Below, in pieces: positions 1 to 64,000 of a stretch of 64,000 nt of DNA. Under the pieces are notes generated by a model. That model did not search any database. It had not been told where the DNA came from and saw only the letters and a program-made list of their open reading frames with translations. The stretch is from NCBI GenBank assembly GCA_964016885.1, contig OZ024760.1, forward strand, positions 30,442,001 through 30,506,000. The letters run 5' to 3'. Position 1 is the first letter of the stretch; every line of letters starts with the position of its first letter. Made by a program: the position numbers and the translations under genes. Source of the DNA: Eledone cirrhosa (Eukaryota).

Positions 1-3000
1 AATGTTATGTAATGTAATGTATAATGTAATGTAATGTAATGTAATGTGTAATGTAATGTAATGTTATGTAATGTAATGTATAATGTAATGTAATGTAATG
101 TAATATGTAATGTAATGTAATGTGTAATGTAGTGTAATGTAATGTAATGTAATATGTAATGTAATGTAATGTAATGTAATGTGTAATGTAATGTAATGTA
201 ATGTGATGTAACGTGCAATGTAATGTAATGTAATGTAATGTGTAATGTAATGTAATGTAATGTAATGTAATGCAATGTAATGTAATGTAATGTAATGTAA
301 TGTAATGTAATGTAATGTAATGTAATGTAATGTAATGTGTAATGTAATGTAATGTAATATAATGTAATGTAATGTAATGTAATGTGTAATGTAATGTAAT
401 GTAATGTAATGTGCAATGTAATGTGATGTAATGTAATGTGTAATGTAAAGTAATGTATAATGTAATGTAATGTAATGTGTAATGTAATGTAATGTAATGT
501 AATGTGTAATGTAATGTAATGTAATGTGTAATGTAATGTAATGTAATGTAATGTGTAATGTAATGTAATGTAATGTAATGTAATGTAATGTAATGTAATG
601 TGTAATGTAATGCAATGTAATGTAATGTAATGCAATGTAATGTAATGTAATGTAATGTAATGTAATGTAATGAAATGTGATGTGTAATGTGTAATGCAAT
701 GTAATGTAACGTAATGTAATGTAATGTAATGTAATGTAATGTAATGTAATGTAATGTAATGTAATGTAATGTAATGTAATGTAATGTAATGTAATGTAAT
801 GTAATGTAATGTAATGTAATGTAATGTAATGTAATATGTAATGTAATGTAATGTAATGTAATGTGTAATGTAATGTAATGTAATGTAATGTAATGTGTAA
901 TGTAATGTAATGTAATGTAATGTAATGTGTAATGTAATGTAATGTAATGTAATGTGTAATGTAATGTAATGTAATGTAATGTAATGTGTAATGTAATGTA
1001 ATGTGTAATGTAATGTAATGTAATGTAATGTAATGTAATGTGTAATGTAATGTAATGTGTAATGTAATGTGTAATGTAATGTAACGTAATGTAATGTAAT
1101 GTAATGTAATGTAATATGTAATGTAATGTAATGTAATGTAATTTAATGTAATGTCTAATGTAATGTAATGTAATGTAATGTAATGTAATGTGTAATGTAA
1201 TGTAATGTTAAGTAATGTAATGTGTAATGTAATGCAATGTAATATAATGTAATGTGTCATGTAGTGTAACGTAATGTAATGTAATGTAATGTAATATGTA
1301 ATGTAATGTAATGTGTAATGTAATGTAATGTAATGTAATGTGTAATGTAATGTAATGTAATGTAATGTAATGTAATGTAATGTGTAATGTAATGTAATGT
1401 AATGTAATGTGTAATGTAATGTAATGTGTAACGTAACGTAATGTAATGTAATGTAATGTAATGTAATGTAATGTAATGTAATGTAATGTAATGTAATGTG
1501 TAATGTAATGTAATGTAATGTAATGTAATGTGTAATGTAATGTAATGTAATCTAATGTAATGTGTAATGTAATGTAATGTAATGTAATGTAATGTAATGT
1601 AATGTAATGTAATGTAATGTGTAACGTAATGTAATGTAATGTAATGTAACGTAATGTAATGTAATGTAATGTAATGTAATGTGTAATGTAATGTAATGTA
1701 ATGTAATGTAATGTAAAGTAATGTAATGAAATGTAATGTGTAATGTGTAATGCAATGCAATGTAATGTAATGTAATGTAATGTAATGTAATGTAATGTAA
1801 TGTAATGTAATGTAATGTAATGTAATGTGTAATGTAATGTAATGTAATGTAATGTAATGTAATGTAATGCAATGCAATGTAATGTAATGTAATGTAATGT
1901 AATGTAATGTAATGTAATGTAATGTAATGTGTAATGTGTAATGTAATGTAATGTAATGTAATGTGTATTGTAATGTAATGTAATGTGTAATGTAATGTAA
2001 TGTAATGTGTAATGTAATGTAATGTGTAATGTAATGTAATGTGTAATGTAATGTAATGTTATGTAATGTAATGTATAATGTAATGTAATGTAATGTAATG
2101 TGTAATGTAATGTAATGTTATGTAATGTAATGTATAATGTAATGTAATGTAATGTAATATGTAATGTAATGTAATGTGTAATGTAGTGTAATGTAATGTA
2201 ATGTAATATGTAATGTAATGTAATGTAATGTAATGTGTAATGTAATGTAATGTAATGTGATGTAACGTGCAATGTAATGTAATGTAATGTAATGTGTAAT
2301 GTAATGTAATGTAATGTAATGTAATGCAATGTAATGTAATGTAATGTAATGTAATGTAATGTAATGTAATGTAATGTAATGTAATGTAATGTGTAATGTA
2401 ATGTAATGTAATATAATGTAATGTAATGTAATGTAATGTGTAATGTAATGTAATGTAATGTAATGTGCAATGTAATGTGATGTAATGTAATGTGTAATGT
2501 AAAGTAATGTATAATGTAATGTAATGTAATGTGTAATGTAATGTAATGTAATGTAATGTGTAATGTAATGTAATGTAATGTGTAATGTAATGTAATGTAA
2601 TGTAATGTGTAATGTAATGTAATGTAATGTAATGTAATGTAATGTAATGTAATGTGTAATGTAATGCAATGTAATGTAATGTAATGCAATGTAATGTAAT
2701 GTAATGTAATGTAATGTAATGTAATGAAATGTGATGTGTAATGTGTAATGCAATGTAATGTAACGTAATGTAATGTAATGTAATGTAATGTAATGTAATG
2801 TAATGTAATGTAATGTAATGTAATGTAATGTAATGTAATGTAATGTAATGTAATGTAATGTAATGTAATGTAATATGTAATGTAATGTAATGTAATGTAA
2901 TGTGTAATGTAATGTAATGTAATGTAATGTAATGTGTAATGTAATGTAATGTAATGTAATGTAATGTGTAATGTAATGTAATGTAATGTAATGTGTAATG

Positions 3001-3423
3001 TAATGTAATGTAATGTAATGTAATGTGTAATGTAATGTAATGTGTAATGTAATGTAATGTATAATGTAATGTAATGTAATGTGTAATGTAATGTAATGTA
3101 ATGTGTAATGTATTGTAATGTAATGTAATGTGCAATGTAATGTAATGTAATGTAATGTATAATGTAATGTAATGTAATGTGTAATGTAATGTAATGTAAT
3201 GTAATGTAATGTGTAATGTAACGTAATGTAATGTAATGTGTAATGTAATGTAATGTAATGTAATGTGTAATGTAATGTAATGTAATGTAATGTGTAATGT
3301 AATGTATTGTAATGTAATGTAATTGTTTCTAATTTAGGCACAAGGTCAGCAATTACCCTGTGCATTACTGGTACTTTATTTTATCGACCGCGTAAGGATG
3401 AAAAGCAAAGTCAACCTCGGTGG

Positions 3424-3432
3424 GATTTGAAC
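3424..3432 (-). promoter_or_regulatory. Pol III internal promoter B box (GTTCAAATC) of the SINE; equivalent site in all 12 copies
   Basis: Exact match to GTTCRANNC on the minus strand. Copy 11 has GTTCAAGTC. Confidence 0.85.
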
Positions 3433-3485
3433 TCAGATCGTAAAGGGACGTAACTATGCTGGAAAGCATGGCGTCCGACCCTCTA

Positions 3486-3497
3486 CCGATACTGCCA
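3486..3497 (-). promoter_or_regulatory. Pol III internal promoter A box (TGGCAGTATCGG) of the SINE
   Basis: Approximate match to the TRGCNNARYNGG consensus, 10 nt from the element 5' end and about 53 nt upstream of the B box. Mutated to TGGTTATATCGG in copy 9. Confidence 0.7.
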
Positions 3498-4735
3498 ATC
3501 CACCGCCGTTTGTAATGTAATGTAATGTAATGCAATGTAATGTAACGTAATGTAATGTAATGTAATGTAATGTAATGTAATGTGTAATGTAATGTGATGT
3601 AATGTAATGTAATGTAATGTAACGTAATGTAATGTAATGTAATGTAATGTAATGTAATGTAATGTAGTGAAAATGTAATGTAATGTGTAATGTAATGTGT
3701 AACGTAATGTAATGTGTAATGTAATGTAATGTAATGTAATGTAATGTAATGTAATGTAATGTGTAATGTAATGTAATGTAATGTAATGTTTAATGTAATG
3801 TAACGTAATGTAATGTAATGTAATGTTTAATGTAATGTAATGTAATGTAACGTGCAATGTAATGTAATGTAATGTAATGTGTAATGTAAAGTAATGTATA
3901 ATGTAATGTAATGTAATGTAATGTGTAATGTAATGTAATGTAATGTAAAGTAATGTAATGTAATGTAATGTAATGTAATGTGTAATGTAATGTAATGTAA
4001 AGTAATGTAATGTGTAGTGTAATGTAATTTAATGTAATGTAGCGTAATGTGTAATGTAGTGTAATGTAATATAATGTTTAATGTAAAGTAACGTAATGTA
4101 ATGTAATGTAATGTGTAATGTAATGTAATGTAATGTGTAATGTAATGTAATGTAATGTAATGTAATGTAATGTGTAATGTGTAATGTAATGTAATGTAAT
4201 GTAATGTAATGTTATGTAATGTAATGTAGTGTAATGTAATGTAATGCAACGTAATATAATGTAATGTAATGTAATGTAATGTGTAATGTAATGTAATGTA
4301 ATGTGTAATGTAATGTAATGTAATGTGTAATGTAATGTAATGTAATGTGTAATGTAATGTAATGTAATGTGTAATGTAATGTAATGTGTAATGTAATGTA
4401 ATGTTATGTAATGTAATGTATAATGTAATGTAATGTAATGTAATGTAATGTGTAATGTAATGTAATGTAGTGTAATGTATAATGTAATGTAATGTGTAAT
4501 GTAATGTAATGTAATGTGTAATGTAATGTAATGTAATGTAATGTAATGTGCAATGTAATGTAATGTAATGTAATGTGTAATGTAATGTAATGTATAATGT
4601 AATGTAATGTAATGTACTGTGTAATGTAATGTAATGTAATGTGTAATGTAATGTAATGTAATGTAATGTAATGTAATGTGTAATGTAATGTAATGTAATG
4701 TAATGTGTAATGTAATGTATCGTAATGTAATGTAA

Positions 4736-4920
4736 TTGTTTCTAATTTAGGCACAAGGTCAGCAATTACCCTGTGCATTACTGGTACTTTATTTTATCGA
4801 CCCCGTAAGGATGAAAAGCAAAGTCAACCTCGGTGGGATTTGAACTCAGATCGTAAAGGGACGTAACTATGCTGGAAAGCATGGCGTCCGACCCTCTACC
4901 GATACTGCCAATCCACCGCC
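4736..4920 (-). mobile_element. tRNA-derived SINE, copy 2 (HOR type B)
   Basis: Matches copy 1 except for GACCCCGT. Flanks are GTATCGTAAT on the left and GTTTGTGATG on the right. Confidence 0.88.
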
Positions 4921-7900
4921 GTTTGTGATGTAATGTAATGTAATGTAATGTTTAATGTAATGTAATGTAATATGTAATGTAATGTAATGTAATGAAAATG
5001 TAATATAATGTGTAATGTAATGTGTAATGTAATGCAATGTGTAATGTAATGTAATGTAATGTAATGTAATGTGTAATGTAATGTAATGTAATGTAATGTA
5101 ATGTAATGTAATGTAATGTTTAATGTAATGTAACGTAATGTAATGTAATGTAATGTTTAATGTAATGTAATGTAACGTAACGTAATGTAATGTAATGTAA
5201 TGTAATGTAATGTAATGTAATGTAATATAATGAAGTGTAATGTAATGTAATGAAATGTAATGTAATGTGTAATGTAATGTAGTGTAGTGTAATGTAATGA
5301 AATGTAATGTAATGTAATGTAATGTAATGTAATGTAATGTAATGTAATGTAATGTAATGTAATGTAATGTGATGTAATGTAACGTGTAATGTAATGTAAT
5401 GTAATGTGAAATGTAATGTAATGTAATGTAATATGTAATGTAATGTAATGTTTAATGTAATTTAATGTAATGTAATGTAACGTGTAATATAATGTAAAGT
5501 AATGTAATGTAATGTAATATAATGTAATATAATGTAATGTCTAAAGTAATGTAATGTAATGTAATGTAATGCAATGTGTAATGTAATGTAATGTAATGTA
5601 ATGTAATGTAATGTAATGTGTAATGTAATGTAATGTAATATAATGTTTAATGTAATGTAACGTAATGTAATGTAATGTAATGTGTAATGTAATGTAATGT
5701 AATGTAATGTAATGTAATGTGTAATGTAATGTAATGTAATGTAATGTGTAATGTAATGTAATGTAATGTGTAATGTGTAATGTGTAATGTGTAATGTAAT
5801 TTAATGTAATGTAATGTAATGTAACGTAACGTAATGTAATGTAATGTAATGTAATGTAATGTAATGTAATGTAATGTAATGTAATGTGTAATGTAATGTA
5901 ATGTAATGTAACGTAATATAACGTGTAATGTAATGTAATGTAATGTAATGTAATGTTATGTAATGTAATGTAATGTAATGTAATGTAATGTGTAATGTAA
6001 TGTAATGTAATGTAATGTAATGTGTAATGTAATGTAATGTGTAATGTAATGTGTAATGTAATGTAACGTAATGTAATGTAATGTAATGTAATGTAATATG
6101 TAATGTAATGTAATGTAATGTAATTTAATGTAATGTCTAATGTAATGTAATGTAATGTAATGTAATGTAATGTGTAATGTAATGTAATGTTAAGTAATGT
6201 AATGTGTAATGTAATGCAATGTAATATAATGTAATGTGTCATGTAGTGTAACGTAATGTAATGTAATGTAATGTAATATGTAATGTAATGTAATGTGTAA
6301 TGTAATGTAATGTAATGTAATGTGTAATGTAATGTAATGTAATGTAATGTAATGTAATGTAATGTGTAATGTAATGTAATGTAATGTAATGTGTAATGTA
6401 ATGTAATGTGTAACGTAACGTAATGTAATGTAATGTAATGTAATGTAATGTAATGTAATGTAATGTAATGTAATGTAATGTAATGTGTAATGTAATGTAA
6501 TGTAATGTAATGTAATGTGTAATGTAATGTAATGTAATCTAATGTAATGTGTAATGTAATGTAATGTAATGTAATGTAATGTAATGTAATGTAATGTAAT
6601 GTAATGTAATGTGTAACGTAATGTAATGTAATGTAATGTAACGTAATGTAATGTAATGTAATGTAATGTAATGTAATGTGTAATGTAATGTAATGTAATG
6701 TAATGTAATGTAAAGTAATGTAATGAAATGTAATGTGTAATGTGTAATGCAATGCAATGTAATGTAATGTAATGTAATGTAATGTAATGTAATGTAATGT
6801 AATGTAATGTAATGTAATGTAATGTAATGTAATGTAATGTAATGTGTAATGTAATGTAATGTAATGTAATGTAATGTAATGTAATGCAATGCAATGTAAT
6901 GTAATGTAATGTAATGTAATGTAATGTAATGTAATGTAATGTAATGTGTAATGTGTAATGTAATGTAATGTAATGTAATGTGTATTGTAATGTAATGTAA
7001 TGTGTAATGTAATGTAATGTAATGTGTAATGTAATGTAATGTGTAATGTAATGTAATGTGTAATGTAATGTAATGTTATGTAATGTAATGTATAATGTAA
7101 TGTAATGTAATGTAATGTGTAATGTAATGTAATGTTATGTAATGTAATGTATAATGTAATGTAATGTAATGTAATATGTAATGTAATGTAATGTGTAATG
7201 TAGTGTAATGTAATGTAATGTAATATGTAATGTAATGTAATGTAATGTAATGTGTAATGTAATGTAATGTAATGTGATGTAACGTGCAATGTAATGTAAT
7301 GTAATGTAATGTGTAATGTAATGTAATGTAATGTAATGTAATGCAATGTAATGTAATGTAATGTAATGTAATGTAATGTAATGTAATGTAATGTAATGTA
7401 ATGTAATGTGTAATGTAATGTAATGTAATATAATGTAATGTAATGTAATGTAATGTGTAATGTAATGTAATGTAATGTAATGTGCAATGTAATGTGATGT
7501 AATGTAATGTGTAATGTAAAGTAATGTATAATGTAATGTAATGTAATGTAATGTAATGTGTAATGTAATGTAATGTAATGTAATGTGTAATGTAATGTAA
7601 TGTAATGTGTAATGTAATGTAATGTAATGTAATGTGTAATGTAATGTAATGTAATGTAATGTAATGTAATGTAATGTAATGTGTAATGTAATGCAATGTA
7701 ATGTAATGTAATGCAATGTAATGTAATGTAATGTAATGTAATGTAATGTAATGAAATGTGATGTGTAATGTGTAATGCAATGTAATGTAACGTAATGTAA
7801 TGTAATGTAATGTAATGTAATGTAATGTAATGTAATGTAATGTAATGTAATGTTATGTAATGTAATGTAATGTAATGTAATGTAATGTAATATGTAATGT

Positions 7901-8339
7901 AATGTAATGTAATGTAATGTGTAATGTAATGTAATGTAATGTAATGTAATGTGTAATGTAATGTAATGTAATGTAATGTAATGTGTAATGTAATGTAATG
8001 TAATGTAATGTGTAATGTAATGTAATGTAATGTAATGTAATGTGTAATGTAATGTAATGTGTAATGTAATGTAATGTATAATGTAATGTAATGTAATGTG
8101 TAATGTAATGTAATGTAATGTGTAATGTATTGTAATGTAATGTAATGTGCAATGTAATGTAATGTAATGTAATGTATAATGTAATGTAATGTAATGTGTA
8201 ATGTAATGTAATGTAATGTAATGTAATGTGTAATGTAACGTAATGTAATGTAATGTGTAATGTAATATAATGTAATGTAATGTGTAATGTAATGTAATGT
8301 AATGTAATGTGTAATGTAATGTATTGTAATGTAATGTAA

Positions 8340-8524
8340 TTGTTTCTAATTTAGGCACAAGGTCAGCAATTACCCTGTGCATTACTGGTACTTTATTTTA
8401 TCGACCGCGTAAGGATGAAAAGCAAAGTCAACCTCGGTGGGATTTGAACTCAGATCGTAAAGGGACGTAACTATGCTGGAAAGCATGGCGTCCGACCCTC
8501 TACCGATACTGCCAATCCACCGCC
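8340..8524 (-). mobile_element. tRNA-derived SINE, copy 3 (type A)
   Basis: Same sequence and immediate flanks as copy 1. Confidence 0.88.
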
Positions 8525-11281
8525 GTTTGTAATGTAATGTAATGTAATGCAATGTAATGTAACGTAATGTAATGTAATGTAATGTAATGTAATGTAATGT
8601 AATGTGTAATGTAATGTGATGTAATGTAATGTAATGTAATGTAACGTAATGTAATGTAATGTAATGTAATGTAATGTAATGTAATGTAGTGAATATGTAA
8701 TGTAATGTGTAATGTAATGTGTAACGTAATGTAATGTGTAATGTAATGTAATGTAATGTAATGTAATGTAATGTAATGTAATGTAATGTGTAATGTAATG
8801 TAATGTAATGTAATGTTTAATGTAATGTAACGTAATGTAATGTAATGTAATGTTTAATGTAATGTAATGTAATGTAACGTGCAATGTAATGTAATGTAAT
8901 GTAATGTGTAATGTAAAGTAATGTATAATGTAATGTAATGTAATGTAATGTGTAATGTAATGTAATGTAATGTAAAGTAATGTAATGTAATGTAATGTAA
9001 TGTAATGTGTAATGTAATGTAATGTAAAGTAATGTAATGTGTAATGTAACGTAATGTAATGTAATGTAATGTGTAATGTAATATAATGTAATGTAATGTA
9101 ATGTGTAATGTAATGTAATGTGTAATGTAATGTAATGTAATGTAATGTAATGTAATGTAATGTAATGTAATGTAATGTGTAATGTAATGTAATGTAATGT
9201 AATGTGTAATGTAATGTAATGTAATGTAATGTAATGTGTAATGTAATGTAATGTGTAATGTAATGTAATGTAATGTAATGTAATGTAATGTAATGTGTAA
9301 TGTAATGTAATGTAATGTGTAATGTAATGTAATGTAATGTAATGTAATGTAATGTAATGTAATTTAATGTAATGTAATGTAATGTAATGTAATGTAATGT
9401 GTAATGTAAAGTAATGTATAATGTAATGTAATGTAATGTAATGTGTAATGTAATGTAATGTAATGTAATGTAATGTAATGTGTAATGTAATGTAATGTAA
9501 TGTAATGTGTAATGTAACGTAATGTAATGTAATGTAATGTGTAATGTAATGTAATGTGTAATGTAATGTAATGTAATGTAATGTAATGTGTAATGTAATG
9601 TAATGTAATGTAATGTGTAATGTAATGTAATGTAATGTAATGTAATGTAATGAAATGTAATGTGTAATGTGTAATGCAATGTAATGTAATGTAATGTAAT
9701 GTAATGTAATGTAATGTAATGTAATGTAATGTAATGTAATGTAATGTAATGTAATGTAATGTGTAATGTAATGTGATGTAATGTAATGTAGTGTAATGTA
9801 ATGCAATGTAATGTAATGTAATATAATGTAATGTAATGTAATGTAATGTAATGTAATGTAATGTAATGTAATGTAATGTGTAATGTAACGTAATGTAATG
9901 TGTAATGTAATATAATGTAATGTAATATGTAATGTAATGTAATGTTTAATGTAATGTAATGTAATATAATGTAATATAATGTAATGTATAATGTAATGGA
10001 ATGTAATGTAATGTAATGTAATGCAATGTGTAATGTAATGTAATGTAATATAATGTTTAATGTAATGTAACGTAATGTAATGTAATGTAATGTGTAATGT
10101 AATGTAATGTAATGTAATGTAATGTAATGTAATGTAATGTAATGTAATGTGTAATGTAATGTAATGTAATGTAATGTGTAATGTAATGTAACGTAATGTA
10201 ATGTGTAATGTGTAATGTAATTTAATGTAAAGTAATGTAAGGTAATGTAATGTAATGTAACGTAATGTAATGTAATATGTAATGTAATGTAATGTAATGT
10301 AATGTAATGTAATGTAATGTAATGTAATGTAATGTAATGTGTAATGTAATGTAATGTAATGTAATGTAATGTAATGTGTAATGTAATGTAATGTGTAATG
10401 TAATGTAATGTAATGTAATATAATGTAATATAATGTAATGTATAATGTAATGTAATGTAATGCAATGTGTAAGGTAATGTAATGTAATGTAATGTAATGT
10501 AATGTAAGGTAATGTGTAATGTGTAATGTAATGTAATGTAAAGTAATGTAATGTGTAGTGTAATGTAATTTAATGTAATGTAGCGTAATGTGTAATGTAG
10601 TGTAATGTAATATAATGTTTAATGTAAAGTAACGTAATGTAATGTAATGTAATGTGTAATGTAATGTAATGTAATGTGTAATGTAATGTAATGTAATGTA
10701 ATGTAATGTAATGTGTAATGTGTAATGTAATGTAATGTAATGTAATGTAATGTTATGTAATGTAATGTAGTGTAATGTAATGTAATGCAACGTAATATAA
10801 TGTAATGTAATGTAATGTAATGTGTAATGTAATGTAATGTAATGTGTAATGTAATGTAATGTAATGTGTAATGTAATGTAATGTAATGTGTAATGTAATG
10901 TAATGTAATGTGTAATGTAATGTAATGTGTAATGTAATGTAATGTTATGTAATGTAATGTATAATGTAATGTAATGTAATGTAATGTAATGTGTAATGTA
11001 ATGTAATGTAGTGTAATGTATAATGTAATGTAATGTGTAATGTAATGTAATGTAATGTGTAATGTAATGTAATGTAATGTAATGTAATGTGCAATGTAAT
11101 GTAATGTAATGTAATGTGTAATGTAATGTAATGTATAATGTAATGTAATGTAATGTACTGTGTAATGTAATGTAATGTAATGTAATGTGTAATGTAATGT
11201 AATGTAATGTAATGTAATGTAATGTGTAATGTAATGTAATGTAATGTAATGTGTAATGTAATGTATCGTAATGTAATGTAA

Positions 11282-11466
11282 TTGTTTCTAATTTAGGCAC
11301 AAGGTCAGCAATTACCCTGTGCATTACTGGTACTTTATTTTATCGACCCCGTAAGGATGAAAAGCAAAGTCAACCTCGGTGGGATTTGAACTCAGATCGT
11401 AAAGGGACGTAACTATGCTGGAAAGCATGGCGTCCGACCCTCTACCGATACTGCCAATCCACCGCC
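11282..11466 (-). mobile_element. tRNA-derived SINE, copy 4 (type B)
   Basis: Same sequence and immediate flanks as copy 2, 6546 bp downstream of it. Confidence 0.88.
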
Positions 11467-14400
11467 GTTTGTGATGTAATGTAATGTAATGTAATGTTTA
11501 ATGTAATGTAATGTAATATGTAATGTAATGTAATGTAATGAAAATGTAATATAATGTGTAATGTAATGTGTAATGTAATGCAATGTGTAATGTAATGTAA
11601 TGTAATGTAATGTAATGTGTAATGTAATGTAATGTAATGTAATGTAATGTAATGTAATGTAATGTTTAATGTAATGTAACGTAATGTAATGTAATGTAAT
11701 GTTTAATGTAATGTAATGTAACGTAACGTAATGTAATGTAATGTAATGTAATGTAATGTAATGTAATGTAATAAAATGAAGTGTAATGTAATCTAATGAA
11801 ATGTAATGTAATGTGTAATGTAATGTAGTGTAGTGTAATGTAATGAAATGTAATGTAATGTAATGTAATGTAATGTAATGTAATGTAATGTAATGTAATG
11901 TAATGTAATGTGATGTAATGTAACGTGTAATGTAATGTAATGTAATGTGAAATGTAATGTAATGTAATGTAATATGTAATGTAATGTAATGTTTAATGTA
12001 ATTTAATGTAATGTAATGTAACGTGTAATATAATGTAAAGTAATGTAATGTAATGTAATATAATGTAATATAATGTAATGTCTAAAGTAATGTAATGTAA
12101 TGTAATGTAATGCAATGTGTAATGTAATGTAATGTAATGTAATGTAATGTAATGTAATGTGTAATGTAATGTAATGTAATATAATGTTTAATGTAATGTA
12201 ACGTAATGTAATGTAATGTAATGTGTAATGTAATGTAATGTAATGTAATGTAATGTAATGTGTAATGTAATGTAATGTAATGTAATGTGTAATGTAATGT
12301 AATGTAATGTGTAATGTGTAATGTGTAATGTGTAATGTAATTTAATGTAATGTAATGTAATGTAATGTAACGTAACGTAATGTAATGTAATGTAATGTAA
12401 TGTAATGTAATGTAATGTAATGTAATGTAATGTGTAATGTAATGTAATGTAATGTAACGTAATATAACGTGTAATGTAATGTAATGTAATGTAATGTAAT
12501 GTTATGTAATGTAATGTAATGTAATGTAATGTAATGTAATGTGTAATGTAATGTAATGTAATGTAATGTAATGTAATGTGTAATGTAATGTAATGTGTAA
12601 TGTAATGTGTAATGTAATGTAACGTAATGTAATGTAATGTAATGTAATGTAATATGTAATGTAATGTAATGTAATGTAATTTAATGTAATGTCTAATGTA
12701 ATGTAATGTAATGTAATGTAATGTAATGTGTAATGTAATGTAATGTTAAGTAATGTAATGTGTAATGTAATGCAATGTAATATAATGTAATGTGTCATGT
12801 AGTGTAACGTAATGTAATGTAATGTAATGTAATATGTAATGTAATGTAATGTGTAATGTAATGTAATGTAATGTAATGTGTAATGTAATGTAATGTAATG
12901 TAATGTAATGTAATGTAATGTGTAATGTAATGTAATGTAATGTAATGTGTAATGTAATGTAATGTGTAACGTAACGTAATGTAATGTAATGTAATGTAAT
13001 GTAATGTAATGTAATGTAATGTAATGTAATGTAATGTAATGTGTAATGTAATGTAATGTAATGTAATGTAATGTGTAATGTAATGTAATGTAATCTAATG
13101 TAATGTGTAATGTAATGTAATGTAATGTAATGTAATGTAATGTAATGTAATGTAATGTAATGTAATGTGTAACGTAATGTAATGTAATGTAATGTAACGT
13201 AATGTAATGTAATGTAATGTAATGTAATGTAATGTGTAATGTAATGTAATGTAATGTAATGTAATGTAAAGTAATGTAATGAAATGTAATGTGTAATGTG
13301 TAATGCAATGCAATGTAATGTAATGTAATGTAATGTAATGTAATGTAATGTAATGTAATGTAATGTAATGTAATGTAATGTAATGTAATGTAATGTGTAA
13401 TGTAATGTAATGTAATGTAATGTAATGTAATGTAATGCAATGCAATGTAATGTAATGTAATGTAATGTAATGTAATGTAATGTAATGTAATGTAATGTGT
13501 AATGTGTAATGTAATGTAATGTAATGTAATGTGTATTGTAATGTAATGTAATGTGTAATGTAATGTAATGTAATGTGTAATGTAATGTAATGTGTAATGT
13601 AATGTAATGTGTAATGTAATGTAATGTTATGTAATGTAATGTATAATGTAATGTAATGTAATGTAATGTGTAATGTAATGTAATGTTATGTAATGTAATG
13701 TATAATGTAATGTAATGTAATGTAATATGTAATGTAATGTAATGTGTAATGTAGTGTAATGTAATGTAATGTAATATGTAATGTAATGTAATGTAATGTA
13801 ATGTGTAATGTAATGTAATGTAATGTGATGTAACGTGCAATGTAATGTAATGTAATGTAATGTGTAATGTAATGTAATGTAATGTAATGTAATGCAATGT
13901 AATGTAATGTAATGTAATGTAATGTAATGTAATGTAATGTAATGTAATGTAATGTGTAATGTAATGTAATGTAATATAATGTAATGTAATGTAATGTAAT
14001 GTGTAATGTAATGTAATGTAATGTAATGTGCAATGTAATGTGATGTAATGTAATGTGTAATGTAAAGTAATGTATAATGTAATGTAATGTAATGTAATGT
14101 AATGTGTAATGTAATGTAATGTAATGTAATGTGTAATGTAATGTAATGTAATGTGTAATGTAATGTAATGTAATGTAATGTGTAATGTAATGTAATGTAA
14201 TGTAATGTAATGTAATGTAATGTAATGTGTAATGTAATGCAATGTAATGTAATGTAATGCAATGTAATGTAATGTAATGTAATGTAATGTAATGTAATGA
14301 AATGTGATGTGTAATGTGTAATGCAATGTAATGTAACGTAATGTAATGTAATGTAATGTAATGTAATGTAATGTAATGTAATGTAATGTAATGTAATGTT

Positions 14401-14885
14401 ATGTAATGTAATGTAATGTAATGTAATGTAATGTAATATGTAATGTAATGTAATGTAATGTAATGTGTAATGTAATGTAATGTAATGTAATGTAATGTGT
14501 AATGTAATGTAATGTAATGTAATGTAATGTGTAATGTAATGTAATGTAATGTAATGTGTAATGTAATGTAATGTAATGTAATGTAATGTGTAATGTAATG
14601 TAATGTGTAATGTAATGTAATGTATAATGTAATGTAATGTAATGTGTAATGTAATGTAATGTAATGTGTAATGTATTGTAATGTAATGTAATGTGCAATG
14701 TAATGTAATGTAATGTAATGTATAATGTAATGTAATGTAATGTGTAATGTAATGTAATGTAATGTAATGTAATGTGTAATGTAACGTAATGTAATGTAAT
14801 GTGTAATGTAATGTAATGTAATGTAATGTGTAATGTAATGTAATGTAATGTAATGTGTAATGTAATGTATTGTAATGTAATGTAA

Positions 14886-15070
14886 TTGTTTCTAATTTAG
14901 GCACAAGGTCAGCAATTACCCTGTGCATTACTGGTACTTTATTTTATCGACCGCGTAAGGATGAAAAGCAAAGTCAACCTCGGTGGGATTTGAACTCAGA
15001 TCGTAAAGGGACGTAACTATGCTGGAAAGCATGGCGTCCGACCCTCTACCGATACTGCCAATCCACCGCC
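14886..15070 (-). mobile_element. tRNA-derived SINE, copy 5 (type A)
   Basis: Same as copy 3, 6546 bp downstream of it. Confidence 0.88.
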
Positions 15071-17827
15071 GTTTGTAATGTAATGTAATGTAATGCAATG
15101 TAATGTAACGTAATGTAATGTAATGTAATGTAATGTAATGTAATGTAATGTGTAATGTAATGTGATGTAATGTAATGTAATGTAATGTAACGTAATGTAA
15201 TGTAATGTAATGTAATGTAATGTAATGTAATGTAGTGAATATGTAATGTAATGTGTAATGTAATGTGTAACGTAATGTAATGTGTAATGTAATGTAATGT
15301 AATGTAATGTAATGTAATGTAATGTAATGTAATGTGTAATGTAATGTAATGTAATGTAATGTTTAATGTAATGTAACGTAATGTAATGTAATGTAATGTT
15401 TAATGTAATGTAATGTAATGTAACGTGCAATGTAATGTAATGTAATGTAATGTGTAATGTAAAGTAATGTATAATGTAATGTAATGTAATGTAATGTGTA
15501 ATGTAATGTAATGTAATGTAAAGTAATGTAATGTAATGTAATGTAATGTAATGTGTAATGTAATGTAATGTAAAGTAATGTAATGTGTAATGTAACGTAA
15601 TGTAATGTAATGTAATGTGTAATGTAATATAATGTAATGTAATGTAATGTGTAATGTAATGTAATGTGTAATGTAATGTAATGTAATGTAATGTAATGTA
15701 ATGTAATGTAATGTAATGTGTAATGTAATGTAATGTAATGTAATGTGTAATGTAATGTAATGTAATGTAATGTAATGTGTAATGTAATGTAATGTGTAAT
15801 GTAATGTAATGTAATGTAATGTAATGTAATGTAATGTGTAATGTAATGTAATGTAATGTGTAATGTAATGTAATGTAATGTAATGTAATGTAATGTAATG
15901 TAATTTAATGTAATGTAATGTAATGTAATGTAATGTAATGTGTAATGTAAAGTAATGTATAATGTAATGTAATGTAATGTAATGTGTAATGTAATGTAAT
16001 GTAATGTAATGTAATGTAATGTGTAATGTAATGTAATGTAATGTAATGTGTAATGTAACGTAATGTAATGTAATGTAATGTGTAATGTAATGTAATGTGT
16101 AATGTAATGTAATGTAATGTAATGTAATGTGTAATGTAATGTAATGTAATGTAATGTGTAATGTAATGTAATGTAATGTAATGTAATGTAATGAAATGTA
16201 ATGTGTAATGTGTAATGCAATGTAATGTAATGTAATGTAATGTAATGTAATGTAATGTAATGTAATGTAATGTAATGTAATGTAATGTAATGTAATGTAA
16301 TGTGTAATGTAATGTGATGTAATGTAATGTAGTGTAATGTAATGCAATGTAATGTAATGTAATATAATGTAATGTAATGTAATGTAATGTAATGTAATGT
16401 AATGTAATGTAATGTAATGTGTAATGTAACGTAATGTAATGTGTAATGTAATATAATGTAATGTAATATGTAATGTAATGTAATGTTTAATGTAATGTAA
16501 TGTAATATAATGTAATATAATGTAATGTATAATGTAATGGAATGTAATGTAATGTAATGTAATGCAATGTGTAATGTAATGTAATGTAATATAATGTTTA
16601 ATGTAATGTAACGTAATGTAATGTAATGTAATGTGTAATGTAATGTAATGTAATGTAATGTAATGTAATGTAATGTAATGTAATGTAATGTGTAATGTAA
16701 TGTAATGTAATGTAATGTGTAATGTAATGTAACGTAATGTAATGTGTAATGTGTAATGTAATTTAATGTAAAGTAATGTAAGGTAATGTAATGTAATGTA
16801 ACGTAATGTAATGTAATATGTAATGTAATGTAATGTAATGTAATGTAATGTAATGTAATGTAATGTAATGTAATGTAATGTGTAATGTAATGTAATGTAA
16901 TGTAATGTAATGTAATGTAATGTGTAATGTAATGTAATGTGTAATGTAATGTAATGTAATGTAATATAATGTAATATAATGTAATGTATAATGTAATGTA
17001 ATGTAATGCAATGTGTAAGGTAATGTAATGTAATGTAATGTAATGTAATGTAAGGTAATGTGTAATGTGTAATGTAATGTAATGTAAAGTAATGTAATGT
17101 GTAGTGTAATGTAATTTAATGTAATGTAGCGTAATGTGTAATGTAGTGTAATGTAATATAATGTTTAATGTAAAGTAACGTAATGTAATGTAATGTAATG
17201 TGTAATGTAATGTAATGTAATGTGTAATGTAATGTAATGTAATGTAATGTAATGTAATGTGTAATGTGTAATGTAATGTAATGTAATGTAATGTAATGTT
17301 ATGTAATGTAATGTAGTGTAATGTAATGTAATGCAACGTAATATAATGTAATGTAATGTAATGTAATGTGTAATGTAATGTAATGTAATGTGTAATGTAA
17401 TGTAATGTAATGTGTAATGTAATGTAATGTAATGTGTAATGTAATGTAATGTAATGTGTAATGTAATGTAATGTGTAATGTAATGTAATGTTATGTAATG
17501 TAATGTATAATGTAATGTAATGTAATGTAATGTAATGTGTAATGTAATGTAATGTAGTGTAATGTATAATGTAATGTAATGTGTAATGTAATGTAATGTA
17601 ATGTGTAATGTAATGTAATGTAATGTAATGTAATGTGCAATGTAATGTAATGTAATGTAATGTGTAATGTAATGTAATGTATAATGTAATGTAATGTAAT
17701 GTACTGTGTAATGTAATGTAATGTAATGTAATGTGTAATGTAATGTAATGTAATGTAATGTAATGTAATGTGTAATGTAATGTAATGTAATGTAATGTGT
17801 AATGTAATGTATCGTAATGTAATGTAA

Positions 17828-18012
17828 TTGTTTCTAATTTAGGCACAAGGTCAGCAATTACCCTGTGCATTACTGGTACTTTATTTTATCGACCCCGTAA
17901 GGATGAAAAGCAAAGTCAACCTCGGTGGGATTTGAACTCAGATCGTAAAGGGACGTAACTATGCTGGAAAGCATGGCGTCCGACCCTCTACCGATACTGC
18001 CAATCCACCGCC
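17828..18012 (-). mobile_element. tRNA-derived SINE, copy 6 (type B)
   Basis: Same as copy 4, 6546 bp downstream of it. Confidence 0.88.
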
Positions 18013-21000
18013 GTTTGTGATGTAATGTAATGTAATGTAATGTTTAATGTAATGTAATGTAATATGTAATGTAATGTAATGTAATGAAAATGTAATATAA
18101 TGTGTAATGTAATGTGTAATGTAATGCAATGTGTAATGTAATGTAATGTAATGTAATGTAATGTGTAATGTAATGTAATGTAATGTAATGTAATGTAATG
18201 TAATGTAATGTTTAATGTAATGTAACGTAATGTAATGTAATGTAATGTTTAATGTAATGTAATGTAACGTAACGTAATGTAATGTAATGTAATGTAATGT
18301 AATGTAATGTAATGTAATATAATGAAGTGTAATGTAATGTAATGAAATGTAATGTAATGTGTAATGTAATGTAGTGTAGTGTAATGTAATGAAATGTAAT
18401 GTAATGTAATGTAATGTAATGTAATGTAATGTAATGTAATGTAATGTAATGTAATGTGATGTAATGTAACGTGTAATGTAATGTAATGTAATGTGAAATG
18501 TAATGTAATGTAATGTAATATGTAATGTAATGTAATGTTTAATGTAATTTAATGTAATGTAATGTAACGTGTAATATAATGTAAAGTAATGTAATGTAAT
18601 GTAATATAATGTAATATAATGTAATGTCTAAAGTAATGTAATGTAATGTAATGCAATGCAATGTGTAATGTAATGTAATGTAATGTAATGTAATGTAATG
18701 TAATGTAATGTAATGTGTAATGTAATGTAATGTAATATAATGTTTAATGTAATGTAACGTAATGTAATGTAATGTAATGTGTAATGTAATGTAATGTAAT
18801 GTAATGTAATGTAATGTGTAATGTAATGTAATGTAATGTAATGTGTAATGTAATGTAATGTAATGTGTAATGTGTAATGTGTAATGTGTAATGTAATTTA
18901 ATGTAATGTAATGTAATGTAATGTAACGTAACGTAATGTAATGTAATGTAATGTAATGTAATGTAATGTAATGTAATGTAATGTAATGTGTAATGTAATG
19001 TAATGTAATGTAACGTAATATAACGTGTAATGTAATGTAATGTAATGTAATGTAATGTTATGTAATGTAATGTAATGTAATGTAATGTAATGTGTAATGT
19101 AATGTAATGTAATGTAATGTAATGTAATGTGTAATGTAATGTAATGTGTAATGTAATGTGTAATGTAATGTAACGTAATGTAATGTAATGTAATGTAATG
19201 TAATATGTAATGTAATGTAATGTAATGTAATTTAATGTAATGTCTAATGTAATGTAATGTAATGTAATGTAATGTAATGTGTAATGTAATGTAATGTTAA
19301 GTAATGTAATGTGTAATGTAATGCAATGTAATATAATGTAATGTGTCATGTAGTGTATCGTAATGTAATGTAATGTAATGTAATATGTAATGTAATGTAA
19401 TGTGTAATGTAATGTAATGTAATGTAATGTGTAATGTAATGTAATGTAATGTAATGTAATGTAATGTAATGTGTAATGTAATGTAATGTAATGTAATGTG
19501 TAATGTAATGTAATGTGTAACGTAACGTAATGTAATGTAATGTAATGTAATGTAATGTAATGTAATGTAATGTAATGTAATGTAATGTAATGTGTAATGT
19601 AATGTAATGTAATGTAATGTAATGTGTAATGTAATGTAATGTAATCTAATGTAATGTGTAATGTAATGTAATGTAATGTAATGTAATGTAATGTAATGTA
19701 ATGTAATGTAATGTAATGTGTAACGTAATGTAATGTAATGTAATGTAACGTAATGTAATGTAATGTAATGTAATGTAATGTAATGTGTAATGTAATGTAA
19801 TGTAATGTAATGTAAAGTAATGTAATGAAATGTAATGTGTAATGTGTAATGCAATGCAATGTAATGTAATGTAATGTAATGTAATGTAATGTAATGTAAT
19901 GTAATGTAATGTAATGTAATGTAATGTAATGTAATGTGTAATGTAATGTAATGTAATGTAATGTAATGTAATGTAATGCAATGCAATGTAATGTAATGTA
20001 ATGTAATGTAATGTAATGTAATGTAATGTAATGTAATGTAATGTGTAATGTGTAATGTAATGTAATGTAATGTAATGTGTATTGTAATGTAATGTAATGT
20101 GTAATGTAATGTAATGTAATGTGTAATGTAATGTAATGTGTAATGTAATGTAATGTGTAATGTAATGTAATGTTATGTAATGTAATGTATAATGTAATGT
20201 AATGTAATGTAATGTGTAATGTAATGTAATGTTATGTAATGTAATGTATAATGTAATGTAATGTAATGTAATATGTAATGTAATGTAATGTGTAATGTAG
20301 TGTAATGTAATGTAATGTAATATGTAATGTAATGTAATGTAATGTGTAATGTAATGTAATGTAATGTGATGTAACGTGCAATGTAATGTAATGTAATGTA
20401 ATGTGTAATGTAATGTAATGTAATGTAATGTAATGCAATGTAATGTAATGTAATGTAATGTAATGTAATGTAATGTAATGTAATGTAATGTAATGTAATG
20501 TGTAATGTAATGTAATGTAATATAATGTAATGTAATGTAATGTAATGTGTAATGTAATGTAATGTAATGTAATGTGCAATGTAATGTGATGTAATGTAAT
20601 GTGTAATGTAAAGTAATGTATAATGTAATGTAATGTAATGTAATGTAATGTGTAATGTAATGTAATGTAATGTAATGTGTAATGTAATGTAATGTAATGT
20701 GTAATGTAATGTAATGTAATGTAATGTGTAATGTAATGTAATGTAATGTAATGTAATGTAATGTAATGTAATGTGTAATGTAATGCAATGTAATGTAATG
20801 TAATGCAATGTAATGTAATGTAATGTAATGTAATGTAATGTAATGAAATGTGATGTGTAATGTGTAATGCAATGTAATGTAACGTAATGTAATGTAATGT
20901 AATGTAATGTAATGTAATGTAATGTAATGTAATGTAATGTAATGTAATGTAATGTAATGTAATGTAATGTAATGTAATGTAATATGTAATGTAATGTAAT

Positions 21001-21377
21001 GTAATGTAATGTGTAATGTAATGTAATGTAATGTAATGTAATGTGTAATGTAATGTAATGTAATGTAATGTAATGTGTAATGTAATGTAATGTAATGTAA
21101 TGTGTAATGTAATGTAATGTAATGTAATGTAATGTGTAATGTAATGTAATGTGTAATGTAATGTAATGTATAATGTAATGTAATGTAATGTGTAATGTAA
21201 TGTAATGTAATGTGTAATGTATTGTAATGTAATGTAATGTGCAATGTAATGTAATGTAATGTAATGTATAATGTAATGTAATGTAATGTGTAATGTAATG
21301 TAATGTAATGTAATGTAATGTGTAATGTAATGTAATGTAATGTAATGTGTAATGTAATGTATTGTAATGTAATGTAA

Positions 21378-21562
21378 TTGTTTCTAATTTAGGCACAAGG
21401 TCAGCAATTACCCTGTGCATTACTGGTACTTTATTTTATCGACCGCGTAAGGATGAAAAGCAAAGTCAACCTCGGTGGGATTTGAACTCAGATCGTAAAG
21501 GGACGTAACTATGCTGGAAAGCATGGCGTCCGACCCTCTACCGATACTGCCAATCCACCGCC
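21378..21562 (-). mobile_element. tRNA-derived SINE, copy 7 (type A)
   Basis: Same as copy 5, 6492 bp downstream of it. Confidence 0.88.
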
Positions 21563-24279
21563 GTTTGTAATGTAATGTAATGTAATGCAATGTAATGTAA
21601 CGTAATGTAATGTAATGTAATGTAATGTAATGTAATGTAATGTGTAATGTAATGTGATGTAATGTAATGTAATGTAATGTAACGTAATGTAATGTAATGT
21701 AATGTAATGTAATGTAATGTAATGTAGTGAATATGTAATGTAATGTGTAATGTAATGTGTAACGTAATGTAATGTGTAATGTAATGTAATGTAATGTAAT
21801 GTAATGTAATGTAATGTAATGTGTAATGTAATGTAATGTAATGTAATGTTTAATGTAATGTAACGTAATGTAATGTAATGTAATGTTTAATGTAATGTAA
21901 TGTAATGTAACGTGCAATGTAATGTAATGTAATGTAATGTGTAATGTAAAGTAATGTATAATGTAATGTAATGTAATGTAATGTGTAATGTAATGTAATG
22001 TAATGTAAAGTAATGTAATGTAATGTAATGTAATGTAATGTGTAATGTAATGTAATGTAAAGTAATGTAATGTGTAATGTAACGTAATGTAATGTAATGT
22101 AATGTGTAATGTAATATAATGTAATGTAATGTAATGTGTAATGTAATGTAATGTGTAATGTAATGTAATGTAATGTAATGTAATGTAATGTAATGTAATG
22201 TAATGTGTAATGTAATGTAATGTAATGTAATGTGTAATGTAATGTAATGTAATGTAATGTAATGTGTAATGTAATGTAATGTGTAATGTAATGTAATGTA
22301 ATGTAATGTAATGTAATGTGTAATGTAATGTAATGTAATGTGTAATGTAATGTAATGTAATGTAATGTAATGTAATGTAATGTAATTTAATGTAATGTAA
22401 TGTAATGTAATGTAATGTAATGTGTAATGTAAAGTAATGTATAATGTAATGTAATGTAATGTAATGTGTAATGTAATGTAATGTAATGTAATGTGTAATG
22501 TAATGTAATGTAATGTAATGTGTAATGTAACGTAATGTAATGTAATGTAATGTGTAATGTAATGTAATGTGTAATGTAATGTAATGTAATGTAATGTAAT
22601 GTGTAATGTAATGTAATGTAATGTAATGTGTAATGTAATGTAATGTAATGTAATGTAATGTAATGAAATGTAATGTGTAATGTGTAATGCAATGTAATGT
22701 AATGTAATGTAATGTAATGTAATGTAATGTAATGTAATGTAATGTAATGTAATGTAATGTAATGTAATGTGTAATGTAATGTGATGTAATGTAATGTAGT
22801 GTAATGTAATGCAATGTAATGTAATGTAATATAATGTAATGTAATGTAATGTAATGTAATGTAATGTAATGTAATGTAATGTAATGTGTAATGTAACGTA
22901 ATGTAATGTGTAATGTAATATAATGTAATGTAATATGTAATGTAATGTAATGTTTAATGTAATGTAATGTAATATAATGTAATATAATGTAATGTATAAT
23001 GTAATGGAATGTAATGTAATGTAATGTAATGCAATGTGTAATGTAATGTAATATAATGTTTAATGTAATGTAACGTAATGTAATGTAATGTAATGTGTAA
23101 TGTAATGTAATGTAATGTAATGTAATGTAATGTAATGTAATGTAATGTGTAATGTAATGTAATGTAATGTAATGTGTAATGTAATGTAACGTAATGTAAT
23201 GTGTAATGTGTAATGTAATTTAATGTAAAGTAATGTAAGGTAATGTAATGTAATGTAACGTAATGTAATGTAATATGTAATGTAATGTAATGTAATGTAA
23301 TGTAATGTAATGTAATGTAATGTAATGTAATGTAATGTGTAATGTAATGTAATGTAATGTAATGTAATGTAATGTGTAATGTAATGTAATGTGTAATGTA
23401 ATGTAATGTAATGTAATATAATGTAATATAATGTAATGTATAATGTAATGTAATGTAATGCAATGTGTAAGGTAATGTAATGTAATGTAATGTAATGTAA
23501 TGTAAGGTAATGTGTAATGTGTAATGTAATGTAATGTAAAGTAATGTAATGTGTAGTGTAATGTAATTTAATGTAATGTAGCGTAATGTGTAATGTAGTG
23601 TAATGTAATATAATGTTTAATGTAAAGTAACGTAATGTAATGTAATGTAATGTGTAATGTAATGTAATGTAATGTGTAATGTAATGTAATGTAATGTAAT
23701 GTAATGTAATGTGTAATGTGTAATGTAATGTAATGTAATGTAATGTAATGTTATGTAATGTAATGTAGTGTAATGTAATGTAATGCAACGTAATATAATG
23801 TAATGTAATGTAATGTAATGTGTAATGTAATGTAATGTAATGTGTAATGTAATGTAATGTAATGTGTAATGTAATGTAATGTAATGTGTAATGTAATGTA
23901 ATGTAATGTGTAATGTAATGTAATGTGTAATGTAATGTAATGTTATGTAATGTAATGTATAATGTAATGTAATGTAATGTAATGTAATGTGTAATGTAAT
24001 GTAATGTAGTGTAATGTATAATGTAATGTAATGTGTAATGTAATGTAATGTAATGTGTAATGTAATGTAATGTAATGTAATGTAATGTGCAATGTAATGT
24101 AATGTAATGTAATGTGTAATGTAATGTAATGTATAATGTAATGTAATGTAATGTACTGTGTAATGTAATGTAATGTAATGTAATGTGTAATGTAATGTAA
24201 TGTAATGTAATGTAATGTAATGTGTAATGTAATGTAATGTAATGTAATGTGTAATGTAATGTATCGTAATGTAATGTAA

Positions 24280-24464
24280 TTGTTTCTAATTTAGGCACAA
24301 GGTCAGCAATTACCCTGTGCATTACTGGTACTTTATTTTATCGACCCCGTAAGGATGAAAAGCAAAGTCAACCTCGGTGGGATTTGAACTCAGATCGTAA
24401 AGGGACGTAACTATGCTGGAAAGCATGGCGTCCGACCCTCTACCGATACTGCCAATCCACCGCC
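24280..24464 (-). mobile_element. tRNA-derived SINE, copy 8 (type B)
   Basis: Same as copy 6, 6452 bp downstream of it. Confidence 0.88.
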
Positions 24465-27400
24465 GTTTGTGATGTAATGTAATGTAATGTAATGTTTAAT
24501 GTAATGTAATGTAATATGTAATGTAATGTAATGTAATGAAAATGTAATATAATGTGTAATGTAATGTGTAATGTAATGCAATGTGTAATGTAATGTAATG
24601 TAATGTAATGTAATGTGTAATGTAATGTAATGTAATGTAATGTAATGTAATGTAATGTAATGTTTAATGTAATGTAACGTAATGTAATGTAATGTAATGT
24701 TTAATGTAATGTAATGTAACGTAACGTAATGTAATGTAATGTAATGTAATGTAATGTAATGTAATGTAATGTAATAAAATGAAGTGTAATGTAATGTAAT
24801 GAAATGTAATGTAATGTGTAATGTAATGTAGTGTAGTGTAATGTAATGAAATGTAATGTAATGTAATGTAATGTAATGTAATGTAATGTAATGTAATGTA
24901 ATGTAATGTAATGTGATGTAATGTAACGTGTAATGTAATGTAATGTAATGTGAAATGTAATGTAATGTAATGTAATATGTAATGTAATGTAATGTTTAAT
25001 GTAATTTAATGTAATGTAATGTAACGTGTAATATAATGTAAAGTAATGTAATGTAATGTAATATAATGTAATATAATGTAATGTCTAAAGTAATGTAATG
25101 TAATGTAATGTAATGCAATGTGTAATGTAATGTAATGTAATGTAATGTAATGTAATGTAATGTGTAATGTAATGTAATGTAATATAATGTTTAATGTAAT
25201 GTAACGTAATGTAATGTAATGTAATGTGTAATGTAATGTAATGTAATGTAATGTAATGTAATGTGTAATGTAATGTAATGTAATGTAATGTGTAATGTAA
25301 TGTAATGTAATGTGTAATGTGTAATGTGTAATGTAATTTAATGTAATGTAATGTAATGTAATGTAATGTAATGTAATGTAATGTAAAGTAATGTAATGTA
25401 ATGTAACGTAATGTAACGTAATGTAATGTAATGTGTAATGTAATGTAATGTAATGTAATGTAATGTAATGTAATGTAATGTAAAGTAATGTGTAATGTAA
25501 TGTTGTGTAATGTAATGTAATGTAATGTAATGTGTAATGTAATGTAATGTAATATAATGTAATGTAATGTAATGTAATGTGTAATGTAATGTAATGTAAT
25601 GTAATGTAATGTAATGTAATGTAATGTGTAATGTAATGTAATGTAATGTAATGTAATGTAATGTAATGTAATGTAATTTAATGTAATGTAATGTAATGTA
25701 ATGTAATGTAATGTAATGTAATGCAATATGTAATGTAATGTAATGTAATTTAATGTAATGTCTAATGTAATGTAATGTAATGTAATGTAATGTAATATAA
25801 TGTAATGTAATGTGTAATGTAATGTAATGTAATGTAATGTAATGTGTAATGTAATGTAATGTAATGTAATGTAATGTAATGTAATGTAATGTAATGTGTC
25901 ATGTAGTGTAATGTAATGTAATATGTAATGTAATGTAATGTGTAATGTATTGTAATGTAATGTAATGTGTAATGTAGTGTAATGTAATGTAATGTAATGT
26001 AATGTGTAAAGTAATGTAATGTGTAATGTAATGTAATGTAATGTAATGTAATGTAATGTAATGCAATGTAATGTAATGTAATGTAGTGTAATGTGTAATG
26101 TAATGTAATGTAATGTAATGTAATGTAATGTTTAATGTAATGTAATGTGTAATGTTTAATGTAATGTAATGTAATGTGTAATGTAATGTAAGGTAATGTA
26201 ATGTAATGTGTAATGTAACGTAATGTAATGTAATGTAATGTGTAATGTAATGTAATGTAATGTGTAATGTAATGTAATGTAATGTAATATATAATGTAAT
26301 GTAATGTAATGTGTAATGTAATGTAATGTAATGTGTAATGTAATGTAATGTAATGTAATGTAATGTAATGTATAATGTAATGTAATGTAACGTAATGTGT
26401 AATGTAATGTAATGTAATGTAATGTGTAATGTAATGTAATGTAGTGTAATGTATAATGTAATGTAATGTAATGCAATGCAATGCAATGTAATGTAATGTA
26501 ATGTAATGTAATGTAATGTAATGTAATGTAATGTAATGTAATGTAATGTGTAATGTAATGTAATGTAATGTGTAATGTAATGTAATGTAATGTAATGTAA
26601 TGTAACGTAATGTGTAATGTAATGTAATGTAATGTAATGTAATGTAAATTAATGTAATGTAATGTAATGTGTAATGTGTAATGCAATGTAATGTAATGTA
26701 ATGTAATGTAATGTAATGTAATGTAATGTAATGTAATGCAATGTAATGTATTGTAATGTAATGTAATGTAATGTGTAATGTAATGTAATGTAATGTAATG
26801 TGTAATGTAATGTAATGAAATGTCATGTAATGTGTAATGTAATGTAATGTAATGTGTAACGTAATGTAATGTAATGTAATGTGTAATGTAATGTAATGTA
26901 ATGTAATGTAACGTGTAAGGTAATGTGTAATGTAATGTAATGTAATGTTATGTAATGTAATGTATAATGTAATGTAATGTAATGTAATGTAATGTAATGT
27001 AATGTAATGTGTAATGTAATGTAATGTAATGTGTAATGTATTGTAATGTAATGTAATGTAATGTGTAATGTAATGTAATGTAATGTAATGTAATGTGTAA
27101 TGTACTGTAATGTAATGTAATGTAATGTAATGTAATGTAAAGTGTAATGTAATGTAATGTAATGTAATGTAATGTGCAATGTAATGTAATGTAATGTAAT
27201 GTGTAATGTAATGTAATGTATAATGTAATGTAATGAAATGTAATGTTTAATGTAATGTAATGTAATGTAATGTAATGTAATGTAATGTGTAATGTAATGT
27301 AATGTAATGTAATGTGTAATGTAATGTAATGTAATGTAACGTGTAATGTAACGTAATGTAATGTAATGTGTAATGTAATGCAATGTGTAACGTAATGTAA

Positions 27401-30400
27401 TGTAATGTAATGTAACGTAATGTGTAATGTAATGTAATGTAATGTAATGTAATGTAAAGTAATGTAATGTAATGTAATGTAATGTGTAATGTGTAATGCA
27501 ATGTAATGTAATGTAATGTAATGTAATGTAATGTAATGTAATGTAATGCAATGTAATGTATTGTAATGTAATGTGTAATGTAATGTAATGTAATGTAATG
27601 TAATGTGTAATGTAATGTAATGAAATGTAATGTAATGTGTAATGTAATGTAATGTAATGTGTAACGTAATGTAATGTAATGTAATGTAATGTGTAATGTA
27701 ATGTAATGTAATGTAATGTAACGTGTAAGGTAATGTGTAATGTAATGTAATGTAATGTTATGTAATGTAATGTATAATGTAATGTAATGTAATGTAATGT
27801 AATGTGTAATGTAATGTAATGTAATGTAATGTGTAATATATTGTAATGTAATGTAATGTAATGTGTAATGTAATGTAATGTAATGTAATGTAATGTGTAA
27901 TGTAATGTAATGTAATGTAATGTAATGTAATGTAAAGTGTAATGTAATGTAATGTAATGTAATGTAATGTGCAATGTAATGTAATGTAATGTAATGTGTA
28001 ATGTAATGTAATGTATAATGTAATGTAATGAAATGTAATGTGTAATGTAATGTAATGTAATGTAATGTAATGTAATGTAATGTAATGTGTAATGTAATGT
28101 AATGTAATGTAATGTGTAATGTAATGTAATGTAATGTAATGTAATGAAAAGTAATGTAATGTAATGTGTAATGTAATGTAATGTAATGTAAAGTGTAATG
28201 TAACGTAATGTAATGTAATGTGTAATGTAATGCAATGTGTAACGTAATGTAATGTAATGTAATGTAATGTAATGTGTAATGTAATGTAAGGTAATGTAAT
28301 GTGTAATGTAACGTAATGTAATGTAATGTAATGTGTAATGTAATGTAATGTAATGTGTAATGTAATGTAATGTAATGTAATATATAATGTAATGTAATGT
28401 AATGTGTAATGTAATGTAATGTAATGTAATGTAATGTAATGTAACGTAATGTGTAATGTAATGTAATGTAATGTAATGTAATGTAATGTGTAATGTAATG
28501 TAATGTAATGTAATGTAATGTAATGTAATGTAATGTAATGTGTAATGTAATGTAATGTAGTGTAACGTATAATGTAATGTAATGTAATGTGTAATGTAAT
28601 GTAATGTAATGTAATGTAATGAAATGTAATGTAATGTGTAATGTAATGTAATGTAATGTAATGTAATGTAATGTAATGTAATGTAATGTGTAATGTAATG
28701 TAATGTAATGTGTAATGTAATGTAATGTAATATGTAATGTAATGTAATGTTTAATGTAATTTAATGTAATGTAATGTAACGTGTAATATAATGTAATGTA
28801 ATGTAATGTAATATAATGTAATGTAATATAATGTAATGTAATGTAATGTAATGTAATGTAATGTAATGTAATGTAATGTAATGTAATGTGTAATGTAATG
28901 TAATGTAATGTAATGTAATGTAATGTAATGTAATGTAATGTGTAATGTAATGTAATGTAATGTAATGTAATGTAATGTAATGTGTAATGTAATATAATGT
29001 AATGTAATGTAATGTAATGTGTAATGTAATGTAATGTAATGTAATGTAATGTAATGTTTAATGTAATGTAACGTAATGTAATGTAGTGTAATGTAATGTA
29101 ATGTAATGTAATATAATGTAATATAATGTAATATAATGTAACGTATAATGCAATGTAATGTAATGTAATGTGTAATGTAATGTAATGTGTAATGTAATGT
29201 AATGTAATGTGTAATGTAATGTAATATAATGTAATGTAATGTGTAATGTAATGTAATGTAATGTAATGTGTAATGTCATGTAATGTAATGTAATGTAATG
29301 TAATGTAATGTAATGTGTAATGTAATGTAATGTAATATAATGTTTAATGTAATGTAACGTAATGTAATGTAATGTAATGTGTAATGTAATGTGTAATGTA
29401 ATGTAATGTAATGTAATGTAATGTAATGTAATGTGTAATGTAATGTAATGTAATGTAATGCGTAATGTAATGTAATGTAATGTAATGTAATGTGTAATGT
29501 GTAATGTAATTTAACGTAATGTAATGTAATGTAATGTAATGTAATGTAACGTAATGTAATGTAATGTGTAATGTAATGTAATGTAATGTAATGTAATGTA
29601 ATGTAATGTAATGTGTAATGTAATGTAATGTAATGTAATGTAATGTAATGTAATGTGTAATGTAATGTAATGTAATGTAATGTGTAATGTAATGTAATGT
29701 AATGTAATGTAATGCAATGTAATGTAATGTGTAATGTAATGTAATGTAATGTAATGTAATGTAATGTGTAATGTAATGTAATGTAATGTAATGTAATGTA
29801 ATGTAATGTGTAATGTAATTTAATGTAATGTAATGTAATGTAATGTAATGTAATGTAATGTAATTTAATGTAATGTAATGTAATCTAATGTAATGTAATG
29901 TAATGTAATGTAATATGTAATGTAATGTAATGTAATTTAATGTAATGTCTAATGTAATGTAATGTAATGTAATGTAATGTAATGTAATGTGTAATGTAAT
30001 GTAATGTAATGTGTAATGTAATGTAATGTAATGTGTCATGTAGAGTAATGTAATGTAATGTAATGTAATATGTAATGTAATGTAATGTGTAATGTAATGT
30101 AACGTAATGTAATGTGTAATGTAGTGTAATGTAATGTAATGTAACGTAATGTGTAATGTAATGTAATGTGTAATGTAATGTAATGTAATGTAATGTAATG
30201 TAATGTAATGCAATGTAATGTAATGTAATGTAGTGTAATGTGTAATGTAATGTAATGTAACGTAATGTAATGTAATGTAATGTAATGTAATGTGTAATGT
30301 AATGTAATGTGTAATGTGTAATGTAATGTAATGTAATGTGTAATGTAATGTAAGGTAATGTAATGTAATGTGTAATGTAATGTAATGTAATGTAATGTAA

Positions 30401-31682
30401 TGTGTAATGTAATGTAATGTAATGTGTAATGTAATGTAATGTAATATATAATGTAATGTAATGTAATGTAATGTAATGTAATGTGTAATGTAATGTAATG
30501 TAATGTAATGTAATGTAATGTGTAATGTAATGTAATGTAATGTAATGTAATGTAATGTGTAATGTGTAATGTAATGTAATGTAATGTAATGTAATGTAAT
30601 GTAATGTAATGTTTAATGTAATGTAATGTAGTGTAATGTATAATGTAATGTAATGTAATGTGTAATGTAATGTAATGTAATGTAATGTAATGTAATGTAA
30701 TGTAATGTAATGTGTAATGTAATGTAATGTAATGTAATGTAATGTAATGTGTAATGTAATGTAATGTAATGTAATGTAATGTAATGTAATGTAATGTAAT
30801 GTAATGTGTGATGTAATGTAATGTAATGTAAAGTAATGTAATGTAATGTGTAATGTGTAATGCAATGTAATGTAACGTAATGTAATGTAATGTAGTGTAA
30901 TGTAATGTGTAATGTAATGTAATGCAATGTAATGTAATGCAATGTAATGTATGGTAATGTAATGTAATGTAATGTGTAATGTCATGTAATGTAATGTAAT
31001 GTAAGGTAATGTAATGTGTAATGTAATGTAATGTAATGTAATGTGTAATGTAATGTAATATGTAATGTAATGTAATGTAATGTGTAATGTATTGTAATGC
31101 AATGTAATGTAATGTGTAATGTAATGTAATGTAATGTAATGTAATGTGTAATGTAATGTAATGTAATGTAATGTGTAATGTAATGTAATGTAATGTAATG
31201 TGCAATGTAATGTAATGTAATGTAATGTAATGTGTAATGTAATGTAATGTATAATGTAATGTAATGTAATGTAATGTAATGTAATGTAATGTAATGTAAT
31301 GTAATGTAATGTAATGTAATGTGTAATGTAATGTAATGTAATGTAATGAAAAGTAATGTAATGTAATGTGTAATGTAATGTAATGTAAGGTGTAATGTAA
31401 CGTAATGTAATGTAATGTTTAATGTAATGTAATGTAATGTTTAATGTAATGTAATGTAATGTAATGTGTAATGTAATGTAATGTAATGAAAAGTAATGTA
31501 ATGTGTAATGTAATGTAATGTAATGTGTAATGTAACGTAATGTAATGTAATGTGTAATGTAATGTAATGTGTAATGTAATGTAATGTGTTATGTAATGTA
31601 ATGTAATGTAATGTGTAATGTAATGTGTAATGTAAGGTAATGCAATGTAATGTGTAATGTAATGTATTGTAATGTAATGTAA

Positions 31683-31866
31683 TTGTTCTAATTTAGGCAC
31701 AAGGTTAGCAATTACCCTGTGCATTACTGGTACTTTATTTTATCGACCCCGTAAGGAGGAAAAGCAAAGTCAACCTCGGTGGGATTTGAACTCAGATCGT
31801 AAAGGGACGTAACTATGCTGGAAAGCATGGCGTCCGACCCTCTACCGATATAACCAATCCACCGCG
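31683..31866 (-). mobile_element. tRNA-derived SINE, copy 9 (diverged paralogue of A/B)
   Basis: 184 bp, with a 1-bp deletion and several substitutions (AAGGTTAGC, AAGGAGGAAAAG, GATATAACC, CCGCG). It keeps the GTTT flank and the A/B-lineage alleles (CTAATTT, GAAAAGC, CGGTGGG). Confidence 0.86.
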
Positions 31867-34629
31867 GTTTGTAATGTAATGTAATGTAATGTAATGTAAT
31901 GTTTAATGTAATGTAATGTAATGTAATGTAATGTAATGTAATGTAATGAAAATGTAATGCAATGTGTAATGTAATGTGTAATGTAATGTAATGTGTAATG
32001 TAATGTAATGTAATGTAATGTAATGTGTAATGTAATGTAATGTAATGTAATGTAATGTAATGTAATGTAATGTAATGTTTAATGTAATGTAACGTAATGT
32101 AATGTAATGTAATGTAATGTAATGTAATGTAATGTAATGTAATGTAGTGTAATGTAATGTAATGAAATGTAATGTAATGTGTAATGTAATGTAGTGTAAT
32201 GTAATGTAATGTAATGAAATGTAATGTAATGTGTAATGTAATGTAATGTAATGTAATGTAATGTAATGTAATGTGTAATGTAGTGTAATCTAATGTGTAA
32301 TGTAATGTAATGTAACGTAATATGTAATGAAATGTAATGTTTAATGTAATGTAATGTAATGTAATGTAATGTAATGTGTAATATAATGTAATGTAATGTA
32401 ATGTAATGTAATATAATGTAATATAATGTAATGTATAATGTAATGTAATGTAATGTAATGTAATGCAATGTGTAATGTAATGTAATGTAATGTAATGTAA
32501 TGTAATGTAATGTGTAATGTAATGTAATGTAATATAATGTTTAATGTAATGTAACGTAATGTAATGTAATGTGTAATGTGTAATGTAATGTAATGTAATG
32601 TGTAATGTAATGTAATGTAATGTAATATAATGTTTAATGTAATGTAACGTAATGTAATGTAATGTATAATGTGTAATGTAATGTAATGTAATGTGTAATG
32701 TAATGTAATGTAATGTAACGTAATGTGTAATGTGTAATGTAATTTAATGTAATGTAATGTAATGTAATGTAATGTTATGTAATGTAATGTAATGTAACGT
32801 AATGTAATGTAATGTAATGTGTAATGTAATGTAATGTAATGTAATGTAATGCAATGTGTAATGTAATATAATATAATGTAATGTAATGTAATGTAATGTA
32901 ATGTGTAATGTAATGTGTAATGTAATTTAATGTAATGTAATGTAATGTAATGTAATGTAATTTAATGTAATGTCTAATGTAATGTAATGTAATGTAATGT
33001 AATGTAATGTGTAATGTAATGTAATGTAATGTAATGTGTAATGTAATGTAACGTGTAATGTAATGTAATGTTATGTAATGTAATGTATAATGTAATGTAA
33101 TGTAACATAATGTAATGTGTAACGTAATGTAATGTAATGTAATGTAATGTAATGCAATGTAACGTAATGTAATGTAATGTAATGTAATGTATATTGTAAC
33201 ATAATGTAATGTAATGTAATGTGTAATGTAATGTAATGTAATGTAATGTGTAATGTAATGTAATATAATGTAATGTATAATGTAATGTAATGTAATGTAA
33301 TATATAATGTAATGTAATGTAATGTAATGTAATGTAATGTAATGTAATGTAATGTAATGTGTAATGTAATATAATGTAATGTAATGTAATATAATGTGTA
33401 ATGTAATGTAATGTAATGTGTAATGTAATGTAATGTAATGTGTAATGTAATGTAATGTAATATAATATAATATAATATAATATAATATAATATAATATAA
33501 TATAATATAACATAATATAATATAATATGAAATGTAATGTAATGTAATGTAATGTGTAATGTCATGTAATGTAATGTAATGTAATATAATGTAATGTAAT
33601 GTAATGTAATGTAATGTAATGTGTAATGTAAGGTAATGTAATGTAATGTAATGTGTAATGTAATGTGTAATGTAATGTAATGTGATGTAATGTAATGTGT
33701 AATGTAATGTAATGTAATGTAATGTAATGTGTAATGTAATGTAATGTAATGTAATGTAATGTAATGTGTAATGTAATGTAATGTAATGTAATGTAATGTA
33801 ATGTAATGTGTAATGTAATGTAATGTAATGTGTAATGTAATGTAACGTGTAATGTAATGTAATGTAATGTAATGTGTAATGTCATGTAATGTAATGTAAT
33901 GTAATGTGTAATGTAAGGTAATGTAATGTAATGTATTGTAATGTAACGTAACGTAATGTAATGTAATGTAATGTAATGTAATGTAATGTAATGTAATGTA
34001 ATGTGTAATTTCATGTAATGTAATGTAATGTGTAATTTCATGTAATGTAATGTAATGTGTATTTTCATGTAATGTAATGTAATGTAATGTAATGTAATGT
34101 AATGTGTAATGTGTAATGTAATGTAATGTAATGTAATGTATAATGTAATGTGTAATGTAATGTAATGTAATGTAATATAATCTAATGTAATGTAATGTAA
34201 TGTGTAAAGTAATGTAATGTAATGTAATGTAATGTAATGTAATGTAATGTAATGTGTAATGTAATGTAATGTACAATGTAATGTACTGTGTAATGTCATG
34301 TAATGTAATATGATGTGTAATGTAATGTACTGTAATGTAATGTAATGTAATGTAACGTTTAATGTAACGCAATGTAATGTGTAATGTAATGTAATGTAAT
34401 GTAATGTGTAATGTAATGTAATGTAATGTAATGTAATGCAATCTAATGTAATGTAATGTAATGTGTAATGTAATGTAATATAATATAATATAATATAATA
34501 TAATATAATATAATATGTAATGTAATGTAATGTAATGTAATGTAATGTAATGTAATGTGTAATGTAATGTAATGTAATGTAACGTAATATAATGTAATGT
34601 GTAATGTCATGTAATGTAATGTAATGTAA

Positions 34630-34815
34630 TTGTTTCTACGTTAGGCACAAGGCCAGCAAATTACCCAGTGTATTACTGGTACTTTATTTTATCGACCCCG
34701 TAAGGATGAAAGGCAAAGTTAACCTCGGCGGGATTTGAACTCAGACTGTAAAGGGACGTAACTATGCTAGAAAACATGGCGTCCGACCCTCTACCGATAC
34801 TGCCAATCCACCGCC
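34630..34815 (-). mobile_element. tRNA-derived SINE, copy 10 (independent insertion)
   Basis: 186 bp with alleles CTACGTT, GGCCAGCAAATT, GAAAGGC, CGGCGGG, AGACTGT and GCTAGAAAAC. The right junction is CCGCC|ATGTA, with no GTTT. Confidence 0.86.
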
Positions 34816-34849
34816 ATGTAATGTAATGTAATGTAATGTAATGTAATGT

Positions 34850-36880
34850 GTAATGTAAGGTAATGTAATGTAATGTAATGTGTAATGTAATGTAATGTAA
34901 TGTAATGTAATGTAATGTAATGTGTAATGTAATGTAATGTAATGTAATGTGTAATGTAATGTAATGTTATGTAATGTAATGTATAATGTAATGTAATGTA
35001 ACGTGATGTAATGTGTAACGTAATGTAATGTAATGTAATGTAATGTAATGTAACGTAATGTAATGTGTAATGTAATGTAATGTATAATGTAATGTAATGT
35101 AATGTAATGTAATGTGTAATGTAATGTAATGTAATGTAATGTAATGTAATGTAATGTGTAATGTAATGTAATGTAATGTAATGTGTAATGAAATGTAATG
35201 TAATGTAATGTGTAATGTAATGTAATGTAACGTAATGTAATGTAATGTAATGTGTAATGTAATGTAATGTAATGTAATGTAATGTATAATGTAATGTAAT
35301 GTAATGTAATGTGTAATGTCATGTAATGTAATGTGTAATGTAATGTAATGTAATGTAATGTATAATGTAAGGTAACGTAATGTAATGTACATAATGTAAT
35401 GTGTAATATAATGTAATGTAATGTAATGTGTAATGTAATGTAATGTAATGCAATGTAATGTGTATTGTAATGTAATGTAATGTAATGTAATGTAATGTAA
35501 TGTAATGCAATGTGTAAGGTGTAATGTAATGTAATGTAATGTAATATAATGTAATGTGTAATGCAATGTGTAATGTAATGTAATGTAATGTAATGTAATG
35601 TAATGTAATGTGTAATGTAATGTAATGTAATATAATGTTTAATGTAATGTAACGTAATGTAATGTAATGTGTAATGTGTAATGTAATGTAATGTAATGTG
35701 TAATGTAATGTAATGTAATGTAATGTAACGTAATGTGTAATGTGTAATGTAATTTAATGTAATGTAATGTAATTTAATGTAATGTAATGTAATGTAATGT
35801 AATGTAATGTGTAATGTAATGTAATGTAATGTAATGCAATGTGTAATGTAATATAATATAATGTAATGTAATGTAATGTAATGTAATGTAATGTGTAATG
35901 TAAGGTAATGTAATGTAATGTAATGTGTAATGTAATGTAATGTAATGTAATGTGTAATGTAATGTAATGTTATGTAATGTAATGTATAATGTAATGTAAT
36001 GTAACGTGATGTAATGTGTAACGTAATGTAATGTAATGTAATGTAATGTAATGTAACGTAATGTAATGTGTAATGTAATGTAATGTATAATGTAATGTAA
36101 TGTAATGTAATGTAATGTGTAATGTAATGTAATGTAATGTAATGTAATGTAATGTAATGTAATGTGTAATGTAATGTAATGTAATGTAATGTAATGTAAT
36201 GTGTAATGAAATGTAATGTAATGTAATGTGTAATGTAATGTAATGTAACGTAATGTAATGTAATGTAATGTGTAATGTAATGTAATGTAATGTAATGTGA
36301 TGTATAATGTAATGTAATGTAATGTAATGTGTAATGTCATGTAATGTAATGTGTAATGTAATGTAATGTAATGTATAATGTAAGGTAACGTAATGTAATG
36401 TACGTAATGTAATGTGTAATATAATGTAATGTAATGTAATGTGTAATGTAATGTAATGTAATGCAATGTAATGTGTATTGTAATGTAATGTAATGTAATG
36501 TAATGTAATGTAATGTAATGCAATGTGTAAGGTGTAATGTAATGTAATGTAATGTAATATAATGTAATGTGTAATGCAATGTGTAATGTAATGTAATGTA
36601 ATGTAATGTAATGTAATGTAATGTGTAATGTAATGTAATGTAATATAATGTTTAATGTAATGTAACGTAATGTAATGTAATGTGTAATGTGTAATGTAAT
36701 GTAATGTAATGTGTAATGTAATGTAATGTAATGTAATGTAACGTAATGTGTAATGTGTAATGTAATTTAATGTAATGTAATGTAATTTAATGTAATGTAA
36801 TGTAATGTAATGTAATGTAATGTGTAATGTAATGTAATGTAATGTAATGTAATGTAATGTAATGTAATGTGTAATGTAAT
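34850..36880. repeat. ~1.0-kb tandem duplication of satellite variant pattern
   Basis: ACGTGATG occurs at 35001 and 36004. Paired ORF ends 35510/36523 and 35566/36579 are offset by 1013. Boundaries are approximate. Confidence 0.8.
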
Positions 36881-39800
36881 GTAATGTAATGTAATGTAAT
36901 ATAATGTAATTTAATGTAATGTCTAATGTAATGTAATGTAATGTAATGTAATGTAATGTAATGTAATGTAATGTGTAATGTAATGTAATGTAATGTAATG
37001 TGTAATGTAATGTAACGTATAATGTAATGTAATGTTATGTAATGTAATGTATAATGTAATGTAATGTAACGTAATGTAATGTGTAACGTAATGTAATGTA
37101 ATGTAATGTAATGTAATGCAATGTAACGTAATGTAATGTAATGTAATGTAATGTAATGTGTATTGTAACATAATGTAATGTAATGTAATGTAATGTGTAA
37201 TGTAATGTAATGTGTAATGTAATGTAATGTAATGTAATGTGTAATGTAATCTAATATAATGTAATGTATAATGTAATGTAATGTAATGTAATATATAATG
37301 TAATGTAATGTAATGTAATGTAATGTAATGTAATGTGTAATGTAATATAATATAATGTAATGTAATGCAATATAATGTGTAATGTAATGTAATGTGTAAT
37401 GTAATGTAATGTAATGTAATGTGTAATGTAATGTAATGTAATGTAATGTAATGCAATGTAATGTAATGTAATGTGTAATGTAATGTAATGTAAAGTGTAA
37501 TGTAATGTAATATAATATAATATAATATAATATAATATAATATAATATAACATAATATAATATGTAATGTAATGTAATGTAATGTAATGTAATGTGTAAT
37601 GTCATGTAATGTAATGTAATGTAATATAATGTAATGTAATGTAATGTAATGTAATGTGTAATGTAAGGTAATGTAATGTAATGTAATGTAATATAATGTG
37701 TAATGTAATGTAATGAAATGTAATGTGTAAGTTAATGTAATGTAATGTAATGTGTAATGTAATGTGTAATGTAATGTAATGTGATGTAATGTAATGTGTA
37801 ATGTAATGTAATGTAATGTAATGTAATGTGTAATGTAATGTAATGTAATGTAATGTAATGTGTAATGTAAAGTAATGTAATGTAATGTGTAACGTTATGT
37901 AATGTAATGTAATATAATGTAATGTAATGTAATGTAACGTGTAATGTGTAATGTAATGTAATGTAATGTAATGTGACGTAATGTGTAATGTAATGTAATG
38001 TAATGTAATGTAATGTAATGTAATGTAATGTAATGTAATGTAATGTAATGTGTAATGTAATGTAATGTAATGTAATGTGTAATGAAATGTAATGTAATGT
38101 AATGTGTAATGTAATGTAATGTAACGTAATGTAATGTAATGTAATGTGTAATGTAATGTAATGTAATGTAATGTATAATGTAATGTAATGTAATGTAATG
38201 TGTAATGTCATGTAATGTAATGTGTAATGTAATGTAATGTAATGTATAATGTAATGTAACGTAATGTAATGTAACGTAATGTAATGTGTAATATAATGTA
38301 ATGTAATGTAATGTGTAATGTAATGTAATGTAATGTAATGTAATGTGTATTGTAATGTAATGTAATGTAATGTAATGTAATGCAATGTGTAAGGTGTAAT
38401 GTAATGTAATGTAATGTAATATAATGTAATGTGTAATGTAATGTGTAATGCAATGTAATGTAATGTAATGTAATATAATGTAATGTGTAATGTAATGTGT
38501 AATGTAATGTAATGTAATGTAATGTGTAATGTAATGTAATGTAATGTAATGCAATGTAATGTAACGTAATGTGTAATGTAATGTAATGTAATGTGTAATG
38601 TAATGTAATATAATATAATATAACATAATATAATATAATATAATATAATATAACATAATATAATATGTAATGTAATGTAATGTGATGTAATGTAATGTAA
38701 TGTGTAATGTCATGTAATGTAATGTAATGTAATGTAATATAATGTAAGGTAACGTAATGTAATGTAATGTAATGCAATGTAATGTGTGATGTAATGTAAT
38801 GTAATGTAATGTAATGTAATGTAATGTAACGTGTAAGTTAATGTAATGTAATGTAATGTAATGTAATGTTTAATGCAATGTAATGTAATGTAATGTAATG
38901 TAATGTAATGTGTAATGTAATGTAATGTAATGTAATGTAATGTGTAATGTAATGTGTAATGTAATGTAATGTAATGTAATGTAATGTAATGTAATGTAAT
39001 GTAATGTAATGTAATGTAATGTAATGTGTAATGTAATGTAATGTATAATGTAATGTACTGTGTAATGTCATGTAATGTAATATAATGTGTAATGTAATGT
39101 ACTGTAATGTAATGTAATGTAATGTAACGTTTAATGTAACGCAATGTAATCTAATGTAATGTGTAATGTAATGTAATGTAATGTAATGTAATGTAATGTA
39201 ATGTCTAATGTAATGTAATGTAATGTAATGTGTAATGTAATGTAATGTAATGTAATGTAATGCAATGTAATGTAATGTAATGTGTAATGTAATGTAATGT
39301 AATGTGTAATGTAATGTAATATAATATAATATAATATAATATAATATAACATAATATGTAATGTAATGTAATGTAATGTAATGTAATGTAATGTAATGTA
39401 ATGTAATGTGTAATGTAATGTAATGTAATGTAATGTAATGTAATGTGTAATGTCATGTAATGTAATGTAATGTAATGTAATGTAATGTAATGTAATGTGT
39501 AATGTAAGGTAACGTAATATAATGTAATTTAATGTAATGTATAATGTAATGTAATGTAATGTAATGTAATGTAATGCAATGTGTAAGGTGTAATGTAATG
39601 TAATGTAATGTAATATAATGTAATGTGTAATGCAATGTGTAATGTAATGTAATGTAATGTAATGTAATGTAATGTAATGTAATGTGTAATGTAATGTAAT
39701 GTAATATAATGTTTAATGTAATGTAACGTAATGTAATGTAATGTGTAATGTGTAATGTAATGTAATGTAATGTGTAATGTAATGTAATGTAATGTAACGT

Positions 39801-42800
39801 AATGTGTAATGTGTAATGTAATTTAATGTAATGTAATGTAATGTAATGTAATGTAATGTTATGTAATGTAATGTAATGTAATGTGTAATGTAATGTAATG
39901 TAATGTAATGTAATGTAATGCAATGTGTAATGTAATATAATATAATGTAATGTAATGTAATGTAATGTAATGTGTAATGTAATGTGTAATGTAATTTAAT
40001 GTAATGTAATGTAATGTAATGTAATGTAATGTAATGTAATTTAATGTAATGTCTAATGTAATGTAATGTAATGTAATGTAATGTAATGTAATGTAATGTG
40101 TAATGTAATGTAATGTAATGTAATGTGTAATGTAATGTAACGTGTAATGTAATGTAATGTTATGTAATGTAATGTATAATGTAATGTAACGTAATGTAAT
40201 GTGTAACGTAATGTAATGTAATGTAATGTAATGTAATGCAATGTAACGTAATGTAATGTAATGTAATGTAATGTGTATTGTAACATAATGTAATGTAATG
40301 TAATGTAATGTGTAATGTAATGTAATGTAATGTAATGTGTAATGTAATCTAATATAATGTAATGTATAATGTAATGTAATGTAATGTAATATATAATGTA
40401 ATGTAATGTAATGTAATGTAATGTAATGTGTAATGTAATATAATATAATGTAATGTAATGTAATATAATGTGTAATGTAATGTAATGTAATGTAATGTGT
40501 AATGTAATGTAATGTAATGTAATGTGTAATGTAATGTAATGTAATGTAATGTAATGTAATGCAATGTAATGTAATGTAATGTGTAATGTAATGTAATGTA
40601 AAGTGTAATGTAATGTAATATAATATAATATAATATAATATAATATAATATAATATAACATAATATAATATGTAATGTAATGTAATGTAATGTAATGTAA
40701 TGTGTAATGTCATGTAATGTAATGTAATGTAATATAATGTAATGTAATGTAATGTAATGTAATGTAATGTGTAATGTAAGGTAATGTAATGTAATGTAAT
40801 GCAATATAATGTGTAATGTAATGTAATGAAATGTAATGTGTAAGTTAATGTAATGTAATGTAATGTGTAATGTAATGTGTAATGTAATGTAATGTGATGT
40901 AATGTAATGTGTAATGTAATGTAATGTAATGTAATATAATGTTTAATGTAATGTAACGTAATGTAATGTGTAATGTGTAATGTAATGTAATGTAATGTGT
41001 AATGTAATGTAATGTAATGTAACGTAATGTGTAATGTGTAATGTAATTTAATGTAATGTAATGTAATGTAATGTAATGTTATGTAATGTAATGTAATGTA
41101 ATGTTATGTAATGTAATGTAATGTAATGTGTAATGTAATGTAATGTAATGTAATGTAATGTAATACAATGTGTAATGTAATATAATATAATGTAATGTAA
41201 TGTAATGTAATGTAATGTGTAATGTAATGTGTAATGTAATGTGTAATGTAATTTAATGTAATGTAATGTAATGTAATGTAATGTAATTTAATGTAATGTC
41301 TAATGTAATGTAATGTAATGTAATGTAATGTAATGTAATGTAATGTAATGTAATGTGTAATGTAATGTAATGTAATGTAATGTGTAATGTAATGTAACGT
41401 AATGTAATGTTATGTAATGTAATTTATAATGTAATGTAATGTAATGTAATGTGTAACGTAATGTAATGTAATGTAATGTAATGCAATGTAACGTAATGTA
41501 ATGTAATGTAATGTAATGTGTATTGTAACATAATGTAATGTAATGTAATGTAATGTGTAATGTAATGTAATGTAATGTGTAATGTAATCTAATATAATGT
41601 AATGTATAATGTAATGTAATGTAATGTAATATATAATGTAATGTAATGTAATGTAATGTAATGTAATGTAATGTAATGTGTAATGTAATATAATATAATG
41701 TAATGTAATGTAATATAATGTGTAATGTAATGTAATGTAATGTAATGTGTAATGTAATGTAATGTAATGTAATGTGTAATGTAATGTAATGTAATGTAAT
41801 GTAATGCAATGTAATGTAATGTAATGTGTAATGTAATGTAATGTAAAGTGTAATGTAATGTAATATAATATAATATAATATAATATAATATAATATAACA
41901 TAATATAATATGTAATGTAATGTAATGTAATGTAATGTAATGTGTAATGTAATGTAATGTAATGTAATGTAATGTAATATAATGTAATGTAATGTAATGT
42001 AATGTAATGTAATGTAATGTGTAATGTAAGGTAATGTAATGTAATGTAATGCAATATAATGTGTAATGTAATGTAATGAAATGTAATGTGTAAGTTAATG
42101 TAATGTAATGTAATGTGTAATGTAATGTGTAATGTAATGTAATGTGATGTAATGTAATGTGTAATGTAATGTAATGTAATGTAATGTAATGTAATGTGTA
42201 ATGTAATGTAATGTAATGTAATGTGTAATGTAAAGTAATGTAATGTAATGTGTAACGTAATGTAATGTAATGTAATATAATGTAATGTAATGTAATGTAA
42301 CGTGTAATGTGTAATGTAATGTAATGTAATGTAATGTAATGTAATGTGTAATGTAATGTAATGTAATGTAATGTAATGTAATGTAATGTAATGTAATGTA
42401 ATGTAATGTGTAATGTAATGTAATGTAATGTAATGTGTAATGAAATGTAATGTAATGTAATGTAATGTGTAAGTTAATGTAATGTAATGTAATGTAATGT
42501 GTAATGTAATGTAATGTAATGTAATATAATGTAATGTAATGTGTAACGTAATGTAATGTAATGTAATGTAATGTGTAATGTAATGTGTAATGTAATGTAA
42601 TGTCATGTAATGTGTAATGTAATGTAATGTAATGTAATGTAATGTAATGTAATGTAATGTAATGTAATGTGTAATGTAATGTAATGTAATGTAATGTATT
42701 GTGTAATGTAATGTAATGTAATGTAATGTAATGTGTAATGTAATGTAATGTAATGTAATGTAATGTGTAATGTAATGTAATGTAATGTGTAATGTAATGT

Positions 42801-43739
42801 AATGTAATGTAATGTAATGTGTAATGTTATGTAATGTAATGTAATGTAATGTGTAATGTAAGGTAATGTAATGTAATGCAATGTAATGTAATGTGTAATG
42901 TAATGTAATGTAATGTAATGTAATGTAATGTAATGTGTAATGTAAGGTAATGTAATGTAATGTAATGCAATATAATGTGTAATGTAATGTAATGAAATGT
43001 AATGTGTAAGTTAATGTAATGTAATGTAATGTGTAATGTAATGTGTAATGTAATGTAATGTAATGTAATGCAATATAATGTGTAATGTAATGAAATGTAA
43101 TGTGTAAGTTAATGTAATGTAATGTAATGTGTAATGTAATGTGTAATGTAATGTAATGTGATGTAATGTGTAATGTAATGTAATGTAATGTAATGTAATG
43201 TGTAATGTAATGTAATGTAATGTAATGTAATGTGTAATGTAAAGTAATGTAATGTAATGTGTAACGTAATGTAATGTAATGTAATATAATGTAATGTAAT
43301 GTAATGTAACGTGTAATGTGTAATGTAATGTAATGTAATGTAATGTAATGTAATGTGTAATGTAATGTAATGTAATGTAATGTAATGTAATGTAATGTAA
43401 TGTAATGTGTAATGTAATGTAATGTAATGTAATGTGTAATGAAATGTAATGTAATGTAATGTGTAATGTAATGTAATGTAATGTAATGTAATGTAATGTA
43501 ATGTGTAATGTAATGTAATGTAATGTAATGTAATGTATAATGTAATGTAATGTAATGTAATGTGTAATGTCATGTAATGTAATGTGTAATGTAATGTAAT
43601 GTAATGTATAATGTAAGGTAACGTAATGTAATGTAACGTAATGTAATGTGTAATATAATGTAATGTAATGTAATGTGTAATGTAATGTAATGTAATGTAA
43701 TGTAATGTGTATTGTAATGTAATGTAATGTAATGTAATG

Positions 43740-46700
43740 TAATGCAATGTGTAAGGTGTAATGTAATGTAATGTAATGTAATATAATGTAATGTGTAATG
43801 TAATGTGTAATGTAATGTAATGTAATGTAATGTGTAATGTAATGTAATTTAATGTAATGCAATGTAATGTAATGTAATGTGTAATGTAATGTAATGTAAT
43901 GTGTAATGTAATGTAATATAATATAATAGAACATAATATAATATAATATAATATAATATAACATAATATAATATGTAATGTAATGTAATGTGATGTAATG
44001 TAATGTAATGTGTAATGTCATGTAATGTAATGTAATGTAATGTAATATAATGTAATGTAATGTAATGTAATGTAATGTGTAATGTAAGGTAACGTAATGT
44101 AATGTAATGTAATGCAATGTAATGTGTGATGTAATGTAATGTAATGTAATGTAATGTAATGTAATGTGTAAGTTAATGTAATGTAATGTAATGTAATGTA
44201 ATGTGTAATGTAATGTAATGTAATGTAATGTAATGTAATGTAATGTGTAATGTAATGTAATGTAATGTAATGTAATGTGTAATGTAATGTGTAATGTTAT
44301 GTAATGTAATGTGTAATGTAATGTATTGTAATGTAATGTAATGTAATGTAATGTAATGTAATGTAATGTAATGTGTAATGTAATGTAATGTATAATGTAA
44401 TGTACTGTGTAATGTCATGTAATGTAATATGATGTGTAATGTAATGTACTGTAATGTAATGTAATGTAATGTAACGTTTAATGTAACGCAATGTAATGTA
44501 ATGTAATGTGTAATGTAATGTAATGTAATGTAATGTAATGTAATGTAATGTAATGTAATGTAATGTCTAATGTAATGTAATGTAATGTAATGTAATGTGT
44601 AATGTAATGTAATGTAATGTAATGTAATGCAATGTAATGTAATGTAATGTGTAATGTAATGTAATGTAATGTGTAATTTAATGTAATATAATATAATATA
44701 ATATAATATAATATAACATAATATAATATGTAATGTAATGTAATGTAATGTCATGTAATGTGTAATGTAATGTAATGTAATGTAATGTAATGTAATGTAA
44801 TGTAATGTATAATGTAATGTAATGTAATGTAATGTAATGTAATGTAATGTAATGTAATGTAATGTAATGTAATGTGTAATGTAATGTAATGTAATGTGTA
44901 ATGTAATGTAACGTGTAATGTAATGTAATGTTATGTAATGTAATGTTTAATGTAATGTAATGTAACGTGATGTAATGTGTAACGTAATGTAATGTAATGT
45001 AATGTAATGTAACGTAATGTAATGTGTAATGTAATGTAATGTATAATGTAATGTAATGTAATGTAATGTAAAGTGATGTAATGTAATGTGTAACGTAATG
45101 TAATGTAATGTAATATAATGTAATGTAATGTAATGTAACGTGTAATGTGTAATGTAATGTAATGTAATGTAATGTAATGTAATGTAATGTAATGTAATGT
45201 AATGTAATGTAATGTAATGTAATGTAATGTAATGTAATGTAATGTGTAATGTAATGTAATGTAATGTAATGTGTAATGTCATATAATGTAATGTGTAATG
45301 TAATGTAATGTAATGTAATGTAATGTAATGTAATGTAATGTGTAATGTAATGTAATGTAATGTAATGTGTAATGTCATGTAATGTAATGTAATGTAATGT
45401 AATGTAATGTAATGTAATGTAATGTGTAATGTAAGGTAACGTAATATAATGTAATTTAATGTAATGTATAATGTAATGTAATGTAATGTAATGTAATGTA
45501 ATGTAACGTAATGTAATGTGTAATATAATGTAATGTAATGTAATGTGTAATGTAATGTAATGTAATGTAATGTGTATTGTAATGTAATGTAATGTAATGT
45601 AATGTAATGTAATGCAATGTGTAAGGTGTAATGTAATGTAATGTAATATAATGTAATGTGTAATGTAATGTGTAATGTAATGTAATGTAATGTAATGTAA
45701 TGTGTAATGTAATGTAATGTAATGTAATGCAATGTAATGTAACGTAATGTGTAATGTAATGTAATGTAATGTGTAATGTAATGTAATATAATATAATATA
45801 ACATAATATAATATAATATAATATAATATAACATAATATAATATGTAATGTAATGTATTGTGATGTAATGTAATGTAATGTGTAATGTCATGTAATGTAA
45901 TGTAATGTAATGTAATATAATGTAATGTAATGTAATGTAATGAAATGTGTAATGTAAGGTAACGTAATGTAATGTAATGTAATGCAATGTAATGTGTGAT
46001 GTAATGTAATGTAATGTAATGTAATGTAATGTAATGTGTAAGTTAATGTAATGTAATGTAATGTAATATGTAATGTAATGTAATGTAATGTAATGTAATG
46101 CAATGTGTAAGGTGTAATGTAATGTAATGTAATGTAATATAATGTAATGTGTAATGTAATGTGTAATGTAATGTAATGTAATGTAATGTGTAATGTAATG
46201 TAATTTAATGTAATGCAATGTAATGTAATGTAATGTGTAATGTAATGTAATGTAATGTGTAATGTAATGTAATATAATATAATAGAACATAATATAATAT
46301 AATATAATATAATATAACATAATATAATATGTAATGTAATGTAATGTGATGTAATGTAATGTAATGTGTAATGTCATGTAATGTAATGTAATGTAATGTA
46401 ATATAATGTAATGTAATGTAATGTAATGTAATGTGTAATGTAAGGTAACGTAATGTAATGTAATGTAATGCAATGTAATGTGTGATGTAATGTAATGTAA
46501 TGTAATGTAATGTAATGTGTAAGTTAATGTAATGTAATGTAATGTAATGTGTAATGTAATGTAATGTAATGTAATGTAATGTAATGTAATGTGTAATGTA
46601 ATGTAATGTAATGTAATGTGTAATGTAATGTGTAATGTAATGTAATGTAATGTGTAATGTAATGTATTGTAATGTAATGTAATGTAATGTAATGTAATGT

Positions 46701-48480
46701 AATGTAATGTAATGTAATGTGTAATGTAATGTAATGTATAATGTAATGTACTGTGTAATGTCATGTAATGTAATATGATGTGTAATGTAATGTACTGTAA
46801 TGTAATGTAATGTAACGTTTAATGTAACGCAATGTAATGTAATGTAATGTGTAATGTAATGTAATGTAATGTAATGTAATGTAATGTAATGTAATGTAAT
46901 GTAATGTAATGTCTAATGTAATGTAATGTAATGTAATGTAATGTGTAATGTAATGTAATGTAATGTAATGTAATGCAATGTAATGTAATGTAATGTGTAA
47001 TGTAATGTAATGTAATGTGTAATTTAATGTAATATAATATAATATAATATAATATAATATAACATAATATAATATGTAATGTAATGTAATGTAATGTAAT
47101 GTAATGTGTAATGAAATGTAATGTAATGTAATGTAATGTAATGTAATGTGTAATGTCATGTAATGTAATGTAATGTAATGTAATGTAATGTAATGTAATG
47201 TAATGTGTAATGTAAGGTAACGTAATATAATGTAATTTAATGTAATGTATAATGTAATGTAATGTAATGTAATGTAATGTAATGTAATGTAATGTAATGT
47301 GTAATGTAATGTAATGTAATGTGTAATGTAATGTAACGTGTAATGTAATGTAATGTTATGTAATGTAATGTTTAATGTAATGTAATGTAACGTGATGTAA
47401 TGTGTAACGTAATGTAATGTAATGTAATGTAATGTAACGTAATGTAATGTGTAATGTAATGTAATGTATAATGTAATGTAATGTAATGTAATGTAAAGTG
47501 ATGTAATGTAATGTGTAACGTAATGTAATGTAATGTAATATAATGTAATGTAATGTAATGTAACGTGTAATGTGTAATGTAATGTAATGTAATGTAATGT
47601 AATGTAATGTAATGTAATGTAATGTAATGTAATGTAATGTAATGTAATGTAATGTAATGTAATGTGTAATGTAATGTAATGTAATGTAATGTGTAATGTC
47701 ATATAATGTAATGTGTAATGTAATGTAATGTCATGTAATGTAATGTAATGTAATGTAATGTGTAATGTAATGTAATGTAATGTAATGTGTAATGTCATGT
47801 AATGTAATGTAATGTAATGTAATGTAATGTAATGTAATGTAATGTGTAATGTAAGGTAACGTAATATAATGTAATTTAATGTAATGTATAATGTAATGTA
47901 ATGTAATGTAATGTAATGTAATGTAATGTAACGTAATGTAATGTGTAATATAATGTAATGTAATGTAATGTGTAATGTAATGTAATGTAATGTGTATTGT
48001 AATGTAATGTAATGTAATGTAATGTAATGTAATGCAATGTGTAAGGTGTAATGTAATGTAATGTAATATAATGTAATGTGTAATGTAATGTGTAATGTAA
48101 TGTAATGTAATGTAATGTAATGTGTAATGTAATGTAATGTAATGTAATGCAATGTAATGTAACGTAATGTGTAATGTAATGTAATGTAATGTGTAATGTA
48201 ATGTAATATAATATAATATAACATAATATAATATAATATAATATAATATAACATAATATAATATGTAATGTAATGTATTGTGATGTAATGTAATGTAATG
48301 TGTAATGTCATGTAATGTAATGTAATGTAATGTAATATAATGTAATGTAATGTAATGTAATGAAATGTGTAATGTAAGGTAACGTAATGTAATGTAATGT
48401 AATGCAATGTAATGTGTGATGTAATGTAATGTAATGTAATGTAATGTAATGTAATGTGTAAGTTAATGTAATGTAATGTA
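43740..48480. repeat. ~2.4-kb two-copy higher-order repeat
   Basis: AATAGAACAT at 43925/46281 (2356 apart), GTCATATAATG at 45278/47698 (2420) and GTATTGTGATG at ~45855/48275 (2420). Boundaries are approximate. Confidence 0.78.
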
Positions 48481-51400
48481 ATGTAATGTGTAATGTAATG
48501 TAATGTAATGTAATGTAATGTGTAATGTAATGTGTAATGTAATGTAATGTAATGTAATGTGTAATGTAATGTAATGTAATGTAATGTAATGTAATGTAAT
48601 GTAATGTAATGTAATGTAATGTAATGTAATGTGTAATGTAATGTAATGTAATGTAATGTAATGTAATGTGTAATGTAATGTAATGTAATGTAATGTAATG
48701 TAATGTAATGTAATGTAATGTGTAATGTAATGTAATGTAATGTGTAATGTAATGTAATGTAATGTAATGTGTAATGTTATGTAATGTAATGTAATGTAAT
48801 GTGTAATGTGTAATGTAATATAATGTAATGTAATGTAATGTAATGTAATGTAATGTGTAATGTAATGTGTAAAGTAATGTAATGTAATGTAATATAATGT
48901 AATGTAATGTAATGTAATGTGTAAAGTAATGTAATGTAATATAATGTAATGTAATGTAATGTAATGTAATGTAATGTAATGTAATGTAATGTAATGTAAT
49001 GTGTAATGTAATGTAATGTGTAATGTAATGTAATGTTTAATGTAACGCAATGTAATGTAATGTAATGTGTAATGTAATGTAATGTAATGTATGTAATGTA
49101 ATGTAATGTAATGTCTAATGTAATGTAATGTAATGTAATGTAATGTGTAATGTAATGTAATGTAATGTAATGTGTAATGTAATGTAATGTAATGTGTAAT
49201 GTAATGTAATATAATATAATATAATATAATATAATATAATATAACATAATATAATATGTAATGTAATGTAATGTAATGTAATGTAATGTAATGTGTAATG
49301 TCATGTAATGTAATGTAATGTAATGTAATGTAATGTGTAATGTAAGGTAACGTAATGTAATGTAATGTAATGTAATGGGTAATGTAATGTAATGTAATGT
49401 AACGTAATGTAATGTGTAATTCAATGTAATGTAATGTAATGTAATGTAATGTGTAATGTAATGTAATGTAATGTAATGTAATGTAATGTTAATGTGTAAT
49501 GTAATGTAATGTAATGTAATGTAATGTAATGTAATGTAATGTAATGTAATGTGTAATGTAATGTAATGTAATGTAACGTGTAATGTAAGGTAATGTAATG
49601 TAATGCAATGTAATGTAATGTGTAATGTAATGTAATGTAATGTAATCTAATGTAATGTAATGTATTGTAATGTAATGTGTAATGTAATGTAATGTAATGT
49701 AATGTAATGTAATGTAATGTAATGTAATGTGTAATGTAATGTAATGTAATATAATGTAATGTAATGTAATGTAATGTAATGTAATGTAATGTAATGTAAT
49801 GTAATGTGTAATGTAATGTGTAACGTAATGTAATGTAATGTAATATAATCTAATGTAATGTAATGTAATGTGTAAAGTAATGTAATGTAATATAATGTAA
49901 TGTGTAATGTAATGTAATGTAATGTAATGTAATGTAATGTAATGTCTAATGTAATGTAATGTAATGTAATGTAATGTGTAATGTAATGTAATGTAATGTA
50001 ATTTGTAATGTAATGTGTAATGTAATGTAATGTAATGTAATGTAATGTAATGTGTAATGTAATGTGTAATGTAATGTAATGTAACGTAATGTAATGTAAT
50101 GTATAATATAATGTAATGTAATGTAATGTAATGTAATGTAATGTGTAATGTAATGTAATGTGTAATGTAATGTATAATGTAATGTAATGTAATGTAATGT
50201 AATGTAATGTAATGTAATGTAATGTAATGTAACGTAATGTAATGTAATGTAATGTAATGTGTAATGTAATGTAATGTATTGTAATGTGTAATGTAATGTA
50301 ATGTAATATAATGTAATGTAATATAATGTAAGGTAATGTGTAATGTAATATAATGTAATGTAATGTAATGTAATGTAATGTAATGTGTAATGTAATGTAA
50401 TGTAATGTAATGTAATGTGTAATGTAATGTAATGTGTAATGTCATGTAATGTAATGTAATGTGTAATGTATGTAATGTAATGTAATGTGTAATGTAAGGT
50501 CACGTAATGTAATGTAATGTAAAGTGTAATGTAATGTAATGTAATGTAAAGTAATGTGTAATGTAATGTAATGTAATGTAATGTAATGTAATGTAATGTA
50601 ATGTAATGTGTAATGTAATGTAATGTAATGTAATGTAATGTAATGTAATGTAATGTATGGTAATGTAATGTAATGTAATGTAATGTGTAATGTAATGTAA
50701 TGTAATGTAATGTAATGTAATGTGTAATGTAATGTAATGTAATGTAATGTGTAATGTAATGTGTAATGTAATGTAATGTAATGTAATATAATATAATATA
50801 ATATAATATAATATAATATAATATAACATAATATAATATAATATAATATGTAATGTAATGTAATGTGTAATGTAATGTAATGTAATGTAATGTAATGTGT
50901 AATGTAATGTAATGTAATGTAATGTGTAATGTAATGTAATGTAATGTAATGTAACGTAATGTAATGTAATGTAACGTAATGTAATGTAATGTAATGTAAT
51001 GTGTAATGTAATGTAATTGAACGTAATGTAATGTAATGTAATGTGTAATGTAACGTAATGTAATGTGTAATGTAATGTAGTGTAATGTAATGTAATATAA
51101 TGTGTAATGTAATGTAATGTAACGTAATGTAATGTAATGTAATGTGTGATGTAATGTAATGTAATGTAATGTAATGTAATGTAATGTCTAATGTAATGTA
51201 TGTAATGTAATGTAATGTGTAATGTAATGTAATGTAATGTAATGTAATGTGTAATGTAATGTGTAATATAATTTAATGTAATGTAATGTAATGTAATGTA
51301 ATGTGTAATGTAATGTGTAACGTAATGTAATGTAACGTAATGTAATGTACTGTGTAATGTAATGTAATGTAATGTACAGTAATGTAATGTGTAATGTAAT

Positions 51401-52029
51401 GTAATGTGTAATGTAATGTAATGTATAATGTAATGTAATGTAATGTAATGTAATGTGTAACGTAATGTGTAACGTAATGTAATGTAATGTAATGTAATGT
51501 AATGTAATGTGTAATGTGTAACGTGTAATGTAATGTAATGTAATGTAATGTAATGTAATGTAATGTAATGTGTAATGTAATGTAATGTAATGTAATGTAA
51601 TGTAATGTAATGTAATGTGTAATGTGTAACGTGTAATGTAATGTAATGTAATGTAATGTAATGTAATGTAATGTAATGTAATGTAATGTAATGTGTAATG
51701 TAATGTAATGTAATGTGTAATGTAATGTAATGTAATGTAATGTAATGTGAAATGTAATGTAATGTAATGTAATGTAATGTAATGTGTAATGTAATGTAAT
51801 GTAATGTAATGTAATGTCATGTCATGTAATGTGTAATGTAAGGTAATGTAATGTAATGCAATGTAATGTAATGTGTAATGTAATGTAATGTAATGTAATG
51901 TAATGTAATCTAATGTAATGTAATGTATTGTAATGTAATGTGTAATGTAATGTAATGTAATGTAATGTAATGTAATGTAATGTAATGTAATGTAATGTAA
52001 TGTAATGTGTAATGTAATGTAATGTAATG

Positions 52030-55000
52030 TAATGTGTAATTTCATTTAATGTAATGTAATGTAAGGTAATGTAATGTAATGCAATGTAATGTAATGTGTA
52101 ATGTAATGTAATGTAATGTAATCTAATGTAATGTAATGTAATGTATTGTAATGTAATGTAATGTAATGTAATGTAATGTAATGTAATGTAATGTAATGTA
52201 ATGTAATCTAATGTAATGTAATGTATTGTAATGTAATGTGTAATGTAATGTAATGTAATGTAATGTAATGTAATGTAATGTAATGTGTAATGTGTAATGT
52301 AATGTAATGTAATATAATGTAACGTAATGTAATGTAATGTAATGTAATGTAATGTGTAATGTAATGTGTAACGTAATGTAATGTAATGTAATATAATCTA
52401 ATGTAATATAATGTAATGTGTAAAGTAATGTTATGTGATATAATGTAACGTGTAATGTAATGTAATATAATGTAATGTAATGTAATGTAATGTAATGTCT
52501 AATGTAATGTAATGTAATGTAATGTAATGTGTAATGTAATGTAATGTAATGTAATTTGTAATGTAATGTGTAATGTAATGTAATGTAACGTAATGTAATG
52601 TAATGTGTAATATAATGTAATGTAATGTAATGTAATGTAATGTGTAATGTAATGTAATGTGTAATGTAATGTATAATGTAATGTAATGTAATGTAATGTA
52701 ATGTAATGTAACGTAATGTAATGTAATGTAATGTAATGTGTAATGTAATGTAAAGTAATGTAATGTGTAATGTAATGTAATGTAATATAATGTAATGTAA
52801 TATAATGTAATGTAATGTGTAATGTAATGTAATGTAATGTAATGTAATGTAATGTGTAATGTAATATAATGTAATGTAATGTAATGTAATGTAATGTGTA
52901 ATGTAATGTAATGTAATGTAATGTAATGTAATGTGTAATGTAATGTAATGTGTAATGTCATGTAATGTAATGTAATGTGTAATGTATGTAATGTAATGTA
53001 ATGTGTAATGTAAGGTCACGTAATGTAATGTAATGTAAAGTGTAATGTAATGTAATGTAATGTAAAGTAATGTGTAATGTAATGTAATGTAATGTAATGT
53101 AATGTAATGTAATGTAATGTAATGTGTAATGTAATGTAATGTAATGTAATGTAATGTAATGTATGGTAATGTAATGTAATGTAATGTAATGTGTAATGTA
53201 ATGTAATGTAATGTAATGTAATGTAATGTGTAATGTAATGTAATGTAATGTAATGTAATGTAATGTGTAATGTAATGTAATGTAATGTAATGTAATGTCT
53301 AACGTAATGTATGTAATGTAATGTAATGTGTAATGTAATGTAATGTAATGTAATGTGTAATGTAATGTGTAATATAATTTAATGTAATGTAATGTGTAAT
53401 GTAATGTGTAACGTAATGTAATGTAATGTACTGTGTAATGTAATGTAATGTAATGTAATGTACAGTAATGTAATGTATAATGTAATGTAATGTATAATGT
53501 AATGTAATGTAATGTAATGTAATGTGTAACGTAATGTAATGTAATGTAATGTAATGTAATGTAATGTTATGTGTAATATGTAACGTGTAATGTAATGTAA
53601 TGTAATGTAATGTAATGTAATGTGTAATGTAATGTAATGTAATGTAATGTAATGTAATGTGTAATGTAATGCAATGTAATGTAATGTAATGTGTAATGTA
53701 ATGTAATGTAATGTGAAATGTTATGTAATGTAATGTAATGTAATGTGTAATGTAATGTAATGCAATGTGTAATGTAATGTAATGTAATGTAATGTAATGT
53801 AATGTAATGTGTAATGTAATGTAATGTAATGTAATGTGTAATGTAATGTAATGTAATGTAATGTAATGTGTAACGTAATGCAATGTAATGTAATGTAATA
53901 TAATGTAATGTAATGTGTAATGTAATGTAATGTAATGTAATGTAATGTAATGTAATGTAATGTAATGTAATGTGTAATGTCATGTCATGTAATGTAATGT
54001 AATGTGTAATGTAATGTAATGTAATGTAATATGTAATGTAAGGTAATGTAATGTAATGTAATGTAATGTAATGTAATGTAATGTAATGTAATGTGTAATG
54101 TAATGTAATATAATGTAATGTGTAATTTAATGTAATGTAATGAAATGTAATGTAATGTAATGTAATGTTTAATGTAATGTAATGTAATGTAATGTAATGT
54201 AATGTAATGTAATGTAATGTGTAATGTGTAATGTAATGTAATGTAATGTAATGTAATGTGTAATGTAACGTAATGTAATGTAATGTAATGTAATGTATGG
54301 TAATGTAATGTAATGTAATGTGTAATGTAATGTAATGTAATGTAATGTAATGTAATGTAATGTAATGTAATGTAATGTAATGTGTAATGTCATGTAATGT
54401 AATATGAAGAGTAATGTAATGTAATGTAATGTAATGTAATGTAACGTGTAATGTAACGTAATGTAATGTAATCTAACGTGTAATGTAATGTAATGTAATG
54501 TCTAATGTAATGTAATGTAATGTAATGTGTAATGTAATGTGTAATGTAATGTAATGTAATGTAATATAATCTAATGCAATGTAATGTAATGTGTAAAGTA
54601 ATGTAATATAATGTAACGTGTAATGTAATGTAATGTAATGTAATGTAATGTAATGTAATGTAATGTGTAATGTAATGTAATGTGTAATGTAATGTAATGT
54701 ACTGTGTAATGTCATGTAATGTAATATGAAGTGTAATGTAATGTAATGTAATGTAATGTAATGTAACGTGAATATGTAACGTAATGTAATGTAATCTAAT
54801 GTGTAATGTAATGTAATGTAATGTAATGTAATGTAATGTAATGTCTAGTGTAATGTAATGTAATGTAATGTAATGTGTAATGTAATGTAATGTAATGTAA
54901 TGTAATGTAATGTGTAATGTAATGTGTAATGTAATGTAATGTAATGTAATGTAATGTAATGTAATGTAATGTAATGTAATGTGTAATGTAATGTGTAATG

Positions 55001-57990
55001 TAATGTAATGTAATGTAATGTGTAATTTCATTTAATGTAATGTAATGTAAGGTAATGTAATGTAATGCAATGTAATGTAATGTGTAATGTAATGTAATGT
55101 AATGTAATCTAATGTAATGTAATGTAATGTATTGTAATGTAATGTAATGTAATGTAATGTAATGTAATGTAATGTAATGTAATGTAATGTAATCTAATGT
55201 AATGTAATGTATTGTAATGTAATGTGTAATGTAATGTAATGTAATGTAATGTAATGTAATGTAATGTAATGTGTAATGTGTAATGTAATGTAATGTAATA
55301 TAATGTAACGTAATGTAATGTAATGTAATGTAATGTAATGTGTAATGTAATGTGTAACGTAATGTAATGTAATGTAATATAATCTAATGTAATATAATGT
55401 AATGTGTAAAGTAATGTTATGTGATATAATGTAACGTGTAATGTAATGTAATATAATGTAATGTAATGTAATGTAATGTAATGTCTAATGTAATGTAATG
55501 TAATGTAATGTAATGTGTAATGTAATGTAATGTAATGTAATTTGTAATGTAATGTGTAATGTAATGTAATGTAACGTAATGTAATGTAATGTGTAATATA
55601 ATGTAATGTAATGTAATGTAATGTAATGTGTAATGTAATGTAATGTGTAATGTAATGTATAATGTAATGTAATGTAATGTAATGTAATGTAATGTAACGT
55701 AATGTAATGTAATGTAATGTAATGTGTAATGTAATGTAAAGTAATGTAATGTGTAATGTAATGTAATGTAATATAATGTAATGTAATATAATGTAATGTA
55801 ATGTGTAATGTAATGTAATGTAATGTAATGTAATGTAATGTGTAATGTAATATAATGTAATGTAATGTAATGTAATGTAATGTGTAATGTAATGTAATGT
55901 AATGTAATGTAATGTAATGTGTAATGTAATGTAATGTGTAATGTCATGTAATGTAATGTAATGTGTAATGTATGTAATGTAATGTAATGTGTAATGTAAG
56001 GTCACGTAATGTAATGTAATGTAAAGTGTAATGTAATGTAATGTAATGTAAAGTAATGTGTAATGTAATGTAATGTAATGTAATGTAATGTAATGTAATG
56101 TAATGTAATGTGTAATGTAATGTAATGTAATGTAATGTAATGTAATGTATGGTAATGTAATGTAATGTAATGTAATGTGTAATGTAATGTAATGTAATGT
56201 AATGTAATGTAATGTGTAATGTAATGTAATGTAATGTAATGTAATGTAATGTGTAATGTAATGTAATGTAATGTAATGTAATGTCTAACGTAATGTATGT
56301 AATGTAATGTAATGTGTAATGTAATGTAATGTAATGTAATGTGTAATGTAATGTGTAATATAATTTAATGTAATGTAATGTGTAATGTAATGTGTAACGT
56401 AATGTAATGTAATGTACTGTGTAATGTAATGTAATGTAATGTAATGTACAGTAATGTAATGTATAATGTAATGTAATGTATAATGTAATGTAATGTAATG
56501 TAATGTAATGTGTAACGTAATGTAATGTAATGTAATGTAATGTAATGTAATGTTATGTGTAATATGTAACGTGTAATGTAATGTAATGTAATGTAATGTA
56601 ATGTAATGTGTAATGTAATGTAATGTAATGTAATGTAATGTAATGTGTAATGTAATGCAATGTAATGTAATGTAATGTGTAATGTAATGTAATGTAATGT
56701 GAAATGTTATGTAATGTAATGTAATGTAATGTGTAATGTAATGTAATGCAATGTGTAATGTAATGTAATGTAATGTAATGTAATGTAATGTAATGTGTAA
56801 TGTAATGTAATGTAATGTAATGTGTAATGTAATGTAATGTAATGTAATGTAATGTGTAACGTAATGCAATGTAATGTAATGTAATATAATGTAATGTAAT
56901 GTGTAATGTAATGTAATGTAATGTAATGTAATGTAATGTAATGTAATGTAATGTAATGTGTAATGTCATGTCATGTAATGTAATGTAATGTGTAATGTAA
57001 TGTAATGTAATGTAATATGTAATGTAAGGTAATGTAATGTAATGTAATGTAATGTAATGTAATGTAATGTAATGTAATGTGTAATGTAATGTAATATAAT
57101 GTAATGTGTAATTTAATGTAATGTAATGAAATGTAATGTAATGTAATGTAATGTTTAATGTAATGTAATGTAATGTAATGTAATGTAATGTAATGTAATG
57201 TAATGTGTAATGTGTAATGTAATGTAATGTAATGTAATGTAATGTGTAATGTAACGTAATGTAATGTAATGTAATGTAATGTATGGTAATGTAATGTAAT
57301 GTAATGTGTAATGTAATGTAATGTAATGTAATGTAATGTAATGTAATGTAATGTAATGTAATGTAATGTGTAATGTCATGTAATGTAATATGAAGAGTAA
57401 TGTAATGTAATGTAATGTAATGTAATGTAACGTGTAATGTAACGTAATGTAATGTAATCTAACGTGTAATGTAATGTAATGTAATGTCTAATGTAATGTA
57501 ATGTAATGTAATGTGTAATGTAATGTGTAATGTAATGTAATGTAATGTAATATAATCTAATGCAATGTAATGTAATGTGTAAAGTAATGTAATATAATGT
57601 AACGTGTAATGTAATGTAATGTAATGTAATGTAATGTAATGTAATGTAATGTGTAATGTAATGTAATGTGTAATGTAATGTAATGTACTGTGTAATGTCA
57701 TGTAATGTAATATGAAGTGTAATGTAATGTAATGTAATGTAATGTAATGTAACGTGAATATGTAACGTAATGTAATGTAATCTAATGTGTAATGTAATGT
57801 AATGTAATGTAATGTAATGTAATGTAATGTCTAGTGTAATGTAATGTAATGTAATGTAATGTGTAATGTAATGTAATGTAATGTAATGTAATGTAATGTG
57901 TAATGTAATGTGTAATGTAATGTAATGTAATGTAATGTAATGTAATGTAATGTAATGTAATGTAATGTGTAATGTAATGTGTAATGTAAT
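52030..57990. repeat. 2986-bp near-perfect tandem duplication
   Basis: AATTTCATTT at 52038/55024 and GAAGAG at ~54406/57392. Identical ORF translations are offset by exactly 2986 (52123/55109, 53299/56285, 54169/57155). Confidence 0.92.
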
Positions 57991-59328
57991 GTAATGTAAC
58001 GTAATGTAATGTAATGTAACGTAATGTAATGTAATGTGTAATATAATGTAATGTAATGTAATGTAATGTAATGTGTAATGTAATGTAATGTGTAATGTAA
58101 TGTAATGTATAATGTAATGTAATGTAATGTAACGTAACGTAATGTAATGTAATGTAATGTAATGTAATGTAATGTAATGTAATGTGTAATGTAATATTAT
58201 GTGATGTAATGTGTAATGTAATGTAATGTAATGTAATGTAATGTAATGTAATGTAATATAATGTAATGTAATATAATGTAATGTAATGTGTAATGTAATG
58301 TAATGTAATGTAATGTAATGTAATGTAATATAATGTGTAATGTAATGTAATGTAATGTAATGTGTCATGTAATGTAATGTAATGTGTAATGTAATGTAAT
58401 GTAATGTAATGTAATGTAATGTAATGTGTAATGTAAGGTAACGTAATGTAATGTAATGTAATGTGTAATGTAATGTAATGTAAAGTAATGTGTAATGTAA
58501 TGTAATGTAATGTAATGTAATGTGTAATGTAATGTAATGTAACGTAATGTAATGTAATGTAATATGTAATGTAATGTAATGTAATGTAATGTAATGTGTA
58601 ATGTAATGTAATGTAACGTAATGTAATGTAATGTAATATGTAATGTAATGTAATGTGTCATGTAATGTAATGTAATGTGTAATGTAATGTAATGTAATGT
58701 AATGTAATGTGTAATGTAAGGTAACGTAATGTAATGTAATGTAATGTGTAATGTAATGTAATGTAAAGTAATGTGTAATGTAATGTGATGTAATGTAATG
58801 TAATGTGTAATGTAATGTAATGTAATGTAACGTAATGTAATGTAATGTAATATGTAATGTAATGTAATGTAATGTAATGTAATGTAATGTGTAATGTAAT
58901 GTAATGTAATGTAATGTAATGTAATGTCTAATGTAATGTATGTAATGTAATGTAATGTGTAATGTAATGTAATGTAATGTGTAATGTAATGTGTAATATA
59001 ATGTAATGTAATGTAATGTAATGTAATGTAATGTGTAATGTAATGTGTAACGTAATGTAATGTAACGTAATGTAATGTAATGTGTAATGTAATGTAATGT
59101 AATGTAATGTAATGTACAGTAGTGTAATGTGTAATGTAATGTAATGTGTAATGTAATGTAATGTATAATGTAATGTAATGTAATGTAATGTAATGTAATG
59201 TGTAACGTAATGTAATGTAATGTAATGTAATGTAATGTAATGTGATGTGTAATGTGTAACGTGTAATGTAATGTAATGTAATGTAATGTAATGTGTAATG
59301 TAATGTAATGTAACGTAATGTAATATAA

Positions 59329-59513
59329 TTGTTTCTACTTTAGGCACAAGGCCAGCAAATACCCAGTGCATTACTGGTACTTTATTTTATCGACCCCGTA
59401 AGGATGAAAGGCAAAGTCAACCTCGGCGGGACTTGAACTCAGATCGTAAAGGGACGTAGCTATGCTGGAAAGCATGGCGTCCGACCCTCTACCGATACTG
59501 CCAATCCACCGCC
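59329..59513 (-). mobile_element. tRNA-derived SINE, copy 11 (independent insertion)
   Basis: 185 bp with alleles CTACTTT, GGCCAGCAAAT, GAAAGGC and CGGCGGGACTTGAAC. The right junction is CCGCC|TAATG. Confidence 0.86.
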
Positions 59514-60627
59514 TAATGTAATGTAATATGTAATGTAATGTAATGTAATGTAATGTAATGTGTAATGTAATGTAATGTAACGTAATGTAATGTAATGTAA
59601 TATGTAATGTAATGTAATGTGTCATGTAATGTAATGTAATGTGTAATGTAATGTAATGTAATGTAATGTAATGTGTAATGTAAGGTAACGTAATGTAATG
59701 TAATGTAATGTGTAATGTAATGTAATGTAAAGTAATGTGTAACGTAATGTAATATAATGTAATGCAATGTGTAATGTAATGTAATGTAATGTAATGTAAT
59801 GTGTAATGTAATGTAATGGAATGTAATGTGAAATGTAAAGTAATGTAATGTAATGTAATGTGTAATGTAATGTAATGTAATGTAATGTGTAATGTTATGT
59901 AATGTAATGCAATGTAATGTGTAATGTAACGTAATGTAATGTGTAATGTAATGTAATGTAATATAGTGTAATGTAATGTGTAATGTAATGTAATGTAATG
60001 TAATGTAATGTAATGTGTAATGTAATGTAATGTAATGTAATGTAATGTAATGTAATGTAATGTAATGTGTAATGTAATGTAATGTAATGTAATGTAATGT
60101 GTAATGTAATGTAATGTAATGTAATGTAATGTAATATAATGTAATGTGTAATGTAATGTAATGTAATGTAATGTAATATAATGTAATGTGTAATGTAATG
60201 TAATGTAATGTAATGTAATGTAATGTGTAATGTAATGTAATGTAATGTAATATGTAATGTAATGTAATGTAATGTAACGTGTAACGTAAGGTAACGTAAT
60301 GTAATGTAATGTAATGTAATGTAATGTATGGTAATGTAATGTAATGTAATGTGTAATGTAATGTAATGTAATGTAATGTAATGTAATGTAATGTGTAATG
60401 TAATGTAATGTAATGCGTAATGTAAGGTGTAACGTTATGTAATGTAATGTAATGTAAAGTGTAATATAATGTAATGTAATGTAATATGTAATGTAATATA
60501 ATATAATATAATATAATATAATATAATATAATATAATATAATATAATACAATATAATATACTATGTAATGTAATGTAATGTAATGTAATGTAATGTTTAA
60601 TGTAATGTAATGTGTAAAGTAATGTAA

Positions 60628-60812
60628 TTGTTTCTACTTTAGGCACAAGGCCAGCAATTACCCAGTACATTACTGGTACTTTAATTTATCGACCCCGTAA
60701 GGCTGAAAGGCAAAGTCAACCTCGGCGGGATTTGAACTCAGATCGTAAAGGCACGTAACTATGCTGGAAAGCATGGCGTCCGACCCTCTACCGATACTGC
60801 CAATCCACCGCC
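60628..60812 (-). mobile_element. tRNA-derived SINE, copy 12 (independent insertion)
   Basis: 185 bp with alleles CTACTTT, CCCAGTACAT, GGCTGAAAGG and AAAGGCACG. The right junction is CCGCC|AATGTG. Confidence 0.86.
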
Positions 60813-61199
60813 AATGTGTAATGTAATGTAATGTAATGTAATCTGTATTGTAATGTAATGTAATGTAATGTAATGTAATGTAATGTAATGTAATGTAATG
60901 TGTAATGTAATGTAATGTAATGTAATGTAACGTAATGTAATGTGTAATGTAATGTATAATGTAATGTAATGTAATGTAATGTAATGTAATGTGTAATGTG
61001 TAATGTAATGTAATGTAATGTAATGTAATGTAATGTAATGTAATGTAATGTGTAATGTAACGTAATGTAATGTGTAATGTAATATAATATAATATAATAT
61101 AATATAATATAATATAATATAACATAATATAATATGTAAAGTAATGTAATGTAATGTGTAATGTCATGTAATGTAATGTAATGTAATGTAATATGATGT

Positions 61200-64000
61200 A
61201 ATGTAATGTAATGTAATGTAATGTGTAATGTAAGGTAACGTAATGTAATGTAATGTAATGTAATGTGTAATGTAATGTAATGTAATGTAATGTGTAATTT
61301 AATGTAATGTAATGTAATGTAATGTGTAATTTAATGTAATGTAATGTAATGTAATGTAATGTAATGTAATGTGTAATGTAACGTAACATAATGTAATGTA
61401 ATGTAATGTAATGTAATGTAATGTAATGTAATGTAATGTGTAATGTAATGTAATGTAATGTAATGTAATGTGTAATGTAATGTGTAATGTAATGTAATGT
61501 AATGTAATGTGTAATGTAATGTAATGTAATGTAATGTAATGTAATGTAATGTAATGTAATGTAATGTGTAATGTAATGTAATGTAATGTAATGTAATGTG
61601 TTGTGTAATGTAATGTAATGTAATGTAATGTAATGTGTAATGTAATGTAATGTAATGTAATGTGTAATGTAATGTAATGTAATGTAATGTGTAATGTCAT
61701 GTAATGTAATGTAATGTGTAATGTAATGTAATGTAATGTAATGTCATGTAATGTAATGTGTAATGTAAGGTAATGTAATGTAATGCAATGTAATGTAATG
61801 TGTAATGTAATGTAATGTAATGTAATCTAATCTAATCTAATGTAATGTAATGTATTGTAATGTAATGTGTAATGTAATGTAATGTAATGTAATGTAATGT
61901 AATGTAATGTAATGTAATGTAATGTAATGTAATGTGTAATGTAATGTAATGTAATGTAATGTAATGTGTAATTTCATTTAATGTAGTGTAATGTAATGTA
62001 ATGTAATGTAATGTAATTTAGTGTAATGTAATGTGTAATGTAATGTATAATGTAATGTAATGTAATGTAATATAATCTAATGTAATGTAATCTAATGTGT
62101 AAAGTAATGTAATGTAATATAATGTAATGAGTAATGTAATGTAATGTAATGTAATGTAATGTAATGTGTAACGTAACGTAATGTAATGTAATGTAATGTA
62201 ATGTAATGTGTAATGTGTAATGTGTAATGTAATGTAATGTAACGTAATGTAATGTAATGTGTAATGTAATGTAACGTAATGTAATGTAATGTAATGTAAT
62301 GTAATGTAATGTGTAATGTAATGTAATGTAATGTAATATAATGTAAAGTGTAATGTAATGTAATGTAATGTAATGTGTAATGTAATGTAATGTAATGTAA
62401 TGTAATGTAATGTAATGTAATGTAATGTAATGTGTAATGTAATGTAATGTAATGTAATATAATGTAATGTGTAATGTAATGTAATGTAATGTAATGTAAT
62501 ATAATGTAATGTGTAATGTAATCTAATGTAATGTAATGTGTAATGTAATGTAATGTAATGTAATGTAATGTAATGTAATGTGTAATGTAATGTAATATAA
62601 TGTAATGTGTAACGTAAGGTAACGTAATGTAATGTAATGTAATGTAATGTAATGTAATGTATGGTAATGTAATGTAATGTAATGTAATGTAATGTAATGT
62701 AATGTAATGTAATGTAATGTAATGTAATGTAATGTGTAATGTAATGTAATGTAATGTAATGTAATGTAATGCAATGTAATGTAATGTAATGTGTAATGTA
62801 ATGTAATGTAATGTGTAATGTAATGTAATGTAATGTAATGTAATGTGTAATTTAATGTAATGTAATGTAATGTAATGTGTAATGTAACGTAACATAATGT
62901 AATGTAATGTAATGTAATGTAATGTAATGTAATGTAATGTGTAATGTAATGTAATGTAATGTGTAATGTAATGTGTAATGTAATGTAATGTAATGTAATG
63001 TAATGTGTAATGTAATGTAATGTAATGTAATGTAATGTAATGTGTAATGTAATGTAATGTAATGTAATGTAATGTAATGTGTAATGTAATGTAATGTAAT
63101 GTAATGTAATGTAATGTGTAATGTAATGTAATGTAATGTGTAATGTAATGTAATGTAATGTAATGTAATGTGTAATGTAATGTAATGTAATGTAATGTAA
63201 TGTCATGTAATGTAATGTGTAATGTAAGTTAATGTAATGTAATGCAATGTAATGTAATGTGTAATGTAATGTAATGTAATGTAATGTAATGTAATCTAAT
63301 GTAATGTAATGTATTGTAATGTAATGTAATGTAATGTAATGTAATGTAATGTAATGTAATGTAATGTAATGTGTAATGTAATGTAATGTAATGTAATGTG
63401 TAATTTCATTTAATATAATGTAATGTAATGTAATGTAATGTAATGTAATGTAATGTAATGTAATGTAATGTAGTGTAATGTAATGTAATGTAATGTAATG
63501 TAATGTAGTGTAATGTAATGTGTAATGTAATGTGTAATGTAATGTAATGTAATGTAATCTAATGTAATGCAATCTAATGTGTAAAGTAATGTAATGTAAT
63601 ATAATGTAATGAGTAATGTAATGTAATGTAATGTAATGTAATGTGTAACGTAACGTAATGTAACGTAATGTAATGTAATGTGTAATGTAATGTAACGTAA
63701 TGTAATGTAATGTAGTGTAATATAATGTAATATAATGTAATGTGTAATGTAATGTAATGTAATGTAATGTAATGTAATGTGTAACGTAATGTAATGTAAT
63801 GTAATGTGTAATGTCATGTAATGTAATGTAATGTAATGTAATGTAATGTGTAATGTAAGGTAACGTAATGTAACGTAATGTAATGTAATGTGTAATGTAA
63901 TGTAATGTAATGTAATGTAATGTAATGTGTAATTTAATGTAATGTAATGTAATGTAATGTAATGTGTAATGTAATGTAATGTAATGTAATGTAATGTAAT
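61200..64000. repeat. ~1.45-1.5-kb diverged duplication
   Basis: AACATAATG at ~61385/62891, AATTTCATTT at ~61970/63402 and GAGTAATG at ~62129/63611. Confidence 0.7.

Follow-up and report, generated by a model that had tools for sequence, protein, structure and literature searches.

The human satellite DYZ1 is reported (10.1101/2022.12.01.518724) to extend over more than 20 Mb and to consist of nested units of ~3.6 kb derived from CATTC by recent iterative tandem duplications. The same report describes DYZ2, an array of 14 Mb with an AT-rich unit of ~2.5 kb whose AluY subunit is an old fragment, 20% diverged. Dimers of transposable elements (TEs) can expand into tandem arrays (McGurk and Barbash 2018, PMC5932611), and SINE-derived satellites have been described as squamate sSat (PMC10702118) and limpet PcH-sat (PMC11121367), with monomers that are SINE pieces of 70 to 290 nt. 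For RTE-type SINEs with microsatellite tails, the 3′ tail has been proposed to pair with the target as reverse transcription starts (Nishiyama and Ohshima 2018, PMC6007223).

The stretch of DNA analysed here, 64,000 bp long and referred to below as the window, is in its entirety a single AATGT array (12,071.6 copies, 83% matches). Within it, a block of ~6.5 kb carrying two SINE-like inserts stands in four tandem copies. We consider it probable that unequal exchange duplicated a simple satellite here in nested fashion and carried a SINE along as a passenger, which would likely be ordinary satellite turnover.

A four-copy block in an AATGT array

Eight 184-bp inserts lie within positions 1020 to 25380, at spacings of 1413, 3604, 2942, 3604, 2942, 3550 and 2902 bp, two in each of the four block copies seen in the 64-kb window (Table 1). 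The first-pass annotation had reported a strict A,B alternation of inserts, which was reproduced exactly together with every spacing that it gave; the alternation is a trivial consequence of the tandem repetition of a block with two inserts in it. It had also noted rare variants recurring at a period of 6546 bp. The recurrence was confirmed: rare-variant offsets were 6541 to 6556 bp between copies 1, 2 and 3 outside the deletion, ~5017 bp across the deletion and 6452 to 6492 bp between copies 3 and 4. Satellite sequence was compared by tokens (variant monomers), MAFFT alignment of satellite flanks being uninformative. Token scores of 69 to 119 per kb, against 9 to 13 for a shuffled null, were far above chance. 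The most frequent variant token in the array is an extra GT.

Table 1. Features of the window, with positions in bp
Feature	Position	Strand	Remarks
(AATGT)n simple satellite	1..64000	.	~42 variant tokens/kb
Partial extra block copy	1..1011	.	equals 2055-3060 with 0 substitutions, 2 indels; continues past window edge
Block copy 1	1012..5993	.	4982 bp; 1514 bp missing between the SINEs (gap near 3974)
Element A1, SINE-like	3324..3507	-	A-box-like motif at position 11 of the element, B-box-like motif at 76
Element B1	4737..4920	-	1 base different from A
Block copy 2	5994..12549	.	~6556 bp; limits uncertain by a few monomers
Element A2	8341..8524	-
Element B2	11283..11466	-
Block copy 3	12550..19100	.	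~6551 bp; nearest to copy 2 (4 substitutions, 5 indels)
Element A3	14887..15070	-
Element B3	17829..18012	-
Block copy 4	19101..25363	.	54-bp deletion near 21300; near-identity stops at ~25343-25363
Element A4	21379..21562	-
Element B4	24281..24464	-
Older diverged homologue of block start	25364..25950	.	anchor motif at 25747, 6518 bp after copy-4 anchor
Element C, older copy of A/B insertion	31684..31866	-	shares junctions and private bases; right flank homologous to that of B over ~1 kb
Element D, independent insertion	34631..34815	-	element-free version of site elsewhere in array
Empty site for D	44416..45043	.	both flanks matched, token score 36.7 left, 19.9 right
Second empty site for D	46762..47468	.	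both flanks matched, 37.0 left, 19.9 right
SINE-free tandem duplication	51996..57999	.	period 2986 bp, 0 differences
Element E, likely independent insertion	59330..59513	-	11-bp word with rare variant monomer on either side
Element F, likely independent insertion	60629..60812	-	17-bp flank repeat, one mismatch

The copies differ pairwise by 3 to 7 substitutions per 4.7 to 6.2 kb together with mostly 5-bp slips, and 7 substitution sites were found among them in total. At >99.8% likeness by substitutions, against only 83% matches for monomers, units are more alike than monomers. The regular unit of the earlier description was not confirmed, since anchor-based lengths are 4982, 6556, 6551 and 6518 bp. 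What the window shows, four unequal copies and a partial one, amounts to a local tandem duplication and not to a higher-order repeat (HOR) array, although the array may extend much further to the left. The left limit previously assigned to the block also had to be moved, because the first 1011 bp of the window are a further copy of part of it and the homogenised block thus extends beyond the left window edge.

The block ends within satellite, ~0.9 to 1.1 kb from the nearest SINE. A diverged block-start motif lies one unit length past the last copy, the middle copies (2 and 3) are the most similar to each other, and two shared substitutions group the copies incompatibly, one uniting 2 with 3 and 1 with 4, the other 2 with 4 and 1 with 3. 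Together these features argue for unequal exchange, and the older homologue following copy 4 likely supplied the similarity by which the length of the unit was fixed.

Pure runs varied in length between block copies in 21 of 251 cases, and variability rose with run length, from 1 of 142 for runs of 1 to 3 units to 8 of 10 for those above 10 units, a pattern that we read as slippage. Such length-dependent changes also resemble sequencing error. Mixed haplotypes are a possible alternative source of the incompatible variant splits.

Duplications across the array

The array is composed of nested duplications of 0.8 to 6.5 kb and many ages. SINE-free examples measure 810, 1013, 2356 to 2420 and 2986 bp, and older copies of these modules, now diverged, occur throughout. 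The first-pass annotation had divided the region into a homogeneous core and a more diverged flank and taken this layout as a centromeric hint. Best-match divergence does rise from 0-4 to 20-40 substitutions per kb at 25 kb (on one side only), but it drops again to 0 to 8 per kb in places at 35 to 47 kb and to 0 to 1 per kb at 52 to 58 kb, where the 2986-bp pair is identical although 21 of its runs have at least 7 units. Monomer purity is flat, with a perfect fraction of 0.74 to 0.81 in all 16 of the 4-kb bins. What had been taken for core and flank appears to be a mosaic of local duplications that vary widely in size and only in part carry SINEs, and it lends no specific support to a centromere. 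The earlier reading that a large unit was recently amplified in tandem within a simple satellite is supported. As a whole, the array is likely to be heterochromatic filler, of which no function need be required.

At least one private substitution in each of the four copies, the private deletions of 1514 bp in copy 1 and 54 bp in copy 4, and the older diverged modules filling the array, which point to tandem duplication as native there, make it unlikely that the assembly is inflated, that is, that one or two true copies per haplotype were expanded or haplotypes joined in tandem. Such inflation would nevertheless accord with the near-identity of the copies by substitutions, with the clustering of their differences in long pure runs and with the complete identity of the 2986-bp pair despite its long runs. 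Additionally, no spanning record was seen among the public contigs aligned, none of which covers even a 221-bp test stretch. Copy-specific variants make the assembly checkable with long reads.

The block might also be where a large higher-order array of centromeric or pericentromeric type has its edge, with the SINEs as regularly spaced, possibly transcribed islands. The near-identical block does touch the left window edge, A-box-like and B-box-like motifs are retained in all A/B copies, and CENP-A is reported in Drosophila on islands of retroelements embedded in simple satellite (10.64898/2026.10.08.757135). We judge this reading quite unlikely, however, given copies that are few (four and a partial one) and unequal in length, A/B elements that account for 1472 of 24,323 bp (6% of the unit), the lack of a purity gradient and the equally young SINE-free duplications in the "flank". 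Should the block extend far to the left and carry CENP-A, the locus would be a centromere of pentamer satellite and SINE islands, probably in a cephalopod. Literature searches on cephalopod centromeric DNA listed no paper.

The SINE-like element and its insertions

Two captured SINE types had been distinguished among the inserts. Of the 184 bases, only the one at 3390 separates A from B (G versus C); both differ from C by 6 to 7 bases and one gap, and from D, E and F by 8 to 13. All nine occurrences in the 64 kb of a 6-mer at the A/B/C 5′ junction are at those elements. In most of the public contig depth of run X1, positions 3346, 3359, 3404 and 3421 have the base of D, E and F and not that of A, B and C, and at 3390 the majority has the base of B. 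The single difference between A and B, with the private changes and 5′ junction common to C, points to one insertion that was duplicated, and A, B and C are likely copies of it made together with its flanks. C has 6 to 7 private changes and A and B have 0 to 1, an imbalance that is not accounted for by a simple clock.

A 6.5-kb unit built as a dimer of homologous halves was rejected. Past ~40 bases that look identical and a few hundred more with loose similarity, the flanks of A and B scored 9.6 on the right (null maximum 9.5) and 8.8 on the left (null maximum 10.1).

The element is present in high copy, with matches to the insert in 115,249 of 16,285,364 contigs of run X1, 7,347 of 762,587 in X4, 115,761 of 17,641,350 in X5 and 9,452 of 6,943,267 in X6. 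The inserts are indeed enriched in GC and CpG, as had been claimed (46.7% GC and 51.6 CpG/kb versus ~22% and 5.8 in the satellite), but they are hardly the "unique" islands of the first-pass annotation in view of the X1 matches, and the satellite itself contributes 133 of 209 CpGs between 1012 and 25334. Relaxed consensus patterns for Pol III boxes identified an A-box-like motif in five of six representatives and a B-box-like motif in all six, at minus-strand positions 11 and 76. Public contig alignments end sharply near 3320 and 3507. Contigs continue past 3320 into A/T-rich sequence with a loose-end consensus agreement of only 0.49 (18 contigs), and in the window copies the tail amounts to a single trinucleotide that merges with the satellite. 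The element appears to belong to a highly abundant SINE family of tRNA type. We take its core and 3′ end to resemble a very common Octopus tRNA-type SINE, of which the window copies would be a shorter form; the host would probably be an octopod. In the O. vulgaris assembly, SINEs account for 11.6% (PMC13282606).

ARAGORN called 0 tRNA genes on the insert, an Rfam scan of it gave only two chance matches (E 6.3 to 6.4), and its fold (z -2.77) contained no cloverleaf. The insert had no match in plasmids, and no RNA run was among the matches listed for it. Fourteen runs with a share below 0.5, one of them an air metagenome, were left out of any reasoning on host or habitat. Two core motifs gave 0 exact matches in metagenome contigs, and one gave 0 in prokaryote genomes. 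A motif search of the literature returned 0 papers, and the supplements searched (PMC4758252 without its file 1) held no matching element. A core derived from an RTE LINE tail, like that of the Sauria SINE, found no support, four short core motifs having no relevant match in the PMC6007223 supplement.

Flank repeats of 11 to 17 bp, including rare variant monomers, were read by eye around A/B/C, E and F and taken as target-site duplications. D sits in a pure run, where a target-site duplication cannot be told apart. An empty-site search, in which the element's own flank and block copies (one-sided scores) were set aside among the top matches, found a two-sided empty site in one of the five contexts tested (A to F, with A and B as one lineage), namely that of D; the best match for E was one-sided (25.1 right, 2.8 left). 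As the flanks of D are joined without the element elsewhere in the array, the element entered pre-existing satellite. The SINE tail as seed of the satellite was rejected on these grounds.

All 12 elements are on the minus strand with the 3′ end in register with the satellite, and all are of the short form, public contigs also containing a form with 38 other letters at 3352 to 3360. Despite this uniformity, it is most improbable that the SINE drives the structure, whether by a tail that seeds satellite, by SINE-SINE recombination or by a subfamily that targets satellite, since the 12 elements represent about four insertion events (same strand by chance 0.125), D has empty sites, the block ends outside SINEs, and in run X1 just ~0.2% (3′ side) and ~0.06% (5′ side) of element-end depth, which is not copy number, runs into AATGT. 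It is likewise highly improbable that a short SINE subfamily prefers AATGT, inserts on one strand through a tail match and, after kilobase-scale multiplication, provides spaced transcribable islands with intact Pol III boxes.

Proposed history and comparison with known systems

Under the preferred reading of unequal exchange with a passenger SINE, members of the SINE family would have inserted into a satellite that was already there, in about four events of target-primed reverse transcription. A nick at the T|A step of the AATGT strand may have been used, helped by a short match of an ATT-type tail to the satellite. One insertion, to judge by shared bases and junctions, would then have been duplicated with its flanks to give A, B and C. 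Misaligned recombination or template switching between older homologous segments 6.5 kb apart may have copied the block containing A and B, and repeated rounds would have produced four copies and a partial one. Later divergence is seen in the 7 substitution sites, in two deletions of larger size and in changes of length that affect mainly long pure runs. That the SINE is a passenger is suggested by block ends away from SINEs and by SINE-free duplications in the same array.

On this reading the locus is ordinary in that it offers a clean, well-resolved example of a simple satellite gaining kilobase-scale periodicity and carrying TEs, as already known from DYZ1 and DYZ2. Its modest value is as a record, in which the local succession of events can be read from SINE sites with and without the element, from flank repeats and from changes in run length. 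It would gain greater weight only if the unit formed a long CENP-A-bound array or if the SINE subfamily targeted the satellite genome-wide.

RTE-type SINEs share with our proposal the suggested base-pairing of tail and target. In sSat and PcH-sat, SINE sequence also occurs within tandem arrays; here, however, the monomer is a pentamer and the SINE a passenger in a 6.5-kb unit. TE dimers similarly yield a TE-bearing unit in few tandem copies, but theirs comprise two independent insertions and the TE is the unit, whereas here one insertion was likely duplicated and occupies 6% of the unit. Like DYZ1 (HSat3, Yq12), the array has kilobase-scale nested tandem units built from a pentamer, although the pentamer is another one, the copies are four and a partial one, of unequal length, and the unit contains intact SINE-like inserts. 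With DYZ2 (HSat1B) it shares a TE piece fixed in a kilobase-scale tandem unit, here as two elements per unit in all four copies. It differs from DYZ2 in that the element is near full length, the remainder of the unit is simple pentamer and each unit holds two copies, likely of one insertion; a DYZ2-type array comprises hundreds to thousands of units, against four and a partial one within the window.

Nature of the inserts

The AATGT satellite fills the entire 64,000-bp window as one single array, which carries ~42 variant tokens (altered pentamer monomers) per kb and is broken by twelve non-satellite inserts of ~184 bp. All twelve share one orientation and eight lie within 1020-25380, where the spacings reported by the first-pass annotation agree with those measured. 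An extra GT is the commonest variant (1157 of 2650 variant tokens), which produces steps of 7 bp and, locally, runs of TGTAATG. Across the whole of 1-64000 the GC skew stays at ~+0.9, and no strand switch was seen. Seventeen runs of 8-14 AATAT-type monomers, most of them sharing a variant context, occur within 33459-61135; they identify a family of older modules spaced 0.5-10 kb apart, and none falls within the 6.5-kb block.

On the minus strand of the insert, relaxed consensus patterns revealed an A-box-like motif in five of six representatives and a B-box-like motif in all six; neither ARAGORN nor Rfam recognised the insert. Insert words were present in part in 20 of 24 public sequencing runs and at half or more in 6, and contig alignment covered 4 of these 24. 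In run X1, 115,249 of 16,285,364 contigs align to the insert; the alignments break off sharply near 3320 and near 3507, giving way to unrelated, A/T-rich sequence. Thus, the insert has the build of a SINE and is dispersed in very high copy number, presumably resembling an abundant octopod SINE, and the islands are not unique as had been claimed. CpG density is higher in the elements than in the satellite (51.6 versus 5.8 per kb), but the elements hold 76 of the 209 CpGs in 1012-25334. X1 depth, which is not a copy number, continues into AATGT at ~0.2% on the 3' side (831 versus 457,752) and ~0.06% on the 5' side (2,125 versus 3,512,288).

All twelve elements (3324-60812, minus strand) belong to a short form, whose longer counterpart, with 38 other letters at 3352-3360, is seen in public contigs alongside it. 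An air metagenome run (X17) contains 0.36 of the insert's sampled words, a word share that by itself carries no evidential weight.

Entry into the satellite

At two places the contexts to the left and right of element D adjoin each other with no element between them, which makes the satellite, variants included, older than the insertion. By eye, the repeat flanking A, B and C measures 17 bp, contains a rare variant monomer and lacks a base on one side; that of E measures 11 bp, also contains a variant monomer and stands one monomer off the element end; that of F measures 17 bp and has one mismatch. All are compatible with target-site duplications. At all junctions the element 3' end meets the satellite via the same few bases, also present in other genomic copies (public alignments begin at 3320); a published proposal has a microsatellite-like tail pair with its target (PMC6007223). 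Since four insertion events would all fall on one strand with a chance of 0.125, and the T|A nick site occurs once per monomer, strand and register give no sign of targeting.

A and B differ at a single base (position 3390), where the majority of public contigs carry the base of B. Four bases are common to A, B and C, while D, E, F and the majority of X1 depth agree on another. The 5' junction 6-mer of A/B/C occurs nine times in 64 kb, every time at these nine elements, and B and C share their right flank over ~1 kb (token comparison score 19.3; null maximum 13.0). A and B are thus probably duplicates of one insertion rather than the two captured SINEs originally described. This tidy account is opposed by the 6-7 private changes in C, against 0-1 in A and B, and by the weak similarity of A and B flanks past the first bases. 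Three of C's private changes cluster in the A-box-like motif; an uneven rate, or conversion between A and B, may lie behind the imbalance.

Copying of the block

Positions of block copies, further elements and duplications
Feature	Position	Remark
Block copy 1	about 1012-5993	1514-bp deletion
Block copy 2	about 5994-12549	
Block copy 3	about 12550-19100	
Block copy 4	about 19101-25363	54-bp deletion
Element C	31684-31866	
Element D	34631-34815	
Two-copy duplication	43713-48487	2356-2420 bp; 4 substitutions, 12 indels; includes both empty sites of D
SINE-free tandem duplication	51996-57999	period 2986 bp
Element E	59330-59513	
Element F	60629-60812	

The eight elements of 1020-25380 mark out a block standing in four tandem copies. 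Because this block holds two element copies, A and B, their alternation is a trivial result. Block copies differ pairwise by 3-7 substitutions and 5-16 indels, mostly of whole monomers. As 1-1011 repeats 2055-3060, the block extends beyond the left edge of the window. It ends within satellite, ~1 kb away from B. The block-start motif lies at 1140, 6122, 12678 and 19229, and again at 25747, one unit length further in older diverged context, a recurrence that would supply the substrate required for unequal exchange. The middle copies are the most similar, two shared substitutions partition the copies incompatibly, and run-length changes climb with run length from 1/142 to 8/10. SINE-free duplications of 810, 1013, 2356-2420 and 2986 bp occur elsewhere in the window. 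It is the array that duplicates, with the SINE carried along as a passenger.

Inflation of the copies by assembly is improbable: each carries private substitutions and two have private deletions, which argues for genuine copies, although the slippage-like differences and the incompatible variants could equally result from error or mixed haplotypes. The 2986-bp pair shows 0 differences despite 21 pure runs of at least 7 units, so that it either arose very recently or was duplicated by the assembly. A genuine pair would mean that base error in long runs is low and that the indels of the block are real; a false one would mean that the assembly is capable of duplicating here. Slightly less probable still is that the block belongs to a centromeric layered array, for which the unseen sequence to the left leaves room, since the four copies of unequal length, the lack of a purity gradient and the young duplications inside the supposed flank weaken the proposed analogy with a homogeneous core and diverged flank.

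Relation to known satellites

Our literature search, with subscription journals mostly outside its coverage, found neither this array nor the centromeric DNA of cephalopods treated in any paper. The structure is real and the mechanism ordinary, both kb-scale pentamer units and SINE-bearing satellite units having already been described. DYZ1 has kb-scale units derived from a pentamer, as here, and in DYZ2 a piece of a SINE is embedded in the satellite unit (10.1101/2022.12.01.518724), just as SINE sequence sits inside the present unit. In contrast, in TE dimers that grow into arrays (PMC5932611) and in SINE-derived satellites (PMC10702118, PMC11121367) the TE itself is the unit, whereas here the SINE is carried within a satellite block.

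Follow-up and report, generated by a model that had tools for sequence, protein, structure and literature searches.

The window analyzed here, a 64-kb stretch of DNA, is occupied over its entire length (1..64000, + strand) by a 5-bp satellite, (AATGT)n, equivalent to (TAATG)n/(CATTA)n (TRF: period 5, 12,072 copies, 83% matches). Outside the SINE copies described below, the array is strand-asymmetric: TAAT occurs 10,506 times on the + strand of the window and ATTA twice. Plain satellite (3.3 kb) precedes the first SINE copy of the window, and the same 5-mer flanks every copy on both sides. Tracts of (ATAAT)n lie within the array at 33–61 kb. Our literature search turned up no publication describing a satellite of (TAATG)n type.

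BLAST with the first SINE copy returned 12 matches in the window, all on the minus strand, with 92–100% identity and lengths of 184–186 bp. They fall into four internal lineages, 7–20 differences apart. Lineage 1 comprises nine copies in three sub-haplotypes (4 + 4 + 1 copies). Sub-haplotype A consists of copy 1 (3323..3507) and the identical copies 3 (8340..8524), 5 (14886..15070), and 7 (21378..21562). Sub-haplotype B, one difference from copy 1, consists of copy 2 (4736..4920) and its equals, copies 4 (11282..11466), 6 (17828..18012), and 8 (24280..24464). Copy 9 (31683..31866), an older diverged duplicate, has the junctions of copy 1 but differs from copies 1 and 2 at 7–8 positions; it is 184 bp long, lacks 1 bp close to the 3' end, and has an altered first base. 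Lineages 2, 3, and 4 are represented by copies 10 (34630..34815), 11 (59329..59513), and 12 (60628..60812), respectively. An internal TTTT is present in lineage 1 and copy 10 and absent from copies 11 and 12 (BLAST and motif scan), for which the next TTTT on the SINE strand lies 24.6 kb and 25.9 kb downstream. At the 3' end, the terminal AACAA of the element is followed by TTA-CATTA in 11 of the 12 copies and by TTA-TATTA in copy 11; exactly one TTA precedes CATTA in three of the four lineages. The first-pass annotation had described a uniform minus-strand orientation, a constant register at the 3' end, and 5' junctions of four classes matching four internal haplotypes. Its orientation call is correct, since the A-box-like and B-box motifs also read on the minus strand; the register holds apart from the one variant base of copy 11, and the junction classes match the lineages, with class 1 containing the three sub-haplotypes. 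The description of all copies as full length applies to this subfamily and not to the family, of which other members carry an extra segment (loose ends 59358/59362).

The A-box-like motif (position 11, one mismatch) and the B box (position 76) were found in all six distinct haplotypes tested. As to a tRNA-like head, ARAGORN called no genes, and Rfam gave no match to copy 1 up to E 5. The 5' end is paired in a fold-back of the first 90 nt (z −2.15 over the entire element). Similar SINE sequence in octopus records is a lead only, and searches for it came back empty. Immediately downstream of the B box, a 49-nt segment agrees with the UCON3 SINE domain in 38–39 of 49 columns (~80%, counted by hand) against the three rows compared (lamprey, rattlesnake, and acoel) out of 21 in Fig. 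S2 of PMC7245038. The element shares the order of head, domain, and tail with the tRNA-head SINEs described there (Kojima 2020), although the hagfish members shown there end in other repeats. The likeness established concerns the central domain; the head and the 3' region were matched to no named family. Assignment to the MetaSINEs was rejected: the Meta domain was not encountered, three of four element motifs were absent from the supplements searched, and the one passage found represented, by eye, a different domain. The Nin, Deu, and Inv domains were considered as further candidates from their published descriptions. The portions of the PMC9115989 supplement that were searched contained no match to the element motifs. 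A search pattern of 20 bases taken from the element's 3' terminus matched 29 metagenome, one viral, and eight prokaryote-genome loci, all rejected as unrelated (0/38 align beyond 52 bases), and had no match in plasmids. The named loci among these are Pelagibacter. Being 185 bp long, dispersed, high-copy, and non-coding, with A and B boxes and a simple-repeat tail, the element is a SINE, as first proposed, and not a new class of element.

Public contigs matching the element numbered 164,454 (run X1), 181,938 (run X5), and 12,050 (run X4), with over 160,000 matching contigs and heterogeneous flanks in each of two organisms; contig depth is not copy number, and organism A of these runs is the assumed host. 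Loose ends at both element termini were long and heterogeneous (agreement 0.40–0.45). Those of dispersed copies on the 5' side were A-rich without a clean repeat (agreement 0.41–0.44), and the top consensus on the 3' side was, in all three informative runs, (AAT)n when read on the + strand, which corresponds to a (TTA)n tail, with heterogeneous flanks beyond it. Run X21, in which none of 12.8 million raw reads matched the element, does not enter into these results. The family is thus dispersed and very abundant, and its usual tail is (TTA)n; the (CAUUA)n tail supposed by the first-pass annotation is not supported by this consensus. The 3' clip point at 59325 is where copy 11 ceases to match a TTA tail, the majority of dispersed copies seem to extend as far as TTAT or beyond, and the variant base of copy 11 fits the family's own (TTA)n tail joined to a variant target unit. 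Depth 8–15 bp into the 3' satellite flank was 0.2–0.7% of body depth, and on the 5' side it fell to 0.012–0.025% by 59522–28. Twelve of the 15 joints among those listed return to the tail end in the same orientation. An A>G variant at a frequency of at least 3% in both organism A runs may lie in the tail. Four non-CpG variants of copy 10 occur at 13–72% in the dispersed copies from organism A; copy 12 has one, at 24%. All four lineages fall in one subfamily. Statements on variants and loose ends refer to those listed, with 33 variant rows and 922 loose ends outside the list.

The nine copies of lineage 1 stem from one insertion multiplied by array duplication. Eight of them sit in a ~6.5-kb higher-order repeat that extends over about 1–25.3 kb. 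Two of its units (8340..21377, offsets about 6,546), each with two SINE copies, are identical at 6,463 of 6,470 aligned bases with 98 gap positions.

Candidate target-site duplications of 16–20 bp can be proposed from the flanks of three of the four lineages, with mixed support. The lineage 1 candidate comprises 17 bp on the 3'-end side (3307..3323, + strand), including a rare variant unit, and matches 3510..3526 exactly, with 2 additional bases intervening at the 5' junction; of 10,292 left flanks drawn at random, 82 likewise pass the test. The candidate at copy 11 (16 bp, 59311..59326, partner 59514–59529, + strand) is identical at 15/16 positions and shares a variant unit (315/10,292 random flanks pass). 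That at copy 12 (20 bp, 60609..60628, partner 60813–60832, + strand) is identical at 19/20 positions and weak because the shared variant is common (5,351/10,292 pass). For copy 10, the length (7, 12, 17, or 22 bp) could not be fixed because the flanks are pure satellite. The duplication tests were designed after the flanks had been seen, and their results disagree. A variant satellite unit is repeated on both sides in three of the four lineages with P = 1e-4 to 3e-4 when one flank is taken as observed and P = 0.012 when both flanks of a pair are random; a first test, loose at the alignment edges, gave P of about 0.03, and a likelihood test was not significant (P 0.41–0.42). Because variant units are repeated across the candidate duplications, the satellite likely predates the SINE insertions.

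We consider it probable that a SINE of a dispersed family, with a (TTA)n tail and a central domain like UCON3, made four TAAT-primed insertions into existing (TAATG)n, one of which was then multiplied to nine by array duplication. A partner LINE would perform target-primed reverse transcription of the SINE RNA, and a nicked TAAT end would pair with AUUA of the (UUA)n tail; alternatively, the endonuclease may prefer the same TAAT/ATTA motif. The satellite strand that was used can pair with the (UUA)n tail over 4 bp (TAAT) and the other strand over 2 bp, which predicts the observed orientation and register; priming of this sort is already known. Among nick sites with at least 3 bp of pairing, 96% give the observed orientation, rising to 99% with at least 4 bp, whereas the bias at 2 bp is only 59%. 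In three of the four lineages, tail and target overlap by 4 bp. The suggestion of the first-pass annotation that tail–target pairing during target-primed reverse transcription sets orientation and register is likely right. The satellite would act as a tract packed with ordinary landing sites that face one way, with a predicted density of TAAT ends 6–10 times that of random AT-rich DNA, making satellite-specific machinery unnecessary. Pairing alone does not explain priming on the first unit, as seen in the three lineages with one TTA. PMC6007223 describes CR1, L2, and RTE elements whose 3' overlaps range from one to several bp; in these elements and their SINEs, a short simple-repeat tail likewise overlaps the start of the target duplication and the first-strand site is likewise tied to the tail sequence. 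The same paper cites a priming proposal for AfroSINE and limits microhomology in animal RTE elements to 1–2 bp, in contrast to the long satellite target and 4-bp overlap found here. Targets of Bov-B seldom resemble its 3' repeats (PMC13295347).

An unlikely alternative to such priming is that satellite-resident copies, for example 11 and 12, became source genes. Pol III read-through would give (CAUUA)n-tailed RNAs priming on nicked (TAATG)n, and a sub-lineage would home back, carry satellite units, inherit the fixed 3' join, and be amplified with the array in an RNA-guided, self-reinforcing loop. Feedback of this kind would explain the single TTA before CATTA in three of the four lineages and the derivation of all four lineages from one subfamily; copies 11 and 12 keep their Pol III boxes with no terminator for about 25 kb, and the depths allow one-unit CATTA tails in up to about 2–5% of copies. 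However, the family usually ends in (TTA)n, an internal TTTT is present in lineage 1 and copy 10, and the variants of copy 10 are those of dispersed copies rather than of its array neighbours. Moreover, the candidate duplications begin directly at the element end or no more than 17–20 bp from it, so that two or three transduced units would fit at most, and in copy 11 not even one. Neither the window nor the public contigs yielded evidence for homing or SINE–satellite feedback. If true, feedback would mean that a SINE reprograms its own target choice via a captured tail, which our literature search did not find described.

It is quite improbable that the partner LINE encodes a Dong-like endonuclease specific for TAA/TAAT-type simple repeats that brings the SINE into the satellite and (TAA)n, the genome-wide "tail" being partly target DNA. 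Microsatellite-targeting non-LTR families do exist, including Dong on TAA (parts of PMC3812793), fixed orientation and register would be expected, and the (AAT)n loose-end consensus could derive from the target. Against this, the 5' loose ends are heterogeneous and without a clean repeat, the SINE family is very abundant, none of the four insertions lies inside the (ATAAT)n tracts, and BLAST detected no LINE fragment in the 64 kb of satellite. The autonomous, sequence-specific elements Dong, Koshi, Kibi, Waldo, and Mino likewise insert into simple repeats in fixed register (as presented in sections of PMC3812793). Unlike Dong- and Koshi-type elements, for which most copies sit in the target repeat, this SINE lies mostly outside (TAATG)n, with flank depth below 1% of body depth.

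The descent of all 12 copies from a single old insertion, spread and diverged by array turnover with erosion of the 5' flank, is very doubtful. It accounts jointly for orientation, register, and shared subfamily, and array duplication is demonstrated for nine copies, yet the 5' phases differ, each with its own candidate duplication, and copy 10 carries four variants common among dispersed copies. Flank similarity is confined to lineage 1 (left flanks score 105–118 against a null 95th percentile of 109), and the 12 cross-lineage flank pairs score 44–103 on both sides. Separate 5' classes, lineages, flanks, and dispersed-copy variants support the first-pass reading of independent insertions, about four in number. 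The caution of the first-pass annotation that four same-orientation events alone have a chance of 1 in 8 is also sound, and twelve copies are not twelve events. The 12 copies thus likely reflect four ordinary insertions followed by array duplication, not a satellite-homing system.

Growth of the satellite out of SINE tails, raised by the first-pass annotation, is hardly credible: the unit resembles a TTA tail with a short insertion, and it adjoins the 3' end; retroposon tails do seed microsatellites (PMC3812793). But every copy has the same satellite on either side, which also fills the 3.3 kb before copy 1, three of the four lineages show variant units repeated across the insertion, and the family ends in (TTA)n, with less than 1% of depth continuing into satellite.

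The squamate SINE-derived satellites presented in parts of PMC10702118 likewise contain tandem-amplified SINE sequence; their monomer is the SINE itself, whereas here the SINE is inserted in an unrelated 5-mer satellite and is a passenger of a 6.5-kb higher-order unit. Eel UnaL2/UnaSINE1 elements have a (TGTAA)n tail, read as TGTAA on the sense strand; the same 5-letter repeat is involved here, but the sense strand meets its complement, and the tail of the family is (TTA)n.

On the reading that we favour, the window offers a clean natural case of tail–target pairing, in which the strand asymmetry of the satellite would let a short stretch of microhomology fix how the element is oriented and in what register it joins. 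The SINE inserts would also date and mark the duplications of the array. Because a few bases would suffice for this control of orientation, long-read assemblies of satellite arrays may offer ready-made assays of the amount of pairing that a LINE reverse transcriptase needs.

The window is end to end a single (TAATG)n array, interrupted by 12 element copies of 184–186 bp, all on one strand (BLAST within the window). A-box-like and B-box motifs occur on the minus strand in all six distinct SINE haplotypes. At the 3′ end, AACAA is followed by TTA-CATTA in 11 of the 12 copies and by TTA-TATTA in copy 11 (59329). By their 5′ junctions, the copies sort into four classes. Except for minor details of copy 9, the first-pass annotation described these copies accurately. 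The array also contains a 2,986-bp tandem duplication (51997–54982 and 54983–57968; 0 mismatches, 0 gaps), which is either a very recent event or an assembly artefact. Tracts of (ATAAT)n (35–69 bp, G-to-A variant units) are confined to the array half at 33462–61140, with such tracts lying 115 bp from copy 10 (34630) and 65 bp from copy 12 (60628).

At least four independent insertions had been proposed; the array evidence sets four as the maximum. Copies 1–8 (from 3323) lie within a ~6.5 kb higher-order repeat, two units of which are identical at 6463 of 6470 aligned bases, and copy 9 (31683) has the same junctions, 7–8 changes apart. For copies 1, 2, and 9, left-flank scores were 105–118 (95th percentile of the null, 109), compared with 44–103 for the 12 cross-lineage pairs. 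Copies 1–9 thus form one lineage (lineage 1), with copies 10, 11, and 12 as the other three. Among the 40 of 73 variant rows listed, copy 10 carries at least four non-CpG variants found in 13–72% of dispersed copies in organism A (a coded public-run organism), and copy 12 at least one found in 24%. By sequence comparison, these variants point to separate source elements and not to drift inside the array. All four lineages belong to one subfamily, which may simply reflect a young or fast-turnover array.

Parts of copy 11 were present in 20 of 24 listed public runs (14 studies, many coded organisms), with up to 94% of its words in organism A, which is taken here as the host species or one close to it. 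In run X21, 0 of 12.8 million reads matched copy 11; X8, with the same organism code, contains half of the copy 11 words. Four runs were compared to copy 11 plus 15 bp of either flank, yielding 164 454 matching contigs in X1, 181 938 in X5, and 12 050 in X4. The family is dispersed, since loose ends at both element termini of these contigs are long (agreement 0.40–0.45). Window copies lack a segment that other family members have at 59358–59362; in organism A, this short form takes a larger share of the depth than it does in organism B. A tRNA origin is suggested by the A-box-like and B-box motifs, and tRNA and Rfam scans were blank for the element. By hand comparison, a 49-nt segment directly behind the B box agrees with three rows of the UCON3 SINE domain in 38–39 of 49 columns (extracts of PMC7245038). 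Neither the element sequence nor the satellite was found in the literature searched, and the family may already have a name in Repbase, Dfam, or SINEBase.

A (CAUUA)n tail had been proposed for the SINE RNA, yet the family usually ends otherwise. The top 3′ loose-end consensus was an (AAT)n end on the plus strand in 3/3 informative runs, clipped at 59325, where copy 11 and a TTA tail cease to agree. Mean depth 8–15 bp inside the satellite flank was 0.7%, 0.4%, and 0.2% of body depth, and on the 5′ side it was 0.012–0.025% by 59522–28 (summed contig depths, not copy numbers). These depths rule out (CATTA)n as the usual tail, although about 2–5% of family copies may carry a one-unit CATTA tail, compatible with these depths. 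Exactly one TTA is retained in three of four window lineages, unlike most dispersed copies, which seem to extend to TTAT or beyond. An A>G variant in organism A, outside those listed, could be located in the tail. Two small hairpins are predicted directly before the tail, in the element's 3′ 50 nt (e.g. 59329–59378, minus strand). Stringent LINEs recognize their RNA at this position.

We favor insertion of a (TTA)n-tailed dispersed SINE into existing satellite, followed by array duplication. The cDNA of a (UUA)n tail is (TAA)n, and the tail would pair with a nicked satellite end at priming. Up to four matching bases are available on the TAATG strand versus two on the CATTA strand; in the real array, the observed orientation is given by 59% of sites at two matching bases, 96% with at least three, and 99% with at least four. 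The 3′ overlap is 4 bp in three lineages and 2 bp in copy 11. PMC6007223 ascribes 3′-junction overlaps of one to several bases in CR1, L2, and RTE elements to priming-time pairing, with just 1–2 bp in animal RTEs; for Bov-B, a role of pairing is doubted (extracts of PMC13295347).

Candidate target-site duplications comprise an exact 17-bp repeat containing a rare variant unit in lineage 1 (preceded by two extra bases), 15/16 identical bases in copy 11, and 19/20 in copy 12, each of the latter two with its own variant shared between the flanks; copy 10 is flanked by pure satellite. Three tests were devised, all after inspecting the flanks: a loose test gave P of about 0.03, a likelihood test P 0.41–0.42, and a test demanding a shared non-canonical 5- or 7-mer gave values of 0.008, 0.03, and 0.52 for the individual lineages (joint P 1e-4 to 3e-4; 0.012 if the two flanks are both drawn at random). 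This is moderate evidence, from flanking sequence, that the satellite predates the insertions and that each probably duplicated its own site.

In an alternative feedback system, read-through (CAUUA)n-tailed transcripts would home back into nicked satellite. The SINE-sense strand is indeed poor in TTTT (21 runs in 1–64000, none from 34.8 kb to the end); copies 11 and 12 lack an internal TTTT and lie about 25 kb from the next one, so Pol III read-through from them would meet no stop over that distance. However, the candidate duplications leave little space for a transduced tail, and the copy 10 variants are those of dispersed copies, making feedback improbable. A Dong- or Koshi-type specialist of (TAATG)n was rejected because <1% of depth enters satellite (compared with extracts of PMC3812793), as were, as classes, a SINE-derived satellite (portions of PMC10702118) and a MetaSINE (portions of PMC4824008). 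Further related literature includes PMC11121367, PMC4758252, PMC5804259, PMC9115989, PMC5786205, PMC5753468, and PMC11481361.

Head-to-tail neighbors are common: in 9 of 15 joints listed (X1, X4, X5; 59314–59528), the 5′ end (59505–59514) leads back to the tail end in the same orientation. Same-orientation return to the tail end accounts for 12 of the 15 listed (of 728), a pattern compatible with insertion into the tails of other copies but also with template re-copying. Compared with random DNA of 60–68% AT, the array has a 6–10 times higher density of TAAT ends, and mild enrichment is therefore predicted without a dedicated system. The element behaves like other ordinary SINEs that have a simple-repeat tail and show microhomology at the 3′ end.
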